Part shown: in pieces, positions 1 to 64,000 of the stretch
How the letters are laid out: each line of letters starts with the position of its first letter
How positions within the stretch are numbered: the stretch's first letter is position 1
Virus record (IMG/VR): IMGVR_UViG_3300034374_007216
Coordinates: 18,799-82,798 of that record
Direction: 5' to 3' (one strand)
Length of the DNA: 64,000 bases
Origin: a virus
Translations under genes and position numbers: made by a program
The notes under the pieces: generated by a model
Told to the model about the DNA's origin: nothing
The model's database searches: none
The model's input: the letters and a program-made list of their open reading frames with translations, nothing else

Positions 1-557
1 TGATGAAATGGAATATAATATGATTCAAGGAAACGACCAATAGGAGTTTTGTCATAATTTTTATTTGTGAGCATAGTAATTTTACTTCCACCATGTGTTC
101 TTGATGGTCTATTTGTTATATATCGTGTAGCGTCGCCGGGTGGTAACGCATTAGCAAGTATTTTACGCCATTCTGGATGCATAATATTTGACAATTGATG
201 TGAGTCTGCATTAGTGTGAGTATCATTAAATTGGTTAATTGCATGTTGTACAACCTCTTTAGGGTCAATATTGAGGCCTCGTGCCGCTAAAAATTCACCA
301 ACATGATGAATAACAGCATCAATTCCATGACGAAAATCACCCATTGCTGTTTGCCATACGAATTCTCCGTGTTTTCCTTCAACCCATTGTCCATCGTATG
401 AATTACCTTGACCGTCATGAGCGAATGCTGGAATATCGAATTGGTTTTCACCTGCACGAAAATGTGATGGTGGAGGATTTCTCAAAATTGCTGGTCCTGT
501 TGGTGTGTGAGCCATAAGACTCCACCCCTTGAGCAATGGGTATCGAATCTGTATCAT
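1..557 (-). CDS. Partial hypothetical (probably virion) protein running off the window start
   Basis: ATG at 557 overlaps the stop of the 554..2203 ORF (ATGA); frame reads MIQIRYPLLKGWSLMAHTP... and appears open toward position 1. Confidence 0.65.
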   Translation of the reverse strand, partial: MIQIRYPLLKGWSLMAHTPTGPAILRNPPPSHFRAGENQFDIPAFAHDGQGNSYDGQWVEGKHGEFVWQTAMGDFRHGIDAVIHHVGEFLAARGLNIDPKEVVQHAINQFNDTHTNADSHQLSNIMHPEWRKILANALPPGDATRYITNRPSRTHGGSKITMLTNKNYDKTPIGRFLESYYIPFH

Positions 558-2203
558 CCCATATGCCCCCTACGAGAAATAAGAATACCAGCAGGGTCAA
601 GACCCATTCTGCTTGAATTTGTTTCAAGATTTTGTGTTGGTCCATCATTCTTTTCATCTTCATCTTCATTGTTTTGAACACCTGCGGGGTGGTCGGGAAC
701 ATGACCGTTTTCAAACGCCGAGCCTCCACCTTGCATCGCTTTCTTTAATTTCGCTTCTCTTTCTTTTGCCGCAATAAGCCGACGCATTAAATTAAGCATT
801 TCCATATGTCTTGCGAAATTTTTTGCTTTCAAAATGTCGCTTTGAGTTCTATCTTCACTCATCATAATACTTGATGGTGGTGCTGGCATACTTGGTACAG
901 ATGATTGAACAGGTGGTAATTGTGGTGGCATCATTGGTGGCATCATTGGTGGTTGTGGAGGTCGTGGTGCTCTTACTCGTAGTGGTCGAAGTGATGGTTG
1001 TCGCATCATTCCCTTTTGTTGTGGCAACAATCCACCAAGACGACCCGCTCCTGTTGGACCAGCATAACTGCCTCGTTGTGCAAATCGAGCGTGTGGTGAA
1101 AATGTAGTTCGCACATTACCAAGAATTTTTCTTGCCTCGGATTGACCTTGATAGGCTCGGTATCGTTGTGGGTCTTTACTCATCGGTTGTTTAGTCGCAA
1201 TACCCCTGTGGCTCATTTCAACGGCTAAGTGAGGCAACATCAAACCTGTTTTCTTACCACCTTTGATACCACGCATACGGGCTTTAAACCGTCGCATTGT
1301 TGCCCCTACCGGGTCCATGCCGCCGGGAGGTCGCTTGAATTGTCCTGTTGATGGTCGAAATTCTTGACGGGCTTCTTGTTTTCTGCGTCGTGCAATTGTG
1401 CGTGGTGTTTCTATTTTGAGCAAATTACTCCAAGCATCATCCATCGGCTCGCTCATAGTGAAACCTGTTTTTTCATTAAACGGTACATCAGTAAAATCAC
1501 GATATTCACCTTCTATATCATCAAACGGGGGTCGTGCATCATCAACAATAAAATTATGTAAATCATATAATCTATCAAAAAAATCTTCACGAGATGTAGC
1601 ACCTGCTAAATGGTCTATATCGGGTTGTGTAAAATCATCCCCAATTCCTTCGTATTCCCACGGTTTATCTATCAATTCTTGAATCCAATTATACCATTCG
1701 GGGTGAACATCATCACGATTTGGCATATTATATCTGTATTTGTATTGATTTTCTCCGGGGTGTACAGTAGGTTCTTCCTTCAACAATGTACTCCAAGCAT
1801 CATCCATCGGCTCGCTCATTGCGATTGGTAATGGTCCTGTCATTGCTGAACCTGTGCCTGTTTTAGCACCTGTAGCAAGGTCAAGTAAATTACCTCGACT
1901 ACCGGGCGGTCCACCTGTAAGTCCAATTTCACGCTCTTCATCTCTTTTGTTTGAATCATTCATAGCAACAGGGCTTTCTTCACCACGCAATCCTTGTGAA
2001 GCACGAATTTTAATGTGTTTTATTTTACCCTTATTTGCTTTCTTTTCTTCTTCTTTGAGTTTCTTTTCTTCACGCTTTTGCTCATTGTATTCGGGTGAAG
2101 CGGGATTGTATTTTGTTTCATCTTCATTTGCAGATGAATACATCTTATCCGATTCACTACGAGGGTTATACAGGCGAGTGTCCGAACCTCTTCCCATAAC
2201 CAT
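554..2203 (-). CDS. Low-complexity putative virion/internal protein with two SEPMDDAWSxLLK motifs
   Basis: 549-aa ORF; basic and Pro-rich segments; the motif flanks an acidic insert. Confidence 0.7.
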   Translation of the reverse strand: MVMGRGSDTRLYNPRSESDKMYSSANEDETKYNPASPEYNEQKREEKKLKEEEKKANKGKIKHIKIRASQGLRGEESPVAMNDSNKRDEEREIGLTGGPPGSRGNLLDLATGAKTGTGSAMTGPLPIAMSEPMDDAWSTLLKEEPTVHPGENQYKYRYNMPNRDDVHPEWYNWIQELIDKPWEYEGIGDDFTQPDIDHLAGATSREDFFDRLYDLHNFIVDDARPPFDDIEGEYRDFTDVPFNEKTGFTMSEPMDDAWSNLLKIETPRTIARRRKQEARQEFRPSTGQFKRPPGGMDPVGATMRRFKARMRGIKGGKKTGLMLPHLAVEMSHRGIATKQPMSKDPQRYRAYQGQSEARKILGNVRTTFSPHARFAQRGSYAGPTGAGRLGGLLPQQKGMMRQPSLRPLRVRAPRPPQPPMMPPMMPPQLPPVQSSVPSMPAPPSSIMMSEDRTQSDILKAKNFARHMEMLNLMRRLIAAKEREAKLKKAMQGGGSAFENGHVPDHPAGVQNNEDEDEKNDGPTQNLETNSSRMGLDPAGILISRRGHMG

Positions 2204-2880
2204 TATTCAACCCCCATGTTTTCTTGCAATTGGCGTTTTATACGCATCCAAGTTTCGGGGCTTTCTTTACCCAACTCAACTTGAAGAATGTTAAATGTTT
2301 GATTGACTTGTTGCCCATCACTCTTTGCACCCCATTGGTCTTGGAAACGCAACAAGTCTTTGACAGTTTCTCGTACTTCTTTATGAAGAGCGACAGCATC
2401 TCGTACAAACCCATCTTCATGTACAGTTCCTTCATCAAGTAGTTCACTTAGTTTGTGATTTAATTTCTCAGCATTTGAACGGAGTAAAGCAATTTCTTGA
2501 CCCGCAACAAGTGCCACTTCCATAGCCGCAGATTTTTGGACAAGTGGTTGAAAATGACTCTTCATATGACGATATACAACAGTTTCTTTTATCTCTAATT
2601 GATTTGCTATTTCATCGGATGTAATTTCATTTGAGAAATAAGCGGTTTCATACTCAGCACGCATTGGTGTAGTACACACAGGACACGATTCATTTGCCGC
2701 TTCGTAATATTCACCCATATGATTTCGATAATGACGGTCTGCGGTGTTCTGCCTCCACCCCATATCTTTATCCAATTGACGAGCAGAAATGTGGCCTTGA
2801 AGCATCTCTTCTTCTAATGAATCACGCTCTTCGGAAATGCAAAAAGCACAGGAACGCTTGACTATACGCTCCGCCGCCAT
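2203..2880 (-). CDS. CxxC/HTH-repeat DNA-binding protein, possible terminase small subunit
   Basis: Two CxxC + HTH-like units (CAFC...HYRNHM; CPVC...YRHMKSH) and a coiled C-terminus; start reassigned to MAAERIVK. Confidence 0.45.
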   Translation of the reverse strand: MAAERIVKRSCAFCISEERDSLEEEMLQGHISARQLDKDMGWRQNTADRHYRNHMGEYYEAANESCPVCTTPMRAEYETAYFSNEITSDEIANQLEIKETVVYRHMKSHFQPLVQKSAAMEVALVAGQEIALLRSNAEKLNHKLSELLDEGTVHEDGFVRDAVALHKEVRETVKDLLRFQDQWGAKSDGQQVNQTFNILQVELGKESPETWMRIKRQLQENMGVE

Positions 2881-2940
2881 GAGCGTTCTATAGAGTTCAA
2901 GTTCAAAACAATTATGGATGAAAGGTGCTTCCAACATACC

Positions 2941-3252
2941 ATGTGGGGGCGAAAACGAATAGCCAAAATACCCCTCACAAAAGAAACGCTTCAAAGCCTA
3001 ACAAACGCCGCATCCGATGTTTGTCATGGTCGTTTTGCTCCAAAACACATTGTAGCCGAGCGTTTAAGAATTTGTTCAACTTGTCCTTACGGCGGTACAA
3101 GATGTGATTTGTGTGGCTGTTTTATCAAAACAAAAGTATCACTATTGAATTCTAAATGCCCAATAGAAAAGTGGTCAAGCCCCTCTCGTGATGCGGGAAT
3201 AGACAGCACTCAAGAAAATAGTGCTGGCGAAGATTCCAATGACAAGGTATGA
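2941..3252 (+). CDS. Small Cys-rich zinc-binding protein (DUF6171-like)
   Basis: ERLRICSTCP...CDLCGCFIKTK...KCPIEKW pattern. Confidence 0.6.
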   Translation: MWGRKRIAKIPLTKETLQSLTNAASDVCHGRFAPKHIVAERLRICSTCPYGGTRCDLCGCFIKTKVSLLNSKCPIEKWSSPSRDAGIDSTQENSAGEDSNDKV

Positions 3253-3417
3253 TGCTTTTTCCGAGCCAAGTGTATCTCCTTTAAACAAGAGAATCATTGT
3301 AAGAGCCACAATGAATGAAATAATTTGTACCATAATCATGTCAATAATCACGCTTCGATTTGGGTTTAAAACATCAAGTGTTGTTGCGGCAAATGAAGAT
3401 GGAAGGTATTTATCCAT
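3175..3417 (-). CDS. Small two-TM membrane protein
   Basis: Two hydrophobic stretches; last gene of the minus-strand GTPase operon. Confidence 0.6.
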   Translation of the reverse strand: MDKYLPSSFAATTLDVLNPNRSVIIDMIMVQIISFIVALTMILLFKGDTLGSEKASYLVIGIFASTIFLSAVYSRITRGA

Positions 3418-3418
3418 A

Positions 3419-4093
3419 TTATCTTCCTCCCGTTATAATACTACGAGCAAATGAACCAACACCGCCTCCAACTTTTTGCATCATTCCCTCATCAGCAAGT
3501 GCTGAATGTAGCATACCACCCATCATTGATTGTTGTGCAAAATATGCTAATTGTTGTTGGTTTTGTTCAGCCGCATTAATGTTTTGTTGTGCGGTGCTTT
3601 GAAGAGATGAAAAATGAGATTTTACATTTTCACTGCTAATGGTTTGCAAGTGTTGTGGTAATTTTGATACATCAAGTGTCATTGTTCCATTATCTTCGTC
3701 AATGTTGAATGTAGCATTTCGCAATATTTCAAGAACTGAAAACGAAATAAGTGAAGATAACATATCAATCATTAAGCCCATTTGATTACTTGCAATAAAC
3801 CTGTCAATAGGCACTATACCACGAAGCAACATGATTTGCAATTCCATATCGGATGGTGGAGTAATTGGTTGCTGACCCCATTGACTTGCTTGGCCTCCCG
3901 TCATACCGTTCATGAACGCCCCTGTGCCACCTTGCATCATTGGTTGTTGTGTTGCCCACGGATTTTGCATTTGCATAGGAGAATTTCCCATTGATGCACC
4001 TAAATTTAACGCACCATTGCTATTTGTATATTGTGTGCTACTCAAACCTAACATCTTACTCGATACCCCCAAACATTTCTTGTTCAAGAGCAT
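3419..4093 (-). CDS. Hypothetical Gln/Met/Gly-rich protein
   Basis: 224-aa ORF tightly packed in operon; true start probably MLGLSS. Confidence 0.6.
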   Translation of the reverse strand: MLLNKKCLGVSSKMLGLSSTQYTNSNGALNLGASMGNSPMQMQNPWATQQPMMQGGTGAFMNGMTGGQASQWGQQPITPPSDMELQIMLLRGIVPIDRFIASNQMGLMIDMLSSLISFSVLEILRNATFNIDEDNGTMTLDVSKLPQHLQTISSENVKSHFSSLQSTAQQNINAAEQNQQQLAYFAQQSMMGGMLHSALADEGMMQKVGGGVGSFARSIITGGR

Positions 4094-4985
4094 TTTGGTT
4101 ATTTATCATATCTTGAAATGAGGCAGTTGGTTGGTTCATCATAAATAATTCATGCTCAAAAATCCTCAAATCAAATGTAATTGTAGTGATGTCATTGCGA
4201 TTAGTCATTGGATTTGTATAATGAGTAATTGTAATTCCATTGGTTTTCTTTGAATCTCGAATCAACTCATCAAGGAACGGTTCATATTTTTGCAACATTT
4301 CGGGTGTTGGGTCTTTTTTCTTAAATGAAGAAACCGGCACAGTAACTACGCTGACTCCTTTTTTCACTTGGTCACGAAGTCTTTTTGGATTAGCCTCTCT
4401 AATTTTATCTTCTTCTGCTTCCCACTTGCAAAGAAGATGATACAAATGCATGTGTTCGGGGCAATATGTACCTTTCATTTTTCGACCATTCGTAACTTTT
4501 TCTTTTGCTACAAATGCTTCGGCTTGCCCCGTAACAGGGTTTTGCCAATACAATTCCCAAAGTGTATTACCTGTATCTTCATCGCATATTTTGGCATAGA
4601 GATTATCATATTGAATGAGTGTAGCACAATCGCAACCATCAACAACGCACATACTTGATTGTTTATCGTAGCGATATTTACGACCAAAAAACAATCGAAG
4701 AGGATTTAACAAATTTCTTTTTGATGGAGTGAGCAATCGGTATGCTTGTTTAATGTCTTTTTTTCTTGCTTTGTTTGGGTCGGGATGGCGACTTGGATAA
4801 AAATTGACTTTTGGAACTTCTAAGTTTGCTTGATTTGCAATGTTTTGCATAGACTGTTGAGCGGTGGCTTGCTCTAACAAAGCGGCATGACTTAACCCTG
4901 CATTTCCTTGTTGGCTTAGTGCGTACAAATGTGCTTCATTTGCATCCGATAAACGATACTGTGGTTCTCGATAAAAATTCATCAT
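4056..4985 (-). CDS. Hypothetical protein with Cys/His metal-binding motifs
   Basis: 309-aa ORF; CVVDGC and YCPEH motifs. Confidence 0.65.
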   Translation of the reverse strand: MMNFYREPQYRLSDANEAHLYALSQQGNAGLSHAALLEQATAQQSMQNIANQANLEVPKVNFYPSRHPDPNKARKKDIKQAYRLLTPSKRNLLNPLRLFFGRKYRYDKQSSMCVVDGCDCATLIQYDNLYAKICDEDTGNTLWELYWQNPVTGQAEAFVAKEKVTNGRKMKGTYCPEHMHLYHLLCKWEAEEDKIREANPKRLRDQVKKGVSVVTVPVSSFKKKDPTPEMLQKYEPFLDELIRDSKKTNGITITHYTNPMTNRNDITTITFDLRIFEHELFMMNQPTASFQDMINNQNALEQEMFGGIE

Positions 4986-5203
4986 TGTGAATCACCTTTT
5001 ATTTGTGCTGTAAAACCATTGCTGGTTTGTACAATACTCCATTCTATTTTTGTTCCTTTTTTAAGATTTAGAAATTCTGCTATCCACATTGGAATAACAG
5101 TTCTTACACTTTTTGTATCTTTTCCTACTGATGCTACTGTTGTTTTTGTCATATTATCACCTATGCTGTAAGTAAATTTACCATTGTATTTTCCACATTC
5201 CAA
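4982..5203 (-). CDS. AbrB/MazE/SpoVT-like DNA-binding protein
   Basis: SVRTVIPMWIAEFLNLKKGTKIEW signature; true start probably MTKTTV. Confidence 0.65.
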   Translation of the reverse strand: MECGKYNGKFTYSIGDNMTKTTVASVGKDTKSVRTVIPMWIAEFLNLKKGTKIEWSIVQTSNGFTAQIKGDSQ

Positions 5204-5877
5204 CCTATTCTCGTTGCCATGAATGATTTTCTTGTTGGTACACCTGCTTTTTGCAAACGAATTAAATCATCACGAAAAGCATCAAATATTTTGTGTTCTC
5301 CTATTCTGTCTTGCCCCCACAACATTGCGGCAGTTTCATCAAAAAACCTATCCGCTTTGTTTGCTACAATCATAATTAACTTTGGAATATATTTTTTACC
5401 TTTCCATCTGCTTTTTAAATTTCTATATCGGTATTGTCTATGTACGATAGCATCCACTAAATATTTGAAACCAGCAATTTGTTGTAATGCTTCTTCGCCG
5501 CCTTTCAACACTCTATCGTCAAATATATACACAATTGCTTCGGCTTGTCGAGTTACCATGTCATCAATCCATAGATTCCAAAAACGCTCTTGACCACCTA
5601 TATCGGATGAAAATACAACACGCTTTTGACCTTTCCATGAAATACGCTTTCGTGTAGGTTTTGGAAGTAAATACCTACCGAGAATTCGCATATGTTCAGT
5701 ACGCTCTTCTAACGGTATGTCTTCCATTTCACCGGGTGTTGTCATAAAACGGTCAAGTGTAGTTTTACCAACTAATCCCGCACCGTAAATACCGACCTTG
5801 CGTGGCTTCCATGAGTTGTATAGGGTTTGACCCCATATTGCCGCACCGACAACCGCCGAGCCAACGGGTTCAACCAT
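5161..5877 (-). CDS. Ras/Arf-like small GTPase
   Basis: G1 GAGLVGKTT, G2 T, G3 DIGGQ, G4 NKAD; hydrophobic N-terminus. Confidence 0.8.
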   Translation of the reverse strand: MVEPVGSAVVGAAIWGQTLYNSWKPRKVGIYGAGLVGKTTLDRFMTTPGEMEDIPLEERTEHMRILGRYLLPKPTRKRISWKGQKRVVFSSDIGGQERFWNLWIDDMVTRQAEAIVYIFDDRVLKGGEEALQQIAGFKYLVDAIVHRQYRYRNLKSRWKGKKYIPKLIMIVANKADRFFDETAAMLWGQDRIGEHKIFDAFRDDLIRLQKAGVPTRKSFMATRIGWNVENTMVNLLTA

Positions 5878-6130
5878 CTAACCACCCCAATACCCAATTT
5901 CCAAAATCTTCGACTTTGTTCCAAAACCATTCCACTGTATTTACCCATAACGATTCACCTGTTATGTTTTCCCATAAACTCACAAACATCATACCTAAAA
6001 TTGTAAAAAGAATTGTTCTTATCCATCCAATACCTTTTTCGTAATAATTATCAAGTGTGTTTTGCGTATGCAATGCTCGTAGCGTAGCCTCAGTCGAATC
6101 ATCTTCGGGAGTTTTAAAGATTCGACCCAT
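5870..6130 (-). CDS. Small membrane protein
   Basis: TM segment ILFTILGMMFVSLW; Trp-rich amphipathic C-terminus. Confidence 0.6.
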   Translation of the reverse strand: MGRIFKTPEDDSTEATLRALHTQNTLDNYYEKGIGWIRTILFTILGMMFVSLWENITGESLWVNTVEWFWNKVEDFGNWVLGWLDG

Positions 6131-6141
6131 GAGGTATCACC

Positions 6142-6720
6142 TCACTCTTCTTTCTTTTGAAAACGCTTATCTGGTGTTCCATCTTTTTTTAATGTAACAT
6201 CTTCATCTGCAATACCCAAACCTAAATTGATTGGTTGTTTAATTTCAGCAGTATGTTTTGGCGGATTTTCAATAAGTTTGTTTTCTTCTTTAAAAGCGGA
6301 TGGTGCATCTATAACACCCCAAGACGGCGGCATTTTACCGGGATTTAACTCCATCCATCTAAGTTCTGCTTCAAGTTGTGCTTCTTGCACTCTTATTTCC
6401 ATTTCCGACCTGCGTGCATCAAATTGATTTTGCATGTTACGGTATCGAAAACTGCGTTCTCTCTCAATGTTTTGAAGGCGTACTTTTTCTTGCATGTTTT
6501 GTTCAAAGAACATTTTGAAGAAATAATACGCTATACCTTGTACAAAAAATGCCGCCATAGCGTAAGTGAACCCGTTCACTACGGGGTCATTACTGTTTAG
6601 CCACATATCTGCATCAAAGAAACCTATTGCCAATCCTACAAGTGCAGATTGGGCAAGAATTAGCCCCATTAGTCGTATTTCAGCCTCGGTTGTGTTACTA
6701 TTCGGTTGCATTGTCCTCAC
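6142..6720 (-). CDS. Two-TM membrane protein with coiled-coil tail
   Basis: Two hydrophobic helices followed by an E/Q/R-rich coiled region. Confidence 0.65.
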   Translation of the reverse strand: MRTMQPNSNTTEAEIRLMGLILAQSALVGLAIGFFDADMWLNSNDPVVNGFTYAMAAFFVQGIAYYFFKMFFEQNMQEKVRLQNIERERSFRYRNMQNQFDARRSEMEIRVQEAQLEAELRWMELNPGKMPPSWGVIDAPSAFKEENKLIENPPKHTAEIKQPINLGLGIADEDVTLKKDGTPDKRFQKKEE

Positions 6721-6755
6721 TCTTGGTCAAAAATATGGTCATTATAACTGTTTCG

Positions 6756-6927
6756 CTTTATTCACTTTATTCAAAACTTTATTCACTCAAATGACTATTC
6801 CTACTTTATTCACTTTATTCATAGTGTCTTAAAATAATATATAATAAATAATAGAGGTATAATGAATAATGAATATTTGCTTTGGTCATTTTGGTGAATA
6901 AAGTTTTGAATAAAGTGAATAAAGTGA
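6756..6927. repeat. Iteron-like TGAATAAAG repeats in inverted arrangement around an AT-rich core (copy 1)
   Basis: 31-bp inverted repeat 6756-6786 / 6894-6924 around aaaataatatataataaataat. Confidence 0.85.
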
Positions 6928-6931
6928 GTGC

Positions 6932-7393
6932 TTACCATTGCCTAAAGACAGGTACTGAAGTATCTCCGTAGCCTAATTGCTGTAATGCTCTCATACGATG
7001 GCGACCATCATGACCCACAGGACTATCGGTAAATACATAGTCTGCTCTTGGTATTACAAAACGCATATCTTCTCCTTGCATTGCTCTTTGCATGAGGTTT
7101 TTGTAGTAATCATCTTCAACCATTTCATCTGTTCCTGTTTCTTGTAAGAATTGATTTGGAGTCATGTTGGTTATTTCCGCAAAATCTTCTAAATCACTTT
7201 CATGCGGTATTTCTCTTTCAGTTGAATCAAATGTTTTTCCTTCTTTTATCCAAACACCCGGTAATCCCCCATGAAGACTTTTATCTTGTGTCCAATCTTC
7301 ATTATCTCCTTGAGTGACAAAACGAATACCGGGTACATTTGTTTCATACACCGGCATTTTCAAAAACAACCAAGCCTTGTCCATCGGAGTCAT
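6932..7393 (-). CDS. ParB/Srx-like domain protein with MTPMDKAWLFLK leader
   Basis: HDGRHRMRALQQLGY...VPV matches the ParB-like DG.HR motif. Confidence 0.6.
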   Translation of the reverse strand: MTPMDKAWLFLKMPVYETNVPGIRFVTQGDNEDWTQDKSLHGGLPGVWIKEGKTFDSTEREIPHESDLEDFAEITNMTPNQFLQETGTDEMVEDDYYKNLMQRAMQGEDMRFVIPRADYVFTDSPVGHDGRHRMRALQQLGYGDTSVPVFRQW

Positions 7394-7395
7394 TT

Positions 7396-9726
7396 TTACA
7401 ACTCCCGAAGAGTTCCCTTGTCTTTGAAATGTCTTGCCCTGTTTTCATGTTCTCCTTCAAGAGTTAATTTGCCACCTTCGGTGTGGCTGATGTCTTTATG
7501 GTCGTGGCTACCGTATATGCCACGCTTTCTTCGTTCTTGGTTAAGTTGCTCTCTATACTTTATTCTTTCGGGGCTGGACTCATACTTCTTGTCGTACTCC
7601 AACTTGTGCCGCTTGGCTTCGGGGCTTACACGCTCTTTGAGCAGTTGAAAGGCGATTTCCATAGGTTCGCTGGCGAGTTTCTTCCATTGAGAGGGGTGTA
7701 CTGCGTGCGCTCTTACGGGGTCAAGGAGGCCATCGGGTTTAGTATCACCAAAATCAATACCACCGGGCATTTCCGCTTGCGAGTCTTGCCATGCGTCAAA
7801 CATTATTTCCATTACTGCTCGGTCTAATTCCTCTTTTGTAGTAGGAAAATGATTTTGAAAAGCCATATTCATGAAGTAATTTCCTTGATTATTCAAAAAG
7901 GATAACTTGTCATCATCACTCATGTTTTCCACATAATCCCACAAAGAATTGGTAGTAGCAATAAGTTGTTCATCTGCTTCATCATTCCATATTTGTTCAT
8001 GAGGATGAATGTACTCTTCGTCTTGATAATCAATGTCTTCCTTGAGCAGTTGGAAGGCGATGTTCATTGGTTCGCTGGCGAGTTTTTCATCTTCATTTTC
8101 TGCTTCTTCATTTTCTGGCTCTTGCTTTTTAGGCAACCGCACAGTTAATGGTTTTCTGTTTGTATATACATTAACAGGGTTTGCAATTCCCATTCTTTTT
8201 CTTTCTTCATTTGCCGCCTGTAATTCATCTAATCTATTTTGCCATAACATTTCGCCTCTTTTCTTATCATCTGCTCTTTTTTCCCAATAGGTTAAGGGTA
8301 CGAAATCTGGCGATGACTCATTAGTTGTTCTAAAATTTAAATGATTTCTGCCGGTATCTCTCATAGTATTTTTTAAATTGTTAATAAATCTTACATCCAT
8401 ATCATCCGGTTTATCCAAACCTAATGGATAATTGGGTAAATTTTCCATTGGTGCTATATTTTCATTCAATCTAAATCGGGGGCTGAATAACCGGTAGCGG
8501 AGTAATTGACTATAATCATTTTTGAGCAACCGCAAAGCGATGTCCATTGGTTCGCCTGTGTATTTCATTTGGTCGGCTTCACTAAAACCAGCATTATCAC
8601 ACATTTCATCATATAATTCATATTCCATTATTTCTTCACAACTTGCGTTTTCAACTTCTTCTATCAAAGATTCCATATATTTTAACGCTTCGTGCTTATG
8701 CGGAGTTTCATATTCGGGGTCATTTTCCTCACCAAAAGTCCAATTAGGCCCATCTTCATCTTCATCTTCAATTATCTGATTTAGGTAATTTTGGTAATCT
8801 GAAAGTATTTCTGTTCTAACAGTTTCAGCACAAGAGCAAGGGTCATTATTTTCTATTGTTTGCATATCTATCATGGGTGTATCTTCTTGCATTGGTGCTT
8901 GCTCTTCAACACTTTGAGTCATTGGAGGTTGCAATTCAAGGCTTTGTTTGAGCAGTTGGAAGGCGATTTCCATTGGTTCACCTTTTGGAAATGTAAAATC
9001 CGTTAATGGTTCATTTAAAAGTTGTTGATTTTTACTCCATTGTTGAAATGGGTCGTGAAAATCCTCAATAGATTCCCATGATTGAGGTGTTCGCTCAAGA
9101 GTAACGGGTGAAACATCTTCACTAAGAACAGGTGGTATTCCATATGCTATCAATTGTTTTGCGGCTTCAATTTCCTTTTCTTTTAATTCATCAATAGATA
9201 AATTATTCGTTGGCATTAAAGCAGTTGCCGCCATTCTTAATGCATGAAAATCTATAGGTCTGTTTGTAATTCTTTGAATATCACTTTCTGGTACATCGCC
9301 ATAAATTATACCTTCGGGTTGCAAGACTTCTGCATATCTTTGTGGTGTATTTTTACCTTCAAACCCATAAAGATGCAACGGTCTATTTCCATGCTTGTAA
9401 CTTGAAGGCACATCTGCTTTTGAATGCGATTGAAAATCGGGATTGAATGAAAATAATTCTGCGGGATATGTAAAACGGCCACCTAAAGGTACTCCGTCTA
9501 ATTCCAAAGGTAATTTATCTATATTTTTGTGTCGAGCGTATCTTAGGTTATTTCTAAAAAATACATTTTCTCCACTCATTAACGACCTTGCTTCTGCTGG
9601 TGTTTTGTATTCTGCTGGTTGCATTCTAAGTGAATGTATGCTTCCACCTAACGGGTTCACATCTTCAAGATACTGCCGATACTCTTGGGGCGAAATGTAC
9701 GCTTTGCGTATCGCCACCTTCCGCAT
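7396..9726 (-). CDS. Multi-module polyprotein: N-terminal ART-like domain, four EPMxIAxxLLK linkers, C-terminal HNH-like module
   Basis: 776-aa ORF; motifs at about 8947, 8521, 8041 and 7636; C-terminal KDISH...ENRAR. Confidence 0.65.
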   Translation of the reverse strand: MRKVAIRKAYISPQEYRQYLEDVNPLGGSIHSLRMQPAEYKTPAEARSLMSGENVFFRNNLRYARHKNIDKLPLELDGVPLGGRFTYPAELFSFNPDFQSHSKADVPSSYKHGNRPLHLYGFEGKNTPQRYAEVLQPEGIIYGDVPESDIQRITNRPIDFHALRMAATALMPTNNLSIDELKEKEIEAAKQLIAYGIPPVLSEDVSPVTLERTPQSWESIEDFHDPFQQWSKNQQLLNEPLTDFTFPKGEPMEIAFQLLKQSLELQPPMTQSVEEQAPMQEDTPMIDMQTIENNDPCSCAETVRTEILSDYQNYLNQIIEDEDEDGPNWTFGEENDPEYETPHKHEALKYMESLIEEVENASCEEIMEYELYDEMCDNAGFSEADQMKYTGEPMDIALRLLKNDYSQLLRYRLFSPRFRLNENIAPMENLPNYPLGLDKPDDMDVRFINNLKNTMRDTGRNHLNFRTTNESSPDFVPLTYWEKRADDKKRGEMLWQNRLDELQAANEERKRMGIANPVNVYTNRKPLTVRLPKKQEPENEEAENEDEKLASEPMNIAFQLLKEDIDYQDEEYIHPHEQIWNDEADEQLIATTNSLWDYVENMSDDDKLSFLNNQGNYFMNMAFQNHFPTTKEELDRAVMEIMFDAWQDSQAEMPGGIDFGDTKPDGLLDPVRAHAVHPSQWKKLASEPMEIAFQLLKERVSPEAKRHKLEYDKKYESSPERIKYREQLNQERRKRGIYGSHDHKDISHTEGGKLTLEGEHENRARHFKDKGTLREL

Positions 9727-9771
9727 GGTATTTCTAAACGCCCATAAATTAAAGAATTATCGCCTTATGCG

Positions 9772-11655
9772 ATGTGCATGAGTCGTGTTGCTGTCAAGAA
9801 AGGCAACGACGACATCGAGAAAGAATTAGCCGGAACTGTTGGTGGAGCGGCGGCTGGTAGGTTGGCTGGTGCGGCTATTGGTAGTATTGTACCGGGAGTA
9901 GGCACTGTTATTGGTGGTATGTTAGGTGGTGCTTTAGGAGCAAAAGTTGGAGATAAAATTACTGATGCGGCGGGTGTTGGAGGTCAAGCCCCAAGTAGTA
10001 CACAAAACTCGATGGCATCTTCATCAATGGCTACATCGGGTTCGGACAACACTCAAGCAGGTCAAGAAGACAACGCCGAACAATTATCCGCCCAACAATC
10101 AGCCGCTCAAAGAGCAGGTGGGGCGGCGATGGCAATAGGCCAACATTTTGCACAGCAACAACAAATGCAACAACAGAACAATCAACAAATGGCTGAAAAG
10201 GCTAAGCAAAATTCACAAATTCAAACAGGCGAGCCGATGGATATGTCATGGCGTTTGTTAAAAGATATTTATTTTAATCAATTATACAATAAACCAGAAT
10301 ATGCTCAAGCAAGACAACAAATCATTGATGCGGCTATTGAAAACATGCAAAATGTTCAATATTCACCAGATACTCATGCAAGGATTCGTGCCGGATTTCC
10401 GGGGTATGAACCATCTCATACAATAAATGGTCGAAATTTTTATACAGATGAACTTGGTCAAGATATAGATGCTCGATACCCCGAAGATTACATGTATGAC
10501 CAAGAACATAGTAACCAAAAAAGATTTCCCGGCATGGTTAATATTCCACCATATCATTTAATGGATGCTATGAAAAATTTTGTTGATTGGGAAAATATAC
10601 CTTTAGTCACAGAAGGTGAAAAAGTAGGTCAAAAAAAAGATGTAGGAATTGAAAATCTATTTGGTATTGGTACACCATATAAACGACAAGAACCTTATCG
10701 TGGTGTTTTACAAGAAAGATTAGGAGGATTACCTTCTGTTAAAACATTTCTTGGTAGGGATATGAGATATAAACCAGAAAGTACAGAAAATATTCACCAT
10801 AGTTATTTTATGCATCCTAATTTAGAGCGTGGGCAAAATTTGCTTGAAGCAAATATTGAAAGACAAAAAGAACAAAAACGATTAGCAGAAGAAGCAGAAG
10901 CAGAACAAAAACGATTAGCAGAAGAACAACGAATAAAAGATGAAAATAGAAAAAGACAACAAGCGATAAATAGAGAAACAAGGAAAAAGAAAAAATTAGC
11001 CGATGAAGCAGGTTTAACTGTTGAAGAATGGGAAAAAGCAGAAGAAGAAAGAATAAAAAGAGAGAAAAAAGAAGAAAAAGCAAGAATAAAAGCAGAAAAA
11101 GAACAAAAATTACAAGAAACAATTGCAGAAAACCAACGAATAATTCAAGCAAAAATTCAAGCAAAAATAGAACGAAACAAAAGAGAAGAAAATTTCCCAA
11201 ACGATGTTAATGAAGTTCCCGAAGATGTTTTAAATACAGAAGAAGGGCGTAAAATAGCATCTAAATGGGAAAGAATTGGAAATAGAGTTTATTATAATAA
11301 AAGTCCTGTTGAAGACATGACTGATATAAGAAATGCGTGGAACATAGATTGGAAAGAAAAAGTTCTTGCTGTTGCTGTTGGGCGTAAATTAGGTTATATT
11401 AAAAAATCCGAACCAATGGATTTGGCTTGGCAACTTCTTAAAAATGAACTACAACTTCCACTTCGCTTAGGAGAAAAAATTCGTGAAGATGTCATGGCAC
11501 TTGACAGGCAACACAAAATAATGGACAATCCCGATGGCACGCTAATTCAAAACATTCATCCCGACATGGAAAATGTCGTTAAGTTGCTCACAAATATGGA
11601 AGCCGATAAACAACCTGTACCTACACGGCCTTCAAGACCTGCATACCTGTTTTGA
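9772..11655 (+). CDS. Glycine-zipper / coiled-coil polyprotein with two EPMDxxWxLLK motifs
   Basis: GAAAGRLAGAAIGSIVPGVGTVIGGMLGGALG zipper; E/K-rich coil; motifs at about 10228 and 11407. Confidence 0.7.
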   Translation: MCMSRVAVKKGNDDIEKELAGTVGGAAAGRLAGAAIGSIVPGVGTVIGGMLGGALGAKVGDKITDAAGVGGQAPSSTQNSMASSSMATSGSDNTQAGQEDNAEQLSAQQSAAQRAGGAAMAIGQHFAQQQQMQQQNNQQMAEKAKQNSQIQTGEPMDMSWRLLKDIYFNQLYNKPEYAQARQQIIDAAIENMQNVQYSPDTHARIRAGFPGYEPSHTINGRNFYTDELGQDIDARYPEDYMYDQEHSNQKRFPGMVNIPPYHLMDAMKNFVDWENIPLVTEGEKVGQKKDVGIENLFGIGTPYKRQEPYRGVLQERLGGLPSVKTFLGRDMRYKPESTENIHHSYFMHPNLERGQNLLEANIERQKEQKRLAEEAEAEQKRLAEEQRIKDENRKRQQAINRETRKKKKLADEAGLTVEEWEKAEEERIKREKKEEKARIKAEKEQKLQETIAENQRIIQAKIQAKIERNKREENFPNDVNEVPEDVLNTEEGRKIASKWERIGNRVYYNKSPVEDMTDIRNAWNIDWKEKVLAVAVGRKLGYIKKSEPMDLAWQLLKNELQLPLRLGEKIREDVMALDRQHKIMDNPDGTLIQNIHPDMENVVKLLTNMEADKQPVPTRPSRPAYLF

Positions 11656-12457
11656 TTTCATCAACAATTGCTGATGAAATTTTTAGTTTCTCTTCATTTA
11701 CGCCTGTTTCAAAACCCCACACATGAAGGTACTTCACAAGTTTTTCAGTTGAAATGTTTGCACCACTTTTTTCGGCAAAAGGACAACCACCAAGCCCTCC
11801 TATGCTACTATCGAATTCAGTAATGCCGTAAAACAAACCGCTTTGAATTATTTTTATAGCCTTTTCTTCATCTCCTTTATGGTGCAAGTGCAACGCAGGT
11901 TTTATTTTCTCAGCAATTGAAATGCTTGCCATGTCTTTCACCTGCCAAATTTCACCGATGCCTACGGTGTCTGCAAACACAACCGTCGAGCCAAATAATT
12001 TTGCATCACGAATACAATTTTTCAATACTAAGTTTGTAACTTTACCGGTGTACGGAGAGCCAAACGCCATGCTAAGATACACTCGCACATTTTCTTTTGG
12101 CACACCATTGAGCATCGTTTGATACATTTGCACAATTTCACTGCGAGTCTTTTTCATGTTTCGCATGTTAAATTCTTCACACGGTGAAAACACGATGTTG
12201 AATTTTTCCGCCCCTGCCGCTTTTGCTCGGTCAAAGCCACGCTGATTCATGACAAGTACGCCGCCATGCTGAAACACCTGCTCCGCATCAGCCATCTGCG
12301 GAACAAGTTTAGGGTGAGCGAAACTTACTTCTTCGACGCTCTCCAACCCCGCATCGTAAAGTGAATGGATAAGACGCACTTTAGTTTCAGTGTCAATAAT
12401 TTGTTTGATATTTTGTAATCCATCTCTCGGACCTACTTCGTACACTGAAACACGCAT
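11621..12457 (-). CDS. hmgL: Hydroxymethylglutaryl-CoA lyase (DRE-TIM metallolyase)
   Basis: EVGPRDGLQN, ADTVG, HLH, GGLGGCPFA and NISTE motifs. Confidence 0.88.
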   Translation of the reverse strand: MRVSVYEVGPRDGLQNIKQIIDTETKVRLIHSLYDAGLESVEEVSFAHPKLVPQMADAEQVFQHGGVLVMNQRGFDRAKAAGAEKFNIVFSPCEEFNMRNMKKTRSEIVQMYQTMLNGVPKENVRVYLSMAFGSPYTGKVTNLVLKNCIRDAKLFGSTVVFADTVGIGEIWQVKDMASISIAEKIKPALHLHHKGDEEKAIKIIQSGLFYGITEFDSSIGGLGGCPFAEKSGANISTEKLVKYLHVWGFETGVNEEKLKISSAIVDEIKTGMQVLKAV

Positions 12458-12487
12458 GGAATCATGAATGCTGTCGAAGTTTTAAAT

Positions 12488-13168
12488 TTATCTTCTTGAG
12501 TGGTATTGACTACCCATTCTTTGCATCATTCTGTTTCTTTGGGAGTTTGGACCGCCGCCTCGTCTTGGTCGTACTTGGACTTTTGGTGTTGTTTGAATTG
12601 GCTTGAAAACATCTCTTCGTGGTGCAGGTGGTTTGGGCGTTGGTCGTGCGGGGTTTGCTTGAGGGAATCTTGGTTGTTCTATTCTTGCAGGGCCTTCGGG
12701 GTCATATGTTGGTACATCTTCGACCATCCCCATTCCGCCCATTGGCGACCAACTTCTTTCTTGATTTACTTCACTCATAGGAGTTTCATCATCCCTTGCA
12801 TACTCTTGCACAGTGCCATCCCATAGCACTTTATCATTATAATGTGCTGGATGTAAAGGGTCATAGGGTAAAGTTTGGAACATTTCCCAATCTTCAACGG
12901 GTTGAATACCTCGACGCTGATTTATTTTTTGTGCCGCAATCAAACGGTTTGCGTCGCTTTGATTACCTGTATTACCCAAATAACTTAACGAAGGAGCGGA
13001 GTGAATTTGAGCACCTGTAGGAGTCATGCCCTGTTCTTCGTATGCTTGTCGGTAATCGGCCATACGCTCCGGTGTCATACGCAACCCACCCGCTCTTGCG
13101 GCGTGTTGTAGGTCTTCACGACTAAGGGCTTTGAGAAGTTCCCATGCTTGATTAAAAGCACTCGCCAT
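12488..13168 (-). CDS. Hypothetical protein with MASAFNQAWELLK leader
   Basis: ORF begins with the motif; basic, Pro-rich C-terminus. Confidence 0.65.
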   Translation of the reverse strand: MASAFNQAWELLKALSREDLQHAARAGGLRMTPERMADYRQAYEEQGMTPTGAQIHSAPSLSYLGNTGNQSDANRLIAAQKINQRRGIQPVEDWEMFQTLPYDPLHPAHYNDKVLWDGTVQEYARDDETPMSEVNQERSWSPMGGMGMVEDVPTYDPEGPARIEQPRFPQANPARPTPKPPAPRRDVFKPIQTTPKVQVRPRRGGGPNSQRNRMMQRMGSQYHSRR

Positions 13169-13200
13169 GCAAGTCGTACGAACATTTAGCATATAAAAAT

Positions 13201-13881
13201 TTAGAAATCTGTAAGTGATGTTTGCTTTGACGGGTCAAAGGGCTTAGATTTGTTACGAGTTCGGTCCATAAACGGATAAGCACCAATGTCATATTCTTTC
13301 AATGGACTGTTTTCTGCGTAAGGAATTTCGGGTTCGTATAAAAATGAACTTGCTTCATGAATAGAATTATCATCGGGCCTTAAATTAGAAAAACTTAATC
13401 TAACACCGGGTGGTAAATTTTGCATAAATTTTTCATGAAAGGAATGTGATTTTTCATTTCTGTTGTCGGATTCAATGTTATAACCTCTTGCTAAAATAGC
13501 ACGAATTAATTTGTCGTAATATCCTTGCCTTCTATAATTTGAATTTGTAAATCCTTGAAAATTTCGTAATGTGTTTTCACCTAAATCAACATCGGAAAGA
13601 CCTGTAATAAAATGTTTATATTCTGGTGTTGCTAAATAAAAACCTGTTTGTCCATAATCGTTAAGATTTCTAACCAAAAGATTTGGGCGTGGCAAATAAA
13701 TTTCCGGCTCTCTAAACGCCCATTCACCTTCCGAATCAGCCCAATCAATTACTTCTCCGGTGTTTGGGTCGAACCGTTTTTGACTAAACAATCCGGCGAT
13801 TTGAGCCATAGTATTTTTATTGCTTAGTTGAGAAAATGGCGACTTAAGCAAGTTCCACGCTTGCTCAAACGGGGTCGCCAT
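13201..13881 (-). CDS. GNAT-like acetyltransferase with MATPFEQAWNLLK leader and C-terminal PIP-box-like motif
   Basis: TNSNYRRQGYYDKL matches GNAT motif A (R/QxxGxG/A-like); ends KQTSLTDF. Confidence 0.6.
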   Translation of the reverse strand: MATPFEQAWNLLKSPFSQLSNKNTMAQIAGLFSQKRFDPNTGEVIDWADSEGEWAFREPEIYLPRPNLLVRNLNDYGQTGFYLATPEYKHFITGLSDVDLGENTLRNFQGFTNSNYRRQGYYDKLIRAILARGYNIESDNRNEKSHSFHEKFMQNLPPGVRLSFSNLRPDDNSIHEASSFLYEPEIPYAENSPLKEYDIGAYPFMDRTRNKSKPFDPSKQTSLTDF

Positions 13882-14340
13882 AGCACAGGTATGAAGATTT
13901 TTTATTTTAAATTTTTTTTGGGAAGGCGTTTCATGATTTTTTGTCCGAGAGGTGTATGCGACTAAAAGAAGTGCTATGGGATAGCACTTTGCTATGCCTC
14001 CTTCTAAGGCGTGCTATGGGGTCTGTGCTATGGGGTGGTGGCTTGCAGTACCCCACTCTATAGACCGTTGTACTGCTTTGTGCTATGGCCTCAGCCCCTC
14101 CCGTCGTGCGTGCATGGGGCGTAGGGGCAGGGGCGTAGTGCGTCGTTCTATAGAGCCACCACCGTTGCACGCAAGCGTGTGCGTCTATGCAATTTGCATA
14201 CGCCCTCCGCCCTAACCCCTATCCCATATACACCCGTAAAACGCAATCCCCCATGAATAGCGACCATTGACCCCAACCCATATGGGTGCGTTATGCACCT
14301 GCTTCACTGTGCTTTGTGCTTTGTGCTATGTGCATACGCT
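13879..14340. repeat. GC-richer non-coding region with GTGCTATG repeats at the late/early strand switch
   Basis: GTGCTATG at about 13971, 14011, 14024, 14080 and 14323; reverse copy at 13879; small hairpin gtgctat-ggg-atagcac. Confidence 0.6.
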
Positions 14341-14379
14341 ACATCATGCGTGAGGCAAAATCGGTGTATGGCATTGATT

Positions 14380-14401
14380 AGTATATAAACTAACTAAGAA
14401 A
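14380..14401 (+). promoter_or_regulatory. Conserved viral promoter motif copy 1 (AGTATATAAACTAACTAAGAAA)
   Basis: TATA-like box plus conserved 3' element, about 20 bp upstream of ATG 14422. Confidence 0.8.
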
Positions 14402-14421
14402 TAGCAGGTCGGTGAAAAACC

Positions 14422-15264
14422 ATGAGCAAATACATGAAGCCCATAGACACAAGCCCAATAAACAGACAAGACGCATACGCAGTGCAACACAGCGTATGTG
14501 CAAACCGCATCAGCGAGTTCCTTGCGAGCAGGAGTGCAGAAGTATCTCTTCCGTACACTCGTGAGAGCGTACTCGCAGGTGTACCAACCTTCGCAACCAA
14601 CTACGAGCACGCTACCTTCACACAAGCAGAAATCCTTGTGTTCGCAAACCAATGCTTTGAGCATGTGCAAGCATACGGAACAGTTGCAGTGAAAGACCAA
14701 GTGCCTTCATATACGAGCACTGCGAAAGACTTCGCCAAAATGTTCGCCCTCACATACAAAGTGAGCAAGGGTGCAAATGAAGGTCAAGTACGCAACGGTG
14801 TTTTCCAAGCCCTTGCACAGTACCGACGAGCCATGAAGTCTGCACAAGCGAAAGACGAACTCAACACCTCACTCAATGCAGGTGTAGGATGGTTCGCTGA
14901 TGGTGTCGTTGATGCAAACGGCGTTGCACGACCATACGCTGACGAATCTAAGGCTCGCAAAGCATGGGTACGCAAGCATATCGGTGAAGATTGGTGGGTT
15001 GGCCGTACTAAAGCGGACAAGCAATCACTCCTCGCAACCGCTAAAGTGTACAAGCAAGCCAATGCACTCGGCAAATCCGAGCAAGCACCTGCAAACACCT
15101 ACACAATCCAAGCCGTCGAGAAAGCACATCACTCAACCATCAAGCGTATTGCTCGTGATATGAGTGGCGGCACGACCTTTGCAAGCAAGGACAAAGCGTT
15201 GCAGTACATCACTGACAACATCGCTCAATTCTATGCACTCGACTTGAGTGCATACAACCTTTGA
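14422..15264 (+). CDS. Hypothetical Ala/Lys-rich early protein
   Basis: 280-aa ORF with own promoter, GGTGA RBS-like site and downstream hairpins. Confidence 0.75.
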   Translation: MSKYMKPIDTSPINRQDAYAVQHSVCANRISEFLASRSAEVSLPYTRESVLAGVPTFATNYEHATFTQAEILVFANQCFEHVQAYGTVAVKDQVPSYTSTAKDFAKMFALTYKVSKGANEGQVRNGVFQALAQYRRAMKSAQAKDELNTSLNAGVGWFADGVVDANGVARPYADESKARKAWVRKHIGEDWWVGRTKADKQSLLATAKVYKQANALGKSEQAPANTYTIQAVEKAHHSTIKRIARDMSGGTTFASKDKALQYITDNIAQFYALDLSAYNL

Positions 15265-15328
15265 GTAGGCTCGCAGTAGTCCGTTTTCCTGACCCACTCA
15301 CCCGTTGAGTGTTCTCATACGAGTTGTT

Positions 15329-15401
15329 GAGTGCATGAGGGCTTCGGCCCTCATGTACTCCCCTTTGGGCGTGGTCGCATAGGCGACCACGCCCTTTTTT
15401 T
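15329..15401 (+). terminator. Tandem hairpins ending in a T-tract
   Basis: gagtgcatgagggc-TTCG-gccctcatgtactc, then gggcgtggtcgc-atag-gcgaccacgccc-ttttttt. Confidence 0.75.
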
Positions 15402-15762
15402 ATTTTCAAAATCCTCATAGCACGACGGGTCGTGGGTGCTGTCGCCACGCTACGCCCGAACAAAAAGTTCAGCCTTGCGTGTTAATGCGACGCACCCATA
15501 TGGGTTGGACTCTTCACGCATCTTGATTAATTCCGCATCGTGAAGATATTCATTTGAACAATTCCACATCGGGAGGGGTGTGCAATTGCACAATCCCGCA
15601 TTATATATTTGAGCATCCGAATAATATGGGTGTGGGTATTTGCTCATCGCCTTGACTTTTAGAGCGACCTAAGATACGAACATGTTCGATTAGTCTGTAT
15701 TGGTATCGAACATGTTCGCCTTTAGTCATATCTTGCGTCAAGCAAACCGTGATACTGCGAGC

Positions 15763-16000
15763 CACTTTATTCACTATGTTCAAAACCCACTTCACTCATT
15801 TGACTATTCGCTTTAGTCATAGTCATGATACCCCTACACTTCATAGCGAAAATGCCCCACGCTTTATTCACTTTATCATAGGTACTACAATTAATAATAA
15901 TATATATTATAGAGTATATGAATAAAGTGAATATTCCTGTACGGCCAAACTGCTTTAGTCAAACGGGTGAATAAAGTTTTGAATAAAGTGAATAAAGTGA
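15763..16000. repeat. Iteron-like element copy 2 (homologous to 6756-6927)
   Basis: Identical 35-mer GGTGAATAAAGTTTTGAATAAAGTGAATAAAGTGA at 15966-16000 and 6893-6927; same order of sub-motifs. Confidence 0.85.
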
Positions 16001-16106
16001 TACAAATGACACACACCTAAACGCAACACTGCGAGCCTGTCAAGACTGACCAAGCCTTGCACAACATAACAACCTGCGGTGAATAAAAAGGCCACTGAAA
16101 TTGATT

Positions 16107-16128
16107 AGTATTTAAACTAACTAAGAAA
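16107..16128 (+). promoter_or_regulatory. Conserved promoter motif copy 2
   Basis: AGTATTTAAACTAACTAAGAAA upstream of ATG 16140. Confidence 0.8.
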
Positions 16129-16139
16129 GTTTTGAGCCG

Positions 16140-17320
16140 ATGAAAACCGAAAACATCAATCCCCTAAACCTAAACCCACAACAGTTGAACATACAGATGG
16201 CACACATACTACAGAAGTATGGCTTCGATGCAGTGCATGACAGACTACACGCAGTAGGTGGTCGAATGATTATAGGCTCACCTGTTGTCAATCGCACTCA
16301 CATTAACAACCTTGCTCATGTGTCCATTGAACTTATCTTCGATGTGTATAACATGAACACCACCATTCGTATGCTTGAATGGGCAAACGACAACGGCATG
16401 ACCGTGGACTTTTGGAACAACAAGAACGGAATCCTTCACGATGTACGAGAGGTGGTCGCATGATTGGGCCTGTCGCATGGGAAGAACTGCATTGCCGACC
16501 ACCTGCTACACCACAGAAGTTTCTTGAGATTGAGTACAAAGGACAGTTGTACAAATACGATGTTGCGAGTGCAGTGTGGTTGTTCGATTACTACCAACAG
16601 TTTCGTACATGGTGCGAAGAAGATGTACGCAACAACAACGGTGAATACGCAGACGAGATTGAGGTGATTGCTTGAACCACGATACATTACTAAAATCCTA
16701 TATGAATGAATGTCTTAAACAATGTAAAGTGCCGACATGGGAAGGGTGGACTGAATTAAAACGATTGCATGAGGAGATTGAGGTGATTGCTTGACAGAAG
16801 AATACGAATACCCCGATGACTTAGACGAATGGGATTACCCACAGTGGCACGAAGACTTGTACGAAACACTACAACAATTCGGCTTGGCAGACAAGCCTCG
16901 ATTACTCTTAGGGTTGGAACGAATCATGCGAGCACATATCAACAACGCAGATGCTTCACAACTTTCAAGACTACGACAAGAGAACACAGTGCTACAATCA
17001 AAATTACAGAATGCGAATGAGCAATTCAAACTTTTGTACACAGAAATTTACATGAAACATGATGGGGTGATTGCTTGAGCCGTGATGTCCACTGCACAAC
17101 ATGCGTTGATTGGTACAACCCTGTACCCTACGACGAAGACGAAGGTGAGAACTCCGAGCCTATCGCTTTCAGCAAACGCCCATGTCAAATGGACATGAGT
17201 GAATGGTGTCACTTCGCAGGTGAACGACACATCATACACATAGTAAATGATAACTTACTTACACACATGGAAGTATGCACCGACTGTTATATGAAACATG
17301 AAGGAGTGTATGAACAATGA
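16140..17320 (+). other. Cluster of short overlapping hypothetical ORFs (16140-16463, ~16460-16675, 16672-16794, 16791-17078, 17075-17320)
   Basis: Stop/start overlaps; repeated GGTGATTGCTTGA junctions. Confidence 0.6.
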
Positions 17321-17588
17321 ACAACCATCAAAGGATTCTAAACAGAATCAAAGAATTGGCACAAGAAATAAAGAACGAACCATATACAAAGTCGTGTATG
17401 GAAGGCGACCGTGTAGGCTGGATTAGTGGTGAAGCACTTCTTGACATAATTCAAGAATTTGAAGAAATTTACTTGAGTTGAGGGGTGAAGAATGAACAAC
17501 ATCGAAACAAGACACGGACTCGCAACACCTGTTGTTGCATACGAAACTGATGGGCAACTTACCATCGTACTAATGATTGAGGATGAAT

Positions 17589-17610
17589 AGTATTTAAACT
17601 AACTAAGAAA
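17589..17610 (+). promoter_or_regulatory. Conserved promoter motif copy 3
   Basis: AGTATTTAAACTAACTAAGAAA followed by GGAG-ATG. Confidence 0.8.
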
Positions 17611-17748
17611 AATGGAGATGAATTATATGAACAGGAATGAATGGATAAAAAGACATGAACAAATGAGCAAAGATGAACTGCTTGTACTTGCGTACAGGTT
17701 GAGCATACAACATGAAGAATGGAGAAAGAAAGCACAGGAGGAATAAAT

Positions 17749-20055
17749 ATGGGTAGCCAAAAGAAAGAAGCATTAGAAAAGTACAGACAACTGATAAGCG
17801 ACTACGAAATGGATTATCCCTTCAACACGATGAACATGATAAGCATTGACCTTATACCCGAAGGCGAAAAGGTTTCTGCAAAGATAATCAAAGACACAAA
17901 GTTACGAATCACAGCCGATGAAAACAGCAACATCGCTACATTCATCAGCAACCACCTTCCTGTATTCATACGAGCATGTCCACTCGTGCCACGACCCGGA
18001 GTTCTTGAATCAACACCTGCCTACTCATCGAATGAGGCATGGAAAATCATTGAGCGTATTTCAAATAAGATGTTGAGCAAAGACAAATCACCAAAACCTA
18101 TGTACGACAATGGCTACATTGACCCTTATGGTTCTATCATTATCATGCCTTATGTTAATGCTGACGCATCAGCAGTTGCATCTCTCGGTCATTACATTTA
18201 CATGGGTGAGGGCAAAGACGGTATCACCGCAGGTGGCGATGGCTTCAAGATGGCTGTACCACTTAAACCGATGAGTGAATGTTCCGTAGCAAATGATTTG
18301 AGAAAGCATGGCTTCGACCCTGCTAAACTTGAACTTGAATTCGTATCAGTAAATAATACAACTGCGAGAGATAGTTATATTGGCACAAGTAATTACATTG
18401 TTCAGTTGCGTGGGTGTGAAGGCCCAAGAGCAATCGCACCTGCACCAAAGGGCGTTACCATTAGTGGTACATTCCACGGTGAAGGTCGTATCATTGTTGA
18501 GCATGTCTTCCTGTGTGCAGATGACAGCGAAGAAGAATTGGCGAAGTTAGAAGATGCCTTGCGTGAAGGTATGCCAAGCGGTACTGTTGTCATTCACCCA
18601 ACAGGGTGTCATCTTACTCACCATGCAGGACAGTGCATGAAGTATAATGTTCCTTACATAGCCTCAGCCAATGTCAAGGTTGGTGAACAATGGACTCAAG
18701 CGGCGGCAGGTTGGGTTGTCCTTGACCCCAATGGTACTTACGAGCCACAACCCTATGACATGACTGATTACATTGATGAGTTCATTCAAGGACTCAACTC
18801 ACAAATCGGTGGTTACGCTCGACAACATGGTTGGCTCTCCAATATGTTTCATCAATTCATGGGTGGCCCAATCAATGACCCACATCATACAGCAATTCTT
18901 GCAGGTGCGTTTGTTGGTTGGCTCGCTAAGGCAACCCTTTCAGTTGGTATGGGTGAAACAAGACACATCGTTTCTAACACAGAAGGTAATTTACCTCTTG
19001 TTCAAATGTCGCTTGCTACCATATACAGAAATAATTCTTACATAGTGAATTCGAGTGAGATTGGAGAGAGTTACTTATCAAGTAAAAGGAGGCATTACTA
19101 TGCTGATATAGAAGCAACACCTATGTCTTGGAAATCTGTTGAGTCTATGTATCAAATTGTAGGCGATGCTTATGGTACGAAAATTGATTGGAGTACATCA
19201 TACGGTGGTGCGAAGTATCGCAAATCAATGAAGATGGGTTTAAACACTACTCGTGCAATCATTAAACTGTTGCGTCATCCTTCCGCTTCAAACCTCAAAG
19301 ATTTGTGCGACAAAGCCAATGCAAATGAACACGCAACACACAACACTAACTTCTTCTTTAGCAAATTCTTGAGCAAGTCTGCTCTTGATTGGGGTACAAA
19401 ACCACAACACATTCACACTCTTTCCCCATTCAATATGTTCTATGCAGGTCTTGATGTTATGAACAATCTTAATACATCATACAATACAAAATCATTTGAC
19501 AAGAGAGTTGCGAATGTGCATAAGGAATACAAGTCGGAAACAATTGAATCACTTCGTAAATCTCCTATAGGATTACGAAGCGAAGGTTTGCTTCGTGAGG
19601 GTATGAAAACTCTTAATGAAAATCAAAGACACCCAAGAGGTCAGCATTCCAATCCGGGTAACCTAAGCACATATATTCCTTGTGGTATTAACAATTGTAA
19701 AAGATGTGCTGAATACCTTGACCAAATGAAATATACACTCGTACAAAATATTCAATCGAATATTCCTGTTCAAGAGTCATTCGTTTTATCATTCCCTGTT
19801 CAACTCATTGGTAAAGCAGTACATGAGGAATCAATGGAAGACTTATCAAACAAACTTACAGTGTGGAAGAACCTTCATACACAACTTAACACTTTTGAAA
19901 AACGCCAAGCGATTGATAGCATTAAGAAAATAACGAAGTCAATTCCACATAATATAATGGCAAAGAACAACATACTGATAACAAAGATAGCCTACTTCTT
20001 TAGCACACTTGATGCAGAATTACTCATTTACTTTAACACAAATGGAGATGAATGA
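17749..20055 (+). CDS. PPDK/PEP-synthase-like ATP-grasp + phosphohistidine swivel protein with unknown C-terminal domain
   Basis: VFIRACP..RPGVLES, DGITAG, ELEFV, IVQLRG and swivel-like TGCHLTHHAGQCMKYNVPYI. Confidence 0.65.
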   Translation: MGSQKKEALEKYRQLISDYEMDYPFNTMNMISIDLIPEGEKVSAKIIKDTKLRITADENSNIATFISNHLPVFIRACPLVPRPGVLESTPAYSSNEAWKIIERISNKMLSKDKSPKPMYDNGYIDPYGSIIIMPYVNADASAVASLGHYIYMGEGKDGITAGGDGFKMAVPLKPMSECSVANDLRKHGFDPAKLELEFVSVNNTTARDSYIGTSNYIVQLRGCEGPRAIAPAPKGVTISGTFHGEGRIIVEHVFLCADDSEEELAKLEDALREGMPSGTVVIHPTGCHLTHHAGQCMKYNVPYIASANVKVGEQWTQAAAGWVVLDPNGTYEPQPYDMTDYIDEFIQGLNSQIGGYARQHGWLSNMFHQFMGGPINDPHHTAILAGAFVGWLAKATLSVGMGETRHIVSNTEGNLPLVQMSLATIYRNNSYIVNSSEIGESYLSSKRRHYYADIEATPMSWKSVESMYQIVGDAYGTKIDWSTSYGGAKYRKSMKMGLNTTRAIIKLLRHPSASNLKDLCDKANANEHATHNTNFFFSKFLSKSALDWGTKPQHIHTLSPFNMFYAGLDVMNNLNTSYNTKSFDKRVANVHKEYKSETIESLRKSPIGLRSEGLLREGMKTLNENQRHPRGQHSNPGNLSTYIPCGINNCKRCAEYLDQMKYTLVQNIQSNIPVQESFVLSFPVQLIGKAVHEESMEDLSNKLTVWKNLHTQLNTFEKRQAIDSIKKITKSIPHNIMAKNNILITKIAYFFSTLDAELLIYFNTNGDE

Positions 20056-20056
20056 C

Positions 20057-21259
20057 ATGAGAAGAAACAAAAACAAACAATACAGAAAAGAGAAAAAGAA
20101 AGGAAACAAATTCAATTTGAGCAAAGCAAAACAATTAACACAAAAAGAAACGGAGATAACAACAATGAACAATTATAAAACAACAACGACGACAACATGG
20201 CAAACAAAAGCGGATTGCCACAGCGGTCAGCGTGTAGTATTCACTACACATGACGGCATAGAAATATTAGCAGGTGGTAAGAATCGTAGTGGTGGGTGGC
20301 ACAAGGCACACCCACTACCACAACTCGCCATAGGCCCAGATGAAACGATGGCTTCACCATCAATTCTCAAATCAAAAACAATCGTACCTCAAGGTTGGTC
20401 TTGCGAGCAACACTTGACGAACCCCGAACCACCAATCTTCGTGTACCTCGACTTTCCAGATTTCGGTGTACCCGCACTCAACAGATACTTTTGGTATGCT
20501 CTTGTTGATGACATCCGTGAACATGGTATCAAGTCTGTATCAACACAGTGTGCAGGTGGTCATGGTCGTACAGGTGTTCAACTTGCTATCCTTCGCTACC
20601 TCATGGCTACTGATGAAGAGCGTGCTACTTATACCGACGCAGGTGTATTGATTGATTGGGTGCGTGGCGTTCACTGTACCCATGCTGTTGAAACCAAAGG
20701 CCAACAAGAATACATCGCTATGGTCTGCGACATTCCTGTTGGTGAGAACAAGATACACAGTTACTACGGTGGCTACTCTTACGGTGGAGGTAAGTCCTCT
20801 TTCTATCAAGGGGCTGATACGGGAAAAGTAACGACGGCTACTACTACTTCTAAGCAAACAAGTTGGGATGATTGGGATGACATTGAATGGAAGAGTAGTA
20901 GTCGTGATAAGTATGATGATGATATTGTTGAGTGTGATGCTTGCAATTCTCTTTCATTCGATATGGTTTCAATGACTTGTTCTAATTGTGATTACGACAG
21001 CGAGTATGCTGAATCAAAACTTCAACATCAATGTGAACAGTGTTTCTCTAACCGACCCTATGGTGAATTCCTTGCGGGTGATTTCATCTGCATACAATGT
21101 CGTGCTGATAACATGGGTATTAAACACAATGAGCATGAGGCTGAATGTTCAACCTGTAACAAAATGATTGACAACAGATACCTTTCTCAAATAGATAGCA
21201 TTGATACATTCATTTGTCGCAAGTGCGATGCTGAACAATTGGAGAGTGAAGAACAATGA
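20057..21259 (+). CDS. CX5R (PTP/dual-specificity) phosphatase with C-terminal zinc fingers
   Basis: FPDFGVP acid loop, CAGGHGRTG, VETKGQ Q-loop; multiple CxxC. Confidence 0.8.
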   Translation: MRRNKNKQYRKEKKKGNKFNLSKAKQLTQKETEITTMNNYKTTTTTTWQTKADCHSGQRVVFTTHDGIEILAGGKNRSGGWHKAHPLPQLAIGPDETMASPSILKSKTIVPQGWSCEQHLTNPEPPIFVYLDFPDFGVPALNRYFWYALVDDIREHGIKSVSTQCAGGHGRTGVQLAILRYLMATDEERATYTDAGVLIDWVRGVHCTHAVETKGQQEYIAMVCDIPVGENKIHSYYGGYSYGGGKSSFYQGADTGKVTTATTTSKQTSWDDWDDIEWKSSSRDKYDDDIVECDACNSLSFDMVSMTCSNCDYDSEYAESKLQHQCEQCFSNRPYGEFLAGDFICIQCRADNMGIKHNEHEAECSTCNKMIDNRYLSQIDSIDTFICRKCDAEQLESEEQ

Positions 21260-21362
21260 TTGTAATTGAAATGGAAGATGATAATTTTATCGTAAGAGTA
21301 TATGATAGGGAAACAGGAAAAGATGTTGATTATAGAATTGATTATGTGGAAGGTGAAGAACA

Positions 21363-21818
21363 ATGATTGAAATAAAACATAACATGAGTGAGAAAGATTT
21401 TCAACAAGCGATTGATGAAGGTTTGATTCATCGAGGAACAAATGAAAAATACAATTGGCATCGTTATCACATCAAAGGTACACAAATCTTTTGGAATGAA
21501 TATCATTCTCGTAGGGATATTGAAACACTTGTCGAAGCAGGTCATGGTGGTATCGCTACCATTATGGCAGGTACACAATCTTCATGCAATTGGAAATCGA
21601 GAGAATATGCTTTACTTAAATATGAACACAGCAAGTTGAAACAGTTGGCTCTTGATACAGGTCTAATCAAACGCAACGGGAAACCCTGCACCGCATGTAA
21701 ATCAACCAACACTGAAACAGATGGACAACCACATTACATTGATGGTGGGTATGCTCACACTTGGTCGAGGTACTGTTTTGATTGTGAGCATAGCGAAGTC
21801 GGAGGTGCTACATTTTGA
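21363..21818 (+). CDS. Hypothetical zinc-ribbon protein
   Basis: CTAC...CFDC. Confidence 0.55.
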   Translation: MIEIKHNMSEKDFQQAIDEGLIHRGTNEKYNWHRYHIKGTQIFWNEYHSRRDIETLVEAGHGGIATIMAGTQSSCNWKSREYALLKYEHSKLKQLALDTGLIKRNGKPCTACKSTNTETDGQPHYIDGGYAHTWSRYCFDCEHSEVGGATF

Positions 21819-24424
21819 ACAATAACATCATACACAAAATGGTTCGGGTCTTCGTGGGGTACGGAGAGCCTATCGAGATTGACGACAGGGGTGCGAACAA
21901 ACCCGACTATCCTTTCTTCCACAAGTTAGCATCGCAACAAACAATTGACGACTACCAACTTGTCGAAGCGAGTGAGCGATTCCATAAGTATCGTAACACG
22001 CAACTACCTCAACTCCTTCGTGATGCGGGGTTGATTGAACAAGCCTCCGAAGTGAATCAGTTTCTTTTACTGATGAAAGAAAAGGGTGAGCGTGGTATGA
22101 TTGAACGGGAACGCATACTGCAAGAACAAAGCGAAGCCGATAAGCGTATGCGAAAGGCATCGGCTTTGATTAGCAACGCACTCCGCAAGGGTAAGTCTGC
22201 TTTACCTTTGGTGAATGAAGTGGGCGATGCTCTCAAGTGCGAGCATGATGATGCTCTTGCTTTCATCGAGCAGGGTGTTTCGGTATGGAAGCCACCCACT
22301 TCTCTTCAAGTTCACTTCTCGGAGGTTGATGATAAATGGACAAACCGATGGGGCAATACTTTCACGAATAAAAGAATTGCACTGCACTACGAATACAATC
22401 CATCACTCAATCAAGTCTTGAAGAATACACTCGGCTTCCCTGCCATCAAGTTCGATGGTGCAACTAAACTTTGGACAATACAAGATGATGTTGATGTTAT
22501 CAACAATGCTCTCAAAGTTCTCGCTGAGTTCCGTACTCCCGAAGGTTACATTCTCTTTGTTGATGAAGATTCGTTGAAGCGAATCAATGTATCAGCAACC
22601 AAACAGAAATCTATAGAACACTCGACTGAAACGAAGGCGACCCTTATCAATGGCGGTACAAGTATTGAGTTAGTTATTCCTTACATACAAGATAAGTTCG
22701 TGCGTGAATGTATGATGAGTGAGGTCAAGGCTACGCAGGGTAGGAAGTTCGACCCCGACAAGAAGGTATGGACTATCGCTATCGGTGAAGCCTCTCCGCT
22801 TATTGACCGCTTGCGTAAGTATGATGACGATGATGACGATGACGACATGACTCCGCTTCTCAAGTTAGCCGATGTGATTCAAGGCATACCCGAAGTGGCC
22901 GACTACATGGAGGAGAGAGCGAAGCGTATAGCCATCAGTGGTGCTTCATCACTTGATGACGAGATGATAGTCGCTAAATTACAGGAAGATTTGATGAGTG
23001 TCTTTCCCGAAGGGCGAAGCCTCTATCCGTTTCAGTATGTAGGGGTACAGTTCGCTCAACTGTCGGGAGGGCGATGCCTCATTGGAGATGACATGGGTAT
23101 CGGAAAGACGATACAAGCCATCGCACACATAGGACTCAACCAAGACAAACTACCTGCTCTCATCATTGTACCCGCATCGGTCAAGTACAATTGGCTCAAA
23201 GAATGTGGTGCGTGGCTACCAGATATGACGAGTATTGTTCTTGAAGGGCGTAGTGGTGTGATACCGAATGCCGACATCGTGATATGCAACTACGATATTG
23301 TTGTAGGTCGGCAACCTGCTCTCATGGACTACGGTTTCAACATTGTCGTATGCGATGAGTCGCATTACCTCAAGAACAGTAAAGCAAAGCGTACTCAAGC
23401 CACGCTTGAAATCGCTAAACAATCCGAGTCCGTTGTTTGTTTGTCGGGTACGGCAATCACCAACAGACCCAACGAGTTCTTCACGACGCTTAACTTGTTG
23501 CGACCCAATGAGTTCCCTTCATTCTTCGACTACGGTATTCGATACTGTGCAGGTGAACAAACACGCTTTGGTTGGGATTTCAACGGTGCATCGAACACCG
23601 ATGAGTTGCACAATCGAACAAGAGATTTCTGTATTCGCAGACTCAAGAAAGAAGTCTTGACTGAACTGCCCGACAAGATACGCACGATACATACAGTCGA
23701 GCCGAGCAGTAAGGAAATCAAACGATACAACGAACTTCATCGTGCATGGATGGAGGAATACAACTCACTTGAAACATTACCCGCAGGTTTCGTACTCAAC
23801 ATGCTTACTGCCTTGCGACATGAGTGTGGTCTTATCAAAGTACCATCGGCAGTACAATACATCAAGGAGTACCGTGAAATCACAGGCAAACAACTCGTTG
23901 TCTTTGCACATCACACTGATGTTCTTCGTGATACTGCGAACCTGCTTCGCCAAGACAAAGACCACAAGTGGAGGATTGGTGGTATCACAGGCGACATGCC
24001 AGCCGAGAAGCGACAACAGAATGTTGAGGCATTCCAAAACGGACAGTTAGATGTCATTCTATGTAGCACAGTGGCGGCGAAGGAGGGTATCACACTCACC
24101 AATGCTGACACGGTTCTCTTCATCGAAAGAGAATGGACACCTGCATGGGAAGAGCAAGCAGAAGATAGGGTGAATCGTATCGGTCAAGAATCACAGTCGG
24201 TACAGGCTGTATTCTTATCGGTGGCGAACACCATTGACGAGAAGTTCAACCATGTGGTTGAGAATAAACGAGCCGTCATACAAGCGGTACTTGACGGTGG
24301 CACACTCGATGAGCGTGAGGGCATTGCCTCCATGCTCATTAAGACAATGATTGAGGCAGGTGATTTACCTGCTGATTTCTTAAACAAAGGAAAGAAAAAG
24401 GAGAAACAATTGAAGAGTATTTAA
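21815..24424 (+). CDS. SNF2/SWI2 helicase, SMARCAL1/HARP-like
   Basis: DDMGIGKT, DESH, LSGT and QAEDRVNRIGQ; HARP-like KFDPDKKVWTI repeats. Confidence 0.9.
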   Translation: MNNNIIHKMVRVFVGYGEPIEIDDRGANKPDYPFFHKLASQQTIDDYQLVEASERFHKYRNTQLPQLLRDAGLIEQASEVNQFLLLMKEKGERGMIERERILQEQSEADKRMRKASALISNALRKGKSALPLVNEVGDALKCEHDDALAFIEQGVSVWKPPTSLQVHFSEVDDKWTNRWGNTFTNKRIALHYEYNPSLNQVLKNTLGFPAIKFDGATKLWTIQDDVDVINNALKVLAEFRTPEGYILFVDEDSLKRINVSATKQKSIEHSTETKATLINGGTSIELVIPYIQDKFVRECMMSEVKATQGRKFDPDKKVWTIAIGEASPLIDRLRKYDDDDDDDDMTPLLKLADVIQGIPEVADYMEERAKRIAISGASSLDDEMIVAKLQEDLMSVFPEGRSLYPFQYVGVQFAQLSGGRCLIGDDMGIGKTIQAIAHIGLNQDKLPALIIVPASVKYNWLKECGAWLPDMTSIVLEGRSGVIPNADIVICNYDIVVGRQPALMDYGFNIVVCDESHYLKNSKAKRTQATLEIAKQSESVVCLSGTAITNRPNEFFTTLNLLRPNEFPSFFDYGIRYCAGEQTRFGWDFNGASNTDELHNRTRDFCIRRLKKEVLTELPDKIRTIHTVEPSSKEIKRYNELHRAWMEEYNSLETLPAGFVLNMLTALRHECGLIKVPSAVQYIKEYREITGKQLVVFAHHTDVLRDTANLLRQDKDHKWRIGGITGDMPAEKRQQNVEAFQNGQLDVILCSTVAAKEGITLTNADTVLFIEREWTPAWEEQAEDRVNRIGQESQSVQAVFLSVANTIDEKFNHVVENKRAVIQAVLDGGTLDEREGIASMLIKTMIEAGDLPADFLNKGKKKEKQLKSI

Positions 24425-24437
24425 ACTAACAAAGAAA
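24416..24437 (+). promoter_or_regulatory. Conserved promoter motif copy 4 (overlaps helicase stop)
   Basis: AGTATTTAAACTAACAAAGAAA. Confidence 0.75.
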
Positions 24438-24444
24438 AAAGGAG

Positions 24445-25739
24445 ATGAAAATTATGACAATGATAACAGAAATATATAGAATAAAAGAAGAAGGAACGGT
24501 AGTAAGCCTATGTGAGTTTCTTAATGAAACCGAATGGCATGAGGCGTTTTGCAAAAGATACCCCGAATACCATGACAATGATGACTTCGATATTCACGCA
24601 CACATCAGTAGTGATATGTGTGAAATTGAAGCAATGCTTCAAGCAGACCATAGGATTTGGTCGGTTGAATGGATTGAAGAAGCGGATTACTTTTTGATTC
24701 GTGAATGGGAGAAGGTGGAATAAATGACATTGAAAGAAGAAAGACTATTGGCCTATCCTATTGAATGGGATGATGTAAAAAGGAACAACAAGTACCCTGC
24801 TGACGACAATAACGACGGTTTCCACTATGGTATTGAGTGGATGGATGACGACAGATACACTGTTGCAGACATTACATGGTACAAGACGGAAGAAGAGCGA
24901 TGGTCTATCCTCGCCCAACAATGCTTGAAGTGTGGTAGTTATGGACACATTACAGGACACCACGAAATGCCGAGAACTCACTCGCTTGACCAACTTGAAA
25001 GGTTTGGTTGGGATGGTATCAAAGAGTACATTGAATATGAGGAAAGCAAGGTGGAATAACTAACAAAGAAAAAGGAGATGAAAAATATGGATGAATATTG
25101 GTATGAATATAGAGGATTGAGAAAGACAGACAAGCCCTTCTTACAATTGAGAAGGCTCGCCACAAATGGTGTATTACACATACAGGGGTACGGAAATGAG
25201 GCGAACAGACCATACGGTTTTGCTGATAGATTTTCAGCACCCGATGTGGTTGTTGAAGCGGTTGCCAAGCATGAACAAGAGCGTGAGTTTTCACTCGCAA
25301 GTGACGAAAAGTTATACTTTAGAAATGTGTTGGAGATTGTTCGCTACGCTGACGGCCACCAACTTATCATCAAGATTGAACACGATGACAACAACGACGA
25401 CGGACAATTTGTTCTTGACATGGATTCAAGAGCAGATGGGTTGCTCAACTTCGCAGAAGAGAACGGACTTATCATTGATTGTAGCGATAAGCAACGATTC
25501 GTTTCAGTCGTTGGTGATGAAGAGTGAGCGTGATGGCTACCATTTCAATTAAAGAAAGAATGCTTGACTACATCTTAGATGTAACAGAAAGAGGTGCATC
25601 ATACTCGGCCAAACAAATTCATGAAAGAGTATTCATGAAGTACGAGCCACGACACATGCCGAGTGTAACCGCCATGCCTTCTTTCATCAAGAGAACAGGT
25701 GAGTTTAGACGAGAGTTTGAGATGTGGCGAAGATTATGA
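24445..25739 (+). other. Four short hypothetical ORFs (24445-24723, 24724-25059, 25078-25527, 25524-25739)
   Basis: Tandem plus-strand ORFs with GGAG/GGTGA RBS; partial promoter motif at about 25057. Confidence 0.6.
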
Positions 25740-26017
25740 GATGCTACAAGTGTAAAGAGAAAGCGTACCCGATGCATCCAGAATACAGGGTGTGTCGAGC
25801 ATGTTGGACAGGTATGAGGAAGAAGAAATGAAATGTCAAATAAATAATTGTGCTAATCAAACGAATATGAAAATAAACCGATTCAAAATAGGAGTAAGTA
25901 CCATGTACAAAATATGGGTATGTGAAGAATGTTATAAAAAAGGGGAATAAAAATGAAAGACGAATTAAAAATAAGAATTGAAACAGACGAATACATTTAC
26001 GAAGAGTGGGTGATTGA

Positions 26018-27901
26018 ATGATTGACACAGACAAATACAAAGGGCATACACCCGTTAGGAAGGAATGGCCTCGTTGGTGCGAGGATTGGCTATACAGCAT
26101 ATATAATCGAAACGCATTGGTTGAAATCATCCCAAATTGGAATCAAGATAACAACCTTGCTTGCGACGCACCACTTATCCTTCAAGCATACGAAGAGAAA
26201 TGCAAAGAAGTCAAGCGGTTGCGTGAACGACTCATCCGAGCATACGATTGGGTTGAGAAAGTAGTTCACGGTGATGACTCAGTGATGGCGGATTACACGG
26301 AATATGTATGCGGAGATGAAGAAGAATGATTGACACAGACAAATACAAGTTAGTTAATGGAACAAGTTATGACAAGAGAACTGATGATGAAGTCATTAGA
26401 ATCTTAGAACACTGTCGCATGAATAACATCAGGGTCATCTTAGATTATGGCGACACTAAAACAGGTAAGTCTTGGAATGATAGATACGGTATTACAGGTA
26501 GGGTCGGTAGGTCAAGCGGTCAAATAAAAATCCCTATCCTTCTTCACAACAAAAGAAGTAATTGGGGAGGGGCTATGCTTACTCATTGTATAATCGGCAT
26601 CAAAAGAAGTAAAGGTAAAGATACACTTTACAGATGGAAGGAGATGATTGAATGATTGACACAGACAAATATGGAGATATGACTATGAAAGATATAACTG
26701 CACCTATTGACGAAAAAACTGGTGAACCACAACAGATACCTGCAAGGTGGGAGGTTAAGTTGTGTTGGACAGAAGCGTATAGTATAATAGGCGGTGGTGA
26801 GGTGATTTGTAATCTAACAGGAAACAAAGACTCAGCAAACAGAAAGGAATGGGCTGAACTCATAGCAGACGCACCACTTCTCCTTGCCGAAGTCAAGCGA
26901 TTACAAGATGCACTCAAAGAGGCAGTTGAAGTTGTTAAGGAAATGGAGGGCATGGCATATGCTGGTGCTGATGCTGACAAGTTTGCTAACCATACGCTTG
27001 AGTTCATAGGGAATGTAAAGGAGTTGATTGAATGATTGACACAGACAAATACGAAGGACATACAGAAGGTAAATGGCATTGCGAAACAGGGTCATCCATA
27101 GAGGGAGAAGAACAGGGAAGTGTTGAACTCATTTCTTCTCATTCCAAAGAGTTCCATGAGCGATGGTTGTCCGATGCTTCCCTTCGCCATGATGAGCAAC
27201 AGGATGAAAACACAATGGGCGAAAGAACGCAACACCTCATTACCAACATAGCGCACATGTACCACCCCAATGATGAAGGGAGATATGGCATGTGGTATGA
27301 AGAGCATAACAGACTTGTGCCAGATGAGATTTGGCAAAAGGAACAACGAGCGAACATGCGACTGATAGAAGACGCACCACTCCTGCTCGCAGAAGTCAAG
27401 CGGTTGCGTGAAGCATTACAAAAGATGCTAAATGACTTTGAAACGAAGAAAACTGATATGTGGACTATGCGAAACCGTATAGAAACTATACTCAAAGGAG
27501 ATGATTGAATGATTGACACAGACAAATACGAAGGACATACACCTCCACCGTGGGAGTGCAACGACATAGAAGGGCGAGAGATATGGAAATGTCTTTTCAA
27601 TGGGGAGTGCTTCACTGACCCTTCAACCTACGGTACAGATGGCTATGAAGAAGTAGTGATTGCGACCATGAATCCGTTATCGGATGACGAGAACGAAGAA
27701 GAGTTCACGACAATGATGACCAACAAAATACTCATGGCAGACGCACCACTTTTCCTTGAGGAAGTCAAGCGGTTGCGTCGTGTTCTTGAGGACATTGAAT
27801 CCATGATACCCGACAACCACGAAGAGATAAGCCCTATCTTGAGCGACATCCTTAGCGAATGCCACAGGGTACTACCCATGTTTAACGAAGTGATTGAATG
27901 A
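26018..27901 (+). repeat. Tandem array of five MIDTDKY-starting ORFs
   Basis: ATGATTGACACAGACAAATA at 26018, 26326, 26652, 27032 and 27509; four share DAPL....EVKRL. Confidence 0.85.
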
Positions 27902-28417
27902 GCCTTGAAAATGTTTTAGAACACTGTGGATTTAAAACCGCATTTGATTTTCTTTATCATCATCTTTCTCAAGATGAGTTGTTAGATTTGCTCGAAGCAT
28001 ATGTCAATGCAGATACTTCGGGTGAACCTTACCAATGGATTAAAGAAATCGCAGAAGAGAGTTATGAGTATGTTGATTATCAACAATTAGCAGACGACAA
28101 AGACGATGCGAAGTACAGGGAATGGGAGGACAGAAGGAATGGTTAGAAGGTGTTCGTACTGCGATGAAGAGGGGCATACCCTAAAGGGTTGCAGGGAGTT
28201 GAAGGCGTACAACAAATTACAGGCTTCACTTCCCACACCAGATGTTGTACACATAGGTCATCCTTTGAAGTTAGGTCATGCACAACCATACCTTTGTGCA
28301 ACCAAGAAAGTAAGATGGCCGAACAAGTTATGGCATGACAACAAGTTCACTGATTCATTACCAATATGTGAAGAGTGTCTTGAAGTGTATAGTGCAACGA
28401 CGGGAAAACAATTGAAG

Positions 28418-28439
28418 AGTATTTAAACTAACTAAGAAA
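28418..28439 (+). promoter_or_regulatory. Conserved promoter motif copy 5
   Basis: AGTATTTAAACTAACTAAGAAA. Confidence 0.8.
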
Positions 28440-28446
28440 AAAGAAG

Positions 28447-28761
28447 GTGAAAATTATGAATAAAGAAGAAGCAATAGAAAAACTACGAGAAGAAATTAAA
28501 CCAAACGATATACTATACACGCAACTACATCATGTATCAAAGTCAGGTATGACGAGGCACATAGCAGTGCGTTTCCTCAAAGACAATTACCCTTACGATT
28601 ATACTTACCTTGTAGCAAAAGCACTTGACGGTAAAATCAGCGACAAATACCACGGCATCAAGCGAGAAGGATGTGGCATGGATATGGGCTTCGACCTCAT
28701 CTATAACTTATCCTATGTCCTCTATGGTGACGGCTACGCAATCAAACAAAGGTGGTTATGA
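28447..28761 (+). CDS. Conserved phage hypothetical protein
   Basis: VSKSGMTRHI...GCGMDMGF pattern recalled from phage proteins. Confidence 0.6.
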   Translation: MKIMNKEEAIEKLREEIKPNDILYTQLHHVSKSGMTRHIAVRFLKDNYPYDYTYLVAKALDGKISDKYHGIKREGCGMDMGFDLIYNLSYVLYGDGYAIKQRWL

Positions 28762-29058
28762 AGATGAACGGAAGAGAATTTAAAGAAGAGATGATAAATA
28801 AATTGAGAAGCGGTGAAGCATTCAGTTTAGTCACAAGATACGGAAACGAAGTTTGGGTTGAGGCTGAATTAAATAGCGATGAAAGTATTTCATCAGCACA
28901 ATTATGGTGTGGTACGAAAACGATTGCTATTGCACACAGTGATACAGTTACAGATGAGGCATGGGCATTAGCAGTAGCGAGAACTGCTCAAGAGTTTGAT
29001 GAAAGAGAGGAGGAATGAAGAATGAATAAAGAACAGTATGGAAAGATGAGGTGGTAGC

Positions 29059-29589
29059 ATGAAAAAATTTGAAGAGCAAATAAAAGAATTGATAGAAAGA
29101 ATACAGAAAGACATTGATGAAGGTAATTTAAACTTACCTACCAACATGGTAACATGTTTAACTTACTTGAAAAAACAAGAACAGAAATTAATGGTAAAAC
29201 AAAATGAACTAAAATTTACGCCTCAAGTGGGCATGGTGTGGTTTGAAGATTATGATTACACATCTTTAGTTGGGTTCATGATAAATGATTATTTATCCAC
29301 GGTGTATAATTTACCTGCGTCTTGGTTCTTCCTTTTACGCTACAATCTGCGTTTATCAAATGATGATGAAATTATATTTTCTTTAGTTGATGGGGAGATT
29401 GATGTAATGAATAACTTGCGAGTACCATACACATGTGCTTTCAATGAAGGGAAGATGTTAGGTTTGATTGATGAGAATGAAGAGATAAAATATCCTACGC
29501 CAGATGTTATTCTTGATGCGTTGTATTTGATAGAAGAATTAGAACTTTTATCGAACATAAACAGTAGCCATGCATTCACACTCGCATGA
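29059..29589 (+). CDS. Hypothetical protein
   Basis: 176-aa ORF with GAGGTGG RBS. Confidence 0.55.
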   Translation: MKKFEEQIKELIERIQKDIDEGNLNLPTNMVTCLTYLKKQEQKLMVKQNELKFTPQVGMVWFEDYDYTSLVGFMINDYLSTVYNLPASWFFLLRYNLRLSNDDEIIFSLVDGEIDVMNNLRVPYTCAFNEGKMLGLIDENEEIKYPTPDVILDALYLIEELELLSNINSSHAFTLA

Positions 29590-29833
29590 ATTTGATGATA
29601 GTCATTGGTGATAATATGAAAAGAAAATTTACAGTAGGACAAAACAAATGGCTCGTAGTCGAGCGAATTTACAAGGACTTCTATCAAATCATCGAGGCAC
29701 ACCGATGCCCCGAAGTACAGGTAGGCGACCTTATGCGTAAAGAAGGGAGGGGATGGACAGCGTACAAGTCATTAGACTCGGCTTTACCACGACACACATT
29801 CCCAACACAGATTGATTTTGGAGGCGAAGAAGA

Positions 29834-30007
29834 ATGACTGACACAGACAAATACGAATACATGGTGACTCACGACAAGTGTGGTGAATCCGATGGCCCGT
29901 TTGCAACATACGAAGAAGCGAAGGCTCACTACGAATACCTATGCTCCGAGGCTGACCCCGATAGCACCCAATACTATTTCATTGAGGAAGTGAAGAAGAA
30001 TGATTGA
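29834..30007 (+). CDS. Short MTDTDKY-family ORF (not in ORF track)
   Basis: 57 aa MTDTDKYEYMVTHDKCG...; same N-terminal DNA repeat as the array. Confidence 0.55.
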   Translation: MTDTDKYEYMVTHDKCGESDGPFATYEEAKAHYEYLCSEADPDSTQYYFIEEVKKND

Positions 30008-30487
30008 CACGCAAGAGCCAACCTTTGAGGTTGTATGGTTGTGTGAACCCGATGAAAAGAATTGGGATGGTATTTTAGGTGCAGGTATGTATGAACCACG
30101 ACCTAATTTCTATACAGAACATGATGCAATGTTGTATATCAAAAACGAGCAACTACGGAGTCGTGCTATTATCAATTACTACAAAGTAGTTGAAGGCGAA
30201 ATAGAGTTTGATAGATACAAAATAATAGAGGCGAAGAAGAATGAATTTATTTACAAATAAACAATTGAAATTGATACATTACTGTATCACATCGGAGTAT
30301 TTCAACGGTATGGATGACCCTTGGTATCTTTGGCTTCAACTTGGTTTTGGAGATAGGGAAGAATTCCCCGAAGGGAAAGAAAGAGATGAAAAAGATGAGC
30401 AAGCACTTAAAACGCTTAGTGAACTTGCCGATTCGATATTACTAATGATAGAATAACGATAAAATAAAATGTTGAGGTACGGGTATC

Positions 30488-31147
30488 ATGGTCGCACCTT
30501 TCGATGAGGCTTTCTCATACCTGCGACAAAATAATCCGACAGGACAATACATAGGTGGTAGCACAGGGGCGAGAAGATTCGACTTACCAATGGGGCAGTT
30601 CGTCGGTAAGCGTGGCGATAGCCCTGCTCACCTTCAAAACGAATTCGACATGAATCAATACTTGAATGCACTTGGCGTTGATGTACCACAGGCACAGGAA
30701 CAACTAATGGATGGGCGACCCATGATGCTTACTGAGTTTGAACAGGGTCAAGAATTAGGGCGAGCAAGCCCACAGGATATTCAACAATTAACGACGGACT
30801 TCGTGCCTCATGCCCTCATATCCAATTGGGATATGTTGGGGTTGGGGCGTGATAATGTCATACGCAGACCCGATGGTTCTCTTACCTATGTGGATGTAGG
30901 TGGGGCAGGTCCTTTCCGAGCACAAGGGGGGCATAAGGGTGCGTTTGGAACAAGCGTAGGGGAGTTAGATACCCTACGAGAAAAGAATCCCGAACTTGCA
31001 GGTATTACTGAACAAGACATCGGGCGGTCATTCGATGAGTACGGCGGTCAATCCGCTATGGAAGATGCGTTACAACATCTAAGAGATAGGCGTACTCAAG
31101 ACATTATGCGACAAAGAATACAGGATTTAACCCGCCGAGTCGCATAA
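30488..31147 (+). CDS. HipA/PI3K-like kinase-fold protein with MVAPFDEAFSYLR leader
   Basis: GGSTG loop, VGK, NE, NWD...DN, YVDVGG. Confidence 0.65.
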   Translation: MVAPFDEAFSYLRQNNPTGQYIGGSTGARRFDLPMGQFVGKRGDSPAHLQNEFDMNQYLNALGVDVPQAQEQLMDGRPMMLTEFEQGQELGRASPQDIQQLTTDFVPHALISNWDMLGLGRDNVIRRPDGSLTYVDVGGAGPFRAQGGHKGAFGTSVGELDTLREKNPELAGITEQDIGRSFDEYGGQSAMEDALQHLRDRRTQDIMRQRIQDLTRRVA

Positions 31148-31157
31148 TTCTTTAATC

Positions 31158-31179
31158 AGTATTTAAACTGACTAAGAAA
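31158..31179 (+). promoter_or_regulatory. Conserved promoter motif copy 6
   Basis: AGTATTTAAACTGACTAAGAAA. Confidence 0.75.
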
Positions 31180-31186
31180 GAAGGGG

Positions 31187-31462
31187 TTGAAAAACAAGGA
31201 GATGAAAAAAGTGGCATACATTTTGAGAACAGACGGAACAACGACAGACATTGGGTGGAATCCACCATACGAAAAGATACGAGATGGAGTAGGAGGGTGG
31301 ATTGAATATGTACCCACTGCTGATGGTAACTACATGTATTGTCATGAAGAAGGCAAACTATTGGGGCTACCCGTTAATGAGAAGGCGACATCTATGATTG
31401 ATTTCGATGACATCATTGTAGGTGATGTTGTGGTTATGGATGCAAAAGAAGAGGAGGAATGA
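31187..31462 (+). CDS. DUF3846-like protein
   Basis: VGGWIE...HEEGKLLGLPVNEKAT...IVGDVV. Confidence 0.75.
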   Translation: MKNKEMKKVAYILRTDGTTTDIGWNPPYEKIRDGVGGWIEYVPTADGNYMYCHEEGKLLGLPVNEKATSMIDFDDIIVGDVVVMDAKEEEE

Positions 31463-32017
31463 AGAATGAGAATGACGAAAGAAAATAGAGAATGGCTTGA
31501 AATTGCTTTGTTATTAGGCGAAGACAATATGACATTATTCCACGATTCCCGTTGGGAATGGATTTGTGAATATGATGTGTTCATGAATGCTTATGTTCGT
31601 TTTGGCGGAGATGCAGACACACACTTTACAAATGACGAGGCTCTTGAGCAGACGATAGAATACGCATACATGAAAATCCAAGATTGTTTTGAAGAAATTT
31701 GCAGAAGGATGATGAGGCTGAAATAAAATGACAAAAGAAAAAGAAATTGAAAAGCAAATAAAACAGGAGATGCTTGTCATACAAGCAAAGATGGAACGGC
31801 TACAGGCATGGAAGGACAGTGGGTACGGGCAACCTTGTGTTGAACACACTTGGCAACTTTTAAACAATCCCGAAATAATTCTTGGCACGAATCCTAAGAT
31901 ATACATTTTGAAATTCAAATGCAACAGATGTGGTATGGCTATGCAAGAACAGGCATCGGTTGTCGAAGAAACACTCTATGACGAGTGGCAAGAATTTAGA
32001 GAAGGAGGCGAAGAAGA

Positions 32018-32536
32018 ATGAATATTTTCGTACTTGATACCAACCCAATCATTGCGGCTGAAATGCACTGCGACAAGCATGTGCCTAAGATGTGTGTTGA
32101 AGCGGCACAAATGATGGCATCAGCCCTACGCCGCCACGGTGCGACTGATGAGCAGATGCCACTCACCAAAGCAGGTAAAGCATACAAAGGTGGGTACAAA
32201 CATCACCCATGTACAGTATGGGCGGGAGATTCATGGGCAAACCTCGATTGGCTTGCTTCTCACGCTATTGCTTTGTGCGTTGAGTTTGAGTTCCGCTTCG
32301 GAAAAGAACACGCTTGCCTACAACCTATTGTCAAAATGGATGCACTCAACAGAAAAATGTACGAATCTATTCCATACAAAGAACTTACACCATTCGCACA
32401 GGCAATGCCCGACGAGTATCGTGATGAAGATGCGGTCAAGGCATACCGAGCATACTACCATTCCAAGCAGTTCGCCAAGTGGGAGAAGGGTACACCTGCT
32501 CCTTCGTGGTGGCGAGGCGTGGAGGTGACAGCGTGA
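32018..32536 (+). CDS. Pyrimidine-dimer DNA glycosylase/endonuclease V-like protein
   Basis: MNIFVLD..AA..HCDKHV.KM..EAAQM, HHPCTVW, AYRAYY. Confidence 0.75.
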   Translation: MNIFVLDTNPIIAAEMHCDKHVPKMCVEAAQMMASALRRHGATDEQMPLTKAGKAYKGGYKHHPCTVWAGDSWANLDWLASHAIALCVEFEFRFGKEHACLQPIVKMDALNRKMYESIPYKELTPFAQAMPDEYRDEDAVKAYRAYYHSKQFAKWEKGTPAPSWWRGVEVTA

Positions 32537-33051
32537 GTTGTGAAAACAAATGGCTTACTACAGGGTGGCACATCTCTTACGGGTGGACTCCAATAGCAAG
32601 GAGGCAAAAGTGGCATTGGTATTGCGAGTGCTGTGGTGAGGAAAGGTATTCTTCAACTACACCACGAAAGCGAGGCGTGGAGGTGACGGCATGAGTGAAT
32701 ATAGAAAACAGTTAGAAGAAAGAGATGGAGTTAGCCGAGTGTTTTGTTTGAAGTGTAATACTTTGTATCAAGACCCTAATGGTTATCCGATAGGTTTCAC
32801 TGTGAGATATTGTTGCTCTCAAGAAACTGAAACAAACCAAGAGCGTATAGATTTCCTCGTGACTTATCCTCATAGGCAAGGCGTGGAGGTGACAGTATGA
32901 GTGAAAAATGTAGTAGTAAAGGATGTAATGAACCAGCATACAGACAATGCAAAAATTGTGAAGTAATACGATGTGAAGACTGTGAATCAATTTTCCCAAA
33001 CGGGATTGATTATTTCACAAGTCTTTGTCGTGAATGCGAGGAGGTGAAGGC

Positions 33052-33702
33052 GTGAGAGTTCTTGTAGCATGTGAATGTAGTGGAAGAGTGCGTGAGGCTT
33101 TTCGGAAGTTGGGGCATGATGCTTGGTCTTGCGACATACAACCTGCCGACGATGATTCACCGTATCATTACCAAACTGATGTATTCGATGTTATTAACAA
33201 AGGGTGGGATTTGATGATTGCACACCCTCCATGTACATACCTTACCGTAACGGGTAATTCATGGTTCTATCATCCAGATGACAAACACTTACCTTTGGAA
33301 GAGCGACGACCTCATCCACGGTTTCCGAATCGCAGACAACACCGTGAAGAAGCGGTGGAGTTCTTCATGGCGTTGTACAATGCCGACATACCAAAGATTG
33401 CTATTGAGAATCCTGTTGGTATCATGAGTACGAGGTTTAGAAAACCCGACCAAATATTTCAGCCGTATCAATTCGGCGACCCTTACGAGAAAAAGACATG
33501 CCTTTGGTTGAAGGGGCTTGACAAACTTGAAGATACAAATGTTGTCGAACCCGAACCAAGAGTTGTTTTCAAGAGTGGTAAGTCAATGCCAGCATGGTAT
33601 GTGGAGGCGGCGAAACTACCACCGAAAGAAAGAGAGAAAGCAAGGAGTGTTACATTCCAAGGGTTTGCCGATGCAATGGCTGAACAATGGGGAGATGAAT
33701 AA
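33052..33702 (+). CDS. Phage-type DNA cytosine methyltransferase
   Basis: RVLVACECSG, AHPPCTYL (PC) and IENPV motifs. Confidence 0.75.
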   Translation: MRVLVACECSGRVREAFRKLGHDAWSCDIQPADDDSPYHYQTDVFDVINKGWDLMIAHPPCTYLTVTGNSWFYHPDDKHLPLEERRPHPRFPNRRQHREEAVEFFMALYNADIPKIAIENPVGIMSTRFRKPDQIFQPYQFGDPYEKKTCLWLKGLDKLEDTNVVEPEPRVVFKSGKSMPAWYVEAAKLPPKEREKARSVTFQGFADAMAEQWGDE

Positions 33703-34044
33703 ATGTGGATAGCAATAACAGAAGGATGGCTAAGTATAGTAGGACATAGGGATAAACCCGAACACCTCTTAGTAAGGGCGAGGAATCCCGAAGCAATAAG
33801 AAGAACATTTGGTAAGGAACGGATGTATTACATTGGTGATGCAGACTATCCTTATCGAGCAGATATACCAAGAGGTGAGGTTGCCGAGTTTCTCACTCGC
33901 AGACTGACACACATGAAGTATGACAACTTCAAGAACACAGTTGATGATTGGGAATATAGGGATGTATTACATTCAGTATGGAACAGAATGTACAGATACG
34001 GAGAACAATACAGAAGAGATGGATTAGGAGTTGAAGAAGAATGA
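33703..34044 (+). CDS. Conserved phage hypothetical protein
   Basis: MWI...LVRAR...DYPYRA...YDNFK pattern. Confidence 0.6.
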   Translation: MWIAITEGWLSIVGHRDKPEHLLVRARNPEAIRRTFGKERMYYIGDADYPYRADIPRGEVAEFLTRRLTHMKYDNFKNTVDDWEYRDVLHSVWNRMYRYGEQYRRDGLGVEEE

Positions 34045-34339
34045 AGGAACATGACTTTGCTACGAAGATAATTGATGGTTTGGTTGAGAAATTGGAACGA
34101 TTACAAAAGTTGGAGGCGGCGGTTGTTGGTTCGTGGATGGAGTCTTGTGACCAAGGCTCACCGTGGCACAAACTGTTGAGATACCCTTGTGTTGATTTAG
34201 GATATTTGGAACTGCGTGATGTTGAAGTCACTCGTGAGGCGTTTGACGGTAGCACTTTCTCATACACTACTCGTGAGTTTCACTTGAAAGAAGAGTACGA
34301 AGAAATGGCGAAAGCGTGGATTGCACGAGGTGAAGAAGA

Positions 34340-34774
34340 ATGAACACACCAATTAAGGTAGGTGGTGGCACACTCACGATGTGCGACATCCATGACTTCC
34401 GTGATACACTACGCAAAGAACATACGGTGGTAACTCTATGTCGCTACCCTCCGAATTGGAGTAGTAGTGATAAGAATGAGCGACATCACTATTACTTTAG
34501 AGCACACAACAGCGACCCTGCGATTTGGTGTCATGCTGTTAATTTAGTCATGGACTTACTCAAAGAGGGTAAAGATGTTCTCTTGCATTGTGTTCATGGT
34601 CGTGACCGAACAGGTGGGGTTGCGTATGTCGTGCTACGACTACATGACTACGACCACGACACAGCATACAGAACAATGGTTGAGGCTCGCCCTTCACAAG
34701 AGATGGAGTGGGCGACCAAGTTAGTGTACGGGCAACCATTGTACAGACAAATAATTGATGAGTATTTAAACTAA
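34340..34774 (+). CDS. Dual-specificity (CX5R) phosphatase
   Basis: VLLHCVHGRDRTG. Confidence 0.8.
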   Translation: MNTPIKVGGGTLTMCDIHDFRDTLRKEHTVVTLCRYPPNWSSSDKNERHHYYFRAHNSDPAIWCHAVNLVMDLLKEGKDVLLHCVHGRDRTGGVAYVVLRLHDYDHDTAYRTMVEARPSQEMEWATKLVYGQPLYRQIIDEYLN

Positions 34775-34782
34775 CTAAGAAA
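34761..34782 (+). promoter_or_regulatory. Conserved promoter motif copy 7
   Basis: AGTATTTAAACTAACTAAGAAA, then GGAG-ATG. Confidence 0.8.
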
Positions 34783-34789
34783 AAAGGAG

Positions 34790-35794
34790 ATGAATAATAT
34801 GGCACACAATATAGCACAAACAGAAAATGGAAGATATATGACCGCATGGACAGGCAATACGCCGTGGCATGGGTTGGGAACACAAGCACAAGGTTTGATG
34901 ACCGCAACGGAAGCATTGACACTTGCCCATCTTGATTGGGAAGTTGAGAAGCGACCACTATGGAACAAGCGAGAAGATGGGTTGCTTGAGGTTATACCCG
35001 ACACATTTGGCGTATTTAGAAAGGACAATGGCGTGTCACTAACAAGAGGAAAAGCAGTAGGTAAGGTATGGAAACCATTTCAAAATATTGAATCAATGGA
35101 TTTTCTCGATGAACTTACACAGACTCAAGAGGCGAAGATTGAGGTAACGGGTGCTCTCGGTAACGGTGAGCAGGTATGGGTACTTGCTAAACTACCCGAT
35201 TCAATTATCATCAATGGTATGGATGTAGTGGACCAATATATTCTCGTGGTGAACAATCACGACGGTAGTGGTTCTCTCAAGATTTTCCTTACACCTATTC
35301 GTGTCGTTTGTAACAATACACTTACAATGGCTCTTAGAGGCAGAAACAACGGCTACAACATTCGACACACAGGCAAACTACACGACAGGGTTGCGGCGGC
35401 ACGAGAGGCACTTAACATGGTCAATAAGGACTTCATGGATTGGGGTGAATTGGCAGGGCAACTTGTTACCTTTGAAATGACCGAAGATGACATGGACTCA
35501 TACTTCATTGATACACTCGGTTTGACTTTCAACAAAGAAGGCGACTTGACAACCCGTTCCAGCAATATTCTTTTATCAGTAAAAGAAACTCTTGCTCGGC
35601 CAACAAACAAACTCGCCGGCATGGAAGGTACGGCGTGGGCGGCATACAATGCCGTAACCGAAGCGATTGACCACGACTTCACTAAACTACAGAACGGTGA
35701 AGTGAGTCATAAGCGAATGGAGTCAGCATTGTTTGGTACATACGCACGAACAAAACAGAAGGCATTCATGAAAGCGTTGGAGATGACAGTTTGA
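34790..35794 (+). CDS. DUF932/DUF945 family phage-plasmid protein
   Basis: PWHGLG, NHDGSGS, TPIRVVCNNTL, GTAWAAYNAVTE. Confidence 0.85.
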   Translation: MNNMAHNIAQTENGRYMTAWTGNTPWHGLGTQAQGLMTATEALTLAHLDWEVEKRPLWNKREDGLLEVIPDTFGVFRKDNGVSLTRGKAVGKVWKPFQNIESMDFLDELTQTQEAKIEVTGALGNGEQVWVLAKLPDSIIINGMDVVDQYILVVNNHDGSGSLKIFLTPIRVVCNNTLTMALRGRNNGYNIRHTGKLHDRVAAAREALNMVNKDFMDWGELAGQLVTFEMTEDDMDSYFIDTLGLTFNKEGDLTTRSSNILLSVKETLARPTNKLAGMEGTAWAAYNAVTEAIDHDFTKLQNGEVSHKRMESALFGTYARTKQKAFMKALEMTV

Positions 35795-36114
35795 AATTAC
35801 ATGGAATAGGAACTGATACATGGTACAAAAGAGAACCTGTAGTGTGTGCTGATGGATATAAAATATCCATTCAAGCATCTTCCACTCATTACTCATCACC
35901 AAGAAGTACAGCAAAAAAATACAAGGCTTGTGAATTAGGTTATCCAAGTGAAGCAGACGAACTAATCAATAGTTATGCAGAAAGCGAAGATTATACCTCC
36001 ACTATATATCCTTATGTTCCCGCCAAAGTGATTCAAGCATTGCTTGAGAAACATGGTGGTGTTGTTAGTGGTGAATGTCCATTGTTAGATTTGACGGAGA
36101 GTGAAGAAGAGTGA
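35791..36114 (+). CDS. Conserved phage hypothetical protein
   Basis: CADG.KISIQAS.THYSSPR...ELGYPS. Confidence 0.6.
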   Translation: MKLHGIGTDTWYKREPVVCADGYKISIQASSTHYSSPRSTAKKYKACELGYPSEADELINSYAESEDYTSTIYPYVPAKVIQALLEKHGGVVSGECPLLDLTESEEE

Positions 36115-36336
36115 AAGATGAAACAATCACAATCATAGATGTTGATGATGAGTTCATCAATGATACAATCATTTTAGATAACGAAGAAAGAAGATTTATT
36201 TCTATGACAAAGGCTGAGGGCATTGCTTGTCCACACTGTAAAGAGCGTGATGAAAGAAACCTTCTGTATCAAATGGACAACGGTGAATACTTTTACATAG
36301 GGTATTGTTGTGGGAAGTTTAGCATCTGCGAGGTAA

Positions 36337-37068
36337 ATGGTGAGGACAATGGATTGGCAACCGAGTAAAGAACTTATACAATGGGGAAACGAACATTTTG
36401 GAATGTTAGCAAAGGATTCAGTTTGGTCGCCCGAAGATTCGGGCGTACAGTATCGAAAAATGGATGACAACAAGTTTGCTCTCATCTTCATGCTCAATCA
36501 TCCTTTGGCTCAAGAACATCATGAAAAATTCAGTTTGCTGATGGAGGCTTGCGGGTACGAAGTTGAGAAACCCGATGGGCTACAAATGGTAACACCTCCA
36601 CTCAATCCAATTCAACAAGCAGAAATGCAACATGAAATGAGGCAAAAGATTGCTGAAACATGGGCGTGTGAGTGTGGTTTTCCTCTCGCTAACTGCGACC
36701 TTGAACAAAGAGTTGATGAGTATGTTGAAACTATTGATGCTGATGTTGGCGACGGTCAAACAACTCCCGTTGATATTTGGCGTTGCATTATTCAGTGTAG
36801 TGCGTGTGGTACGGATTTGTCTATTGACCCCGACGACTATCATCTTTTAGCAGGTGATTCATTGTTCATGTCTTGGACATCAAGCACCCATCACTACACT
36901 GCTCTAACAAGAGCACAGTTGAAGGACTTCGCTGATGCGGGTTTATTCACCGATGGCTACAGTGCCAACATTACAGTTCTTGGTGAAAAGGTAGGAGATG
37001 AGAAAGTACCTTCATGGTTATGGGGTATTTCAGTAATATCAAAAGAACTGAATGATGAAGAAGAGTAA
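36337..37068 (+). CDS. Hypothetical zinc-binding protein
   Basis: 243-aa ORF; CECG and CSACG. Confidence 0.6.
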   Translation: MVRTMDWQPSKELIQWGNEHFGMLAKDSVWSPEDSGVQYRKMDDNKFALIFMLNHPLAQEHHEKFSLLMEACGYEVEKPDGLQMVTPPLNPIQQAEMQHEMRQKIAETWACECGFPLANCDLEQRVDEYVETIDADVGDGQTTPVDIWRCIIQCSACGTDLSIDPDDYHLLAGDSLFMSWTSSTHHYTALTRAQLKDFADAGLFTDGYSANITVLGEKVGDEKVPSWLWGISVISKELNDEEE

Positions 37069-38281
37069 CATGAAACTCTCAAAAGCGTGTGATTTAATCA
37101 CACTTATGCCAAAGATTTCCGCTTCGGATGTAACGAAAGAAGAGTGCATCGAACTATGGGAATTTTTAAACACCGATAAAAGATTATCAATGACTCAACA
37201 CATGTTGAAAATCAAGTTAGCCGATGAGTGTGGTGTATTTGTTGATAACCTCATCGAAGCGATGGATGATAAACCATTGTGTGAAGTTCTATCATGGGAA
37301 GCAGGTGATACAGGCAACGATGAGATAGAACTTATACACATCATGAACATCATGCGTAACGCTCATGCTCATGAAAGACATTGGATATTGGATTTATGTT
37401 TCAATCTATCAGCACCCCAATGTGAATTTGTTTGGAGATGGGCGTTAAATTACAGATGGAATTCTATACGCAACATCATGGTGAAGTGGCTTGACAAAGA
37501 AAGCAAACTGAATGAAACATACGACTTCGATACGAAACTTTCAGTCATTTACGACGGTTTAGATGTAGGTATGATAGATGAGGACTACGAGAAACTTGAG
37601 GCGTGGGCATCGAATGATGTACCAGAAAAGTATTGGTTTGTTACTGATTGCTCGACATTGATGTTTGTTAAGAATGGCATAGTTCGATGGCGAAACGGAA
37701 AAATAAATACTGAGTATTCTATTGTTACCAGCAAAGATAATTCATCGGCATGGGTGTGGGAGAATCCAAAACAAACAGGGCTTTGGTGCAGTGAGGACAC
37801 AGGACTATCTTTTGCTACATACAAAGAGCCATTAGATACATCGTGGATTCAATCAAGAATGTTATTAGAATCGTATGCGAAAGGCGGATTTTTAATTCAT
37901 CATAAAAATAAATACTACTTACTTACAAGTGGAACAAACACATTATACGCACAGGTTATGACTGTACAGAATTTGGATAAAGGAGGATATGAATTTGTTA
38001 TCGGTTTTGTTGATGGTAGCGAGGTTGTTGATACGACGACACTCGTGATGGAACTATTACCATTTGAACTTGAGAGTGCTCTCAAAAGGAGGAAGGTCTA
38101 TCCGAACATTAGACACGCATTCCATCCCATAGAAGATTGTTTAGTGGTGAAATTAAACTTTACATGGACAGTTGAAAAGGGGTGGCACATTGTTTTCGAT
38201 AGTGTTGAAGATTCATACGGTATTGATAACATAGATGACATAGCGTATTTCTATTCGATAGTTGGTGATGATTATGAGTAA
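37052..38281 (+). CDS. Divergent, probably inactive ATP-dependent DNA ligase-like protein
   Basis: Ligase-like domain order and remnants (WRNG, GGFLIH, FVIGFVDG) but no KxDG. Confidence 0.4.
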   Translation: MMKKSNMKLSKACDLITLMPKISASDVTKEECIELWEFLNTDKRLSMTQHMLKIKLADECGVFVDNLIEAMDDKPLCEVLSWEAGDTGNDEIELIHIMNIMRNAHAHERHWILDLCFNLSAPQCEFVWRWALNYRWNSIRNIMVKWLDKESKLNETYDFDTKLSVIYDGLDVGMIDEDYEKLEAWASNDVPEKYWFVTDCSTLMFVKNGIVRWRNGKINTEYSIVTSKDNSSAWVWENPKQTGLWCSEDTGLSFATYKEPLDTSWIQSRMLLESYAKGGFLIHHKNKYYLLTSGTNTLYAQVMTVQNLDKGGYEFVIGFVDGSEVVDTTTLVMELLPFELESALKRRKVYPNIRHAFHPIEDCLVVKLNFTWTVEKGWHIVFDSVEDSYGIDNIDDIAYFYSIVGDDYE

Positions 38282-38684
38282 TGTAGCATACATAGGATTG
38301 GGTTTAATTCTTAATAAAATTAGATACCATACTGTAGTTGCTATTCGCAAAGGTGGGTATGGGTACAAGGCGAGATGTTACATTAAGCGTATGAAGTGCA
38401 GTGATGAACAATTGAAGTGTATGGAAATATGGGCTAACATGCATGGCTTGACGCTAATGGAAACCACCAAAATAGAAAACAAAGAAAATTTGGTTAAGTG
38501 GTTAGATGTGCTTGAGCCTTACATACATCTTTTAGACTCGGATATAAGAAAAGGCTATCTTAGAGTGAAGTGGATGTGTGAGAATCCCATGCCACGCATA
38601 CCCAAAAACATGCATAGGTATTGGAATCAATTCTATGATTGGGTAAGAGCATGGGATGCATACAACGAGGAAATTGATGATTAG
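38262..38684 (+). CDS. Hypothetical protein (possibly LAGLIDADG-like fold)
   Basis: 140-aa ORF; weak resemblance only. Confidence 0.4.
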   Translation: MVMIMSNVAYIGLGLILNKIRYHTVVAIRKGGYGYKARCYIKRMKCSDEQLKCMEIWANMHGLTLMETTKIENKENLVKWLDVLEPYIHLLDSDIRKGYLRVKWMCENPMPRIPKNMHRYWNQFYDWVRAWDAYNEEIDD

Positions 38685-38704
38685 TATTTAAACTAACTAA
38701 GAAA
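38683..38704 (+). promoter_or_regulatory. Conserved promoter motif copy 8, upstream of replication operon
   Basis: AGTATTTAAACTAACTAAGAAA. Confidence 0.8.
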
Positions 38705-38721
38705 AAAGGGGTTGAGAAAAA

Positions 38722-39651
38722 ATGACTTGGAATGAATTGATACGACCACAAACGCCACAAGAAATTGTTGGCAACGATGAGTTTGTCCTTGACGCTCAAG
38801 AGTGGGAGAGAACGGGGCAATACCCATCTGCTCTCCTATTTATTGGTGAATCGGGAACAGGTAAATCAAGTGCGGCCCATGTCATTGTACGCTCCCTGCT
38901 TGGAAAGTATCACAACGATATGAATGTCCTTTGGACAAACGCAAGCGACGATAGAGGTATTGCTTACATTCGTGAGGAATTGAAGGACTTTGTTCGTTTG
39001 CGAGGTATCGGTGTAAAGCGAAAACCTGTAGTATTGGATGAGGCTGATGGGCTTACTCCTACGGCACAAGACGCTTTGCGTGGTATTATGGAACAATATT
39101 CCGAGAGTATTGTCTTCATACTAACGGCTAACTATGGCGATAAAATTAGACCTGCTATCAAAAGCAGATGTACAACATACATTTTCAATCGCTTGTCGCC
39201 GGAGCAGGGGGCTTCTCACCTTCACAGACTTACAGAATCATGCGGTGCTCCTGTTGATTGGACTCCGTATTATGGCGATGTTGTAAAGTATCACGATGGC
39301 GACCTCCGAGCCGCCATCAATACACTTGAACGCATTCCTAAAACAGCAGACGCTATTCAAAGATTCGTCATTGAGGATAATGACGATTGGTGGGATTACA
39401 TACCAGAAAACAAGTGGAATGAACTTCGTAAGCAAATGCTTACATTATTAAATTCAACGGGCGATAGGTTGGCCTTCATGAACAACTTCCATCGTAGCAC
39501 GAGGAAACACTTTGACACAGATGCAGATACTACATTTGCTGTCATGTCGGTGTATGGTGATATGATGAGGTATGTGTATGAGTGGGGTGGCAGTGACATC
39601 TCATTCGTGGAAGTGCTTGTAGCACGATTGAAAAAGGAAATTGGTGAATGA
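38722..39651 (+). CDS. rfcS: Replication factor C small subunit (clamp loader)
   Basis: W..L.RP, GESGTGKSS, NASDDRGI, LDEADGLT..AQDALR, SRC, GDLR. Confidence 0.9.
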   Translation: MTWNELIRPQTPQEIVGNDEFVLDAQEWERTGQYPSALLFIGESGTGKSSAAHVIVRSLLGKYHNDMNVLWTNASDDRGIAYIREELKDFVRLRGIGVKRKPVVLDEADGLTPTAQDALRGIMEQYSESIVFILTANYGDKIRPAIKSRCTTYIFNRLSPEQGASHLHRLTESCGAPVDWTPYYGDVVKYHDGDLRAAINTLERIPKTADAIQRFVIEDNDDWWDYIPENKWNELRKQMLTLLNSTGDRLAFMNNFHRSTRKHFDTDADTTFAVMSVYGDMMRYVYEWGGSDISFVEVLVARLKKEIGE

Positions 39652-40987
39652 AATGACTAATTGGGAAACAGAAGATGAATATGGAGATATAGAAGAGGTT
39701 GAGGCTCAAGGCTTTGGTGCATCCGAAGCACCTGCTGAGAAATCAATCCTTCCGAATGAGGTAATGAGTCGTATTTCGGCTTATGCTGAACGAACAGGAA
39801 AAAGTGTAGTTGAGGCTACACAGGAGTTTTATGCTGACATTGAGAAGCATTACGGTTGTACCGAGCCGAGCCAAGAAGATGAAGAACTGCTTATTGATTG
39901 GGCAGAACAATTCTTTGTTGAAACACGAAAAAGAAGTGGTGGTGCAAGTAGCAAACTACAGACCTTTGTAGGTTGCTTCGTTGGTATGGCTGACAAAAAG
40001 GCTGACCGACTAAAGAACATTGTGGCGGCGAACCTTAAGTTGTTTAAGGAAAACCCGAATGAAGCAATCTCATCCGGCAGACTCGGTGCGTTTGAGAAAG
40101 GCGACAACGGCAAATGGACTCTCGTAACCAAAGAGGGTACAAAGGAATTAGATACACCTACAAGTGAAACACCACAATACTCTATCAAAGTGGGAAGTGA
40201 TTTAGTTTGTTTGACAACATACAACAACGACCCTTCCCCTTATGTGAAAATGGGGAGATACTTTTACTTCTTAGGTGATGAAGAAGAAAACTTTGTGAAG
40301 AATGGTTCGATACGCTTGTGGCGTATTGACATGACAGGTAAAAATGTCTATCTCAAAGTTGATGTTGGGCGACCTTGTAAAATTCAAGTAACTCCACCAA
40401 GAGATAATGCAGGTGAGGCATTCCAAGATGTACTCGGTACATACGATGATGTTGATATTACTTACACAGATGAGTTCGTTTCGGACAACCTACGACCATT
40501 ACTACACCCATCTCGATTTTGGACTAATCCGGAATTTCATGACTTGTTCGTTTCTATTGATGAACTTGAAGAAGCATACGAAGAAAGAAAGTTGTTTGCT
40601 AACATTGAGGGAGAGCGTAAATCATACGGTCCTCTCGTCATTACAAAAGGTACAATCAATCGCTTGAACACTGAACCTCGTGATAGCGACTATGATGATG
40701 AGGGTCATAACTACAACATGACACTCAACAGCAACATTACAGGCGACATTGACTGTTGGATTCCGGGTGCAGTTGGTAAATGTAGCGAACCGTTCCGAGC
40801 ACATTGGGGTGAAGATTCATACCTGTACGCTGAGAAATCCACCGTCTTCGTATTCGGCAGAATCGGTATGAAGACAAAGGATGGTCTTACATCACCCAAA
40901 CTCACAGTGTTTGGCATCTATGCCGACCCACGACGCTCACGAGAGCGTATCACAGGCGGCGATACAGGAGTAGGTCAATTCGATTAG
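39641..40987 (+). CDS. Putative OB-fold ssDNA-binding (RPA-like) protein
   Basis: Position in replication operon; beta-rich, acidic; no exact motif. Confidence 0.45.
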   Translation: MVNEMTNWETEDEYGDIEEVEAQGFGASEAPAEKSILPNEVMSRISAYAERTGKSVVEATQEFYADIEKHYGCTEPSQEDEELLIDWAEQFFVETRKRSGGASSKLQTFVGCFVGMADKKADRLKNIVAANLKLFKENPNEAISSGRLGAFEKGDNGKWTLVTKEGTKELDTPTSETPQYSIKVGSDLVCLTTYNNDPSPYVKMGRYFYFLGDEEENFVKNGSIRLWRIDMTGKNVYLKVDVGRPCKIQVTPPRDNAGEAFQDVLGTYDDVDITYTDEFVSDNLRPLLHPSRFWTNPEFHDLFVSIDELEEAYEERKLFANIEGERKSYGPLVITKGTINRLNTEPRDSDYDDEGHNYNMTLNSNITGDIDCWIPGAVGKCSEPFRAHWGEDSYLYAEKSTVFVFGRIGMKTKDGLTSPKLTVFGIYADPRRSRERITGGDTGVGQFD

Positions 40988-40998
40988 GAGTAATAAAT

Positions 40999-41979
40999 AT
41001 GGCAGGTTTTGGAGCAACAGTAAAAGTTGAAGAAGAGAAAGAAGTACAAGAAGAGAAACCAACAAAGAGTGCATCAGCACCCAAGTTGAGTAACGGCGAC
41101 CCATTCGCACATCTTCGTAACGAAGAAGCGAACATGGTTGATGAAAAAATTACTCATCATTTTGTTGGAATTTGTGGGCATGATGGTACAGGTAAGTCGG
41201 GTATTGTTCTCGACGCATTCAACCAATACATGCAGAAGAATCCCGATGCAGAACTACACTCGATTGATTTCGATATGGGTGTAGCAATGCTTAACTCGGC
41301 TATCACGAACAACCCTAACATCAAGTCATGGAAGGCTTGGCAGATGGGTGTTACAGACCGTACCGCATACGATTATCCGGGTACACATCAGCGTGTTATG
41401 GAAATCATACGATACATCTTACAGCGTGTTGAAAGAGAAGGTGCTCCGGTATGGGGCGTACTCATTAGTGGTATTGACTCATGGCTTGAGGTATGTACCA
41501 ACAACATGCGTATCATTGATTTGGGTTTGGCTAAAGATGGTATCGAAGCCGCCGACAATCGTGGTGCGGGTGAAGCAAAGCGTGTTGAGCGACAATCCGA
41601 TTGGGCTATTCGTAACACTCGATTCCACCAACTTACAGCACTATCTCGTAGTCTTGTAAGAGCAGGTGTTCGTGTGTATTGGGAAACCCATCTTCGTAAC
41701 ACCAACTTTTCGTACAATCAAGATTCATCAAGTAACACTTCGTGGCAACCCGAATGGGAAAAGAAAACGAACAACTACTTGCCTACAATCATTTGGACAG
41801 AACAAGAGTTGCACTACGACGATGAAGGTGAACTTGTCAAGACTGAATACAAAGCACGATTCCACAAGTGTAAAACGAATCCAGCACTTCAAGACCAAGT
41901 GCGTACCATATTCGTTACACAACCAGATGGAGAACCACAGTGGTTCGGCTTGCCCGAACTATACGATGGTAGTTTGTGA
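40999..41979 (+). CDS. RecA-superfamily / AAA_24-like P-loop ATPase
   Basis: Walker A GHDGTGKS; IDFD; LISGID. Confidence 0.7.
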   Translation: MAGFGATVKVEEEKEVQEEKPTKSASAPKLSNGDPFAHLRNEEANMVDEKITHHFVGICGHDGTGKSGIVLDAFNQYMQKNPDAELHSIDFDMGVAMLNSAITNNPNIKSWKAWQMGVTDRTAYDYPGTHQRVMEIIRYILQRVEREGAPVWGVLISGIDSWLEVCTNNMRIIDLGLAKDGIEAADNRGAGEAKRVERQSDWAIRNTRFHQLTALSRSLVRAGVRVYWETHLRNTNFSYNQDSSSNTSWQPEWEKKTNNYLPTIIWTEQELHYDDEGELVKTEYKARFHKCKTNPALQDQVRTIFVTQPDGEPQWFGLPELYDGSL

Positions 41980-42117
41980 TATTCACTCTCTATGGGATTA
42001 CCATGAGTGAAAAAAATGGTTTTGTGGGGGTAATAAACGGAAGAGGCTCAACCTACTCACAGGGGGATTTTATCATTTTCATCTCCTTTCCGTTTTCCAT
42101 TTTTTTGAGGCGATAAT

Positions 42118-42870
42118 ATGACACATGTTTTAGTTGATAGGAAAAAGTTTCTTGACTTTTTATCTTGCTTCGGCAAGAGTGCTACAGATTTACGATTAGA
42201 TTGTACAACATCAAGAATTACGGGTGAAATAGCATTTGCTCAGTATTTCTTTAGGCGACAGTTTAACGGTGCTACAGTCAAAGAAGAAGGCACGCTACAC
42301 ATTGTTTTCTTAGAAAAGGTAATTGCTTTCTTGAAGGCGAGCAAACAACCAACAGTTGAATTTCGACAAGTAAGTGTAGCAAAGCCCATACACATTGAAA
42401 GTGGCGGCAACAAGATACAACTGCCAAGCAGTGATGACATCATATCAGCAAGCAAAGTGCCTGTTGTGAAAAGAATGCTCGACAAATCTTTGAAGAACAA
42501 TTGGACATCATTTGCAGAAGATGAACTTACAGTACACGCTTCTATAGAAACTAAGGATTTAATTTCTCTTTCTTCAATGAAGAGTTTGGTATCGGATAAT
42601 GCTGAATACAAACTTCGTGTTCATTGCGGTGAGAAAGAGTTTGGTATCATTGCAGGTAAAGCAATTAGTGGTCGAATATTTACCACTATTCCAACAAATG
42701 ATTGCGATGGCCCGAACACTACTATCTCATCGAACTTTGGTAAGTGGTTGCCTACTTGTTTCATGTATCTCGATGACGGTCATGCAAGAGTACACATGGG
42801 TCAAGATACCGTTGTCATCTTTGAACAAGATAATACTTTACTCATGATAATAAACGAAAGTGATTTTTGA
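42118..42870 (+). CDS. Putative PCNA-like sliding clamp
   Basis: 250 aa, two-domain pattern, directly upstream of PolB in an RFC operon. Confidence 0.5.
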   Translation: MTHVLVDRKKFLDFLSCFGKSATDLRLDCTTSRITGEIAFAQYFFRRQFNGATVKEEGTLHIVFLEKVIAFLKASKQPTVEFRQVSVAKPIHIESGGNKIQLPSSDDIISASKVPVVKRMLDKSLKNNWTSFAEDELTVHASIETKDLISLSSMKSLVSDNAEYKLRVHCGEKEFGIIAGKAISGRIFTTIPTNDCDGPNTTISSNFGKWLPTCFMYLDDGHARVHMGQDTVVIFEQDNTLLMIINESDF

Positions 42871-45266
42871 TGATTGTTGATTGGTTCTCGGAAGACCCGT
42901 ATGACCCGCCGACTATTTATGAGCGTACTCGTGATACTAACGGTAACTTACATGAAACATGGATTACCAGCGAAGATGAAGGATATGTTTATCCTTTCTG
43001 TTGGGTAAGGCAGAACGCTCCTACATGGGTACTGAATCGCCTTGTAAGAGCGAAAGCACGCATACAACACGACATAGTGGCGAAGGACATCAATGGATGC
43101 AAACTATGGCGAGTTGATACGAACCATCCAAATGCAGTGTGGGAAATCAAAGAGATGTGTGAGAAGTGGACTTGCGAAGCAGACCTTCCCTATCTTGACC
43201 AAATACTCATTCAAAGATACCCACATGGTATTCCAGAATTTGTACCTCGCAAGTGGTATTACGATATGGAATGGAAAACAGATGGTAAGGGGGAGATAAC
43301 AGTTATCGCTGTTGTTGATACCCATACAGATACACCTGTTGTATTTTCATGGAGTAAAGAATCCCAACAGAAGTTCTTGACTGATGACAAATACATTGAC
43401 AGGTATGGAGGCTACGAACTTCGGACTTATCCAAATGAAGATAGAATGCTCAAAGGATTCTTAGCACATCTCAAAGAATGCGACCCCGACATGCTCATTG
43501 CTCACGCAGGGGCGTGGGCTGACTTACCTAAATTGTATGAGCGTCTTGGTGATATGAGAAAGGACATGTCGCCGCTCGGTGTCTTTTTACCACCAAAGAA
43601 AAACGGTGAAGGTTACAAAAGTACAGCACAACCAATCAAAGGCAGACTCGTATTTGATACTGCGGCGATGTCATCCGAAGGCAGTGGCTTTGAGGGTGTA
43701 TGGCAGAAGTCGGGGCGGGGGCAAGCACAAGAGCGTAAGTTGAATTGGTTTGCTGTTGAATTAAACTTAGGACACAAACTTACCAATGAAATAGAAGGCA
43801 TGACTGTATTCAATGGTTGGGATGATTACTATGATGACTTCGTTGATTACTGTTTAGTTGATACTACTCTCCTTCGTGATATTGATGTAAAACTCAATTG
43901 TACCGATTTCCACTTAGCCTTGCAGAAGGTTGCAGGTGTTCAGTTCGCAAGCACTCACAATGTATCACGATACTTCCGTGGGTTGATTGCTCGCATTACT
44001 GATATGAAAGCACCGACGACATACAAAGAAACACGACCCGAACTACAGGCCGCATGGGTTATGCCACCAATTCCGGGCCGACATGAGAATGTAGCGTTAG
44101 TTGATTTTGCTTCGCTATATCCAAATATTATTTTATCAGCAAATCTTTGTTGGACTACGCTTACTGATAAGCCGGGTCCAAACACTCTCACTCTCGACAT
44201 TCCACCTAAGTTAGATGACAAAGGTAATCACATTCCGGGTACGGGTGGGGTGTTCCATTGGCGACAGGACATTGAAGGTATTCTTCCAAAGGCAGTGCGT
44301 CAATTACTCGCTTTGCGTAAATCATACAAGCAACGCATGAAAGACGCTACAGACCCCGACATCAAACTTGGTTATCACATGTTACAGATGGCGGTCAAGG
44401 TTGCGGTCAATGCTATCTATGGTATGGTGGGTATGAGTAAATTGCAGGGTGGATGGATAAGTTATCCTATCGCTCAATCAATTACTTATCTTGGTCGTAA
44501 GTCTATCACTATGCTTGTGGATAGAAGCGAAGAGATGGGTTATCGTGGTCTTGCAGGTCATACTGATTCTTGTTACATACAAGTTCCGTTTGATGAGGCT
44601 GAGGATGTAGCACAGAAACTTACAGATATTGCACAGAATGAAATGAATTTGAAATTCCTCGATGTTGAATTAGAAGCATTCTTCCCGTATTGGTTCACAG
44701 CCAATACTAAGAATCGTAACTTCGGCATCAAGTCCTACCCTCCCGAAGATGCGGGTGACATGAAGGTTACAGGTTATTCGTTGAAGGCATCGAATGCACC
44801 ACCGCTAACAAAAGAAATACTCATGAAAGTATTTACTATGATTTCAAACGGCGAAGAAGAGGATGCCATCTTTGATGAGGTTCGCCCTCACATCAAGCGT
44901 ACATACAATGGTGAGCGTGAAATTGATGAGGCGGCATCGTATGGTCGCATACAAAAACATCTTGATGATTATGATGTAGTAGTGCCTAATCCAGCGAAGG
45001 CGGCACGCTATTCAAACAGATACTTAGGTACGAATTACGGAAAGAATGAGAGTGTCAAATGGGTATTCATTGATGGTGTACCAAATGGTCAAGATGTATG
45101 TAATGTTATTGCTTACGACAAGGTGAAACAGTTGGAAGAATATTCTATAGATTGGTACACTGTGGTTGATAAGTGGATTAAGAAGAAATTAAAATCGGTG
45201 TATGAAGCACTCGATTGGGATTTAGAAAGACTCACAGCACTTCGTGCGGCGAGAAAATTATGGTGA
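42867..45266 (+). CDS. polB: Family B DNA polymerase
   Basis: ExoI DME; DFASLYPNI; KVAVNAIYG; GHTDS. Confidence 0.95.
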   Translation: MMIVDWFSEDPYDPPTIYERTRDTNGNLHETWITSEDEGYVYPFCWVRQNAPTWVLNRLVRAKARIQHDIVAKDINGCKLWRVDTNHPNAVWEIKEMCEKWTCEADLPYLDQILIQRYPHGIPEFVPRKWYYDMEWKTDGKGEITVIAVVDTHTDTPVVFSWSKESQQKFLTDDKYIDRYGGYELRTYPNEDRMLKGFLAHLKECDPDMLIAHAGAWADLPKLYERLGDMRKDMSPLGVFLPPKKNGEGYKSTAQPIKGRLVFDTAAMSSEGSGFEGVWQKSGRGQAQERKLNWFAVELNLGHKLTNEIEGMTVFNGWDDYYDDFVDYCLVDTTLLRDIDVKLNCTDFHLALQKVAGVQFASTHNVSRYFRGLIARITDMKAPTTYKETRPELQAAWVMPPIPGRHENVALVDFASLYPNIILSANLCWTTLTDKPGPNTLTLDIPPKLDDKGNHIPGTGGVFHWRQDIEGILPKAVRQLLALRKSYKQRMKDATDPDIKLGYHMLQMAVKVAVNAIYGMVGMSKLQGGWISYPIAQSITYLGRKSITMLVDRSEEMGYRGLAGHTDSCYIQVPFDEAEDVAQKLTDIAQNEMNLKFLDVELEAFFPYWFTANTKNRNFGIKSYPPEDAGDMKVTGYSLKASNAPPLTKEILMKVFTMISNGEEEDAIFDEVRPHIKRTYNGEREIDEAASYGRIQKHLDDYDVVVPNPAKAARYSNRYLGTNYGKNESVKWVFIDGVPNGQDVCNVIAYDKVKQLEEYSIDWYTVVDKWIKKKLKSVYEALDWDLERLTALRAARKLW

Positions 45267-45270
45267 TAAT

Positions 45271-46725
45271 ATGGCAAAGAGAATATTGAAAATGGAAAGT
45301 AATAACGAACTAATGGCTAACACAATGTCAAAAAGTGGATTCACTTTTTACACTGCGTTGAATGAATTGATTGATAATGCAATTGTATCAGCAAAAAACA
45401 TTTCAATCAATTTACTTGTTGAAAATTTTGGACAAAGAAGTATTAAGAAAATATCAGTCATTGATGACGGTTGCGGTATTTCTTTGGATGATGCAAGCAT
45501 TGCTTTGAGTGTAGGTGCAAGAACGAATCAAGGCATCAATGAACACGGAGTAGGTATGAAAAGTGCTATCGCTTATTTTGGAAATTCCGACATTCGTAGG
45601 GGATTAGATAAAATCAATTCATATGATGGAGTTGATTCGTATTGTATTTACGGATATGAAGGTAATGATTTGCTCATCGAAGATGATATGCCTATACCAG
45701 ATAATACAGGCACTAAGATTGTCATGAATATTGATTTGAATATTTATGCCGCACAAAGAGTTATTTCTCTAAGAGATTCATTGGGTGTAAGATATGGTCT
45801 TTTCATCAAAAATGGCGGCAGTATAGTAATCAACGAAGTGGATTTAAATGATGGTAAAATTATGAAAGACGCTAAAGGTAATCCTGTTACAACTAAAGTG
45901 AATGCAATTTTTCCACCTTACTTCCATCCAACAACTTTGACGAATGTTCATTTGATGAAGAAAGAAATCACAACAACAGACATCGTGGCAGAACTAACAA
46001 TTGGTATGAGTCCAGATGACCATGAAGGTGTGTGGGCTAAACAAAGTTATGGTGGGGGAATAGATGTTGTACAAAATGAAAGAGTGATTATGCACCGTTC
46101 ATATGAACCACTTACTACATGGCGAGCCAAAAATCACACATCATTGAATAGTCTTGTCGGTCAATTGGTCATTAAGGAAGGACATTTACCTACAACGCCG
46201 AAAAAAGACGGTGTACAACAAACAGATACTTGGGCTGAACTCAAGAAAGAAATAGCAGAAACAATAAAAGAAAACAAAATTAGTTCATTTTTTAATCCTC
46301 CCGAAGATGGTGATAATTATGATAGCGTAAGTGAATCTTTAATTCGTGATGCTTTGGCTGATTATTTGAAAGCCCAAACACTACCTACAGGGGAATCAAT
46401 ATGGGCAGATGTGAAGACAGAAGAATCAACAGATACGAACTTAAGTATGGATGCTACTGCTATGAGTGGTGATACATTTTATGTTTTTGAAGTTAAGAAA
46501 GGGAACTTCAATGCTCAAGACATGAATCAACTTGTTGGTTACATGGTTACAGTTGGTGCTACACACGGTGTAGTTTTCGCTAAGAATGTTCTCGCTAACG
46601 CTAAAAAGCAATTTGATGAACATTGGAAACCACTACTTAGTGATTTTAACATACAGTATTGGGATGAAAAATCAGTACAACACAAAACTGTTTTAACAAC
46701 TTATTTGAACATAGACGGTGAATAA
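45271..46725 (+). CDS. GHKL (MORC/Hsp90-like) ATPase fused to PD-(D/E)XK nuclease
   Basis: ELIDNA, DDGCG, HGVGMK, GT; C-terminal D...EVK...QLVGYM. Confidence 0.75.
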   Translation: MAKRILKMESNNELMANTMSKSGFTFYTALNELIDNAIVSAKNISINLLVENFGQRSIKKISVIDDGCGISLDDASIALSVGARTNQGINEHGVGMKSAIAYFGNSDIRRGLDKINSYDGVDSYCIYGYEGNDLLIEDDMPIPDNTGTKIVMNIDLNIYAAQRVISLRDSLGVRYGLFIKNGGSIVINEVDLNDGKIMKDAKGNPVTTKVNAIFPPYFHPTTLTNVHLMKKEITTTDIVAELTIGMSPDDHEGVWAKQSYGGGIDVVQNERVIMHRSYEPLTTWRAKNHTSLNSLVGQLVIKEGHLPTTPKKDGVQQTDTWAELKKEIAETIKENKISSFFNPPEDGDNYDSVSESLIRDALADYLKAQTLPTGESIWADVKTEESTDTNLSMDATAMSGDTFYVFEVKKGNFNAQDMNQLVGYMVTVGATHGVVFAKNVLANAKKQFDEHWKPLLSDFNIQYWDEKSVQHKTVLTTYLNIDGE

Positions 46726-47161
46726 AATGAGTGGATTAGTAAAAGAATGTAAGCGGTGTAAGAAACCGTTCATGACTTGGAGTATCAAGGTGAGCGATGC
46801 TGTTGAATTCTGTGATACATGCAGAAATATTAGAAGAGAAGAAACGATGACGAAGAAGAAAACTGACAGATTTCACAACGACATTATTGCTATCGAAGAT
46901 AGAATGAAATCTATAGAACAGCATACTGAAGACATGATGAATAACATGTCAAGTGTCGTTAATGCTGAAATTCTTAATCTTACGCAAGATAGATTAGAAG
47001 TCATTACACAACAAATCCTCAATGATTTTAAACAGGAGGTAAATAAAATGTTAAAGAAGTTTGAAAAGAAAATGCAGAAGCAAAATACAATTATGCACAC
47101 GAGAATGAAGGACATGGAGAAAGTTTTAGGGGAATACTTAGGGGCTGAATTTGATGAGTAA
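46718..47161 (+). CDS. Zinc-finger coiled-coil protein
   Basis: CKRC...CDTC and a helical tail. Confidence 0.55.
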   Translation: MNKMSGLVKECKRCKKPFMTWSIKVSDAVEFCDTCRNIRREETMTKKKTDRFHNDIIAIEDRMKSIEQHTEDMMNNMSSVVNAEILNLTQDRLEVITQQILNDFKQEVNKMLKKFEKKMQKQNTIMHTRMKDMEKVLGEYLGAEFDE

Positions 47162-47336
47162 GATAGAAGATAAAGTATGCGAGAAGATACAGCAACGGGC
47201 TGAGATTGGTAAGACCAAGTACGGAGTAACGATGGAAGAGGAAGTCCTATCTATCCGTGAGTGGTTGAACCATCTCCAGCAAGAACTGATGGATGCATCA
47301 GTCTATGTTGAGAAGTTATTGGAGTTGGTCGAATGA
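47151..47336 (+). CDS. Small phage protein, MazG-like helical family
   Basis: R..IG.TKYG.T...WL.HLQQELMDA.VY pattern. Confidence 0.5.
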   Translation: MMSKIEDKVCEKIQQRAEIGKTKYGVTMEEEVLSIREWLNHLQQELMDASVYVEKLLELVE

Positions 47337-47699
47337 AAAACCAATTAAGTAAATTGCCGCCACATGAAGGTTTAGGAGATATTGTATTACAAGATGCAGA
47401 CGAAAATGGTGATATTCCGTTTTATAGACCGTGTTTGTATCGTTGGAGTAAAAAAGAAATGGCAAAATACGAGGCTGAAAATGATAGAAGTTATTTTGGT
47501 TGGTGTGTTTATGGTGCTAATCCTGTTTATGGAGTATCAGCATGGATAGTGAAGGAGGAGAGTGAATGAGCGGAAGATGTATGGGTTTTCCAAAAAATTC
47601 TTGTCGTGCGTACAGCGACTATGCTGATGCAAAAATGAAAGGTTGGATGTGTAAAAAGTGCAAAGAAAAAAGACTCTCTAAATGGCAAGGTGAAAATGT

Positions 47700-48149
47700 T
47701 TGAAGGTGTGTGAAATGAGTTATAGGCAAAAAGACAAAAATGGCAAACCTAAACCCGACAAAGAAGTAATTGCTAAACATTGGCTATTACCTTTAAATGA
47801 ATGTTGGGCTTGCGGTGTCGAAGACCCTGTTGAATTACATAGAGCACATATTTTCCCTTTACAATCGGGTGGAACAAATGATTGTGGTAATTTTCATCTA
47901 TTATGTTATGTATGTCATTATGAAAGTGAGCATTTGATTGAACAAGCATATGAACAATGGTTTTGGTTAAAAAGTAATATGTATCATAAAGGTAAGTTAC
48001 AATCTAATAATTTATTTGGTTGGAATTTTTTGAAAGAGGATGAAGATACGCATTATTCTAATTTACAAGCATTAGATGATTTGATTTATTTTTCCAAAAA
48101 GAATGTGGGATTTTGTTTAGAATGGAAGCGAGTGAATGAAGGCGTGTGA
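47700..48149 (+). CDS. HNH endonuclease
   Basis: CWACG...AHIFP..SGG.N...N..LLC..CH. Confidence 0.75.
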   Translation: MKVCEMSYRQKDKNGKPKPDKEVIAKHWLLPLNECWACGVEDPVELHRAHIFPLQSGGTNDCGNFHLLCYVCHYESEHLIEQAYEQWFWLKSNMYHKGKLQSNNLFGWNFLKEDEDTHYSNLQALDDLIYFSKKNVGFCLEWKRVNEGV

Positions 48150-48360
48150 ACTGTGTGGTAAAGAGGGTGGCGGTGTTCGCCATGCAAAGCATACTGCTTG
48201 CTTTTCATGTATTGATAAGATGCTTGAGTTTTGCATTACTGCGGGAATGAGGTTTGACAATGAGTGAATGTAACTTCTGCGAAGCAGACCACAATTGTTC
48301 GGTTTGTAAGAACTGCTCTATGCATTGCGATTGCGACGGTTAAGATGGTGAGGTGAACAC

Positions 48361-49284
48361 ATGGTAAAAATTAAGAATGCATTGGGGCTGTTTGATGGTA
48401 TTAGTTGTGGGCAAGTTGCTTTGCAACGGGCAGGTGTTACTTACGATACTTACTATGCGTCGGAGATTGTTGAAAATTCAATCAAAATTACTCAAAAGAA
48501 TTTTCCAAACACCGTTCAATTAGGCGACATCGCCAAATGGAGAGAATGGAACTTAGAAAATGTGGATTTGATTATAGGAGGCTCGCCGTGTCAAGGCTTT
48601 TCTGCCGCCGGAAACAAACTCAATTTTAATGACCCACGAAGTAAGTTGTTCTTTGATTTCGTGGATGTCTTGGAACATCACAAGCCGAAGTATTTTTTAT
48701 TGGAGAATGTTAAAATGAAGGGAGAGTGGCGTGACATTATTACTGAATACTTAGGCGTAAAACCTATTCTCATCAATTCCAATTTAGTGTCAGCACAAAA
48801 TAGACCGAGATATTATTGGACAAATATACCAAACATCCAACAACCACAAGACAAGGGTATTTTCCTCAAAGATATAATCGAAGATAATGTTGATGAAAAA
48901 TACTATCTTAGTCAAAAAAACAAAAACTTCCGAAGCGTCGCTACACCATTTGCTCTTACGGAAAGAAGAACCGAAGAAGCCAAAAAAATTAGGAGAGAAT
49001 ATCAACATAAATATGGAAGAGATTTTTCTCCAAGAAGAGGCAAGGAGTTGGTCGCAAGAAATGATGGGAAGATGAACTGTTTAACAAAAACCTATTCTCT
49101 CAAAGAACATACTCTTTTTGATAATCAAAACATTTACAGAAAATTAACTCCCGTTGAATGCGAAAGATTACAGACATTACCTAACGGTTATACTGCGGGT
49201 TTTAGCGATTCACAACGATACAAGGTGTTAGGCGACGGTTGGACAGTTGATGTAATCGCTCATATTTTTAGAAACATTCGGTGA
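48361..49284 (+). CDS. C5 DNA cytosine methyltransferase
   Basis: LFDGISCG, GGSPCQGFS, LENV, QNRPR, ERLQTLP. Confidence 0.92.
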   Translation: MVKIKNALGLFDGISCGQVALQRAGVTYDTYYASEIVENSIKITQKNFPNTVQLGDIAKWREWNLENVDLIIGGSPCQGFSAAGNKLNFNDPRSKLFFDFVDVLEHHKPKYFLLENVKMKGEWRDIITEYLGVKPILINSNLVSAQNRPRYYWTNIPNIQQPQDKGIFLKDIIEDNVDEKYYLSQKNKNFRSVATPFALTERRTEEAKKIRREYQHKYGRDFSPRRGKELVARNDGKMNCLTKTYSLKEHTLFDNQNIYRKLTPVECERLQTLPNGYTAGFSDSQRYKVLGDGWTVDVIAHIFRNIR

Positions 49285-50306
49285 AAAACATGAGATACAA
49301 TCCTAAAGATGATGATAGTCGTCAAACCATAGACGAGTACGGAGAAGAAACAGGTCATTGGGAAGAGGTTGAATCCTACAAGAACAGCACTTACGCTTGG
49401 AATCCTTTAGAGGATGCGACCAAGATACTCCGTGTAACGAAGTCAAGCCTTGGTACATTTGCATGGTGTCCTCAGCAATACTACCTTGAGAAGTTCAAGG
49501 GGCTACGGAGTGAACAAAGATACTACCATGATAGAGGTTTGAATGTTCACGACATGGTGGAATACTTTTGGGCGAACTTCGATAAGACCGACGAGGCTCT
49601 AAAGTTAATTGCTGATGAAAGATATGATGAGGCCAAGCAACTTCTCTATGATACTATTCCCATGCCTACTACACCCTATTCTTATGGGGAAGAAGACCAA
49701 ATCGAACAATGGTTGGATTGGCAGTTTGAACGGCTGATTCAAACAAACGGCAAGTATTGGAAGCCAGCGAAGGTTGAAGCAAATATCCAAGCAACGAGGT
49801 TTGTTATGATTGATAACACACCTGTTCCTATTCACATGAATGGTTACATAGATACCATTTTTAGACACGATGACGATAGTTATGCACTTATGGAATTGAA
49901 AACAGGTAAGTGGAAAAAGAATAAGATGAGCAACATGCGGCAAGAAATGGGTTTCTATCGCATGATGTTAGAGAACAGTAACCACCACGAATTCCTACCT
50001 ATCACCCATTGGGGTTGGGAATTTCCGGGTGGTAACATAGAGGGCGGTGAAAACACGAAAATTCACTACGAAAAAGCAAATTCTTCCACGATGAAATCAG
50101 TGGAGAAAAATTTAGAAAGACTCGTTAAGGCACATATAGATATGGACTTTGCACCTAATCCTTGGTTGGGTAAATCGAAGCCCGAAGTTCCACTTGAAGA
50201 ACAAACTCTCAAGTGTAATTGGTGCGACTACAAAGCGGATTGTTCGTTTTGGAGTTTGACCGATGAGTTCCTTGACGAAATAATGGAGGATGAAAAGAAT
50301 GAATGA
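49281..50306 (+). CDS. Cas4/AddB-like PD-(D/E)XK exonuclease
   Basis: WCP, GYID...ELKTG, C-terminal CNWC...C. Confidence 0.8.
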   Translation: MKNMRYNPKDDDSRQTIDEYGEETGHWEEVESYKNSTYAWNPLEDATKILRVTKSSLGTFAWCPQQYYLEKFKGLRSEQRYYHDRGLNVHDMVEYFWANFDKTDEALKLIADERYDEAKQLLYDTIPMPTTPYSYGEEDQIEQWLDWQFERLIQTNGKYWKPAKVEANIQATRFVMIDNTPVPIHMNGYIDTIFRHDDDSYALMELKTGKWKKNKMSNMRQEMGFYRMMLENSNHHEFLPITHWGWEFPGGNIEGGENTKIHYEKANSSTMKSVEKNLERLVKAHIDMDFAPNPWLGKSKPEVPLEEQTLKCNWCDYKADCSFWSLTDEFLDEIMEDEKNE

Positions 50307-50604
50307 AGTAATAACATTGTTGGAATATGTATTGAATGAACAGATAGCAAACGGCTCTTGTGTAGTGCGTTTGTACAAAGGTAAGGGTGGCAACTTGGAA
50401 AACCGAAGTGCCTTCCTTAGAAAATCATATCGTCAAACCACTTTAGATGAGTTTGTTGATATTGATTTTGGTAGCGTGGCTATAGCACAACCGCACTATC
50501 TCCACTACACAATACATCCAAGAGAATTGTTCAATGAGAACATTCTCAGTTTATACCACAAACTGAAAGACGATATTGCTGACTATCTTATTAGAAGCCG
50601 GTGA
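50290..50604 (+). CDS. Small protein with PIP-box-like RQTTLDEF
   Basis: Motif at 50431-50454. Confidence 0.55.
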   Translation: MKRMNEVITLLEYVLNEQIANGSCVVRLYKGKGGNLENRSAFLRKSYRQTTLDEFVDIDFGSVAIAQPHYLHYTIHPRELFNENILSLYHKLKDDIADYLIRSR

Positions 50605-50608
50605 TTGA

Positions 50609-51694
50609 GTGGCTTTCATTCCAATAGACTTCCCAAGGGAAGTCCTTGAATTGCCGAGCGATGGAATGAAAGGTTGGCGGCGAATGGTAAAAAACGCTGA
50701 TGAATTAGAATCGTATTGGCGTGGTAAAAATGGTTCGGGCAATGTGTATTTCACAGCCTACGGCTATACTGATACCACAGCACCTAAACATCACAGGGTT
50801 GATTACAACACTCCGTTGATACATCACTTTGTAATGGACTTCGATTGTAAGGATTTCAAAAACAAGGGTGCAGATGTACCGTTTGAAGTACCACAAGAAG
50901 AAGTGCGACGACTCCATAATTATTTACTCAGTAAAGAAATATTACACTTTGTTTGGTTTTCGGGTGGGGGCTTTCACATTTGGATTCCTCTTGCTGAATC
51001 ACTACAACCAAAATCGGGCAGTGAAGTATCTCAAATCAAATATTCTGGAAGGGTTCTCATTAATACATGGGAGAAAGAAATCGGTACATTACGATGTAAT
51101 GACCCTACTGTAGCGTTTGATACATCGGGTATGATACGCATACCCAATTCTTACAATGCGAAGCGTGGCTGTTGGAGTATTCCTCTATCCTCCGAAGAAT
51201 TACTCACACTTAGCCATGATGATTTGATGAATCTTGCTCAAGAATCGAGGCGGGGGTATTACCCTCTCGGTCAAAATAAATTAACGATGAAAATAATTGT
51301 TAATAAGATAGCACAGCAACACAACGGTAAGGCTGTTGATTTACCTACAGTATTGTTTGATGATGTGCATATACTGCCTTGCTTATCACAGGCGGCGATG
51401 GGTGGAGGCAATCCTATCCATCGTGCGAGATACCACTTTGTTTCTTATTTAGCGGATAGGTTTCGTATGTTTTTCCCTGCTTGGAAGGTCGCTGATGATG
51501 AAAAAGAAAAGCACATAGTTGATATTGTGTCAATCTGTGAACAACAGCAATGGGTGGATTTTAATAGAGAAATTACTGAGGGGCAAGTACGAAGCATTGT
51601 CATGACAGGTTACTCCCATGCGACCTGTGGCACGCTTTACTCCGAAGGATTTTGTGTAGGTAAATGTAAGTATTACGATAAAACAGGTGAATAA
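50609..51694 (+). CDS. Archaeo-eukaryotic primase, PriS fused to a PriL-like Fe-S domain
   Basis: DFD, FSGGGFH, RIPNSYN; C-terminal PC...C...C...C. Confidence 0.85.
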   Translation: MAFIPIDFPREVLELPSDGMKGWRRMVKNADELESYWRGKNGSGNVYFTAYGYTDTTAPKHHRVDYNTPLIHHFVMDFDCKDFKNKGADVPFEVPQEEVRRLHNYLLSKEILHFVWFSGGGFHIWIPLAESLQPKSGSEVSQIKYSGRVLINTWEKEIGTLRCNDPTVAFDTSGMIRIPNSYNAKRGCWSIPLSSEELLTLSHDDLMNLAQESRRGYYPLGQNKLTMKIIVNKIAQQHNGKAVDLPTVLFDDVHILPCLSQAAMGGGNPIHRARYHFVSYLADRFRMFFPAWKVADDEKEKHIVDIVSICEQQQWVDFNREITEGQVRSIVMTGYSHATCGTLYSEGFCVGKCKYYDKTGE

Positions 51695-51944
51695 TATGGC
51701 AGAAAAGAAATTGAAAGATAAAGTAATTGAAGCGTTAGAAGGTGCAGAATTAACTTCAAGAGAAATTCTTGATAAGATAAACAAGAAATACAAAAGAGGA
51801 GCAACGATGCATGAAGTTACAAATATGCTTCGTGCTTCCGAATTTGAAAAACTTGAAAGAACTGTAAAAATAAGTTATGGTTTAGGACAAACTCATGTAA
51901 TGCCTTATTGGAGGTTAAAGGATGAAGCCGCATTTAATAATTGA
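51687..51944 (+). CDS. Winged-helix DNA-binding protein
   Basis: LTSREIL...EVTNML...YWRL. Confidence 0.55.
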   Translation: MNNMAEKKLKDKVIEALEGAELTSREILDKINKKYKRGATMHEVTNMLRASEFEKLERTVKISYGLGQTHVMPYWRLKDEAAFNN

Positions 51945-52617
51945 TACGAATGAAAGAGGATTGCTATGCGAATCTATTGAGCGTAAAGCGAACAATGCTG
52001 GTCTTACAGTTGTTCGACAAAATTTGTTAGTGGGTGATTACTTACTTGGAGGGGCTTGCGTTGAGGCTAAGAGTATTCCCGACTTATTCCAATCAAGTTA
52101 CAGTGGTCATCTGTGGAGGCAACTTGAAAATATGGATATGAATTATGAAAGATTCTTCCTTGTAGTACACGGTTCTATAGAAAAGCATGTGGCACAAATG
52201 AAACAAAATGGTAAAGTTGTTAGTTATTCAAAGATACAAAGTGAATTGTTAGGTACGCTTGCTCGATTGATGTCGGATTTTGAATGCCAAGTATTTTTTT
52301 CACCATCAACAAGTGATGCGGCATCTTTTATTGTAAAACTACATGACAAACTCCACAAACCCGCAAGTAAGCATGGAGCACAATCTTTGAGGCGTGTAGC
52401 ATCAAATGACTTGCGAGTTGATATGATAGCAACAATTCCGGGTATCGGGCATGAAACTGCCGAGAAGATGCTTGAGAAATGCGGAAGCATAGAAGAGATG
52501 TGCTTTGCTGAATCGTTAAAACAAATTAAAGGATTAGGAGATAAAAGAAGGAAGTTAATAGTTGATATATTGACGAGCGAAGAACCTGTTCGACAAGAAC
52601 GGAAAATCAATCGTTAA
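51922..52617 (+). CDS. ERCC4/XPF (Hef-like) nuclease with HhH motifs
   Basis: DTNE, GDY...VEAK; IPGIG and IKGLG. Confidence 0.85.
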   Translation: MKPHLIIDTNERGLLCESIERKANNAGLTVVRQNLLVGDYLLGGACVEAKSIPDLFQSSYSGHLWRQLENMDMNYERFFLVVHGSIEKHVAQMKQNGKVVSYSKIQSELLGTLARLMSDFECQVFFSPSTSDAASFIVKLHDKLHKPASKHGAQSLRRVASNDLRVDMIATIPGIGHETAEKMLEKCGSIEEMCFAESLKQIKGLGDKRRKLIVDILTSEEPVRQERKINR

Positions 52618-52637
52618 TATTTAAACTGACTAAGAAA
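52616..52637 (+). promoter_or_regulatory. Conserved promoter motif copy 9
   Basis: AATATTTAAACTGACTAAGAAA, then GGAG-ATG. Confidence 0.7.
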
Positions 52638-52644
52638 AAAGGAG

Positions 52645-54054
52645 ATGAGAGAGATGACTATTGTAAAAAATTACCGAGCCGTACAGAAATTTCCAATATT
52701 AAATGCATACCTACACCATTTTTCATTGACATCATTGAGAAATGAAATACCGGGTTTGTTATCGTTTTTTTTCATACAGGGTCAAACAACACTACCATAC
52801 TTACGACTACCAACAGGCGATACGCATTTGGACCTACGAGTACATGTGTTTTGGATTCAACCCTCAAGGACAGGTAAATCAATCGCATGGAACTTCATCA
52901 GTGACATAATGAAGGAAGCCGATATTCCTTTTGAGTTATTCGCATCGGGTACAGACGCAGGTTTGATTGGTTCAACAGATACCGAGTATGATGGAAACGG
53001 TAAGCCTACAGGTGAAGTAATAACAGTTGAAGGGCTTTTAAGTGGTCGTAAAGCAATCAATTTCGATGAAGGGTCAATCCTTCTAACACCGAATAAACAT
53101 AGTCAAGAAACAGTGTTGTATCTTCAAACGGCATGTAACCCTGTAGGTAGCGGAAATAATACACTCGTTAAACACATGAAAGGAAACAAAATTGAGTGTC
53201 CTTCACTTGTGTCGCTTTGGATTACCACTTACCCTCCAAAGGGAGTAAAAGAGTATGTTCTCACTAAGGGTATCTTTCAGCGTGTATTGTTGCATTACGC
53301 TCATTGGGATTTAGATGACAGACAAGATGTAAGTTATACTCGATTGAATACCTTTTACAAAAAGCCAAATGTAGTTGAATATTCAAGAGAAGATTTGTAT
53401 GAATACTTTATAAATACTGACAAAAGAATTCGTGACCGATTATTGAATCTTGAAGAAATTACTTTCACTCAATGGAGTGAATCTTCAAGTGAAGAAAAAG
53501 AAGAGATAGTGCAACGACACATGTGGGAAATGTTTAGTGTGTCAAAGGATTTTGAAACTGCTTTACTACAATCATCGGATGAAATATACGATTTACTTCG
53601 CAACATGTCGCCTACGATGTCGGATATTGTTGCATCTTTCGTACCTGCGATAGAAAATTATCTTGGTATATTTTCTGTTCACATGGCATTGCTTGATGAG
53701 TCGTGGGTCATTACTGCTGAACATGTGGATATGTCGCATGAAATTTTGATTGACATATTTAGAAATCTAATCACATGGCTTGAAGATTCAGTTGAGATTG
53801 GTAACAACAAACAAAAAGAATCGAAGATTACTGAATCCATGATGAGTGTCTATCTTGAATGCACTCCTCATGAAATAGAAAACTTTGGCGACGGTTGGAG
53901 ATTACAGTCAATTGTCATGGGTCAATATGAAAATACGGCAAAAGTTTCTAAGAGCACAGCACAACGGCACTTCAAGGACTACGGCGGTGATTTGTTTCAA
54001 CGAAAGAAATCTGGTGGTCGTGTATATATTCGTAGGAAGGGTACAAATGAGTGA
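52645..54054 (+). CDS. Divergent MCM-like AAA+ helicase
   Basis: PSRTGKS, TDAGLIG, INFDEG, IFQR. Confidence 0.6.
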   Translation: MREMTIVKNYRAVQKFPILNAYLHHFSLTSLRNEIPGLLSFFFIQGQTTLPYLRLPTGDTHLDLRVHVFWIQPSRTGKSIAWNFISDIMKEADIPFELFASGTDAGLIGSTDTEYDGNGKPTGEVITVEGLLSGRKAINFDEGSILLTPNKHSQETVLYLQTACNPVGSGNNTLVKHMKGNKIECPSLVSLWITTYPPKGVKEYVLTKGIFQRVLLHYAHWDLDDRQDVSYTRLNTFYKKPNVVEYSREDLYEYFINTDKRIRDRLLNLEEITFTQWSESSSEEKEEIVQRHMWEMFSVSKDFETALLQSSDEIYDLLRNMSPTMSDIVASFVPAIENYLGIFSVHMALLDESWVITAEHVDMSHEILIDIFRNLITWLEDSVEIGNNKQKESKITESMMSVYLECTPHEIENFGDGWRLQSIVMGQYENTAKVSKSTAQRHFKDYGGDLFQRKKSGGRVYIRRKGTNE

Positions 54055-54652
54055 TGTGTTGGCATTAGATATTGAAACTACAAACTTCTCGTGGGAAATT
54101 GGAGGTTGGGATAAGACGGCATCGTTTGAACCATCAGTCGTGGCGACATGGGATGGTAACAAAGGAACTATCTATTGTGATGAATCCATTGATAATGAGC
54201 ATGTTGTAAAAGCCCTACATCCTCGTACTCTCGGAGATGACCTAACAGAACACATAGAAAAGGGCGGTGTAATCATAGGGCATAATATCAAATCATTTGA
54301 TTTACCCGTATTGCGTGATTCACTCGATTGTTGGGCTGTCAATGATTTACTTGGTAAATCCGATGCCGTCATAGATACAAGACATTTGATAAACAAAGCA
54401 TCTCTAAGTGTTGGTAAAGTTGATTTAACACTTGGTATGCTTGCAAAAACTACATTCAACGACAATAAGTTAATGAACAGTGCAGATGCACCGATTGCTT
54501 GGAGAGAGGGGCGATATGATGAGGTGGCAAAATACTGCTTGAGTGATGCCAAAATAACATACGATTTGTATGAGTTTGGTAAGAGTGAAGGCTACATTTC
54601 ATCACGAAGTCTTGAAACAGGCGATGTCGTTGAAATCCAAGTTGAGTGGTAA
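54047..54652 (+). CDS. DEDD / RNase H-like 3'-5' exonuclease
   Basis: LDIET, GHNIKSFD, YCLSD. Confidence 0.8.
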   Translation: MSDVLALDIETTNFSWEIGGWDKTASFEPSVVATWDGNKGTIYCDESIDNEHVVKALHPRTLGDDLTEHIEKGGVIIGHNIKSFDLPVLRDSLDCWAVNDLLGKSDAVIDTRHLINKASLSVGKVDLTLGMLAKTTFNDNKLMNSADAPIAWREGRYDEVAKYCLSDAKITYDLYEFGKSEGYISSRSLETGDVVEIQVEW

Positions 54653-56154
54653 ATATGGAGAAGGAAACAAACAAAGGAACAGCACAAGTACATAACATAA
54701 GAGCGGCGAAAACTGTAGCAGAAACAGTCAAATCAACGCTTGGCCCTATGGGTATGGATAAAATGATGGTGGATGGGCATGGCAATGTCATTGTAACAAA
54801 TGACGGTGCTACCATTCTTCGTGAATTAGATGTATCACATCCGGGCGGGAAGATGATTGCAGAAGTTGCAAAAACTCAAGAAACTCTTTGTTATGATGGA
54901 ACAACAAGTACAGTGGTACTCGCAGGTCAATTGTTAGGCAACAGCGAAACCCTGTTTGAAAAAGGGTTACACCCCAATGTCATTTGTCGTGGGTATCATG
55001 AAGCCGCACAGATGGCTGTCAAGTATCTTGCTGATGAAATTAAAATTGGCGACAAAAGTAATGAAGCATTGATAGGTGTAGCAAAAACTGCAATCACAGG
55101 TAAGACGCTTGAAAGTGCTCTCGATGCAGTAGCCTCACTTTGTGTATCAGCCGTACAAAAAGCGGGTGATGCAGAAAGCGTCAAGGTCGTATCGTTTGCA
55201 GGTGGTTCGTTAGAAGATTCTTACTTGTATGATGGTATCATTGTCAATAAGGACTATGTGCTTGAGGGTGAAGATAATTACTCACAAATGCTTCTCATCA
55301 ACGCAGGTCTTGAAGTTGAAAAGAGCGAAGAAAATGTACAGGTGCAATTGGATGCATCGTCATTCCAAACATACAAGAGTGCAGGTAAGGCTGATTTACT
55401 TTTACAAGCAAAAGAAATAGTTACCGCTTTGCCAAACGGCGGTGTTGTATTTGTACGGGATGGAGTACATGACATTGTTTGTGCTCATCTCAAAAAGAAC
55501 AATATCATGGTGGTACGAAGAGTACCCGAATCATCATTGCGTGCTTTGAGCCGTATGGCAAATACTCCAATCTATCAAACCGCAGAAGATATTGAGGCGG
55601 CGGCTGATGTAAAAATTACTCGTGAAAGAAAAAACGATGTTTGGTATTTGTTTGTTGATAGCGAACATGAATCAAACGAAGCAACACTTGTATTGCGTGG
55701 TGCTACAACGCACACACTTGAAGAAGTCGAGCGTGGGTTTGATGATGCACTTGGCGTAGTTTCACTCGTTATGAACAGTAAAGAGTATGTTGTTGGTGGA
55801 GGTAATTCGTATCTTCGCATGGCTGTACACCTACGCCAACATGCCGCACAGATTGGTGGAAGAGCACAAATGGCGATTGAAGCATTTGCTGACGCATTAG
55901 AAATTATCCCTGCCACGATTGCAGAAAATGCGGGGCATGACCCACTTGACACCATTCTTGCTATGCGACACGAGATTCTTCAAGGCAACACATCGGTAGG
56001 TCCAAATGTAACCAATGGTGGTGTCAAAGACCTGCTTGAAGATATGGTTATTGAACCCGTTGAATTAGTTCGTCAAGCGGTGCTAAGTGCGGCAGAAGTT
56101 ACTAATGCTATCTTACGCATTGACGACATTATTGCACGACGACCTACACAGTGA
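54646..56154 (+). CDS. Group II chaperonin (thermosome subunit)
   Basis: STLGPMGMDKM, TNDGATIL, DGTTS, ILRIDD. Confidence 0.95.
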   Translation: MVNMEKETNKGTAQVHNIRAAKTVAETVKSTLGPMGMDKMMVDGHGNVIVTNDGATILRELDVSHPGGKMIAEVAKTQETLCYDGTTSTVVLAGQLLGNSETLFEKGLHPNVICRGYHEAAQMAVKYLADEIKIGDKSNEALIGVAKTAITGKTLESALDAVASLCVSAVQKAGDAESVKVVSFAGGSLEDSYLYDGIIVNKDYVLEGEDNYSQMLLINAGLEVEKSEENVQVQLDASSFQTYKSAGKADLLLQAKEIVTALPNGGVVFVRDGVHDIVCAHLKKNNIMVVRRVPESSLRALSRMANTPIYQTAEDIEAAADVKITRERKNDVWYLFVDSEHESNEATLVLRGATTHTLEEVERGFDDALGVVSLVMNSKEYVVGGGNSYLRMAVHLRQHAAQIGGRAQMAIEAFADALEIIPATIAENAGHDPLDTILAMRHEILQGNTSVGPNVTNGGVKDLLEDMVIEPVELVRQAVLSAAEVTNAILRIDDIIARRPTQ

Positions 56155-56158
56155 TACA

Positions 56159-56359
56159 ATGGGTAAATTGTTTGATAGGCTACAGCAACCTTGTCCTCGT
56201 TGCGGGGCTATAGATGTGCCAAGAAGAATGATTGCACGATTCGTTGATGGTGATAGAGAGCGAGCATATCTTATGTTTTGTCCTCACTGCGGGGAGTTTT
56301 GGCTCGACCCAACCGTGAGAAGAAAGAAGCAGTACCATTTTGAGGCTTTGAAAAGATAG
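56159..56359 (+). CDS. Small zinc-ribbon protein
   Basis: CPRCG...CPHCG. Confidence 0.55.
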   Translation: MGKLFDRLQQPCPRCGAIDVPRRMIARFVDGDRERAYLMFCPHCGEFWLDPTVRRKKQYHFEALKR

Positions 56360-56419
56360 CGTTCTTTACTACTTGTATGCTCATTATTTTTTCCACATAT
56401 TCGTCTAACCATTTGTCCA

Positions 56420-58663
56420 TCATACCAACCCCAAGTTACTTAGTGAAGTGATAAGGTCATCTAATTTTGTTTGAATATTGTTAATGTTGATGTTGAGTTG
56501 ATTGATTGCTGTGGTAAAATCTGCGTGTGCTGTATCACCAACACCCGGTGGAGTTGGCACACCTGTTGGAGCACCTGCTTGAGGACCCAAACTTGGAACT
56601 GCTGTTTGAGAAGCGGGTGCTGTTCCAAAGAAGCCAACATTTTGACTCACAGATAAATTACCCGAAATATCAACAATTCTATTTGCTTCTGCACCGTCTA
56701 TTCCTGCTGTAATATCTATGACTTTTACATTACCACCCGTTGTTCCTGCGGCATAAATTTCTAAATCATCTCCTGCATTATAAACTTGTAATTTTGCTGG
56801 CCCTGTTCCATAGCCTAATTGCATACTATTTGCATATATCTTGTCGGGAACAATTAAAGCCTTAGCAGAAACATCAACTTGTGCAATATTTGTTGGAGTT
56901 CCTCCAAAATTACCTTTAAGAAATATATCTTTGTCTAAAAAAGTATTTTCAATAATAACATCATTAGAAGTTACTGATAATTTTAAATCACTTTGAACAG
57001 TTACTGTTCCTGTTAAATCCAATGTGGATTCTCCTTCAACGGCGGCAATTGCGTCAGCATCAACATAAGCAGTAGCCCCTGTTGCTATACCTGTTAATTT
57101 ATTTCTTTCGGATGTTGTCATCATCACATTAGTTAAACCATCAGCCAAATCATCAGCATCTAAAACTACAGCACCCGTTGCACTGTTCACGCTTTGTACA
57201 GGGGCGGCTGATGCGGCGGCGGCGGCATCAGTAAAACCTGCATCGTTAGTGAGTTCACTGATGTTATCGTTTGCACGCATAACAGCGTTAGAGCCAATTT
57301 TCGGTCGGTTGGATGCTCCACTGTCGAGCCATAGTGTATTACCGGCTACGCCACCGGGATTAGCACCTTGAGGGTCAAGTTCAAGCCCCGTGGGGTCAAT
57401 GAGTCCTGTAACAGTTAATTTACCATTCACAGTCAATTCTCCACCAACGGCATCCCACGATAAGTCGGCATCGCTTGTGAATCCACCAGCACCATCGGAG
57501 AGTTGCACAAGACCACTTGCACCCGATGAAGCAGGGCTTACTGTACCGCTTACCATCACTTTCTTCCACGCACTTCCATCGTAGGTGAACATTGTAGCCT
57601 CAGTTGCCACTACATTTGAATTCAATCCTGTACTATCGAATGTTACAGTGCTTCCACTTGGTACGCTTACAAACACGGTGTAGCCGGGTGGAAATGTACC
57701 ACTTGGATTGAGGTTAATGGTAGTGGATGGGGTGAGGACAAAAATTTGATTACTCCCAAAAGTAAATGTTTGGTTTGATGAGGGAGATGAAACATCAATA
57801 TGAGTTGGACCGAGAAGATGTGTATGCCGTGTGCCTCCCGAATCTTTTGACGAGTAATACAAATTTGCATCACCGTCTGCGTTGTATGATTGCCACATCG
57901 CACCGAGTCGGCTTGCCGCCAAGTTACCTGTTTCGGAGTGTAGGCTATCGAGGGCGGCGTGACCACTTACTGCTGTTGTAGCACCTACGATACCTGTAGT
58001 AACGGGTGTGAAATAAATTGGATTAGGTCGTACAAATATTCGCTTATCATTGCTTTCACTAATATTAAGATAAAGGTCGCCGCCTGTACCAGAATACACC
58101 GCACGAATAACAGCAAGCACTACACTTTGTTTTACCGTTAATCCACTTTTAGGCTCACTAAGAAATGCTGATGGGGTGGTTGGGTATGTGTTTGATGCTG
58201 TTGTAACGGGTGTACCCATTTCCCATGTAATGCACTGATTTGTTGTATCTGTTGATACATACACAACGATGAGAACTTCTTGACCTGTTGTAAGAGCACT
58301 GTAAGTTGCTCTTCGATGAGGACTTGTTGTAGTAAAAGCAACATCTTGAGTTGAGCCGGGTCCACCTGCAAACGCATATACTACACCGTCAATTACAGCG
58401 TGTCCACCTTCAATTCGCACAGTGTAACTGTTCGTTACTTGTTCGCATACACCCGGCAAATCTTCGGGAGTATTACGGTCACTGTCGGATGAGGCTGTAT
58501 CTTCCTCAAGTATGATACCGTTACCATGCACACCTTCAAGCATGTTGGTAAGCGATGGGCTTGTGATATGCTCTCCATCTTCTAAACTATCTGTAAATAC
58601 CCCGCTACCCGTCATGGATGCTTGGTTTGCCGCCGTATGCCCCGATAATGGATTCCCTGTCAT
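56420..58663 (-). CDS. Putative tail fibre / virion structural protein
   Basis: 747 aa, Thr/Ser/Gly-rich; VQSVNSATGAVVL and ERNKLTGIATGAT fibre motifs; C-terminal coil. Confidence 0.7.
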   Translation of the reverse strand: MTGNPLSGHTAANQASMTGSGVFTDSLEDGEHITSPSLTNMLEGVHGNGIILEEDTASSDSDRNTPEDLPGVCEQVTNSYTVRIEGGHAVIDGVVYAFAGGPGSTQDVAFTTTSPHRRATYSALTTGQEVLIVVYVSTDTTNQCITWEMGTPVTTASNTYPTTPSAFLSEPKSGLTVKQSVVLAVIRAVYSGTGGDLYLNISESNDKRIFVRPNPIYFTPVTTGIVGATTAVSGHAALDSLHSETGNLAASRLGAMWQSYNADGDANLYYSSKDSGGTRHTHLLGPTHIDVSSPSSNQTFTFGSNQIFVLTPSTTINLNPSGTFPPGYTVFVSVPSGSTVTFDSTGLNSNVVATEATMFTYDGSAWKKVMVSGTVSPASSGASGLVQLSDGAGGFTSDADLSWDAVGGELTVNGKLTVTGLIDPTGLELDPQGANPGGVAGNTLWLDSGASNRPKIGSNAVMRANDNISELTNDAGFTDAAAAASAAPVQSVNSATGAVVLDADDLADGLTNVMMTTSERNKLTGIATGATAYVDADAIAAVEGESTLDLTGTVTVQSDLKLSVTSNDVIIENTFLDKDIFLKGNFGGTPTNIAQVDVSAKALIVPDKIYANSMQLGYGTGPAKLQVYNAGDDLEIYAAGTTGGNVKVIDITAGIDGAEANRIVDISGNLSVSQNVGFFGTAPASQTAVPSLGPQAGAPTGVPTPPGVGDTAHADFTTAINQLNININNIQTKLDDLITSLSNLGLV

Positions 58664-59007
58664 TATGCCACCTCAATTGCTATTTGTATCTTCAATTCAT
58701 TTGATGAAGATTTAGTTATTGGGTTAATTGTATATCGTGCAACAGGTGTAAATTCTGTTGCACCACGAAATTGAATATACACCTCTTTTATTTTATCAGT
58801 AAATGTTGTATCGTATGGTAACTTTGCTTCAACAAGTAATGAAGTGTCATCAACAATAGTAATCGTAGGAGTGAGAGTGATGGCGGGGCGACCTGCCGCA
58901 CCGTCGTCAGTAGTGGCTGGTGTACCATCAAAACCTAAAATAACTTCATTGATATTATCAGCCAAAGTGTCAAGCAAAAGACGACGCATATAATCGCTAA
59001 TCGGCAT
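58663..59007 (-). CDS. Putative tail protein
   Basis: Start MPISDY with GGAGG RBS; beta-rich; between structural genes. Confidence 0.55.
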   Translation of the reverse strand: MPISDYMRRLLLDTLADNINEVILGFDGTPATTDDGAAGRPAITLTPTITIVDDTSLLVEAKLPYDTTFTDKIKEVYIQFRGATEFTPVARYTINPITKSSSNELKIQIAIEVA

Positions 59008-60412
59008 ATAGATTCCTCCTTTGTCTTGTCTTGTTCGCACCAATCGGAAGCCCGTTCTTGCCGAGTAGCCCTCGATTATGTGTTCCCTTAACACCTCCGA
59101 TAAGGTACGCCGTATTAAATACCCCACGCTCTTTAACAACTGATACAATCCTTAATTCGACTTTTCCAAACAAAGCCAAATTCTGTTCAACAACTTGAAC
59201 ATAAGTAGCGGGGTTTGTTTCATTCACCCCAACAGTCGTTCCTTCTGCTATGCCCTGCAAAATACCTTCAATACCTGTATCTAAATTGAGGAGTGTAATG
59301 TCACTCATGTTACGCATTGGCATGTGTTTTACTTCACTTACAACTTTCTTTTCTCCGCCATAATTGATAGCCATACCGGGTCTTAAGTTGAGCAAATTCA
59401 TGTGTCCTTCACTTGATATGCTACCACGAGCAAGCGAGCGTGATTTGAGTATTTGTCGTGCCACTCTTCGTGCGGCATTTGTTGTTCTTGCTGTATTATC
59501 AACAACGGGCGAAGAATCTTCACGAACCTCCTCCACCTGTCCTTCAACATCATCAACAGTAACAATGACCAAATCGTTTAGTGCTAATGGGTGTCCTTGA
59601 ACCGTAACACGATTGGATATGTTTTCTATTGGATTATCTTGTTTTCCACCAAATCGGAAATTCTTGTCCACGAAAATTGACGCTTCACTAAATGTAATCG
59701 GTATGTAAAGTAAGTTACCAAATCTATCAAGCAACAACATACGGCTATCATGTCGGCCTAAGAATCGAAGTGCTGTCATCAAATTCATATTGTTGAAGTC
59801 TTGACCTACAAATCGTGTACTATGCTTACGAGCAGATGATGCTGTTGAGTTTTTTGGTCGTGATATATTGACACTTGTAGCACCGCTATTGATTGATTCA
59901 CCGAGTCGGATTGCTAAATCAGTAGTACGCAGACCGACATCTATTGGTTGCCCCATTTTAACGATGTTATTTGTAAAACCTATACCGCTCAATGTTTTAC
60001 CTTTCATGTTTCGTAAATTTGCAATTACACCATACGATGCTGATTCTATTGTATGGGGAAGCAACCTTTGATTTGTTTCATCAGCATTGTAAATTAACAT
60101 TGGTTTGTTTGTTGATGAAATAACATTATCAGCAAAGAAAGGAGCGGCAAGACTTGAATGACCGGGTTGTTCATTGTGTGTAAGTTGTATGTATGATTCA
60201 CCTTCAACCAATTGATATGTACGCTCCGGTGTAACTTGTAATGTACGAGAATTACTTTTTTCAATAATTACTTTTGCTTTTGGTGATGTTTGAATAGAAA
60301 CACGAGCATGATGTACTGCGTTATCAACAAAAACAGGCTTACGCACATGTTTCATAATTTCATCAGCATCAGTATTGTACCGACCTTTTCGGGTATTGCT
60401 GATTACTGCCAT
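58997..60412 (-). CDS. Putative tail hub/baseplate protein
   Basis: DRFGNLLY, NRVTVQG, LRPGM patterns typical of hub proteins. Confidence 0.55.
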   Translation of the reverse strand: MAVISNTRKGRYNTDADEIMKHVRKPVFVDNAVHHARVSIQTSPKAKVIIEKSNSRTLQVTPERTYQLVEGESYIQLTHNEQPGHSSLAAPFFADNVISSTNKPMLIYNADETNQRLLPHTIESASYGVIANLRNMKGKTLSGIGFTNNIVKMGQPIDVGLRTTDLAIRLGESINSGATSVNISRPKNSTASSARKHSTRFVGQDFNNMNLMTALRFLGRHDSRMLLLDRFGNLLYIPITFSEASIFVDKNFRFGGKQDNPIENISNRVTVQGHPLALNDLVIVTVDDVEGQVEEVREDSSPVVDNTARTTNAARRVARQILKSRSLARGSISSEGHMNLLNLRPGMAINYGGEKKVVSEVKHMPMRNMSDITLLNLDTGIEGILQGIAEGTTVGVNETNPATYVQVVEQNLALFGKVELRIVSVVKERGVFNTAYLIGGVKGTHNRGLLGKNGLPIGANKTRQRRNLYAD

Positions 60413-60414
60413 TA

Positions 60415-61131
60415 CTAATCACCCCTAAGCCAAGATTCACGAGTTTCTTGTACTAAAGGTTGAAATTCTTTACTCCAACCAAGAGCCATTCGACCATCTC
60501 TCGGTTGCCATTGAATTTGGTCAAAATAATCAGTTCCGAAACTTGGCATTTGAACAAGTCTTTCGGGTGGTATATCTTGTTCTAAATATGCTTCTGCTGG
60601 TTCACCCACATCACCTTCATTGCGGAATTGACCTGTTGTAATTTCAGCAGGTAATCGAATGCCTATCCATTTTCTATCTTCTGGATTTATATGTTGATGT
60701 ATTGGAACATCGGGAGGTGCAACAAAAGACCCTCTTTTTCCTTTGTCATCGTATAGTTCTTCAAATAAATTAAATGGAACTATACCATAATCGGGATTGA
60801 ATTCTTTAAAACCGTGTTGCATGATTATATCATGTTCCCAATCAATTGCATCGGGATGAGGCTCAGACCCAATAAGACCTGTATGGATTAACCTTTCAGC
60901 AGGTGGATGTAATATTTTATCACGAATTGCCTGTTCAATTTTTGCTCTTTTTTCTGCAACACTTAAATCTTCTAATTCTAATCTTGGGTCTTGCATATAC
61001 CAATCCATTGTAGGATGCCATCGAGTCATAGTTACCGGCCCATACGAACTTGGTAAATCGGGATGGAACTCACCTAATTCAGTTTGGCGAGTAGCCTTGA
61101 GGAAAACCCATGCTTTGTGAAAGGCGGTCAT
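60415..61131 (-). CDS. ART-like domain protein with MTAFHKAWVFLK leader and QTELGEF
   Basis: RWHPT...IHTGL...WIGIR...EAYLEQDIPPERL. Confidence 0.55.
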   Translation of the reverse strand: MTAFHKAWVFLKATRQTELGEFHPDLPSSYGPVTMTRWHPTMDWYMQDPRLELEDLSVAEKRAKIEQAIRDKILHPPAERLIHTGLIGSEPHPDAIDWEHDIIMQHGFKEFNPDYGIVPFNLFEELYDDKGKRGSFVAPPDVPIHQHINPEDRKWIGIRLPAEITTGQFRNEGDVGEPAEAYLEQDIPPERLVQMPSFGTDYFDQIQWQPRDGRMALGWSKEFQPLVQETRESWLRGD

Positions 61132-61685
61132 TGCGTTTCCCTCCATTCAATGAAGTCTTGGTCACGCTTTTGCTGTTCGGGATATAGGCTCTCATTCAAT
61201 CTCGCTTGTTCACTTGTTCTTCCAATTCTTACAAGTGCTTCGGGTGGAATGTTTTGTGGAATTGCATATGAATTGAACAACTGCCTTTCCCCGAACTCAT
61301 CGGGAGAATACGATTCATCCAAATAAGCATCGTTAAGCCTATTACCTCTTATCCCCCATACATCCATCGCTCCTGTGGGTGAACGAGCCGACACTTCACC
61401 ACCCATATCGTGTACCATCCTTACGACTTTCTCCATGTTGCTCGTCGTGGGTTCAATATTGTTATTAAGCATCCACGCCCAAACTGCTTTTTCGGGCATG
61501 TCTTCACTATGATATTGCTTCCAACCTTTTGTTGGTAAAGCCTTCATACCCTCGCTTTGGATTTGTTTTCTGCGAGACTCTTTTGTGTAGCGTGCTCCTC
61601 TCACCGGCCCATACGAACTTGGTAAATCGGGATGAAACTCACCCAACTCCGTTTGGCGAGTAGCCTTGAGGAAAACCCATGCTTT
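61034..61685. repeat. 83-bp near-identical direct repeat (61034-61116 and 61603-61685)
   Basis: Both encode KAWVFLKATRQTELGEFHPDLPSSYGPV. Confidence 0.9.
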
Positions 61686-61991
61686 ACTCATTGCTAATTT
61701 TTGTTGTCCGGGTTGATTAGCAATATCGGCACGCCATTGTTCTCTTTGTTGGCGTTCCATTGCCTCTTGCTTGTTCTTTTCAGCCTGTGCTTTTGCTTCT
61801 TCAATAGGAGTTAAGGTTGCTTGTACTCCACCGTCAAGGGTTGATTGCATACCGAATCGGGTTTGCCCTTGAGGGAGTTCTTTTTTCATGGGTAATTTTT
61901 TGTCTTTTGGAGTTTTAGCCTCAAATTCACGAGCCAACTTTGGGTGTTTTGCATACATAAAACGCCTTTGGGCTTGACTCTCAAATGGCAA
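61128..61991 (-). CDS. ART-like domain protein with internal KAWVFLK motif
   Basis: RYT...IQSEGM...VWAW...VWGIR...YAIPQNIPPEAL; N-terminal MPFESQAQRRFMYAKHP module. Confidence 0.55.
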   Translation of the reverse strand: MPFESQAQRRFMYAKHPKLAREFEAKTPKDKKLPMKKELPQGQTRFGMQSTLDGGVQATLTPIEEAKAQAEKNKQEAMERQQREQWRADIANQPGQQKLAMSKAWVFLKATRQTELGEFHPDLPSSYGPVRGARYTKESRRKQIQSEGMKALPTKGWKQYHSEDMPEKAVWAWMLNNNIEPTTSNMEKVVRMVHDMGGEVSARSPTGAMDVWGIRGNRLNDAYLDESYSPDEFGERQLFNSYAIPQNIPPEALVRIGRTSEQARLNESLYPEQQKRDQDFIEWRETQ

Positions 61992-61997
61992 CCATCC

Positions 61998-62423
61998 TCA
62001 CCACTTGACCTTATCAGCCCAATATGCGGCACTCATTGGACCACGAGCAATGTTTTTAGCGTGGCGAGATTTGAATGATTTACGCTTATTTTTCATGCGT
62101 TGAGATTCACCCGCTTTTGGTTTGCCAGCCACACTTGCACCTTGTTCACCAAATCGAATAGTCTTTGTTTTTCCACCCGACCTCGCTACAACAATATGTG
62201 ATTTCTTAGGATGATTAGGTGTACGCTTTGGTTTGTTAAACCCACTCACACCCGCACGAGCGAGGCGTGGGTCACGCTTTTGTGCTTTTTCTAACTCTTT
62301 ATATCCACCACATGAAGCACAATCGGGCCTACCGCAATAACTCCATCCTTCTTTATGTGAATAATCTTCACAGTCATATTGTTTGGCTTTAAGAAGATTC
62401 CATGCGTCATTCATTGGATTCAT
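61998..62423 (-). CDS. Basic phage protein (DUF6321-like) with MNPMNDAWNLLK leader
   Basis: PKKSHIVVA...TIRFGEQG...KSFKSRH...AYWADKVKW. Confidence 0.65.
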   Translation of the reverse strand: MNPMNDAWNLLKAKQYDCEDYSHKEGWSYCGRPDCASCGGYKELEKAQKRDPRLARAGVSGFNKPKRTPNHPKKSHIVVARSGGKTKTIRFGEQGASVAGKPKAGESQRMKNKRKSFKSRHAKNIARGPMSAAYWADKVKW

Positions 62424-64000
62424 GATGCATCACCACTATGGTCTTGTTCATTGTAAGAAACATCTCCTTTATGTCCTTTTTGATGAAGAGATTGAGAGTA
62501 TCTTGGTTTGACGGTGAAATCCATTCGCTCTTGCTTTGTTTCTCCTTCGCTATGGCTTCTTCTTCGGGGTGCATCCGACCTGTAATGTTGAAGTGTATTT
62601 TCACTTATTACAACACGAGTAATTTCATTGTCCAACAAAGTTGAATCAAATGATGATTCTTCCGTACCGATTATCTTCGGCCCTTTGCTTACAGGCGTTG
62701 CATCATCTGCACCTGTGTCCATTACATACAACGGAGCGTAAGGTGGGTTGCCATCGGGGTTGGTGCTACGAATGTAGTACCCATCCGCCGCCCTACCGTT
62801 TTCAATTTCGTACATGAACATACCATACTTACCACCTGCCGTAGCCGAAAAGAAGTTACTGCCGTATTGCGGCGAAGAAGCGTGTAAGTTATTGTTCGGT
62901 CTAAACATCTCAACATGTTGTTTATCGAGTAATCGAATTGGCCGCATCATGTATGTCACTTTCTTGTCAGTCAAATTGGTTTGTTGAGATGAAGAATCAA
63001 ATACATTTGTTTCGTATGGGTTTGATGTTTTGTTAGCCCCACTTATTCCGCCCCATTGATAATCATTTATTGGTGAAACAAAGTTGCGAGATTCAGCAAG
63101 ATATGTGCCGCCAAGAGGATTGAAGTTTGATGTATGAGATAGTTTCATTGCTCCGCCATCTGGTTGTACGGCGAAGTCTATACCTGTTAAATCATAATGT
63201 CCAATTGTTTGCGAACCTGCGGTATATCCACCTTGCAATACTACACGCTGTCCTACATTTCTATCTGTATGCAAACTGTGTGCTTCTGTATTGATAATGA
63301 TGAGGTTATCATCAACGCCCTCAACATTTTCAGTGTCAAGTCCGATACGAGGACTACTACGGCTTACTGCATCTTTGTGTGGCGAATCGCCTACAACTGT
63401 TTCGACCCTATCACTTACTACGGCTTCGGGTTTGAGTAATCCATTTTCGTCTATGTTGAGTCTTGCACTAATACCACGAGGCACTTCATATGCTTGCAGT
63501 ACATCGTTTCTTGCTCGTATGTAACCATCATTCATGTTTGGTTCAGCCGTGTGATGAGATAGTACAACACCTGTCGTATGTATGGGTTCATCAAGTGCAG
63601 TGAGTACATCTTCATTGAATGCTGTAGGATAGCGTAGTCCACGCCCATGCCCGTCATCACCTACACGATTTGCATTGGTAGGCATATACACATCAACGAG
63701 AATGGTCGAATCGTTGTTATTGACATTGTTTAACCTACCACCAAAACGAGGCACTGTAAAGCCCGTTGCTACACTTACATTACCCGAAGCATCAATCAAT
63801 CCCTTCATATTGACAACAGGTGCTCCGCTATTGTATAATCGTGCATATGGTGTTTTGCCATTTGTTCTGTCATATTCATACGCATCTGCCGCATCCCATG
63901 CGGGTCGAATACCGAAACTTCGTACAGGGTGTCGTCGTACATCTTCTCCACGAGTGTTGCCCCACCAATCAACGAGATAGTAACCAACAGCCTCATCTAT
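62420..64000 (-). CDS. C-terminal part of a large virion structural protein (5' truncated by window)
   Basis: The frame of ORF 62420..63808 stays open to 64000 (IDEAVGYYLVDWWGNTRG...). Confidence 0.75.
   Translation of the reverse strand: MDEAVGYYLVDWWGNTRGEDVRRHPVRSFGIRPAWDAADAYEYDRTNGKTPYARLYNSGAPVVNMKGLIDASGNVSVATGFTVPRFGGRLNNVNNNDSTILVDVYMPTNANRVGDDGHGRGLRYPTAFNEDVLTALDEPIHTTGVVLSHHTAEPNMNDGYIRARNDVLQAYEVPRGISARLNIDENGLLKPEAVVSDRVETVVGDSPHKDAVSRSSPRIGLDTENVEGVDDNLIIINTEAHSLHTDRNVGQRVVLQGGYTAGSQTIGHYDLTGIDFAVQPDGGAMKLSHTSNFNPLGGTYLAESRNFVSPINDYQWGGISGANKTSNPYETNVFDSSSQQTNLTDKKVTYMMRPIRLLDKQHVEMFRPNNNLHASSPQYGSNFFSATAGGKYGMFMYEIENGRAADGYYIRSTNPDGNPPYAPLYVMDTGADDATPVSKGPKIIGTEESSFDSTLLDNEITRVVISENTLQHYRSDAPRRRSHSEGETKQERMDFTVKPRYSQSLHQKGHKGDVSYNEQDHSGDAS

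What the first reader, a model, noticed from the sequence alone, without database searches (positions are those of the whole stretch)
1414..62423. Shared 'P(M/F)xxA(W/F)xLLK' tag on 10 unrelated ORFs: candidate virion-cargo targeting/processing system
Seen: 15 copies of a ~12-aa amphipathic motif. Six are N-terminal leaders: MTPMDKAWLFLK (7393), MASAFNQAWELLK (13168), MATPFEQAWNLLK (13881), MVAPFDEAFSYLR (30488), MTAFHKAWVFLK (61131) and MNPMNDAWNLLK (62423). Nine are internal: SEPMDDAWSxLLK x2 (554..2203), EPMxIAxxLLK x4 (7396..9726), EPMDxxWxLLK x2 (9772..11655) and MSKAWVFLK (61128..61991). The sequence following each copy is mostly unrelated and often effector-like (ART-like, GNAT, kinase-like, ParB-like, HNH-like, basic DNA-binding). 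I saw no copy in the replication genes. Known analogies: T4 internal proteins carry a short capsid-targeting sequence removed by the prohead protease, and some phage head proteins are cleaved after Lys. Inference: the motif directs packaging into the prohead and/or marks cleavage after K, so that a modular set of effectors is injected into the archaeal host.
Basis: partly seen in the sequence, partly recalled or inferred. Interest (0 to 1): 0.92.

Follow-up and report, generated by a model that had tools for sequence, protein, structure and literature searches.

The report
Shared address tag on magrovirus proteins
Nine otherwise unrelated late proteins of this ocean archaeal virus carry the same ten-residue helical peptide ending in Leu-Lys, most likely an address and cutting signal that loads swappable enzymes and DNA-binding proteins into the virus head, though neither loading nor cutting has been measured.

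Summary
The motif is real. A 15th good copy lies just outside the window. The consensus is (S/G-E)-P-M/F-D-x-A-W-x-L-L-K.

The contig is a group-A magrovirus, a tailed virus of Poseidoniales archaea. All solid copies lie in the late, virion-gene block.

The tag is lineage-wide. A strict DNA pattern hits 103 IMG/VR stretches, against 13 near-chance hits in 596 Gb of cellular genomes. Relatives yield 178 non-redundant copies: 81 N-terminal, 67 internal, 21 C-terminal, 9 ambiguous.

Conservation stops exactly at the Lys. The same payload domains occur as single tagged genes, inside polyproteins, and untagged in bacterial phages.

Payloads here include an ADP-ribosyltransferase-like fold, GNAT-like and ParB/sulfiredoxin-like leads, and small basic proteins.

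Best reading (about 0.5): a capsid-cargo address helix, probably cut after Lys by the HK97-type (S78) head protease, working like the phage T4 capsid targeting sequence. Nothing here shows the partner, the packaging or the cut.

This scan reached the same reading on at least eight other magrovirus windows. I found no published description.

The parts
554..2203 (-). g2, 549-aa polyprotein-like ORF with two internal tags. The last module is a strongly basic protein (ARRRK...RPSTGQF...).
   Evidence: The same basic payload follows tags in many relatives. The homologue H66 in G001 keeps both tags.
1415..1447 (-). Tag copy g2-2, PMDDAWSNLLK (variant with one extra residue)
   Evidence: HMM 10.5 bits
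1778..1810 (-). Tag copy g2-1, PMDDAWSTLLK (variant with one extra residue)
   Evidence: HMM 8.2 bits
6932..7393 (-). g11, 153 aa: N-terminal tag plus a payload with weak ParB-N/sulfiredoxin fold matches and a DGRHR motif
   Evidence: A7, W8, L11 and K12 are invariant in 14 family members whose payloads fall to 30% identity.
7358..7387 (-). Tag copy g11, PMDKAWLFLK
   Evidence: HMM 15.5 bits; AF2 helix 3-11
7396..9726 (-). g12, 776-aa polyprotein-like ORF with four internal tags. The last 79-aa module matches phrog_6437, a stand-alone small basic protein in cyanophages.
7636..7665 (-). Tag copy g12-4, PMEIAFQLLK
   Evidence: HMM 9.2 bits
8041..8070 (-). Tag copy g12-3, PMNIAFQLLK
   Evidence: HMM 8.4 bits
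8521..8550 (-). Tag copy g12-2, PMDIALRLLK (Leu in place of Trp; weakest copy)
   Evidence: HMM 0.7 bits. Homologous copies in G001 read AMRLLK.
8947..8976 (-). Tag copy g12-1, PMEIAFQLLK
   Evidence: HMM 9.1 bits
9772..11655 (+). g13, 627 aa, on the opposite strand inside the late block. It has an N-terminal glycine-zipper segment, two internal tags and a Lys/Glu-rich coiled middle.
   Evidence: PF13488 E 0.004. The Gly-zipper segment matches phrog_1047 'tail associated lysin' at 3.5e-11.
10234..10263 (+). Tag copy g13-1, PMDMSWRLLK
   Evidence: HMM 14.3 bits
11413..11442 (+). Tag copy g13-2, PMDLAWQLLK
   Evidence: HMM 13.8 bits
12488..13168 (-). g15, 226 aa from the ATG at 13168: N-terminal tag, Pro/Arg-rich basic C-terminus
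13130..13159 (-). Tag copy g15, AFNQAWELLK
   Evidence: HMM 5.6 bits
13201..13881 (-). g16, 226 aa: N-terminal tag plus a GNAT-like payload (lead only)
   Evidence: Atlas feature scores 0.85-0.87; structural TM 0.41-0.48 to GNAT clusters.
13843..13872 (-). Tag copy g16, PFEQAWNLLK
   Evidence: HMM 12.1 bits
60415..61131 (-). g90, 238 aa from the ATG at 61131: N-terminal tag, second shared module RQTELGEFHPDLPSSYGPV, then a payload with an ADP-ribosyltransferase-like fold
   Evidence: All 51 of 51 database homologues carry the tag. VIA-align best Z 5.1, rmsd 3.6 A over 131 residues; the list is dominated by ART-fold proteins.
61096..61125 (-). Tag copy g90, AFHKAWVFLK
   Evidence: HMM 11.6 bits; AF2 helix 3-14
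61128..61991 (-). g91, 287 aa: N-terminal FESQAQRRFMYA-type segment, internal tag, the same second module as g90, then a different payload
61665..61694 (-). Tag copy g91, AMSKAWVFLK
   Evidence: HMM 8.0 bits
61998..62423 (-). g92, 141 aa: N-terminal tag, Cys-rich segment, then a phrog_7595 small basic domain that stands alone and untagged in roseophages and cyanophages
   Evidence: (3.5e-40)
62388..62417 (-). Tag copy g92, PMNDAWNLLK
   Evidence: HMM 15.2 bits
30497..30526 (+). Doubtful copy in g50 (PFDEAFSYLR), early block. Probably chance and not part of the system.
528..557 (-). N-terminus of the 652-aa head-block protein G17 (MIQIRYPLLK|GW). It has a bare x-L-L-K near the start, conserved as PLIK|AW in G001, and is a candidate short propeptide.

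Best explanation
The tag is a short amphipathic helix. Its hydrophobic face is formed by Met/Phe, Ala-Trp and Leu-Leu, and it ends in an invariant Lys. It serves as a common address peptide for one partner in head assembly of this magrovirus.

Proteins or protein modules that carry it are proposed to be loaded into the procapsid as internal cargo. They make up about a quarter of the late-block coding capacity here: an ADP-ribosyltransferase-like protein, GNAT-like and ParB/Srx-like proteins, small basic DNA-binding-type proteins and multi-module polyproteins.

The HK97-type (S78) prohead protease encoded next to the capsid gene probably then cuts after the Lys. That would free N-terminally tagged payloads and split the polyproteins into modules. 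The cargo would leave with the DNA at infection.

Shown: the motif, its restriction to late genes, its spread through the lineage, protein-level constraint, the sharp boundary at Lys, module swapping at that boundary, the predicted helix, and the presence of an S78 protease.

Inferred: binding to a procapsid component, packaging, cleavage after Lys, and injection.
For: 1. Enrichment. 15 regex hits against 0.80 expected, maximum 5 in 1000 shuffles. 14 of 15 Lys-ended copies score 5.6 bits or more with an HMM built from relatives only.

2. Late-block restriction.
- All 15 solid copies in this contig lie in the late block.
- All 14 copies in the complete 107.6-kb relative G001 lie in the late block at 33.2-97.7 kb.
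- In five further near-complete genomes, 32 of 34 AW..LK pattern matches lie on the capsid-gene strand, against 2 matches to the reversed control pattern.

3. Virus-specific and lineage-wide.
- 103 IMG/VR stretches match the strict pattern.
- Only 13 stretches match in 596 Gb of prokaryote genomes. Of the 11 I re-found in frame, 3 lie in frames of 100 aa or more, and only one looks real: L212, a mis-binned magrovirus-like polyprotein.
- Seven of the ten tag-bearing contigs searched have MCPs 76-87% identical to this one; the other three, fragments 54-68% complete, gave no MCP match. Five of the ten were searched with PolB, which is only 38-52% identical.

4. Protein-level selection. Codons for Pro, Ala, Leu and Lys vary among the 13 copies tabulated. 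In the g11 family A7, W8, L11 and K12 are invariant while payloads fall to 30% identity. 51 of 51 g90 homologues keep the tag.

5. Sharp boundary. Over 227 non-redundant copies the information content is 3.5 bits at Lys, 0.49 at +1 and 0.3 or less beyond.

6. Modularity.
- A conserved protein of about 190 aa in 29 relatives ends ...PMRDAWSILK. It continues with at least 10 unrelated extensions, or stops within 1-6 residues.
- g11-like, phrog_7595, phrog_6437 and RQT..GEFHPD payloads occur both behind N-terminal tags and behind internal tags of polyproteins.
- The phrog_7595 and phrog_6437 domains are untagged stand-alone neighbours, gp45 and gp46, in cyanophage S-CBS2.

7. Structure. AF2 predicts the tag as a free helix ahead of the folded payload, at residues 3-11 in g11 and 3-14 in g90.

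8. Protease context.
- An S78 prohead protease with a scaffold-like C-terminal half lies next to the MCP.
- The MCP reads ...SGSELLK|ADAP. This aligns with ...GGMSK|ADNL of halovirus HVTV-1, where its long N-terminal extension ends.
- ELLK|AD is invariant in 28 of 28 MCPs aligned, which are 84-95% identical.
- Phage phi12 capsid proteins are cut after R128 and K87, that is 'K or R in the P1 position' (PMC8569155, passages read).

9. Analogy. [quoted passage not shown]
Against: - No direct evidence of packaging, binding or cleavage exists. Late-block position does not prove virion incorporation.
- 21 of 178 non-redundant copies are C-terminal, with at most 12 residues after Lys. Cutting would release almost nothing there, so cleavage is not needed to explain them.
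- The Lys could simply end a docking helix.
- The protease's own N-terminal LLK (13-15) lies inside the conserved S78 domain. The [LIVM]-K at 167-168 is conserved in diverse non-magrovirus homologues too, in at least 82 of 104 ungapped rows. These may be structural features, not cut sites.
- The ELLK near the start of the 1916-aa protein is not conserved in G001.
- The tag profile does not pick up the conserved C-terminal tails of the scaffold-like proteins G4 and G7. Mimicry of the scaffold tail is therefore not supported in this genome.
- The halovirus relative HVTV-1, with a homologous MCP and protease, has no such tag in its 47-kb late region.
Confidence: 0.5

Rival explanations
1. Docking tag for a partner other than the capsid interior. 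The helix would recruit late proteins to some other common partner: the tail or baseplate, the virus-encoded thermosome, a host protein or a membrane. Packaging and injection would play no part.
For: - Position independence (N-terminal, internal, C-terminal) shows a portable binding peptide but does not name the partner.
- Some tagged genes lie beside tail-fibre-like genes (g90-g92 next to g89 and g87) or between head and tail genes (H88 and H89 in G001).
- g13 has a glycine zipper of the kind seen in tail-associated lysins and tape-measure proteins.
- The virus encodes a thermosome at 54646-56154.
Against: - The sequence is strongly conserved (A-W-x-L-L-K near invariant). This argues for one specific protein partner, not a membrane.
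- Only 12 of 26 magroviruses encode a chaperonin (PMC5434244, passage read). Whether the tag occurs in magroviruses that lack one was not tested here; if it does, a viral chaperonin cannot be the common partner.
- The payloads are small enzymes and basic proteins, not fibres.
- The strict pattern gives no real-looking hit in cellular genomes, so it does not look like mimicry of a host motif.
Confidence: 0.2
2. Processing signal only. The motif would mark sites where a protease, viral S78 or host, cuts pre-proteins and polyproteins, with no role in targeting.
For: - Polyprotein-like ORFs carry 2-4 copies.
- Payloads that stand alone elsewhere lie behind internal copies.
- The conservation boundary at Lys is sharp.
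- K or R at P1 is reported for an HK97-like phage.
Against: - Ten conserved positions on the P side, predicted as a helix, are more than known prohead-protease sites need. That comparison is recalled knowledge.
- 21 of 178 copies are C-terminal with nothing to release.
- Bare x-L-L-K, without the PMxxAW half, is what the MCP and G17 carry. The extra half of the tag must therefore do something else.
Confidence: 0.15
3. Evolutionary junction without biochemical function. The motif would be a conserved linker left by cassette recombination, kept because it promotes module exchange at the DNA level.
For: - Modules swap exactly at the motif.
- Arrays of consecutive tagged genes share upstream sequence as well, for example L130, L138 and L180.
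Against: - Synonymous codons differ freely among copies: 4 Ala codons, 5 Leu codons, both Lys codons. What is conserved is the peptide, not the DNA.
- Tag residues stay invariant in families whose payloads have drifted to 30-40% identity.
Confidence: 0.05

Closest known systems
Capsid targeting sequence (CTS) of phage T4 internal proteins IPI-III and Alt, removed by the gp21 prohead protease
   Same: A short shared peptide sits on otherwise unrelated, fast-changing proteins encoded among late genes. The diverse cargo includes an ADP-ribosyltransferase (Alt in T4, recalled; an ART-like fold for g90 here) and small basic proteins. The review text on a diverse set sharing only a conserved CTS was read as passages (PMC3012670).
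   Different: No sequence relation was tested or is expected. The T4 CTS is N-terminal only and ends at an L/I-x-E site (recalled). Here the tag also works from internal and C-terminal positions, ends in L-L-K, and punctuates polyproteins. The protease is S78 (HK97 type), not the T4 gp21 type. The host is an archaeon.
Propeptides of the head and ejection proteins of giant phages phiKZ and SPN3US, cut by their prohead protease
   Same: Many head-internal proteins are processed at a short consensus by the prohead protease. I saw only search listings and abstracts for PMC5694885, PMC7411985 and PMC10052503.
   Different: Those sites follow Glu (recalled), and no portable 10-residue helix shared by all cargo is described. 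The protease family differs.
Encapsulin cargo-loading peptides
   Same: A short terminal peptide on diverse cargo enzymes docks onto the inner face of an HK97-fold shell. The peptide can be moved to foreign proteins. This is recalled knowledge; no call.
   Different: The consensus is different, the peptide is usually C-terminal, and there is no protease step, no DNA and no injection. Binding of the magrovirus tag to its MCP is untested.
HK97 maturation protease C-terminal targeting segment (Duda, Oh and Hendrix 2013)
   Same: Same protease family (S78). A short segment suffices to carry a passenger protein into the HK97 procapsid. This is recalled; the paper was not held.
   Different: There the targeting piece belongs to the protease itself. 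Here the tag is spread over many cargo genes.
MuF-type and other polymorphic toxin architectures (conserved N-terminal part, junction motif, variable C-terminal module)
   Same: A conserved part is followed by a sharp junction and then unrelated C-terminal modules, as in the ~190-aa protein of 29 relatives.
   Different: The shared element here is only about 10 residues and also stands alone at N-termini. No MuF domain was found in the tagged ORFs.

Membership tests
T4-type capsid targeting sequence system | One short peptide shared by otherwise unrelated late proteins | tested here: met
   14 solid copies on 9 ORFs in the window. Payloads show no mutual similarity except g90 and g91.
T4-type capsid targeting sequence system | Peptide is strictly N-terminal | tested here: not met
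   Of 178 non-redundant copies, 81 are N-terminal, 67 internal, 21 C-terminal and 9 ambiguous.
T4-type capsid targeting sequence system | Processing by a T4 gp21-type prohead protease at L/I-x-E | tested here: not met
   The head protease here is Peptidase_S78, HK97 type (PF04586, 1.2e-9; phrog_23555, 2.2e-15). The tag ends in L-L-K. The T4 site is recalled.
T4-type capsid targeting sequence system | Tagged proteins are packaged in the head and the tag is removed | not testable with these tools
   Needs virion proteomics or reconstitution.
Substrates of HK97-type (S78) prohead proteases | An S78 protease is encoded in the head module | tested here: met
   L001 1862-3214(-), 450 aa. The S78 domain covers about residues 12-175 and has 1254 library representatives at E<=0.001.
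Substrates of HK97-type (S78) prohead proteases | Basic residue at the proposed P1 position | tested here: met
   Lys in 219 and Arg in 8 of 227 non-redundant copies; this column was restricted to K/R by the search regex. In the profile-based list the Lys-ended copies score highest. A K/R P1 precedent comes from phage phi12.
Substrates of HK97-type (S78) prohead proteases | Actual cleavage at the site | not testable with these tools
   No proteomic data. The paper with N-terminal sequences of HVTV-1 virion proteins was not held.
Encapsulin-type cargo-loading peptide | Peptide binds the inner face of the HK97-fold shell protein | not testable with these tools
   No assay here can show binding of the tag to the MCP (SU10_MCP/HK97-like). 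Only 28 MCP homologues of 84-95% identity were in hand for an alignment.
ADP-ribosyltransferase fold (payload of g90) | Structural similarity of the payload to solved ART domains | tested here: inconclusive
   AF2 model pLDDT 75.3. VIA-align best Z 5.1 (rmsd 3.6 A, 131 residues) to a PE-like toxin and Z 5.1 to DarT1. Most of the 50 rows are ART-fold proteins, but all Z values are under 8. Foldseek found nothing at E<=0.001. Catalytic residues were not assigned.
ParB-N / sulfiredoxin fold (payload of g11) | Structural similarity to ParB N-domain or Srx | tested here: inconclusive
   AF2 pLDDT 72.9. The best Foldseek rows are ParB-N, Noc and sulfiredoxin, but at E 0.31-0.68 and TM 0.25-0.30. A DGRHR motif is seen in the sequence.
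GNAT acetyltransferase (payload of g16) | Sequence or structure match to GNAT families | tested here: inconclusive
   Pfam gives no hit even at E<=1. Atlas gives feature scores of 0.85-0.87 and TM 0.41-0.48 to GNAT clusters, which are leads only.

The most novel reading that the evidence does not exclude
Magroviruses use a position-independent 'cargo code'. One 10-residue helix, placed before, between or after protein modules, docks them onto the site on the HK97-fold capsid (or its scaffold) that scaffolding tails use, as encapsulin cargo peptides do. The S78 protease then cuts after the Lys. In this way a quarter of the late genes, including polyproteins, is turned into a swappable arsenal of injected enzymes (ADP-ribosyltransferase-like, acetyltransferase-like, ParB/Srx-like, alarmone-hydrolase-like in relatives) and DNA-coating proteins aimed at Poseidoniales hosts. 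A second conserved module (RQTELGEFHPDLPSSYGPV) would be a further sorting or release signal for one subset.
Probability: 0.2. Interest if true: 0.9.

Novelty: new variant of a known kind. Interest (0 to 1): 0.75.

Why it matters
Magroviruses are among the most abundant viruses of the surface ocean, and their hosts, the Poseidoniales, are uncultured. Most magrovirus late genes have no annotation.

A shared address tag would sort about a quarter of the late coding capacity of this genome into one functional class, virion cargo. It would also point to the proteins that act first in the infected cell.

The tag would be the first capsid-targeting or processing signal described for an archaeal virus. 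Unlike the T4 signal, it works at any position and builds polyproteins.

It gives a simple sequence handle (A-W-x-L-L-K) for mining cargo and effector repertoires from metagenomes. It is also a candidate peptide for loading foreign proteins into HK97-type shells.

It makes an open question directly testable: what do archaeal tailed viruses inject besides DNA?

Tried and rejected
- Complex prediction. I ran the protease-scaffold protein (alignment A1), the MCP (A2) and a 42-aa tag segment (A3) together. Result: no verdict (ipSAE 0.00 in both runs, controls not run). This counts neither for nor against binding.

The C-terminal tails of G4 and G7 are strongly conserved (NM[SG]W[DE][DE][VI]H.LA). 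They do not appear among the 60 best hits of the tag HMM. The lead is not reproduced for this group-A form of the tag.

- The protease's N-terminal LLK as a cut site. Rejected as evidence, because residues 12-15 lie inside the conserved S78 domain in diverse homologues.

- The ELLK at residues 18-21 of the 1916-aa protein. It is not conserved in G001.

- Payload annotation. Pfam on all tagged ORFs at E<=1 gave no family in the window apart from a weak glycine-zipper match in g13; the only other hit is a weak GNAT match for the extra ORF outside the window. Foldseek on the g90 model found nothing at E<=0.001.

- Solved structures. The MCP has only one weak match (6j3q, E 0.043). The protease profile has none.

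- Papers not held. Pietila et al. 2013 J Virol, with N-terminal sequencing of HVTV-1 virion proteins, and Duda et al. 2013 on the HK97 protease. Both could bear on the cut site.

- Literature search was badly framed and uninformative.

- The 30488 copy. Rejected as a tag.

- A search of this scan's notes by the g90 sequence returned nothing.

Full report
**What the window is**

The window is bases 18799-82798 of an 82,798-bp virus contig.

The plus-strand middle carries a replication block:
- family-B DNA polymerase
- RFC-like clamp loader
- SNF2 helicase
- ERCC4 nuclease
- C5 methylase
- a thermosome subunit at 54646-56154

The minus-strand ends, together with the 18.8 kb upstream of the window, carry the virion block:
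- large terminase
- portal
- a 1916-aa protein with a weak ligase match
- an S78 (HK97-type) prohead protease of 450 aa
- an HK97-like major capsid protein (MCP)

The MCP is 34-37% identical to those of haloarchaeal siphoviruses HVTV-1 and HCTV-1/5. The SNF2 plus thermosome combination is the signature of group-A magroviruses in Philosof et al. 2017 (PMC5434244, passages read).

The contig is incomplete. In the complete 107.6-kb relative G001, which has direct terminal repeats, the tail genes and a 6359-aa protein fill the gap. The right end of the window cuts that giant gene.

**The observation**

Fourteen are solid.

- A broad regex gives 15 hits in the 110 predicted proteins of the contig. 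Residue shuffles give a mean of 0.80 and a maximum of 5 in 1000 trials.
- An HMM built only from 174 distinct copies found in relatives scores 14 of the contig's 15 Lys-ended copies at 5.6-15.5 bits. The second copy in g12, with Leu for Trp, scores 0.7. The best unrelated hit in this contig scores 1.2.
- The copy at 30488 (PFDEAFSYLR) scores 3.7, ends in Arg and sits in the early block. It is absent from the 58%-identical homologue in G001. I reject it.
- One more good copy lies just outside the window, on a weakly GNAT-like ORF between terminase and portal.
- The tagged ORFs sum to 3365 of the 13,259 residues of the late block, or 25%.

**Where the tag occurs**

*In this contig and G001.* Every solid copy lies in the late block. 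The tripeptide LLK occurs 20 times in 41 late proteins and 4 times in 69 early proteins of equal total length. In G001 all 14 copies lie in the late block between 33.2 and 97.7 kb.

*In other near-complete genomes.* In five of them, 32 of 34 matches to the AW..LK DNA pattern are on the capsid-gene strand. The reversed control pattern matches twice.

*Across databases.*
- A strict back-translated pattern (P-M-D-x-A-W-x-L-L-K) hits 103 stretches of IMG/VR.
- The same pattern hits only 13 stretches in 596 Gb of prokaryote genomes. I re-found 11 of these in frame. Three lie in frames of 100 aa or more, and only one looks real: a mis-binned magrovirus-type polyprotein.

*How far the lineage reaches.* Seven of the ten tag-bearing contigs searched have MCPs 76-87% identical to this one; three fragments gave no MCP match. 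Five of the ten were searched with PolB, which is only 38-52% identical. The tag therefore spans well-diverged magroviruses. The 47-kb late region of halovirus HVTV-1 has no copy.

**Anatomy of the tag**

- Over 227 non-redundant copies, the positions not fixed by my regex are also conserved: Asp/Glu after P-M, and Leu before L-K. Internal copies are preceded by [GS]-E and N-terminal ones by M-[TN].
- Information content is 3.5 bits at the Lys, 0.49 at the next residue and 0.3 or less after that. Conservation ends exactly at Lys.
- Synonymous codons vary freely among the copies in this genome, so the constraint is on the peptide.
- In the g11 family the tag residues A, W, L and K are invariant while the payload falls to 30% identity.
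- All 51 of 51 database homologues of g90 carry the tag.
- AlphaFold2 models of g11 and g90 put the tag in a free N-terminal helix, at residues 3-11 and 3-14, ahead of a confidently folded payload.
- The hydrophobic residues Met, Ala/Trp and Leu-Leu fall on one face of such a helix. This is my reading of the sequence.

**Modularity**

Of 178 non-redundant copies in complete frames:

| Position | Copies |
|---|---|
| N-terminal | 81 |
| Internal | 67 |
| C-terminal (12 or fewer residues after Lys) | 21 |
| Ambiguous | 9 |

- A conserved protein of about 190 aa downstream of the MCP in 29 relatives ends ...SRQVPMRDAWSILK. It continues with at least ten unrelated, mostly Cys-rich extensions, or stops within 1-6 residues.
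- The same payloads occur behind N-terminal tags and behind internal tags of polyproteins. Examples are the g11-like domain, the phrog_7595 domain of g92, the phrog_6437 domain at the end of g12, and the RQT..GEFHPD class of g90 and g91.
- The phrog_7595 and phrog_6437 domains are stand-alone, untagged, very basic proteins in bacterial phages. In cyanophage S-CBS2 they are adjacent genes.
- g12 and g11 are separated only by a stop codon here. A g11-like module stands fused behind an internal tag in the polyprotein of L152/L153.

The units of evolution are therefore [tag + payload] cassettes that fuse and split at the tag.

**What the payloads are**

- **g90.** The model has pLDDT 75.3. It gives a VIA-align list made almost entirely of ADP-ribosyltransferase-fold proteins: exotoxin-A-like, DarT, Tpt1, Rhs ART toxins and PARPs. 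The best Z is only 5.1 (rmsd 3.6 A over 131 residues). Foldseek finds nothing at E<=0.001. This is an ART-like lead.
- **g16.** It has GNAT leads only.
- **g11.** Its best Foldseek rows are ParB-N and sulfiredoxin, at E 0.3-0.7.
- **g2, g15, g92 and the end of g12.** These are strongly basic.
- **g13.** It has a glycine-zipper segment that matches tail-associated lysin and tape-measure PHROGs.
- **Relatives.** They add an HD-type payload whose start looks like small alarmone hydrolases. This is my reading of the sequence and was not tested.

**Mechanism**

The best-supported reading is a cargo address peptide for head assembly, probably combined with cutting after the Lys by the S78 protease.

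For targeting:
- late-block restriction
- position independence
- one invariant helix on many unrelated soluble proteins
- the parallel with the T4 capsid targeting sequence (PMC3012670, passages read)

For cutting:
- the sharp boundary at Lys
- the polyprotein architecture, with payloads that stand alone elsewhere
- an S78 protease next to the MCP
- K or R at P1 in phage phi12 capsid proteins (PMC8569155, passages read)
- the MCP sequence ...SGSELLK|ADAP. It is invariant in 28 of 28 aligned MCPs of 84-95% identity. It aligns with ...GGMSK|ADNL of HVTV-1, at the end of that protein's long N-terminal extension.
- a bare P-L-[LI]-K at residues 7-10 of the 652-aa head-block protein, conserved between this contig and G001

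Against, or weak:
- No datum shows packaging, binding or cutting.
- The C-terminal copies have nothing to release.
- The Lys-ended motifs at the two borders of the protease domain are conserved in diverse non-magrovirus S78 proteins too, so they may be structural.
- The ELLK of the 1916-aa protein is not conserved.

I put the address-plus-cut reading at about 0.5. The rivals are a docking tag for another partner (0.2), a processing signal only (0.15) and a functionless recombination junction (0.05).

**Known systems and novelty**

The tag works like the T4 CTS system but is not a member of it. The protease family differs (S78, not gp21 type), the tag is not restricted to N-termini, and it ends in Lys rather than at an L/I-x-E site. 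The T4 site is recalled.

The tag also resembles encapsulin cargo-loading peptides and the HK97 protease targeting segment in principle. Both comparisons are recalled.

I found no description in print:
- Three magrovirus papers were searched for 'motif', 'N-termin', 'propeptide', 'leader', 'internal virion' and 'ejection'. The only matches concerned an unrelated HTH motif.
- Only three library papers hold 'magrovirus', 'N-terminal' and 'motif' together. By title and abstract none concerns such a tag.
- Supplements were not read.

This scan has noted the same tag family on at least eight other magrovirus windows, with the same reading. I had formed my reading before seeing those notes. The notes added two leads:
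- Lys motifs at the protease borders. These are present here, but not specific to magroviruses.
- Mimicry of the scaffold tail. The tag HMM does not reproduce this here.

Noticed in passing
window 61033-61089(-) in g90 and 61602-61658(-) in g91: A second conserved module, RQTELGEFHPDLPSSYGPV, follows the tag. Fifteen positions between R15 and T34 are invariant in 40 aligned family members, more conserved than the payload. At least three different payload classes follow it (..YYHGT....TM.R.HPT....RG.R..). In relatives, 14 of 18 non-redundant copies sit directly behind a canonical tag, 3 behind a degenerate one and 1 behind none. Its function is unknown; it may be a second sorting or release signal.
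   Followed up: partly
L001 1862-3214(-) C-terminus and L001 9568-9909(-) C-terminus (outside the window): The protease-scaffold protein G4 and the 113-aa protein G7 share a strongly conserved C-terminal motif, NM[SG]W[DE][DE][VI]H.[LM]A. It is kept even in representatives about 40% identical. It is a likely capsid-binding tail of two scaffold-type proteins.
   Followed up: partly
window 61041-61125(-) and 61610-61694(-): g90 and g91 share an identical 28-residue stretch (KAWVFLKATRQTELGEFHPDLPSSYGPV) and then diverge. This points to recent duplication or gene conversion of the leader.
   Followed up: no
window 11621-12457(-): An HMGL-like (pyruvate carboxyltransferase / HMG-CoA lyase type) gene, PF00682 at 1.4e-19, sits among the tagged late genes. 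G001 has a 66%-identical copy. It is an apparent metabolic gene, although Philosof et al. state that no auxiliary metabolic genes were seen in magroviruses.
   Followed up: no
window 26326, 27032, 27509, 29834, 30000 (+): Five small early ORFs begin with M-[IT]-D-T-[DQ]-(K-Y-[KE]), that is MIDTDKYK.., MIDTDKYE.. twice, MTDTDKYE.. and MIDTQEP... This is a separate shared N-terminus in the early block, probably a paralogue family. G001 has three tandem homologues of one of them.
   Followed up: no
window 61998-62423(-) and 7399-7635(-): The C-terminal domain of g92 is 56-75% identical to small basic proteins of roseophages and cyanophages (listed hits). The last module of g12 is 39-55% identical to small basic proteins of cyanophages and Flavobacterium phages. 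The two are neighbouring genes, gp46 and gp45, in cyanophage S-CBS2. This is close gene sharing between bacterial phages and an archaeal virus.
   Followed up: partly
window 62420-64000(-): The ORF open at the right end of the window (g93) is the C-terminal piece of a giant protein that has 6359 aa in G001. The two are 76% identical over the shared part. The contig lacks that gene's upstream part and the tail genes.
   Followed up: partly
L001 14529-14732(-) (outside the window): The 67-aa Zn-ribbon protein G14 (phrog_27331) contains GMGTAWDSLEKK, conserved as GMTTAWDALEKK in G001. It is a tag-like but low-scoring sequence at 0.1-0.5 bits. It may be a degenerate or ancestral form.
   Followed up: no
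L093/L098 (G001, homologue of the DUF5872 protein G11) and L121: The DUF5872 protein ends ...KKQGVGGKPT[IM]VK in this contig. In L121 a canonical tag plus payload follows. In G001 SVLVK plus a g11-like payload follows. This is another fusion point with a degenerate tag.
   Followed up: no

Follow-up and report, generated by a model that had tools for sequence, protein, structure and literature searches.

A conserved cassette of a divergent Arf-like GTPase and small membrane proteins in presumed magroviruses, and its possible action at the host membrane

Seven packed genes on the minus strand form a conserved cassette at positions 3175–6720 of the window (the whole stretch of 64,000 nt that was analysed). 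In order, they encode a two-TM, probably coiled-coil protein (p192), a Trp-rich single-TM protein (p86), a small GTPase, an AbrB/MazE-like protein, a Cys-rich protein (CysHis309), a Q/M-rich protein (QM224) and another two-TM protein (TM80). From its look (PolB, thermosome, SNF2), the source record is taken to be a magrovirus, presumably a tailed virus of Marine Group II, abundant archaea of the ocean. Five genes (two-TM, one-TM, GTPase, Cys and Q/M) constitute a core whose order is kept in two far more remote viral lineages (A′ and B). The cassette probably acts at the host membrane. More tentatively, it may be a GTP-switched magrovirus membrane module of the late region that ends in virion release; the five-gene core in three distant viral lineages, the invariant nucleotide-binding motifs and the uncharged N-terminal helix of the GTPase count in favour of such a module. 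No prior description of the cassette was found in the searchable literature.

Table 1. Window coordinates of the cassette genes and of the region upstream
Feature	Positions	Strand	Basis
p192, membrane protein, first cassette gene	6142..6720	-	ORF 192 aa
p86, small single-TM protein	5870..6130	-	ORF 86 aa
Arf-family-like small GTPase	5161..5877	-	ORF 238 aa
AbrB/MazE-like (swapped-hairpin) small protein	4982..5203	-	ORF 73 aa
CysHis309, Cys-rich orphan, candidate GTPase partner	4056..4985	-	ORF 309 aa
QM224, Q/M-rich orphan	3419..4093	-	ORF 224 aa
TM80, two TM segments, last gene of the block in the present lineage	3175..3417	-	ORF 80 aa
Upstream intergenic region, probable promoter/operator of the cassette	6721..6931	.	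Repeats and TATA-like element

All ORFs were confirmed at the coordinates of Table 1, and the tightly coupled minus-strand operon of seven genes seen by the initial annotation is real in this sense, with gaps and overlaps of ≤11 nt. Gaps measure 11 nt (p192/p86), 8 nt (GTPase/AbrB-like, counting from an internal ATG of the AbrB-like gene), ~1 nt (CysHis309/QM224, counting from an internal ATG of the Q/M gene) and 1 nt (QM224/TM80); overlaps are 8 nt (p86/GTPase) and 4 nt (AbrB-like/CysHis309). The likely starts of the AbrB-like protein and of QM224 are the ATGs at 5152 and 4054, and the true start of p192 is probably the ATG at 6711. A TATA-like TTATAA lies ~30 nt ahead of the latter, in a region with a 43-nt inverted repeat (93% complementary) where TGAATAAAG units flank an AT-rich core. 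Promoter and operator of the cassette probably lie in this region. The repeat arrangement as such is not conserved: at least two copies of the 9-mer TGAATAAAG occur upstream of the p192 homologue in just 6/78 related loci.

Of 80 related viral contigs, 79–80 carry the block in collinear form, far beyond chance, with p192 and p86 in 79 loci each and the GTPase, CysHis309, QM224 and TM80 in all 80. The single locus without p192 and p86 begins 95 nt ahead of the GTPase gene. The AbrB-like gene, found in 57/80 loci by tblastn, is the exception to block conservation, and where it is missing the Cys-rich gene comes directly after the GTPase gene. An HMM scan of the lineage A′ and B loci gave no AbrB-like homologue, and among the ORFs of two loci (L094 and L086) none of AbrB size separates the GTPase and Cys-rich genes. 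The gene is a lineage-specific accessory gene, and its product probably a DNA-binding regulator. The name AbrB-like stands at the family level, 18/22 homologues matching Pfam PF04014 at E ≤ 0.1 (best 7.1e-6), and not for the window copy itself, which stays short of the cut-off (E 0.079); there is also a weak match to the PrlF antitoxin (E 0.021).

Conservation of the core extends further. HMM matches to p192, the GTPase and the Cys-rich protein occur in 4/4 lineage A′ loci, and L086, the one of these four that was mapped, has the core order; in lineage B the five core genes are collinear in 71/80 loci. Cross-lineage profile matches (hhalign, against lineage B) reach 99.9% for the GTPase, 69.9% for CysHis309 and its analogue (E 4e-5) and 49.9% for QM224 and its analogue (E 1.7e-4, 87 columns), and the 37 non-corresponding pairs are all at ≤15.6%. 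Profile comparison detected no cross-lineage sequence homology of the upstream TM proteins (no significant match for p86), and the equivalence of p192 and p86 across lineages is therefore positional: the lineage B analogue of p192 is a 165-aa protein with two TM segments, and Trp averages 6.8% of residues in 71 p86 homologues and 7.3% in 57 positional analogues of lineage B. No TM80 counterpart was recognised in lineage B. Synteny in related viruses had been proposed by the initial annotation as a check, and loss of the operon as a unit as an argument against its reading. The cassette is kept as a unit (79–80/80 related loci, and its core in lineages A′ and B), and no such loss was found, since the block is collinear across related and distant loci.

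The core occupies three distinct genome positions: one precedes the terminase, another follows the capsid gene, and the third follows a thermosome gene. In the present lineage the block lies upstream of, and co-oriented with, the genes for TerL, portal, protease and MCP (TerL at 14742–16226 in locus L082). In lineage B it stands directly after the protease, MCP and small head genes, and is followed by what we take to be tail genes. In lineage A′ (L086) it comes after the thermosome gene, without adjoining structural genes. In phage lambda the lysis cassette directly precedes the terminase genes, and in P2 it separates the head genes from the tail genes; these are the two positions seen for this block. 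Besides this placement, the likeness to S-R-Rz of lambda and Y-K-lysABC of P2 covers 1–2-TM proteins of 80–190 aa in a compact late-region block. Unlike these systems, the magrovirus cassette shows no match to a holin, endolysin or spanin and has no wall-degrading enzyme, and its GTPase and two soluble orphans are without counterpart in known lysis cassettes. The initial failure to recognise a holin or endolysin thus holds for the cassette proteins, none of which was matched by such a family; comparison with holin, lysin, ESCRT, ArvB/ArvC and other membrane-remodelling families gave no match either. The egress, lysis or membrane-remodelling reading is drawn from gene content and from the position in the late, morphogenetic region. 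Judged by position only, the cassette would act late, and the lineage A′ block, apart from structural genes, counts against a late module.

The same surroundings could suit a morphogenesis factor, perhaps a platform for assembly or packaging that is anchored in the membrane, or else a chaperone or checkpoint that depends on GTP and serves the building of heads or tails. In its favour, the block is inside or adjoins co-oriented morphogenetic genes in two of the three lineages, and it is as conserved as structural genes (in lineage B, cassette collinear in 71/80 loci, MCP found in 74/80). We regard this as unlikely, given that the lineage A′ block follows the thermosome gene and not structural genes, and that PHROG head, tail and packaging families are matched by no cassette protein. 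To our knowledge, moreover, tailed virions lack a membrane, and two to three small integral membrane proteins are required by no tailed-virus assembly pathway. A cassette mobile between genome positions, which has a repeat-rich upstream control region of its own and to which one sub-lineage adds an AbrB/MazE-like regulator, could also serve host takeover, superinfection exclusion or (anti-)defence at the membrane, by blocking the entry of other viruses, altering transport or division, or countering a host system. Exclusion systems commonly combine small membrane proteins with a switch protein, as does this block. Such accessory genes, however, are usually patchy, whereas the block is near-universal in related contigs of sufficient length (79–80/80) and present in 71/80 loci of lineage B, and its proteins are 50–80% identical, like core genes; a role of this kind is quite improbable.

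The GTPase carries G1 (residues 32–39), G3 (92–95), G4 (173–176) and G5-like (220–222) motifs. G1 (GxxxxGKT), G3 (DxxG) and G4 (NKAD) are invariant in 74/74 unique homologues, as are G1, G3 and G4 in 54/54 sequences of a second lineage, and Trp residues at G3+8 and G3+11 are invariant in both lineages. Of the G1–G4 set first described as intact, these three motifs are secure; G2 is a putative assignment from invariant Thr46, Thr47 and Thr60, and at the position of the catalytic Gln the 74 sequences have Q (35), E (31), D (6) or H (2). As this position is E or D in 37/74, GTP turnover may be slow or absent.

Structurally, the protein has the Ras-superfamily fold with Arf-family members as nearest structures, which upholds the proposed Ras/Arf-like identity. 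The top matches are Arl8b (Z 15.3, rmsd 2.6, 161 aligned), GerdArfR1 (14.0) and HodArfR1 (13.8), followed by Arl6 (13.7) and Arf1 (13.5); a second comparison gave SRbeta (Z 14.1), Arf6 (14.0) and Sar1 (13.2). With the Arf family (Arl8b, Arl6, Arf1, Arf6, Arl2, Sar1, SRbeta; Asgard 8OUM/8OUN and 8OUK) it shares the G-domain fold, at the best structural scores, a helix ahead of the G domain, and a D-x-G-G-Q-type G3 with an invariant Trp 11 residues past the Asp, a combination that we take to be an Arf signature. It differs from this family in lying below the Pfam Arf threshold, in having E, D or H for the catalytic Gln in 39/74 sequences, in lacking a myristoylation-type N-terminus, in its weakly amphipathic helix and in being encoded by an archaeal virus beside membrane-protein genes. 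Presumably, it also has insertions of an estimated ~16 (G1–G3) and ~22 residues (G3–G4) relative to Arf numbering. The N-terminal helix, predicted by AF2 at residues 4–23, is uncharged and exceeds a TM threshold in just 7/74 sequences; its median hydrophobic moment is 0.30, whereas other parts of the protein reach up to 0.60.

By sequence, the cassette GTPase is far from every cellular family. The window protein has no match to Pfam Arf at E ≤ 0.1, a family matched by just 6/44 homologues (best E 0.041); Roc is the commonest weak Pfam match (26/44), and the best PDB sequence match has E 0.078. Its profile found just 88 matches among 1.84 billion representatives, and the most distant of these, P0206 and P0207, score 36.5 and 36.2 bits with Pfam Arf (cut-off 22.3). 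Ras/Arf-like GTPases had been called unusual in prokaryotic tailed viruses, and the searches agree: tblastn gave no match in 50,697 GenBank phage records, BFVD gave 43 structural matches at E ≤ 0.001, and all 50 BFVD matches listed come from giant viruses of eukaryotes. Giant-virus Ras-superfamily GTPases such as mimivirus Rab (5XC5, structural Z 12.3) are likewise small GTPases encoded by a virus, but they closely copy the Rab, Ran or Ras of their hosts and occur in eukaryotic viruses, whereas the cassette GTPase belongs to a prokaryotic tailed virus, is remote in sequence and has fixed membrane-protein neighbours.

The Cys/His character of CysHis309, noted initially, is borne out by its signature (CxxxxC ... 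GTYCPEHxHxxH), in which C113, C118, C175, H178, H180 and H183 are invariant in 34/34 aligned sequences; the three His are missing in distant lineage A′. The protein is found in 80/80 loci at 56–78% identity, and has relatives in 635 clusters of a 5.8-billion-protein set; the best 120 of these clusters have no Pfam domain, and their source names, where given, are ‘hypothetical protein’ only. Its AF2 model (pLDDT 68.2, pTM 0.49) matched no known fold, Zn ribbons included (no chain at Z ≥ 5 among 48,161, no Foldseek hit at E ≤ 0.001). Complex predictions lend weak support to its pairing with the GTPase (ipSAE 0.45, 0.46 and 0.40 against 0.00 for the best control; runs agreeing in at least 57% of contacts, partner pLDDT at least 70), in a range of scores where, absent a prior, wrong calls outnumber right ones: at ≤0.60, the benchmark held just 7 of 80 solved complexes that passed, plus both mismatches that passed. 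QM224 combines a low-complexity N-terminal half rich in Q, M, G and N (Q+M+N+G, 38% of residues) with a conserved helical C-terminal half, and its poor Atlas model (pLDDT 0.47) gave no usable structural match.

In Haloferax, according to Mills et al. 2024 (PMC10927574), the formation of vesicles is driven by ArvA, a small GTPase whose N-terminal helix is hydrophobic, together with two proteins from the same operon; one of these has a Zn ribbon and is a proposed GAP. This euryarchaeal ArvABC system resembles the cassette in a small GTPase with a hydrophobic N-terminal helix, small operon partners of which one is Cys-rich, and an operon linked to a membrane process. Non-lytic membrane remodelling in the style of ArvA, Arf or Sar1, with virus-induced vesicles or a compartment enclosed by membrane for replication or assembly and no breakage of the cell, would agree with the Arf-family-like fold and N-terminal helix, with the pairing of GTPase and Cys-rich protein as in the ArvA system, which complex prediction weakly supports, and with the low-complexity Q/M-rich protein as a possible scaffold. 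It is nevertheless a rather remote prospect. ArvB (OapB, PF09846) is missing from the whole viral record; no cassette protein reaches the curated cut-off of any Pfam family, which leaves the ArvC Zn-ribbon family unrecognised there; and for the Cys-rich protein no known fold could be detected, while its lineage A′ counterpart lacks the His ligands. The cassette further has integral membrane proteins and a Q/M-rich protein, which ArvABC does not. The link between cassette and ArvABC is one of analogy only.

Action at the membrane is favoured by hydropathy, which confirms three membrane proteins in the operon: TM segments were called by a Kyte–Doolittle 19-mer scan repeated across homologues. 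In p192 a strong hydrophobic segment (17–35) precedes a weaker aromatic one (about 50–73), two segments being called at threshold 1.2 in 66/74 homologues, and the long charged helix after this pair is probably a coiled-coil; Pfam, PHROG and NCBIfam gave no match. p86 has one TM segment (34–52) with a Trp-rich region C-terminal to it. TM80, with two TM segments in 72/75 homologues, is holin-like in size and topology only, family searches giving no holin match.

On the preferred reading of a late membrane module, the GTPase in its GTP state would dock on the host cytoplasmic membrane via its N-terminal helix and p192 and p86, with the Cys-rich protein as effector or GAP-like partner and the Q/M-rich protein as scaffold. 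TM80 and Trp-rich p86 would be the membrane-active parts, and the AbrB-like protein a lineage-specific regulator. The cassette would then trigger a late membrane event, most likely a breaching or remodelling that frees virions. A divergent Arf-type GTP switch is thus a candidate route by which magroviruses may act on, or exit through, the host membrane.

The seven minus-strand genes of the cassette (p192, p86, GTPase, AbrB-like, Cys-rich, Q/M-rich and TM80) are packed so closely that no gap or overlap exceeds about 11 nt, which bears out the tight operon described in the initial annotation. By hydropathy, p192 has a strong membrane segment and a weaker one, p86 a single segment and TM80 a pair; these segments are kept across homologues, and the membrane proteins claimed for the operon are borne out as well. 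In IMG/VR, 158 viral stretches encode a relative of the GTPase. Among the best 80 of these 158 (65–83% identity), tblastn finds the GTPase, Cys-rich, Q/M-rich and TM80 genes in all 80, p192 and p86 in 79 each and the AbrB-like gene in 57; the single locus without p192 and p86 starts 95 nt ahead of the GTPase gene. Gene order is the same throughout, and two downstream neighbours, HTH263 and p549, are present in 80/80 loci. The cassette is real and deeply conserved, and the proposed unit survives comparison with related viruses, its core genes being collinear in 79–80 of 80 loci.

Two more distant viral lineages, A′ and B, were reached via two diverged full-length hits among the 88 profile hits of the GTPase. 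In the four loci of lineage A′, HMMs find the p192-like protein, the GTPase and the Cys-rich protein in 4/4, and in one of them (L086) the order is a two-TM protein, a 72-aa TM protein, the GTPase, the Cys-rich and the Q/M-rich protein, directly after a thermosome gene. After the core of this locus, TM80 gives way to four to five further small proteins, each with a hydrophobic segment at its N- or C-terminus. Lineage B comprises 140 stretches, the best 80 of which were used. The cassette here encodes a two-TM protein (165 aa), a Trp-rich TM protein (73 aa), the GTPase (223 aa), the Cys-rich protein (226 aa) and the Q/M-rich protein (237 aa); the five genes are collinear in 71/80 loci and lie as a block directly after the protease, major capsid protein (MCP) and head genes. 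Aligned with hhalign, lineage 1 (that of the window) and lineage B correspond in the GTPase (99.9%, E 6e-31), the Cys-rich protein (69.9%, E 4e-5) and the Q/M-rich protein (49.9%, E 1.7e-4); the two TM proteins have no match in this comparison, and the other 35, non-corresponding comparisons reach at most 15.6%. Judged from these alignments and gene orders, the five-gene core is a block that has moved as one among three genomic neighbourhoods. That the block is kept across all three is the strongest argument for a single functional module.

Two of the seven genes, those for TM80 and the AbrB-like protein, are additions specific to individual lineages. The AbrB-like gene is considered accessory because it is missing in some loci, where the Cys-rich gene comes directly after the GTPase gene. 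Its name stands at the level of the family, since 18 of 22 homologues match PF04014 (SpoVT/AbrB-MazE swapped-hairpin) at E ≤ 0.1, the best at 7.1e-6; for the copy in the window it is less secure, with a match below the cut-off (E 0.079, 13.4 bits versus 24.7).

Positions of the cassette and of features in the same record and in a lineage A′ locus
Feature	Sequence	Position	Strand
Seven-gene cassette	window	3175–6720	minus
HTH263 gene (263 aa)	window	2203–2994	minus
Peptide tag	window	1415–1450, 1778–1813, 7636–7668, 8041–8073, 8521–8553, 8947–8979	minus
Peptide tag	window	10231–10263, 11410–11442	plus
43-nt inverted repeat	window	6753–6927	
p627 gene	window	9772–11655	plus
HMGL-like gene	window	11621–12457	minus
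Family-B DNA polymerase gene	window	42867–45266	
Group II chaperonin gene	window	54646–56154	
1916-aa ORF	left part of the same record (L082), record coordinates	3252–9002	minus
Small proteins after the core	lineage A′ locus L086	9295–11856	

At the centre of the block is a GTPase of 238 aa with G1 (residues 32–39), G3 (92–95) and G4 (173–176) motifs. The motifs G1 GxxxxGK[ST], G3 DxxG and G4 NKxD are invariant in 74/74 unique homologues of lineage 1 and in 54/54 of lineage B. The description of intact G1–G4 motifs thus stands for G1, G3 and G4; it is weaker for G2, which is inferred only, and for the catalytic Gln, which is Q in 35 of the 74 homologues and otherwise E (31), D (6) or H (2). 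The G3 region reads D-x-G-G-(Q/E/D/H), with Trp residues at +8 and +11 invariant in lineages 1 and B; of these, the double Gly and the second Trp (+11) belong to the Arf/Sar/G-alpha type rather than to Ras, Rab or Rho. Together, the P-loop, G3 and G4 motifs and the G-domain fold are those of a TRAFAC (Ras-superfamily) small GTPase.

Sequence searches lead to few relatives. The only Pfam match of the window protein is Roc (E 0.008), with nothing for Arf (PF00025) at E ≤ 0.1. Weak matches among 44 homologues are to Roc (26), Arf (6, the best at E 0.041), MMR_HSR1 (5), RagA (5) and Ras (3), all below the curated cut-offs. Against the PDB, phmmer gives a best E of 0.078 (IFT22) and the family profile nothing below E 0.4; NCBIfam yields noise only (E 0.05–0.06). 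A profile of the 44 GTPases, run against 1.84 billion representative proteins, collects only 88 hits at E ≤ 0.001, many of them fragments; the very large families of cellular GTPases are absent from this result. At the sequence level, the protein is nearly an orphan. The two weakest profile hits, P0206 and P0207, pass the Pfam Arf threshold (36.5 and 36.2 bits versus a cut-off of 22.3, E about 5e-9), which links the protein to Arf indirectly; both are singletons, their contigs measuring 2.4 and 1.7 kb. Among viral, genome and metagenome contigs, no relative was found for these two or for four other remote profile relatives (P0157, P0158, P0201 and P0208), likewise singletons, on short contigs. 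The automatic JGI name of several relatives of the GTPase is 'GTPase SAR1 family protein'.

Structure prediction is more telling. The AF2 model (pLDDT 77.4, pTM 0.78) places a helix, residues 4–23, ahead of the G domain; this helix is uncharged, rich in small residues and moderately hydrophobic, with a hydrophobic moment of only about 0.3, hence weakly amphipathic. Foldseek returns at least 500 PDB matches at E ≤ 0.001, and each of the matches listed is a small GTPase; 997 of 1000 re-aligned PDB chains reach Z ≥ 8. The modelled protein is clearly a small GTPase. After re-alignment, the neighbours are Arl8b (Z 15.3, rmsd 2.6 over 161 residues), the Asgard GerdArfR1 (14.0), HodArfR1 (13.8), Arl6 (13.7), LokiRagO and Arf1 (13.5 each), Arl2 (13.1) and then Rab5 (12.8); a Foldseek-independent structure search is headed by SRbeta (14.1), Arf6 (14.0) and Sar1 (13.2). 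Members of the Arf/Arl/Sar/SRbeta group occupy seven of the eight top rows in the first list and six of eight in the second, only Arl8b standing more than 1 Z above the other neighbours and Rab5 following closely. On the model, most of the best solved matches are of the Arf family and the protein is Arf-family-like; it is not filed as an Arf member, because it stays below the curated Pfam Arf threshold. Collectively, this is a new and very divergent, Arf-like form of small GTPase.

The two other proteins matched between lineages 1 and B are soluble orphans. The 309-aa Cys-rich protein has six invariant Cys/His residues, and its gene is the second most conserved of the cassette (56–78% identity). 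The model of the protein reaches intermediate confidence (pLDDT 68.2), and in searches that effectively cover residues 8–56 and 68–198 none of 48,161 solved chains reaches Z ≥ 5 and Foldseek gives no hit at E ≤ 0.001. A profile search gathers relatives in 635 clusters, with no name or Pfam domain among the best 120 of the 635. A Zn site at C113, C118, C175 and H178 is plausible but uncertain, since lineage A′ has other residues in place of the His. In the 224-aa Q/M-rich protein, Q, M, N and G make up 38% of the residues, and no useful model is obtained; the Atlas has no usable match for either protein. Complexes of the GTPase, with GTP and Mg included, were predicted with the Cys-rich protein and with three controls. 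The GTPase/Cys-rich runs score 0.45, 0.46 and 0.40 versus 0.00 for the three controls (verdict 'weak support'), at least 57% of the contacts agree between runs and the partner has pLDDT ≥ 70; in the calibration, the band up to 0.60 held only 7 of 80 solved complexes that passed, plus both mismatched pairs that passed. Given the prior of strict co-conservation, the score is read as mild support for an interacting pair.

The source record is linear, 82.8 kb long and an estimated 77% complete, and the window covers its bases 18,799–82,798. Besides a family-B DNA polymerase and a group II chaperonin, the window encodes a SNF2 helicase, an HMGL-like enzyme and a DUF932 protein; to its left lie the genes for the terminase large subunit, portal, head protease and major capsid protein, all on the minus strand. 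Magroviruses are head-tailed viruses assigned to Marine Group II/Poseidoniales (PMC5434244), and the record is inferred to be a magrovirus because its gene content fits their description in the accessible text of that paper. A 1916-aa ORF without PHROG match lies between the portal and head-protease genes. The HMGL-like gene (HMG-CoA lyase family, Pfam E 1.4e-19) is a candidate auxiliary metabolic gene. The HTH263 gene, which comes after the cassette throughout lineage 1 and upstream of the terminase large subunit gene, encodes a protein with Cys pairs, weak HTH_20/HTH_11 matches (E about 0.01–0.02) and a PHROG 'DNA binding domain' match (E 0.0016); possible roles are those of a regulator or of a small-terminase-like protein.

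Immediately upstream of the cassette lies an inverted repeat of 43 nt (93% complementary), in which TGAATAAAG units surround an AT-rich core. The same 9-mer occurs in at least two copies at this place in only 6 of 78 related loci, and the repeat, not being conserved as such, is rejected as a defining part of the module. Three large flanking proteins share a peptide tag, (S/G)-E-P-M-(D/E/N)-x-(A/S)-(W/F/L)-x(1,2)-L-L-K, whose eight copies in the whole record are confined to them (two in p549, four in p776 and two in p627) and which resembles a recurring signal for processing, targeting or the marking of module boundaries. The protein p627 has an N-terminal Gly-zipper-like hydrophobic stretch. 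PHROG families of tail lysins, tape-measure proteins and endolysins match it (E 3.5e-11 to 7e-6) over the Gly-rich N-terminus only (residues about 13–170), and these matches are probably driven by composition; a lysin assignment was dropped, and the protein could be a membrane-active ejected protein.

Pfam, PHROGs and NCBIfam give no match of any cassette protein to a holin, endolysin or spanin family, so the earlier remark that no holin or endolysin was recognised holds for these proteins; p192, p86 and TM80 resemble holin-type proteins in size and topology only. The lysis cassette of phage lambda lies just before the terminase gene and that of P2 between head and tail genes. The position of the present cassette, before the terminase gene and, in lineage B, between head genes and presumed tail genes, is that of these lysis cassettes. 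In two of three lineages the block is part of, or adjoins, the late, morphogenetic region, a setting in which it could also be a morphogenesis factor; this is a rather doubtful reading, and in lineage A′ the block is away from structural genes. That the conserved membrane proteins belong instead to a module for exclusion or takeover at the membrane level is distinctly unlikely. For Poseidoniales viruses, the accessible text of PMC11706807 proposes holins only for the order Adrikavirales, not for magroviruses.

The nearest described archaeal system is ArvABC (PMC10927574, accessible text), after which the cassette might serve non-lytic formation of vesicles or compartments. The cassette differs in that ArvB is absent and the Zn-ribbon family of ArvC is not recognized in the seven proteins; a non-lytic role of this kind has a low probability. 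ArvB (OapB/DUF2073, PF09846) is not matched anywhere in the 82.8 kb, in a search that recovers the family from two controls, Haloferax volcanii and Methanosarcina acetivorans, and no ArvC-type (DUF2072) Zn-ribbon is among the Pfam matches of the cassette proteins, all listed matches being weak and below curated cut-offs. A system of MglA–MglB type finds no Roadblock/LC7 or longin family match among the cassette proteins. Among viruses, GenBank phage records hold no match to the GTPase, and Rab, Ran and Ras of giant viruses of eukaryotes account for all 50 viral structural matches listed from BFVD, in agreement with the view that such GTPases are unusual in prokaryotic tailed viruses. The word 'GTPase' is absent from the main texts of PMC5434244, PMC11706807 and PMC10160649, whose supplementary gene tables may list the gene; supplementary tables aside, no description of the cassette was found in the searchable literature on magroviruses and archaeal-virus GTPases.

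It is tempting to propose that the GTP-bound switch docks on the membrane together with p192 and p86, that the docked GTPase would then engage the Cys-rich and Q/M-rich proteins, and that this would set off an event at the membrane late in infection, of which the release of virions is the likeliest. This is the leading reading, though a tentative one: the weakly amphipathic helix, the frequent loss of the catalytic Gln and the location of the lineage A′ block away from structural genes count against it. A bolder and rather unlikely proposal is that magroviruses are released by a GTP-timed coat-like machine, in which an Arf-type switch recruited by two viral membrane proteins would be read by a Cys-rich effector and a Q/M-rich scaffold and would lead to membrane rupture or scission.

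As a candidate for egress, the cassette is compact, core-like and conserved across many viruses. It also offers one of the few cases in which a small Ras-superfamily GTPase is fixed in a prokaryotic virus. The distance of this GTPase from the cellular families makes it of interest for the evolution of Arf-type switches. If release by such a machine proved true, tailed viruses of marine archaea would have their first egress mechanism, a prokaryotic-virus analogue of Arf/Sar1-nucleated membrane remodelling, which could point to a viral reservoir early in the history of Arf-family GTPases.
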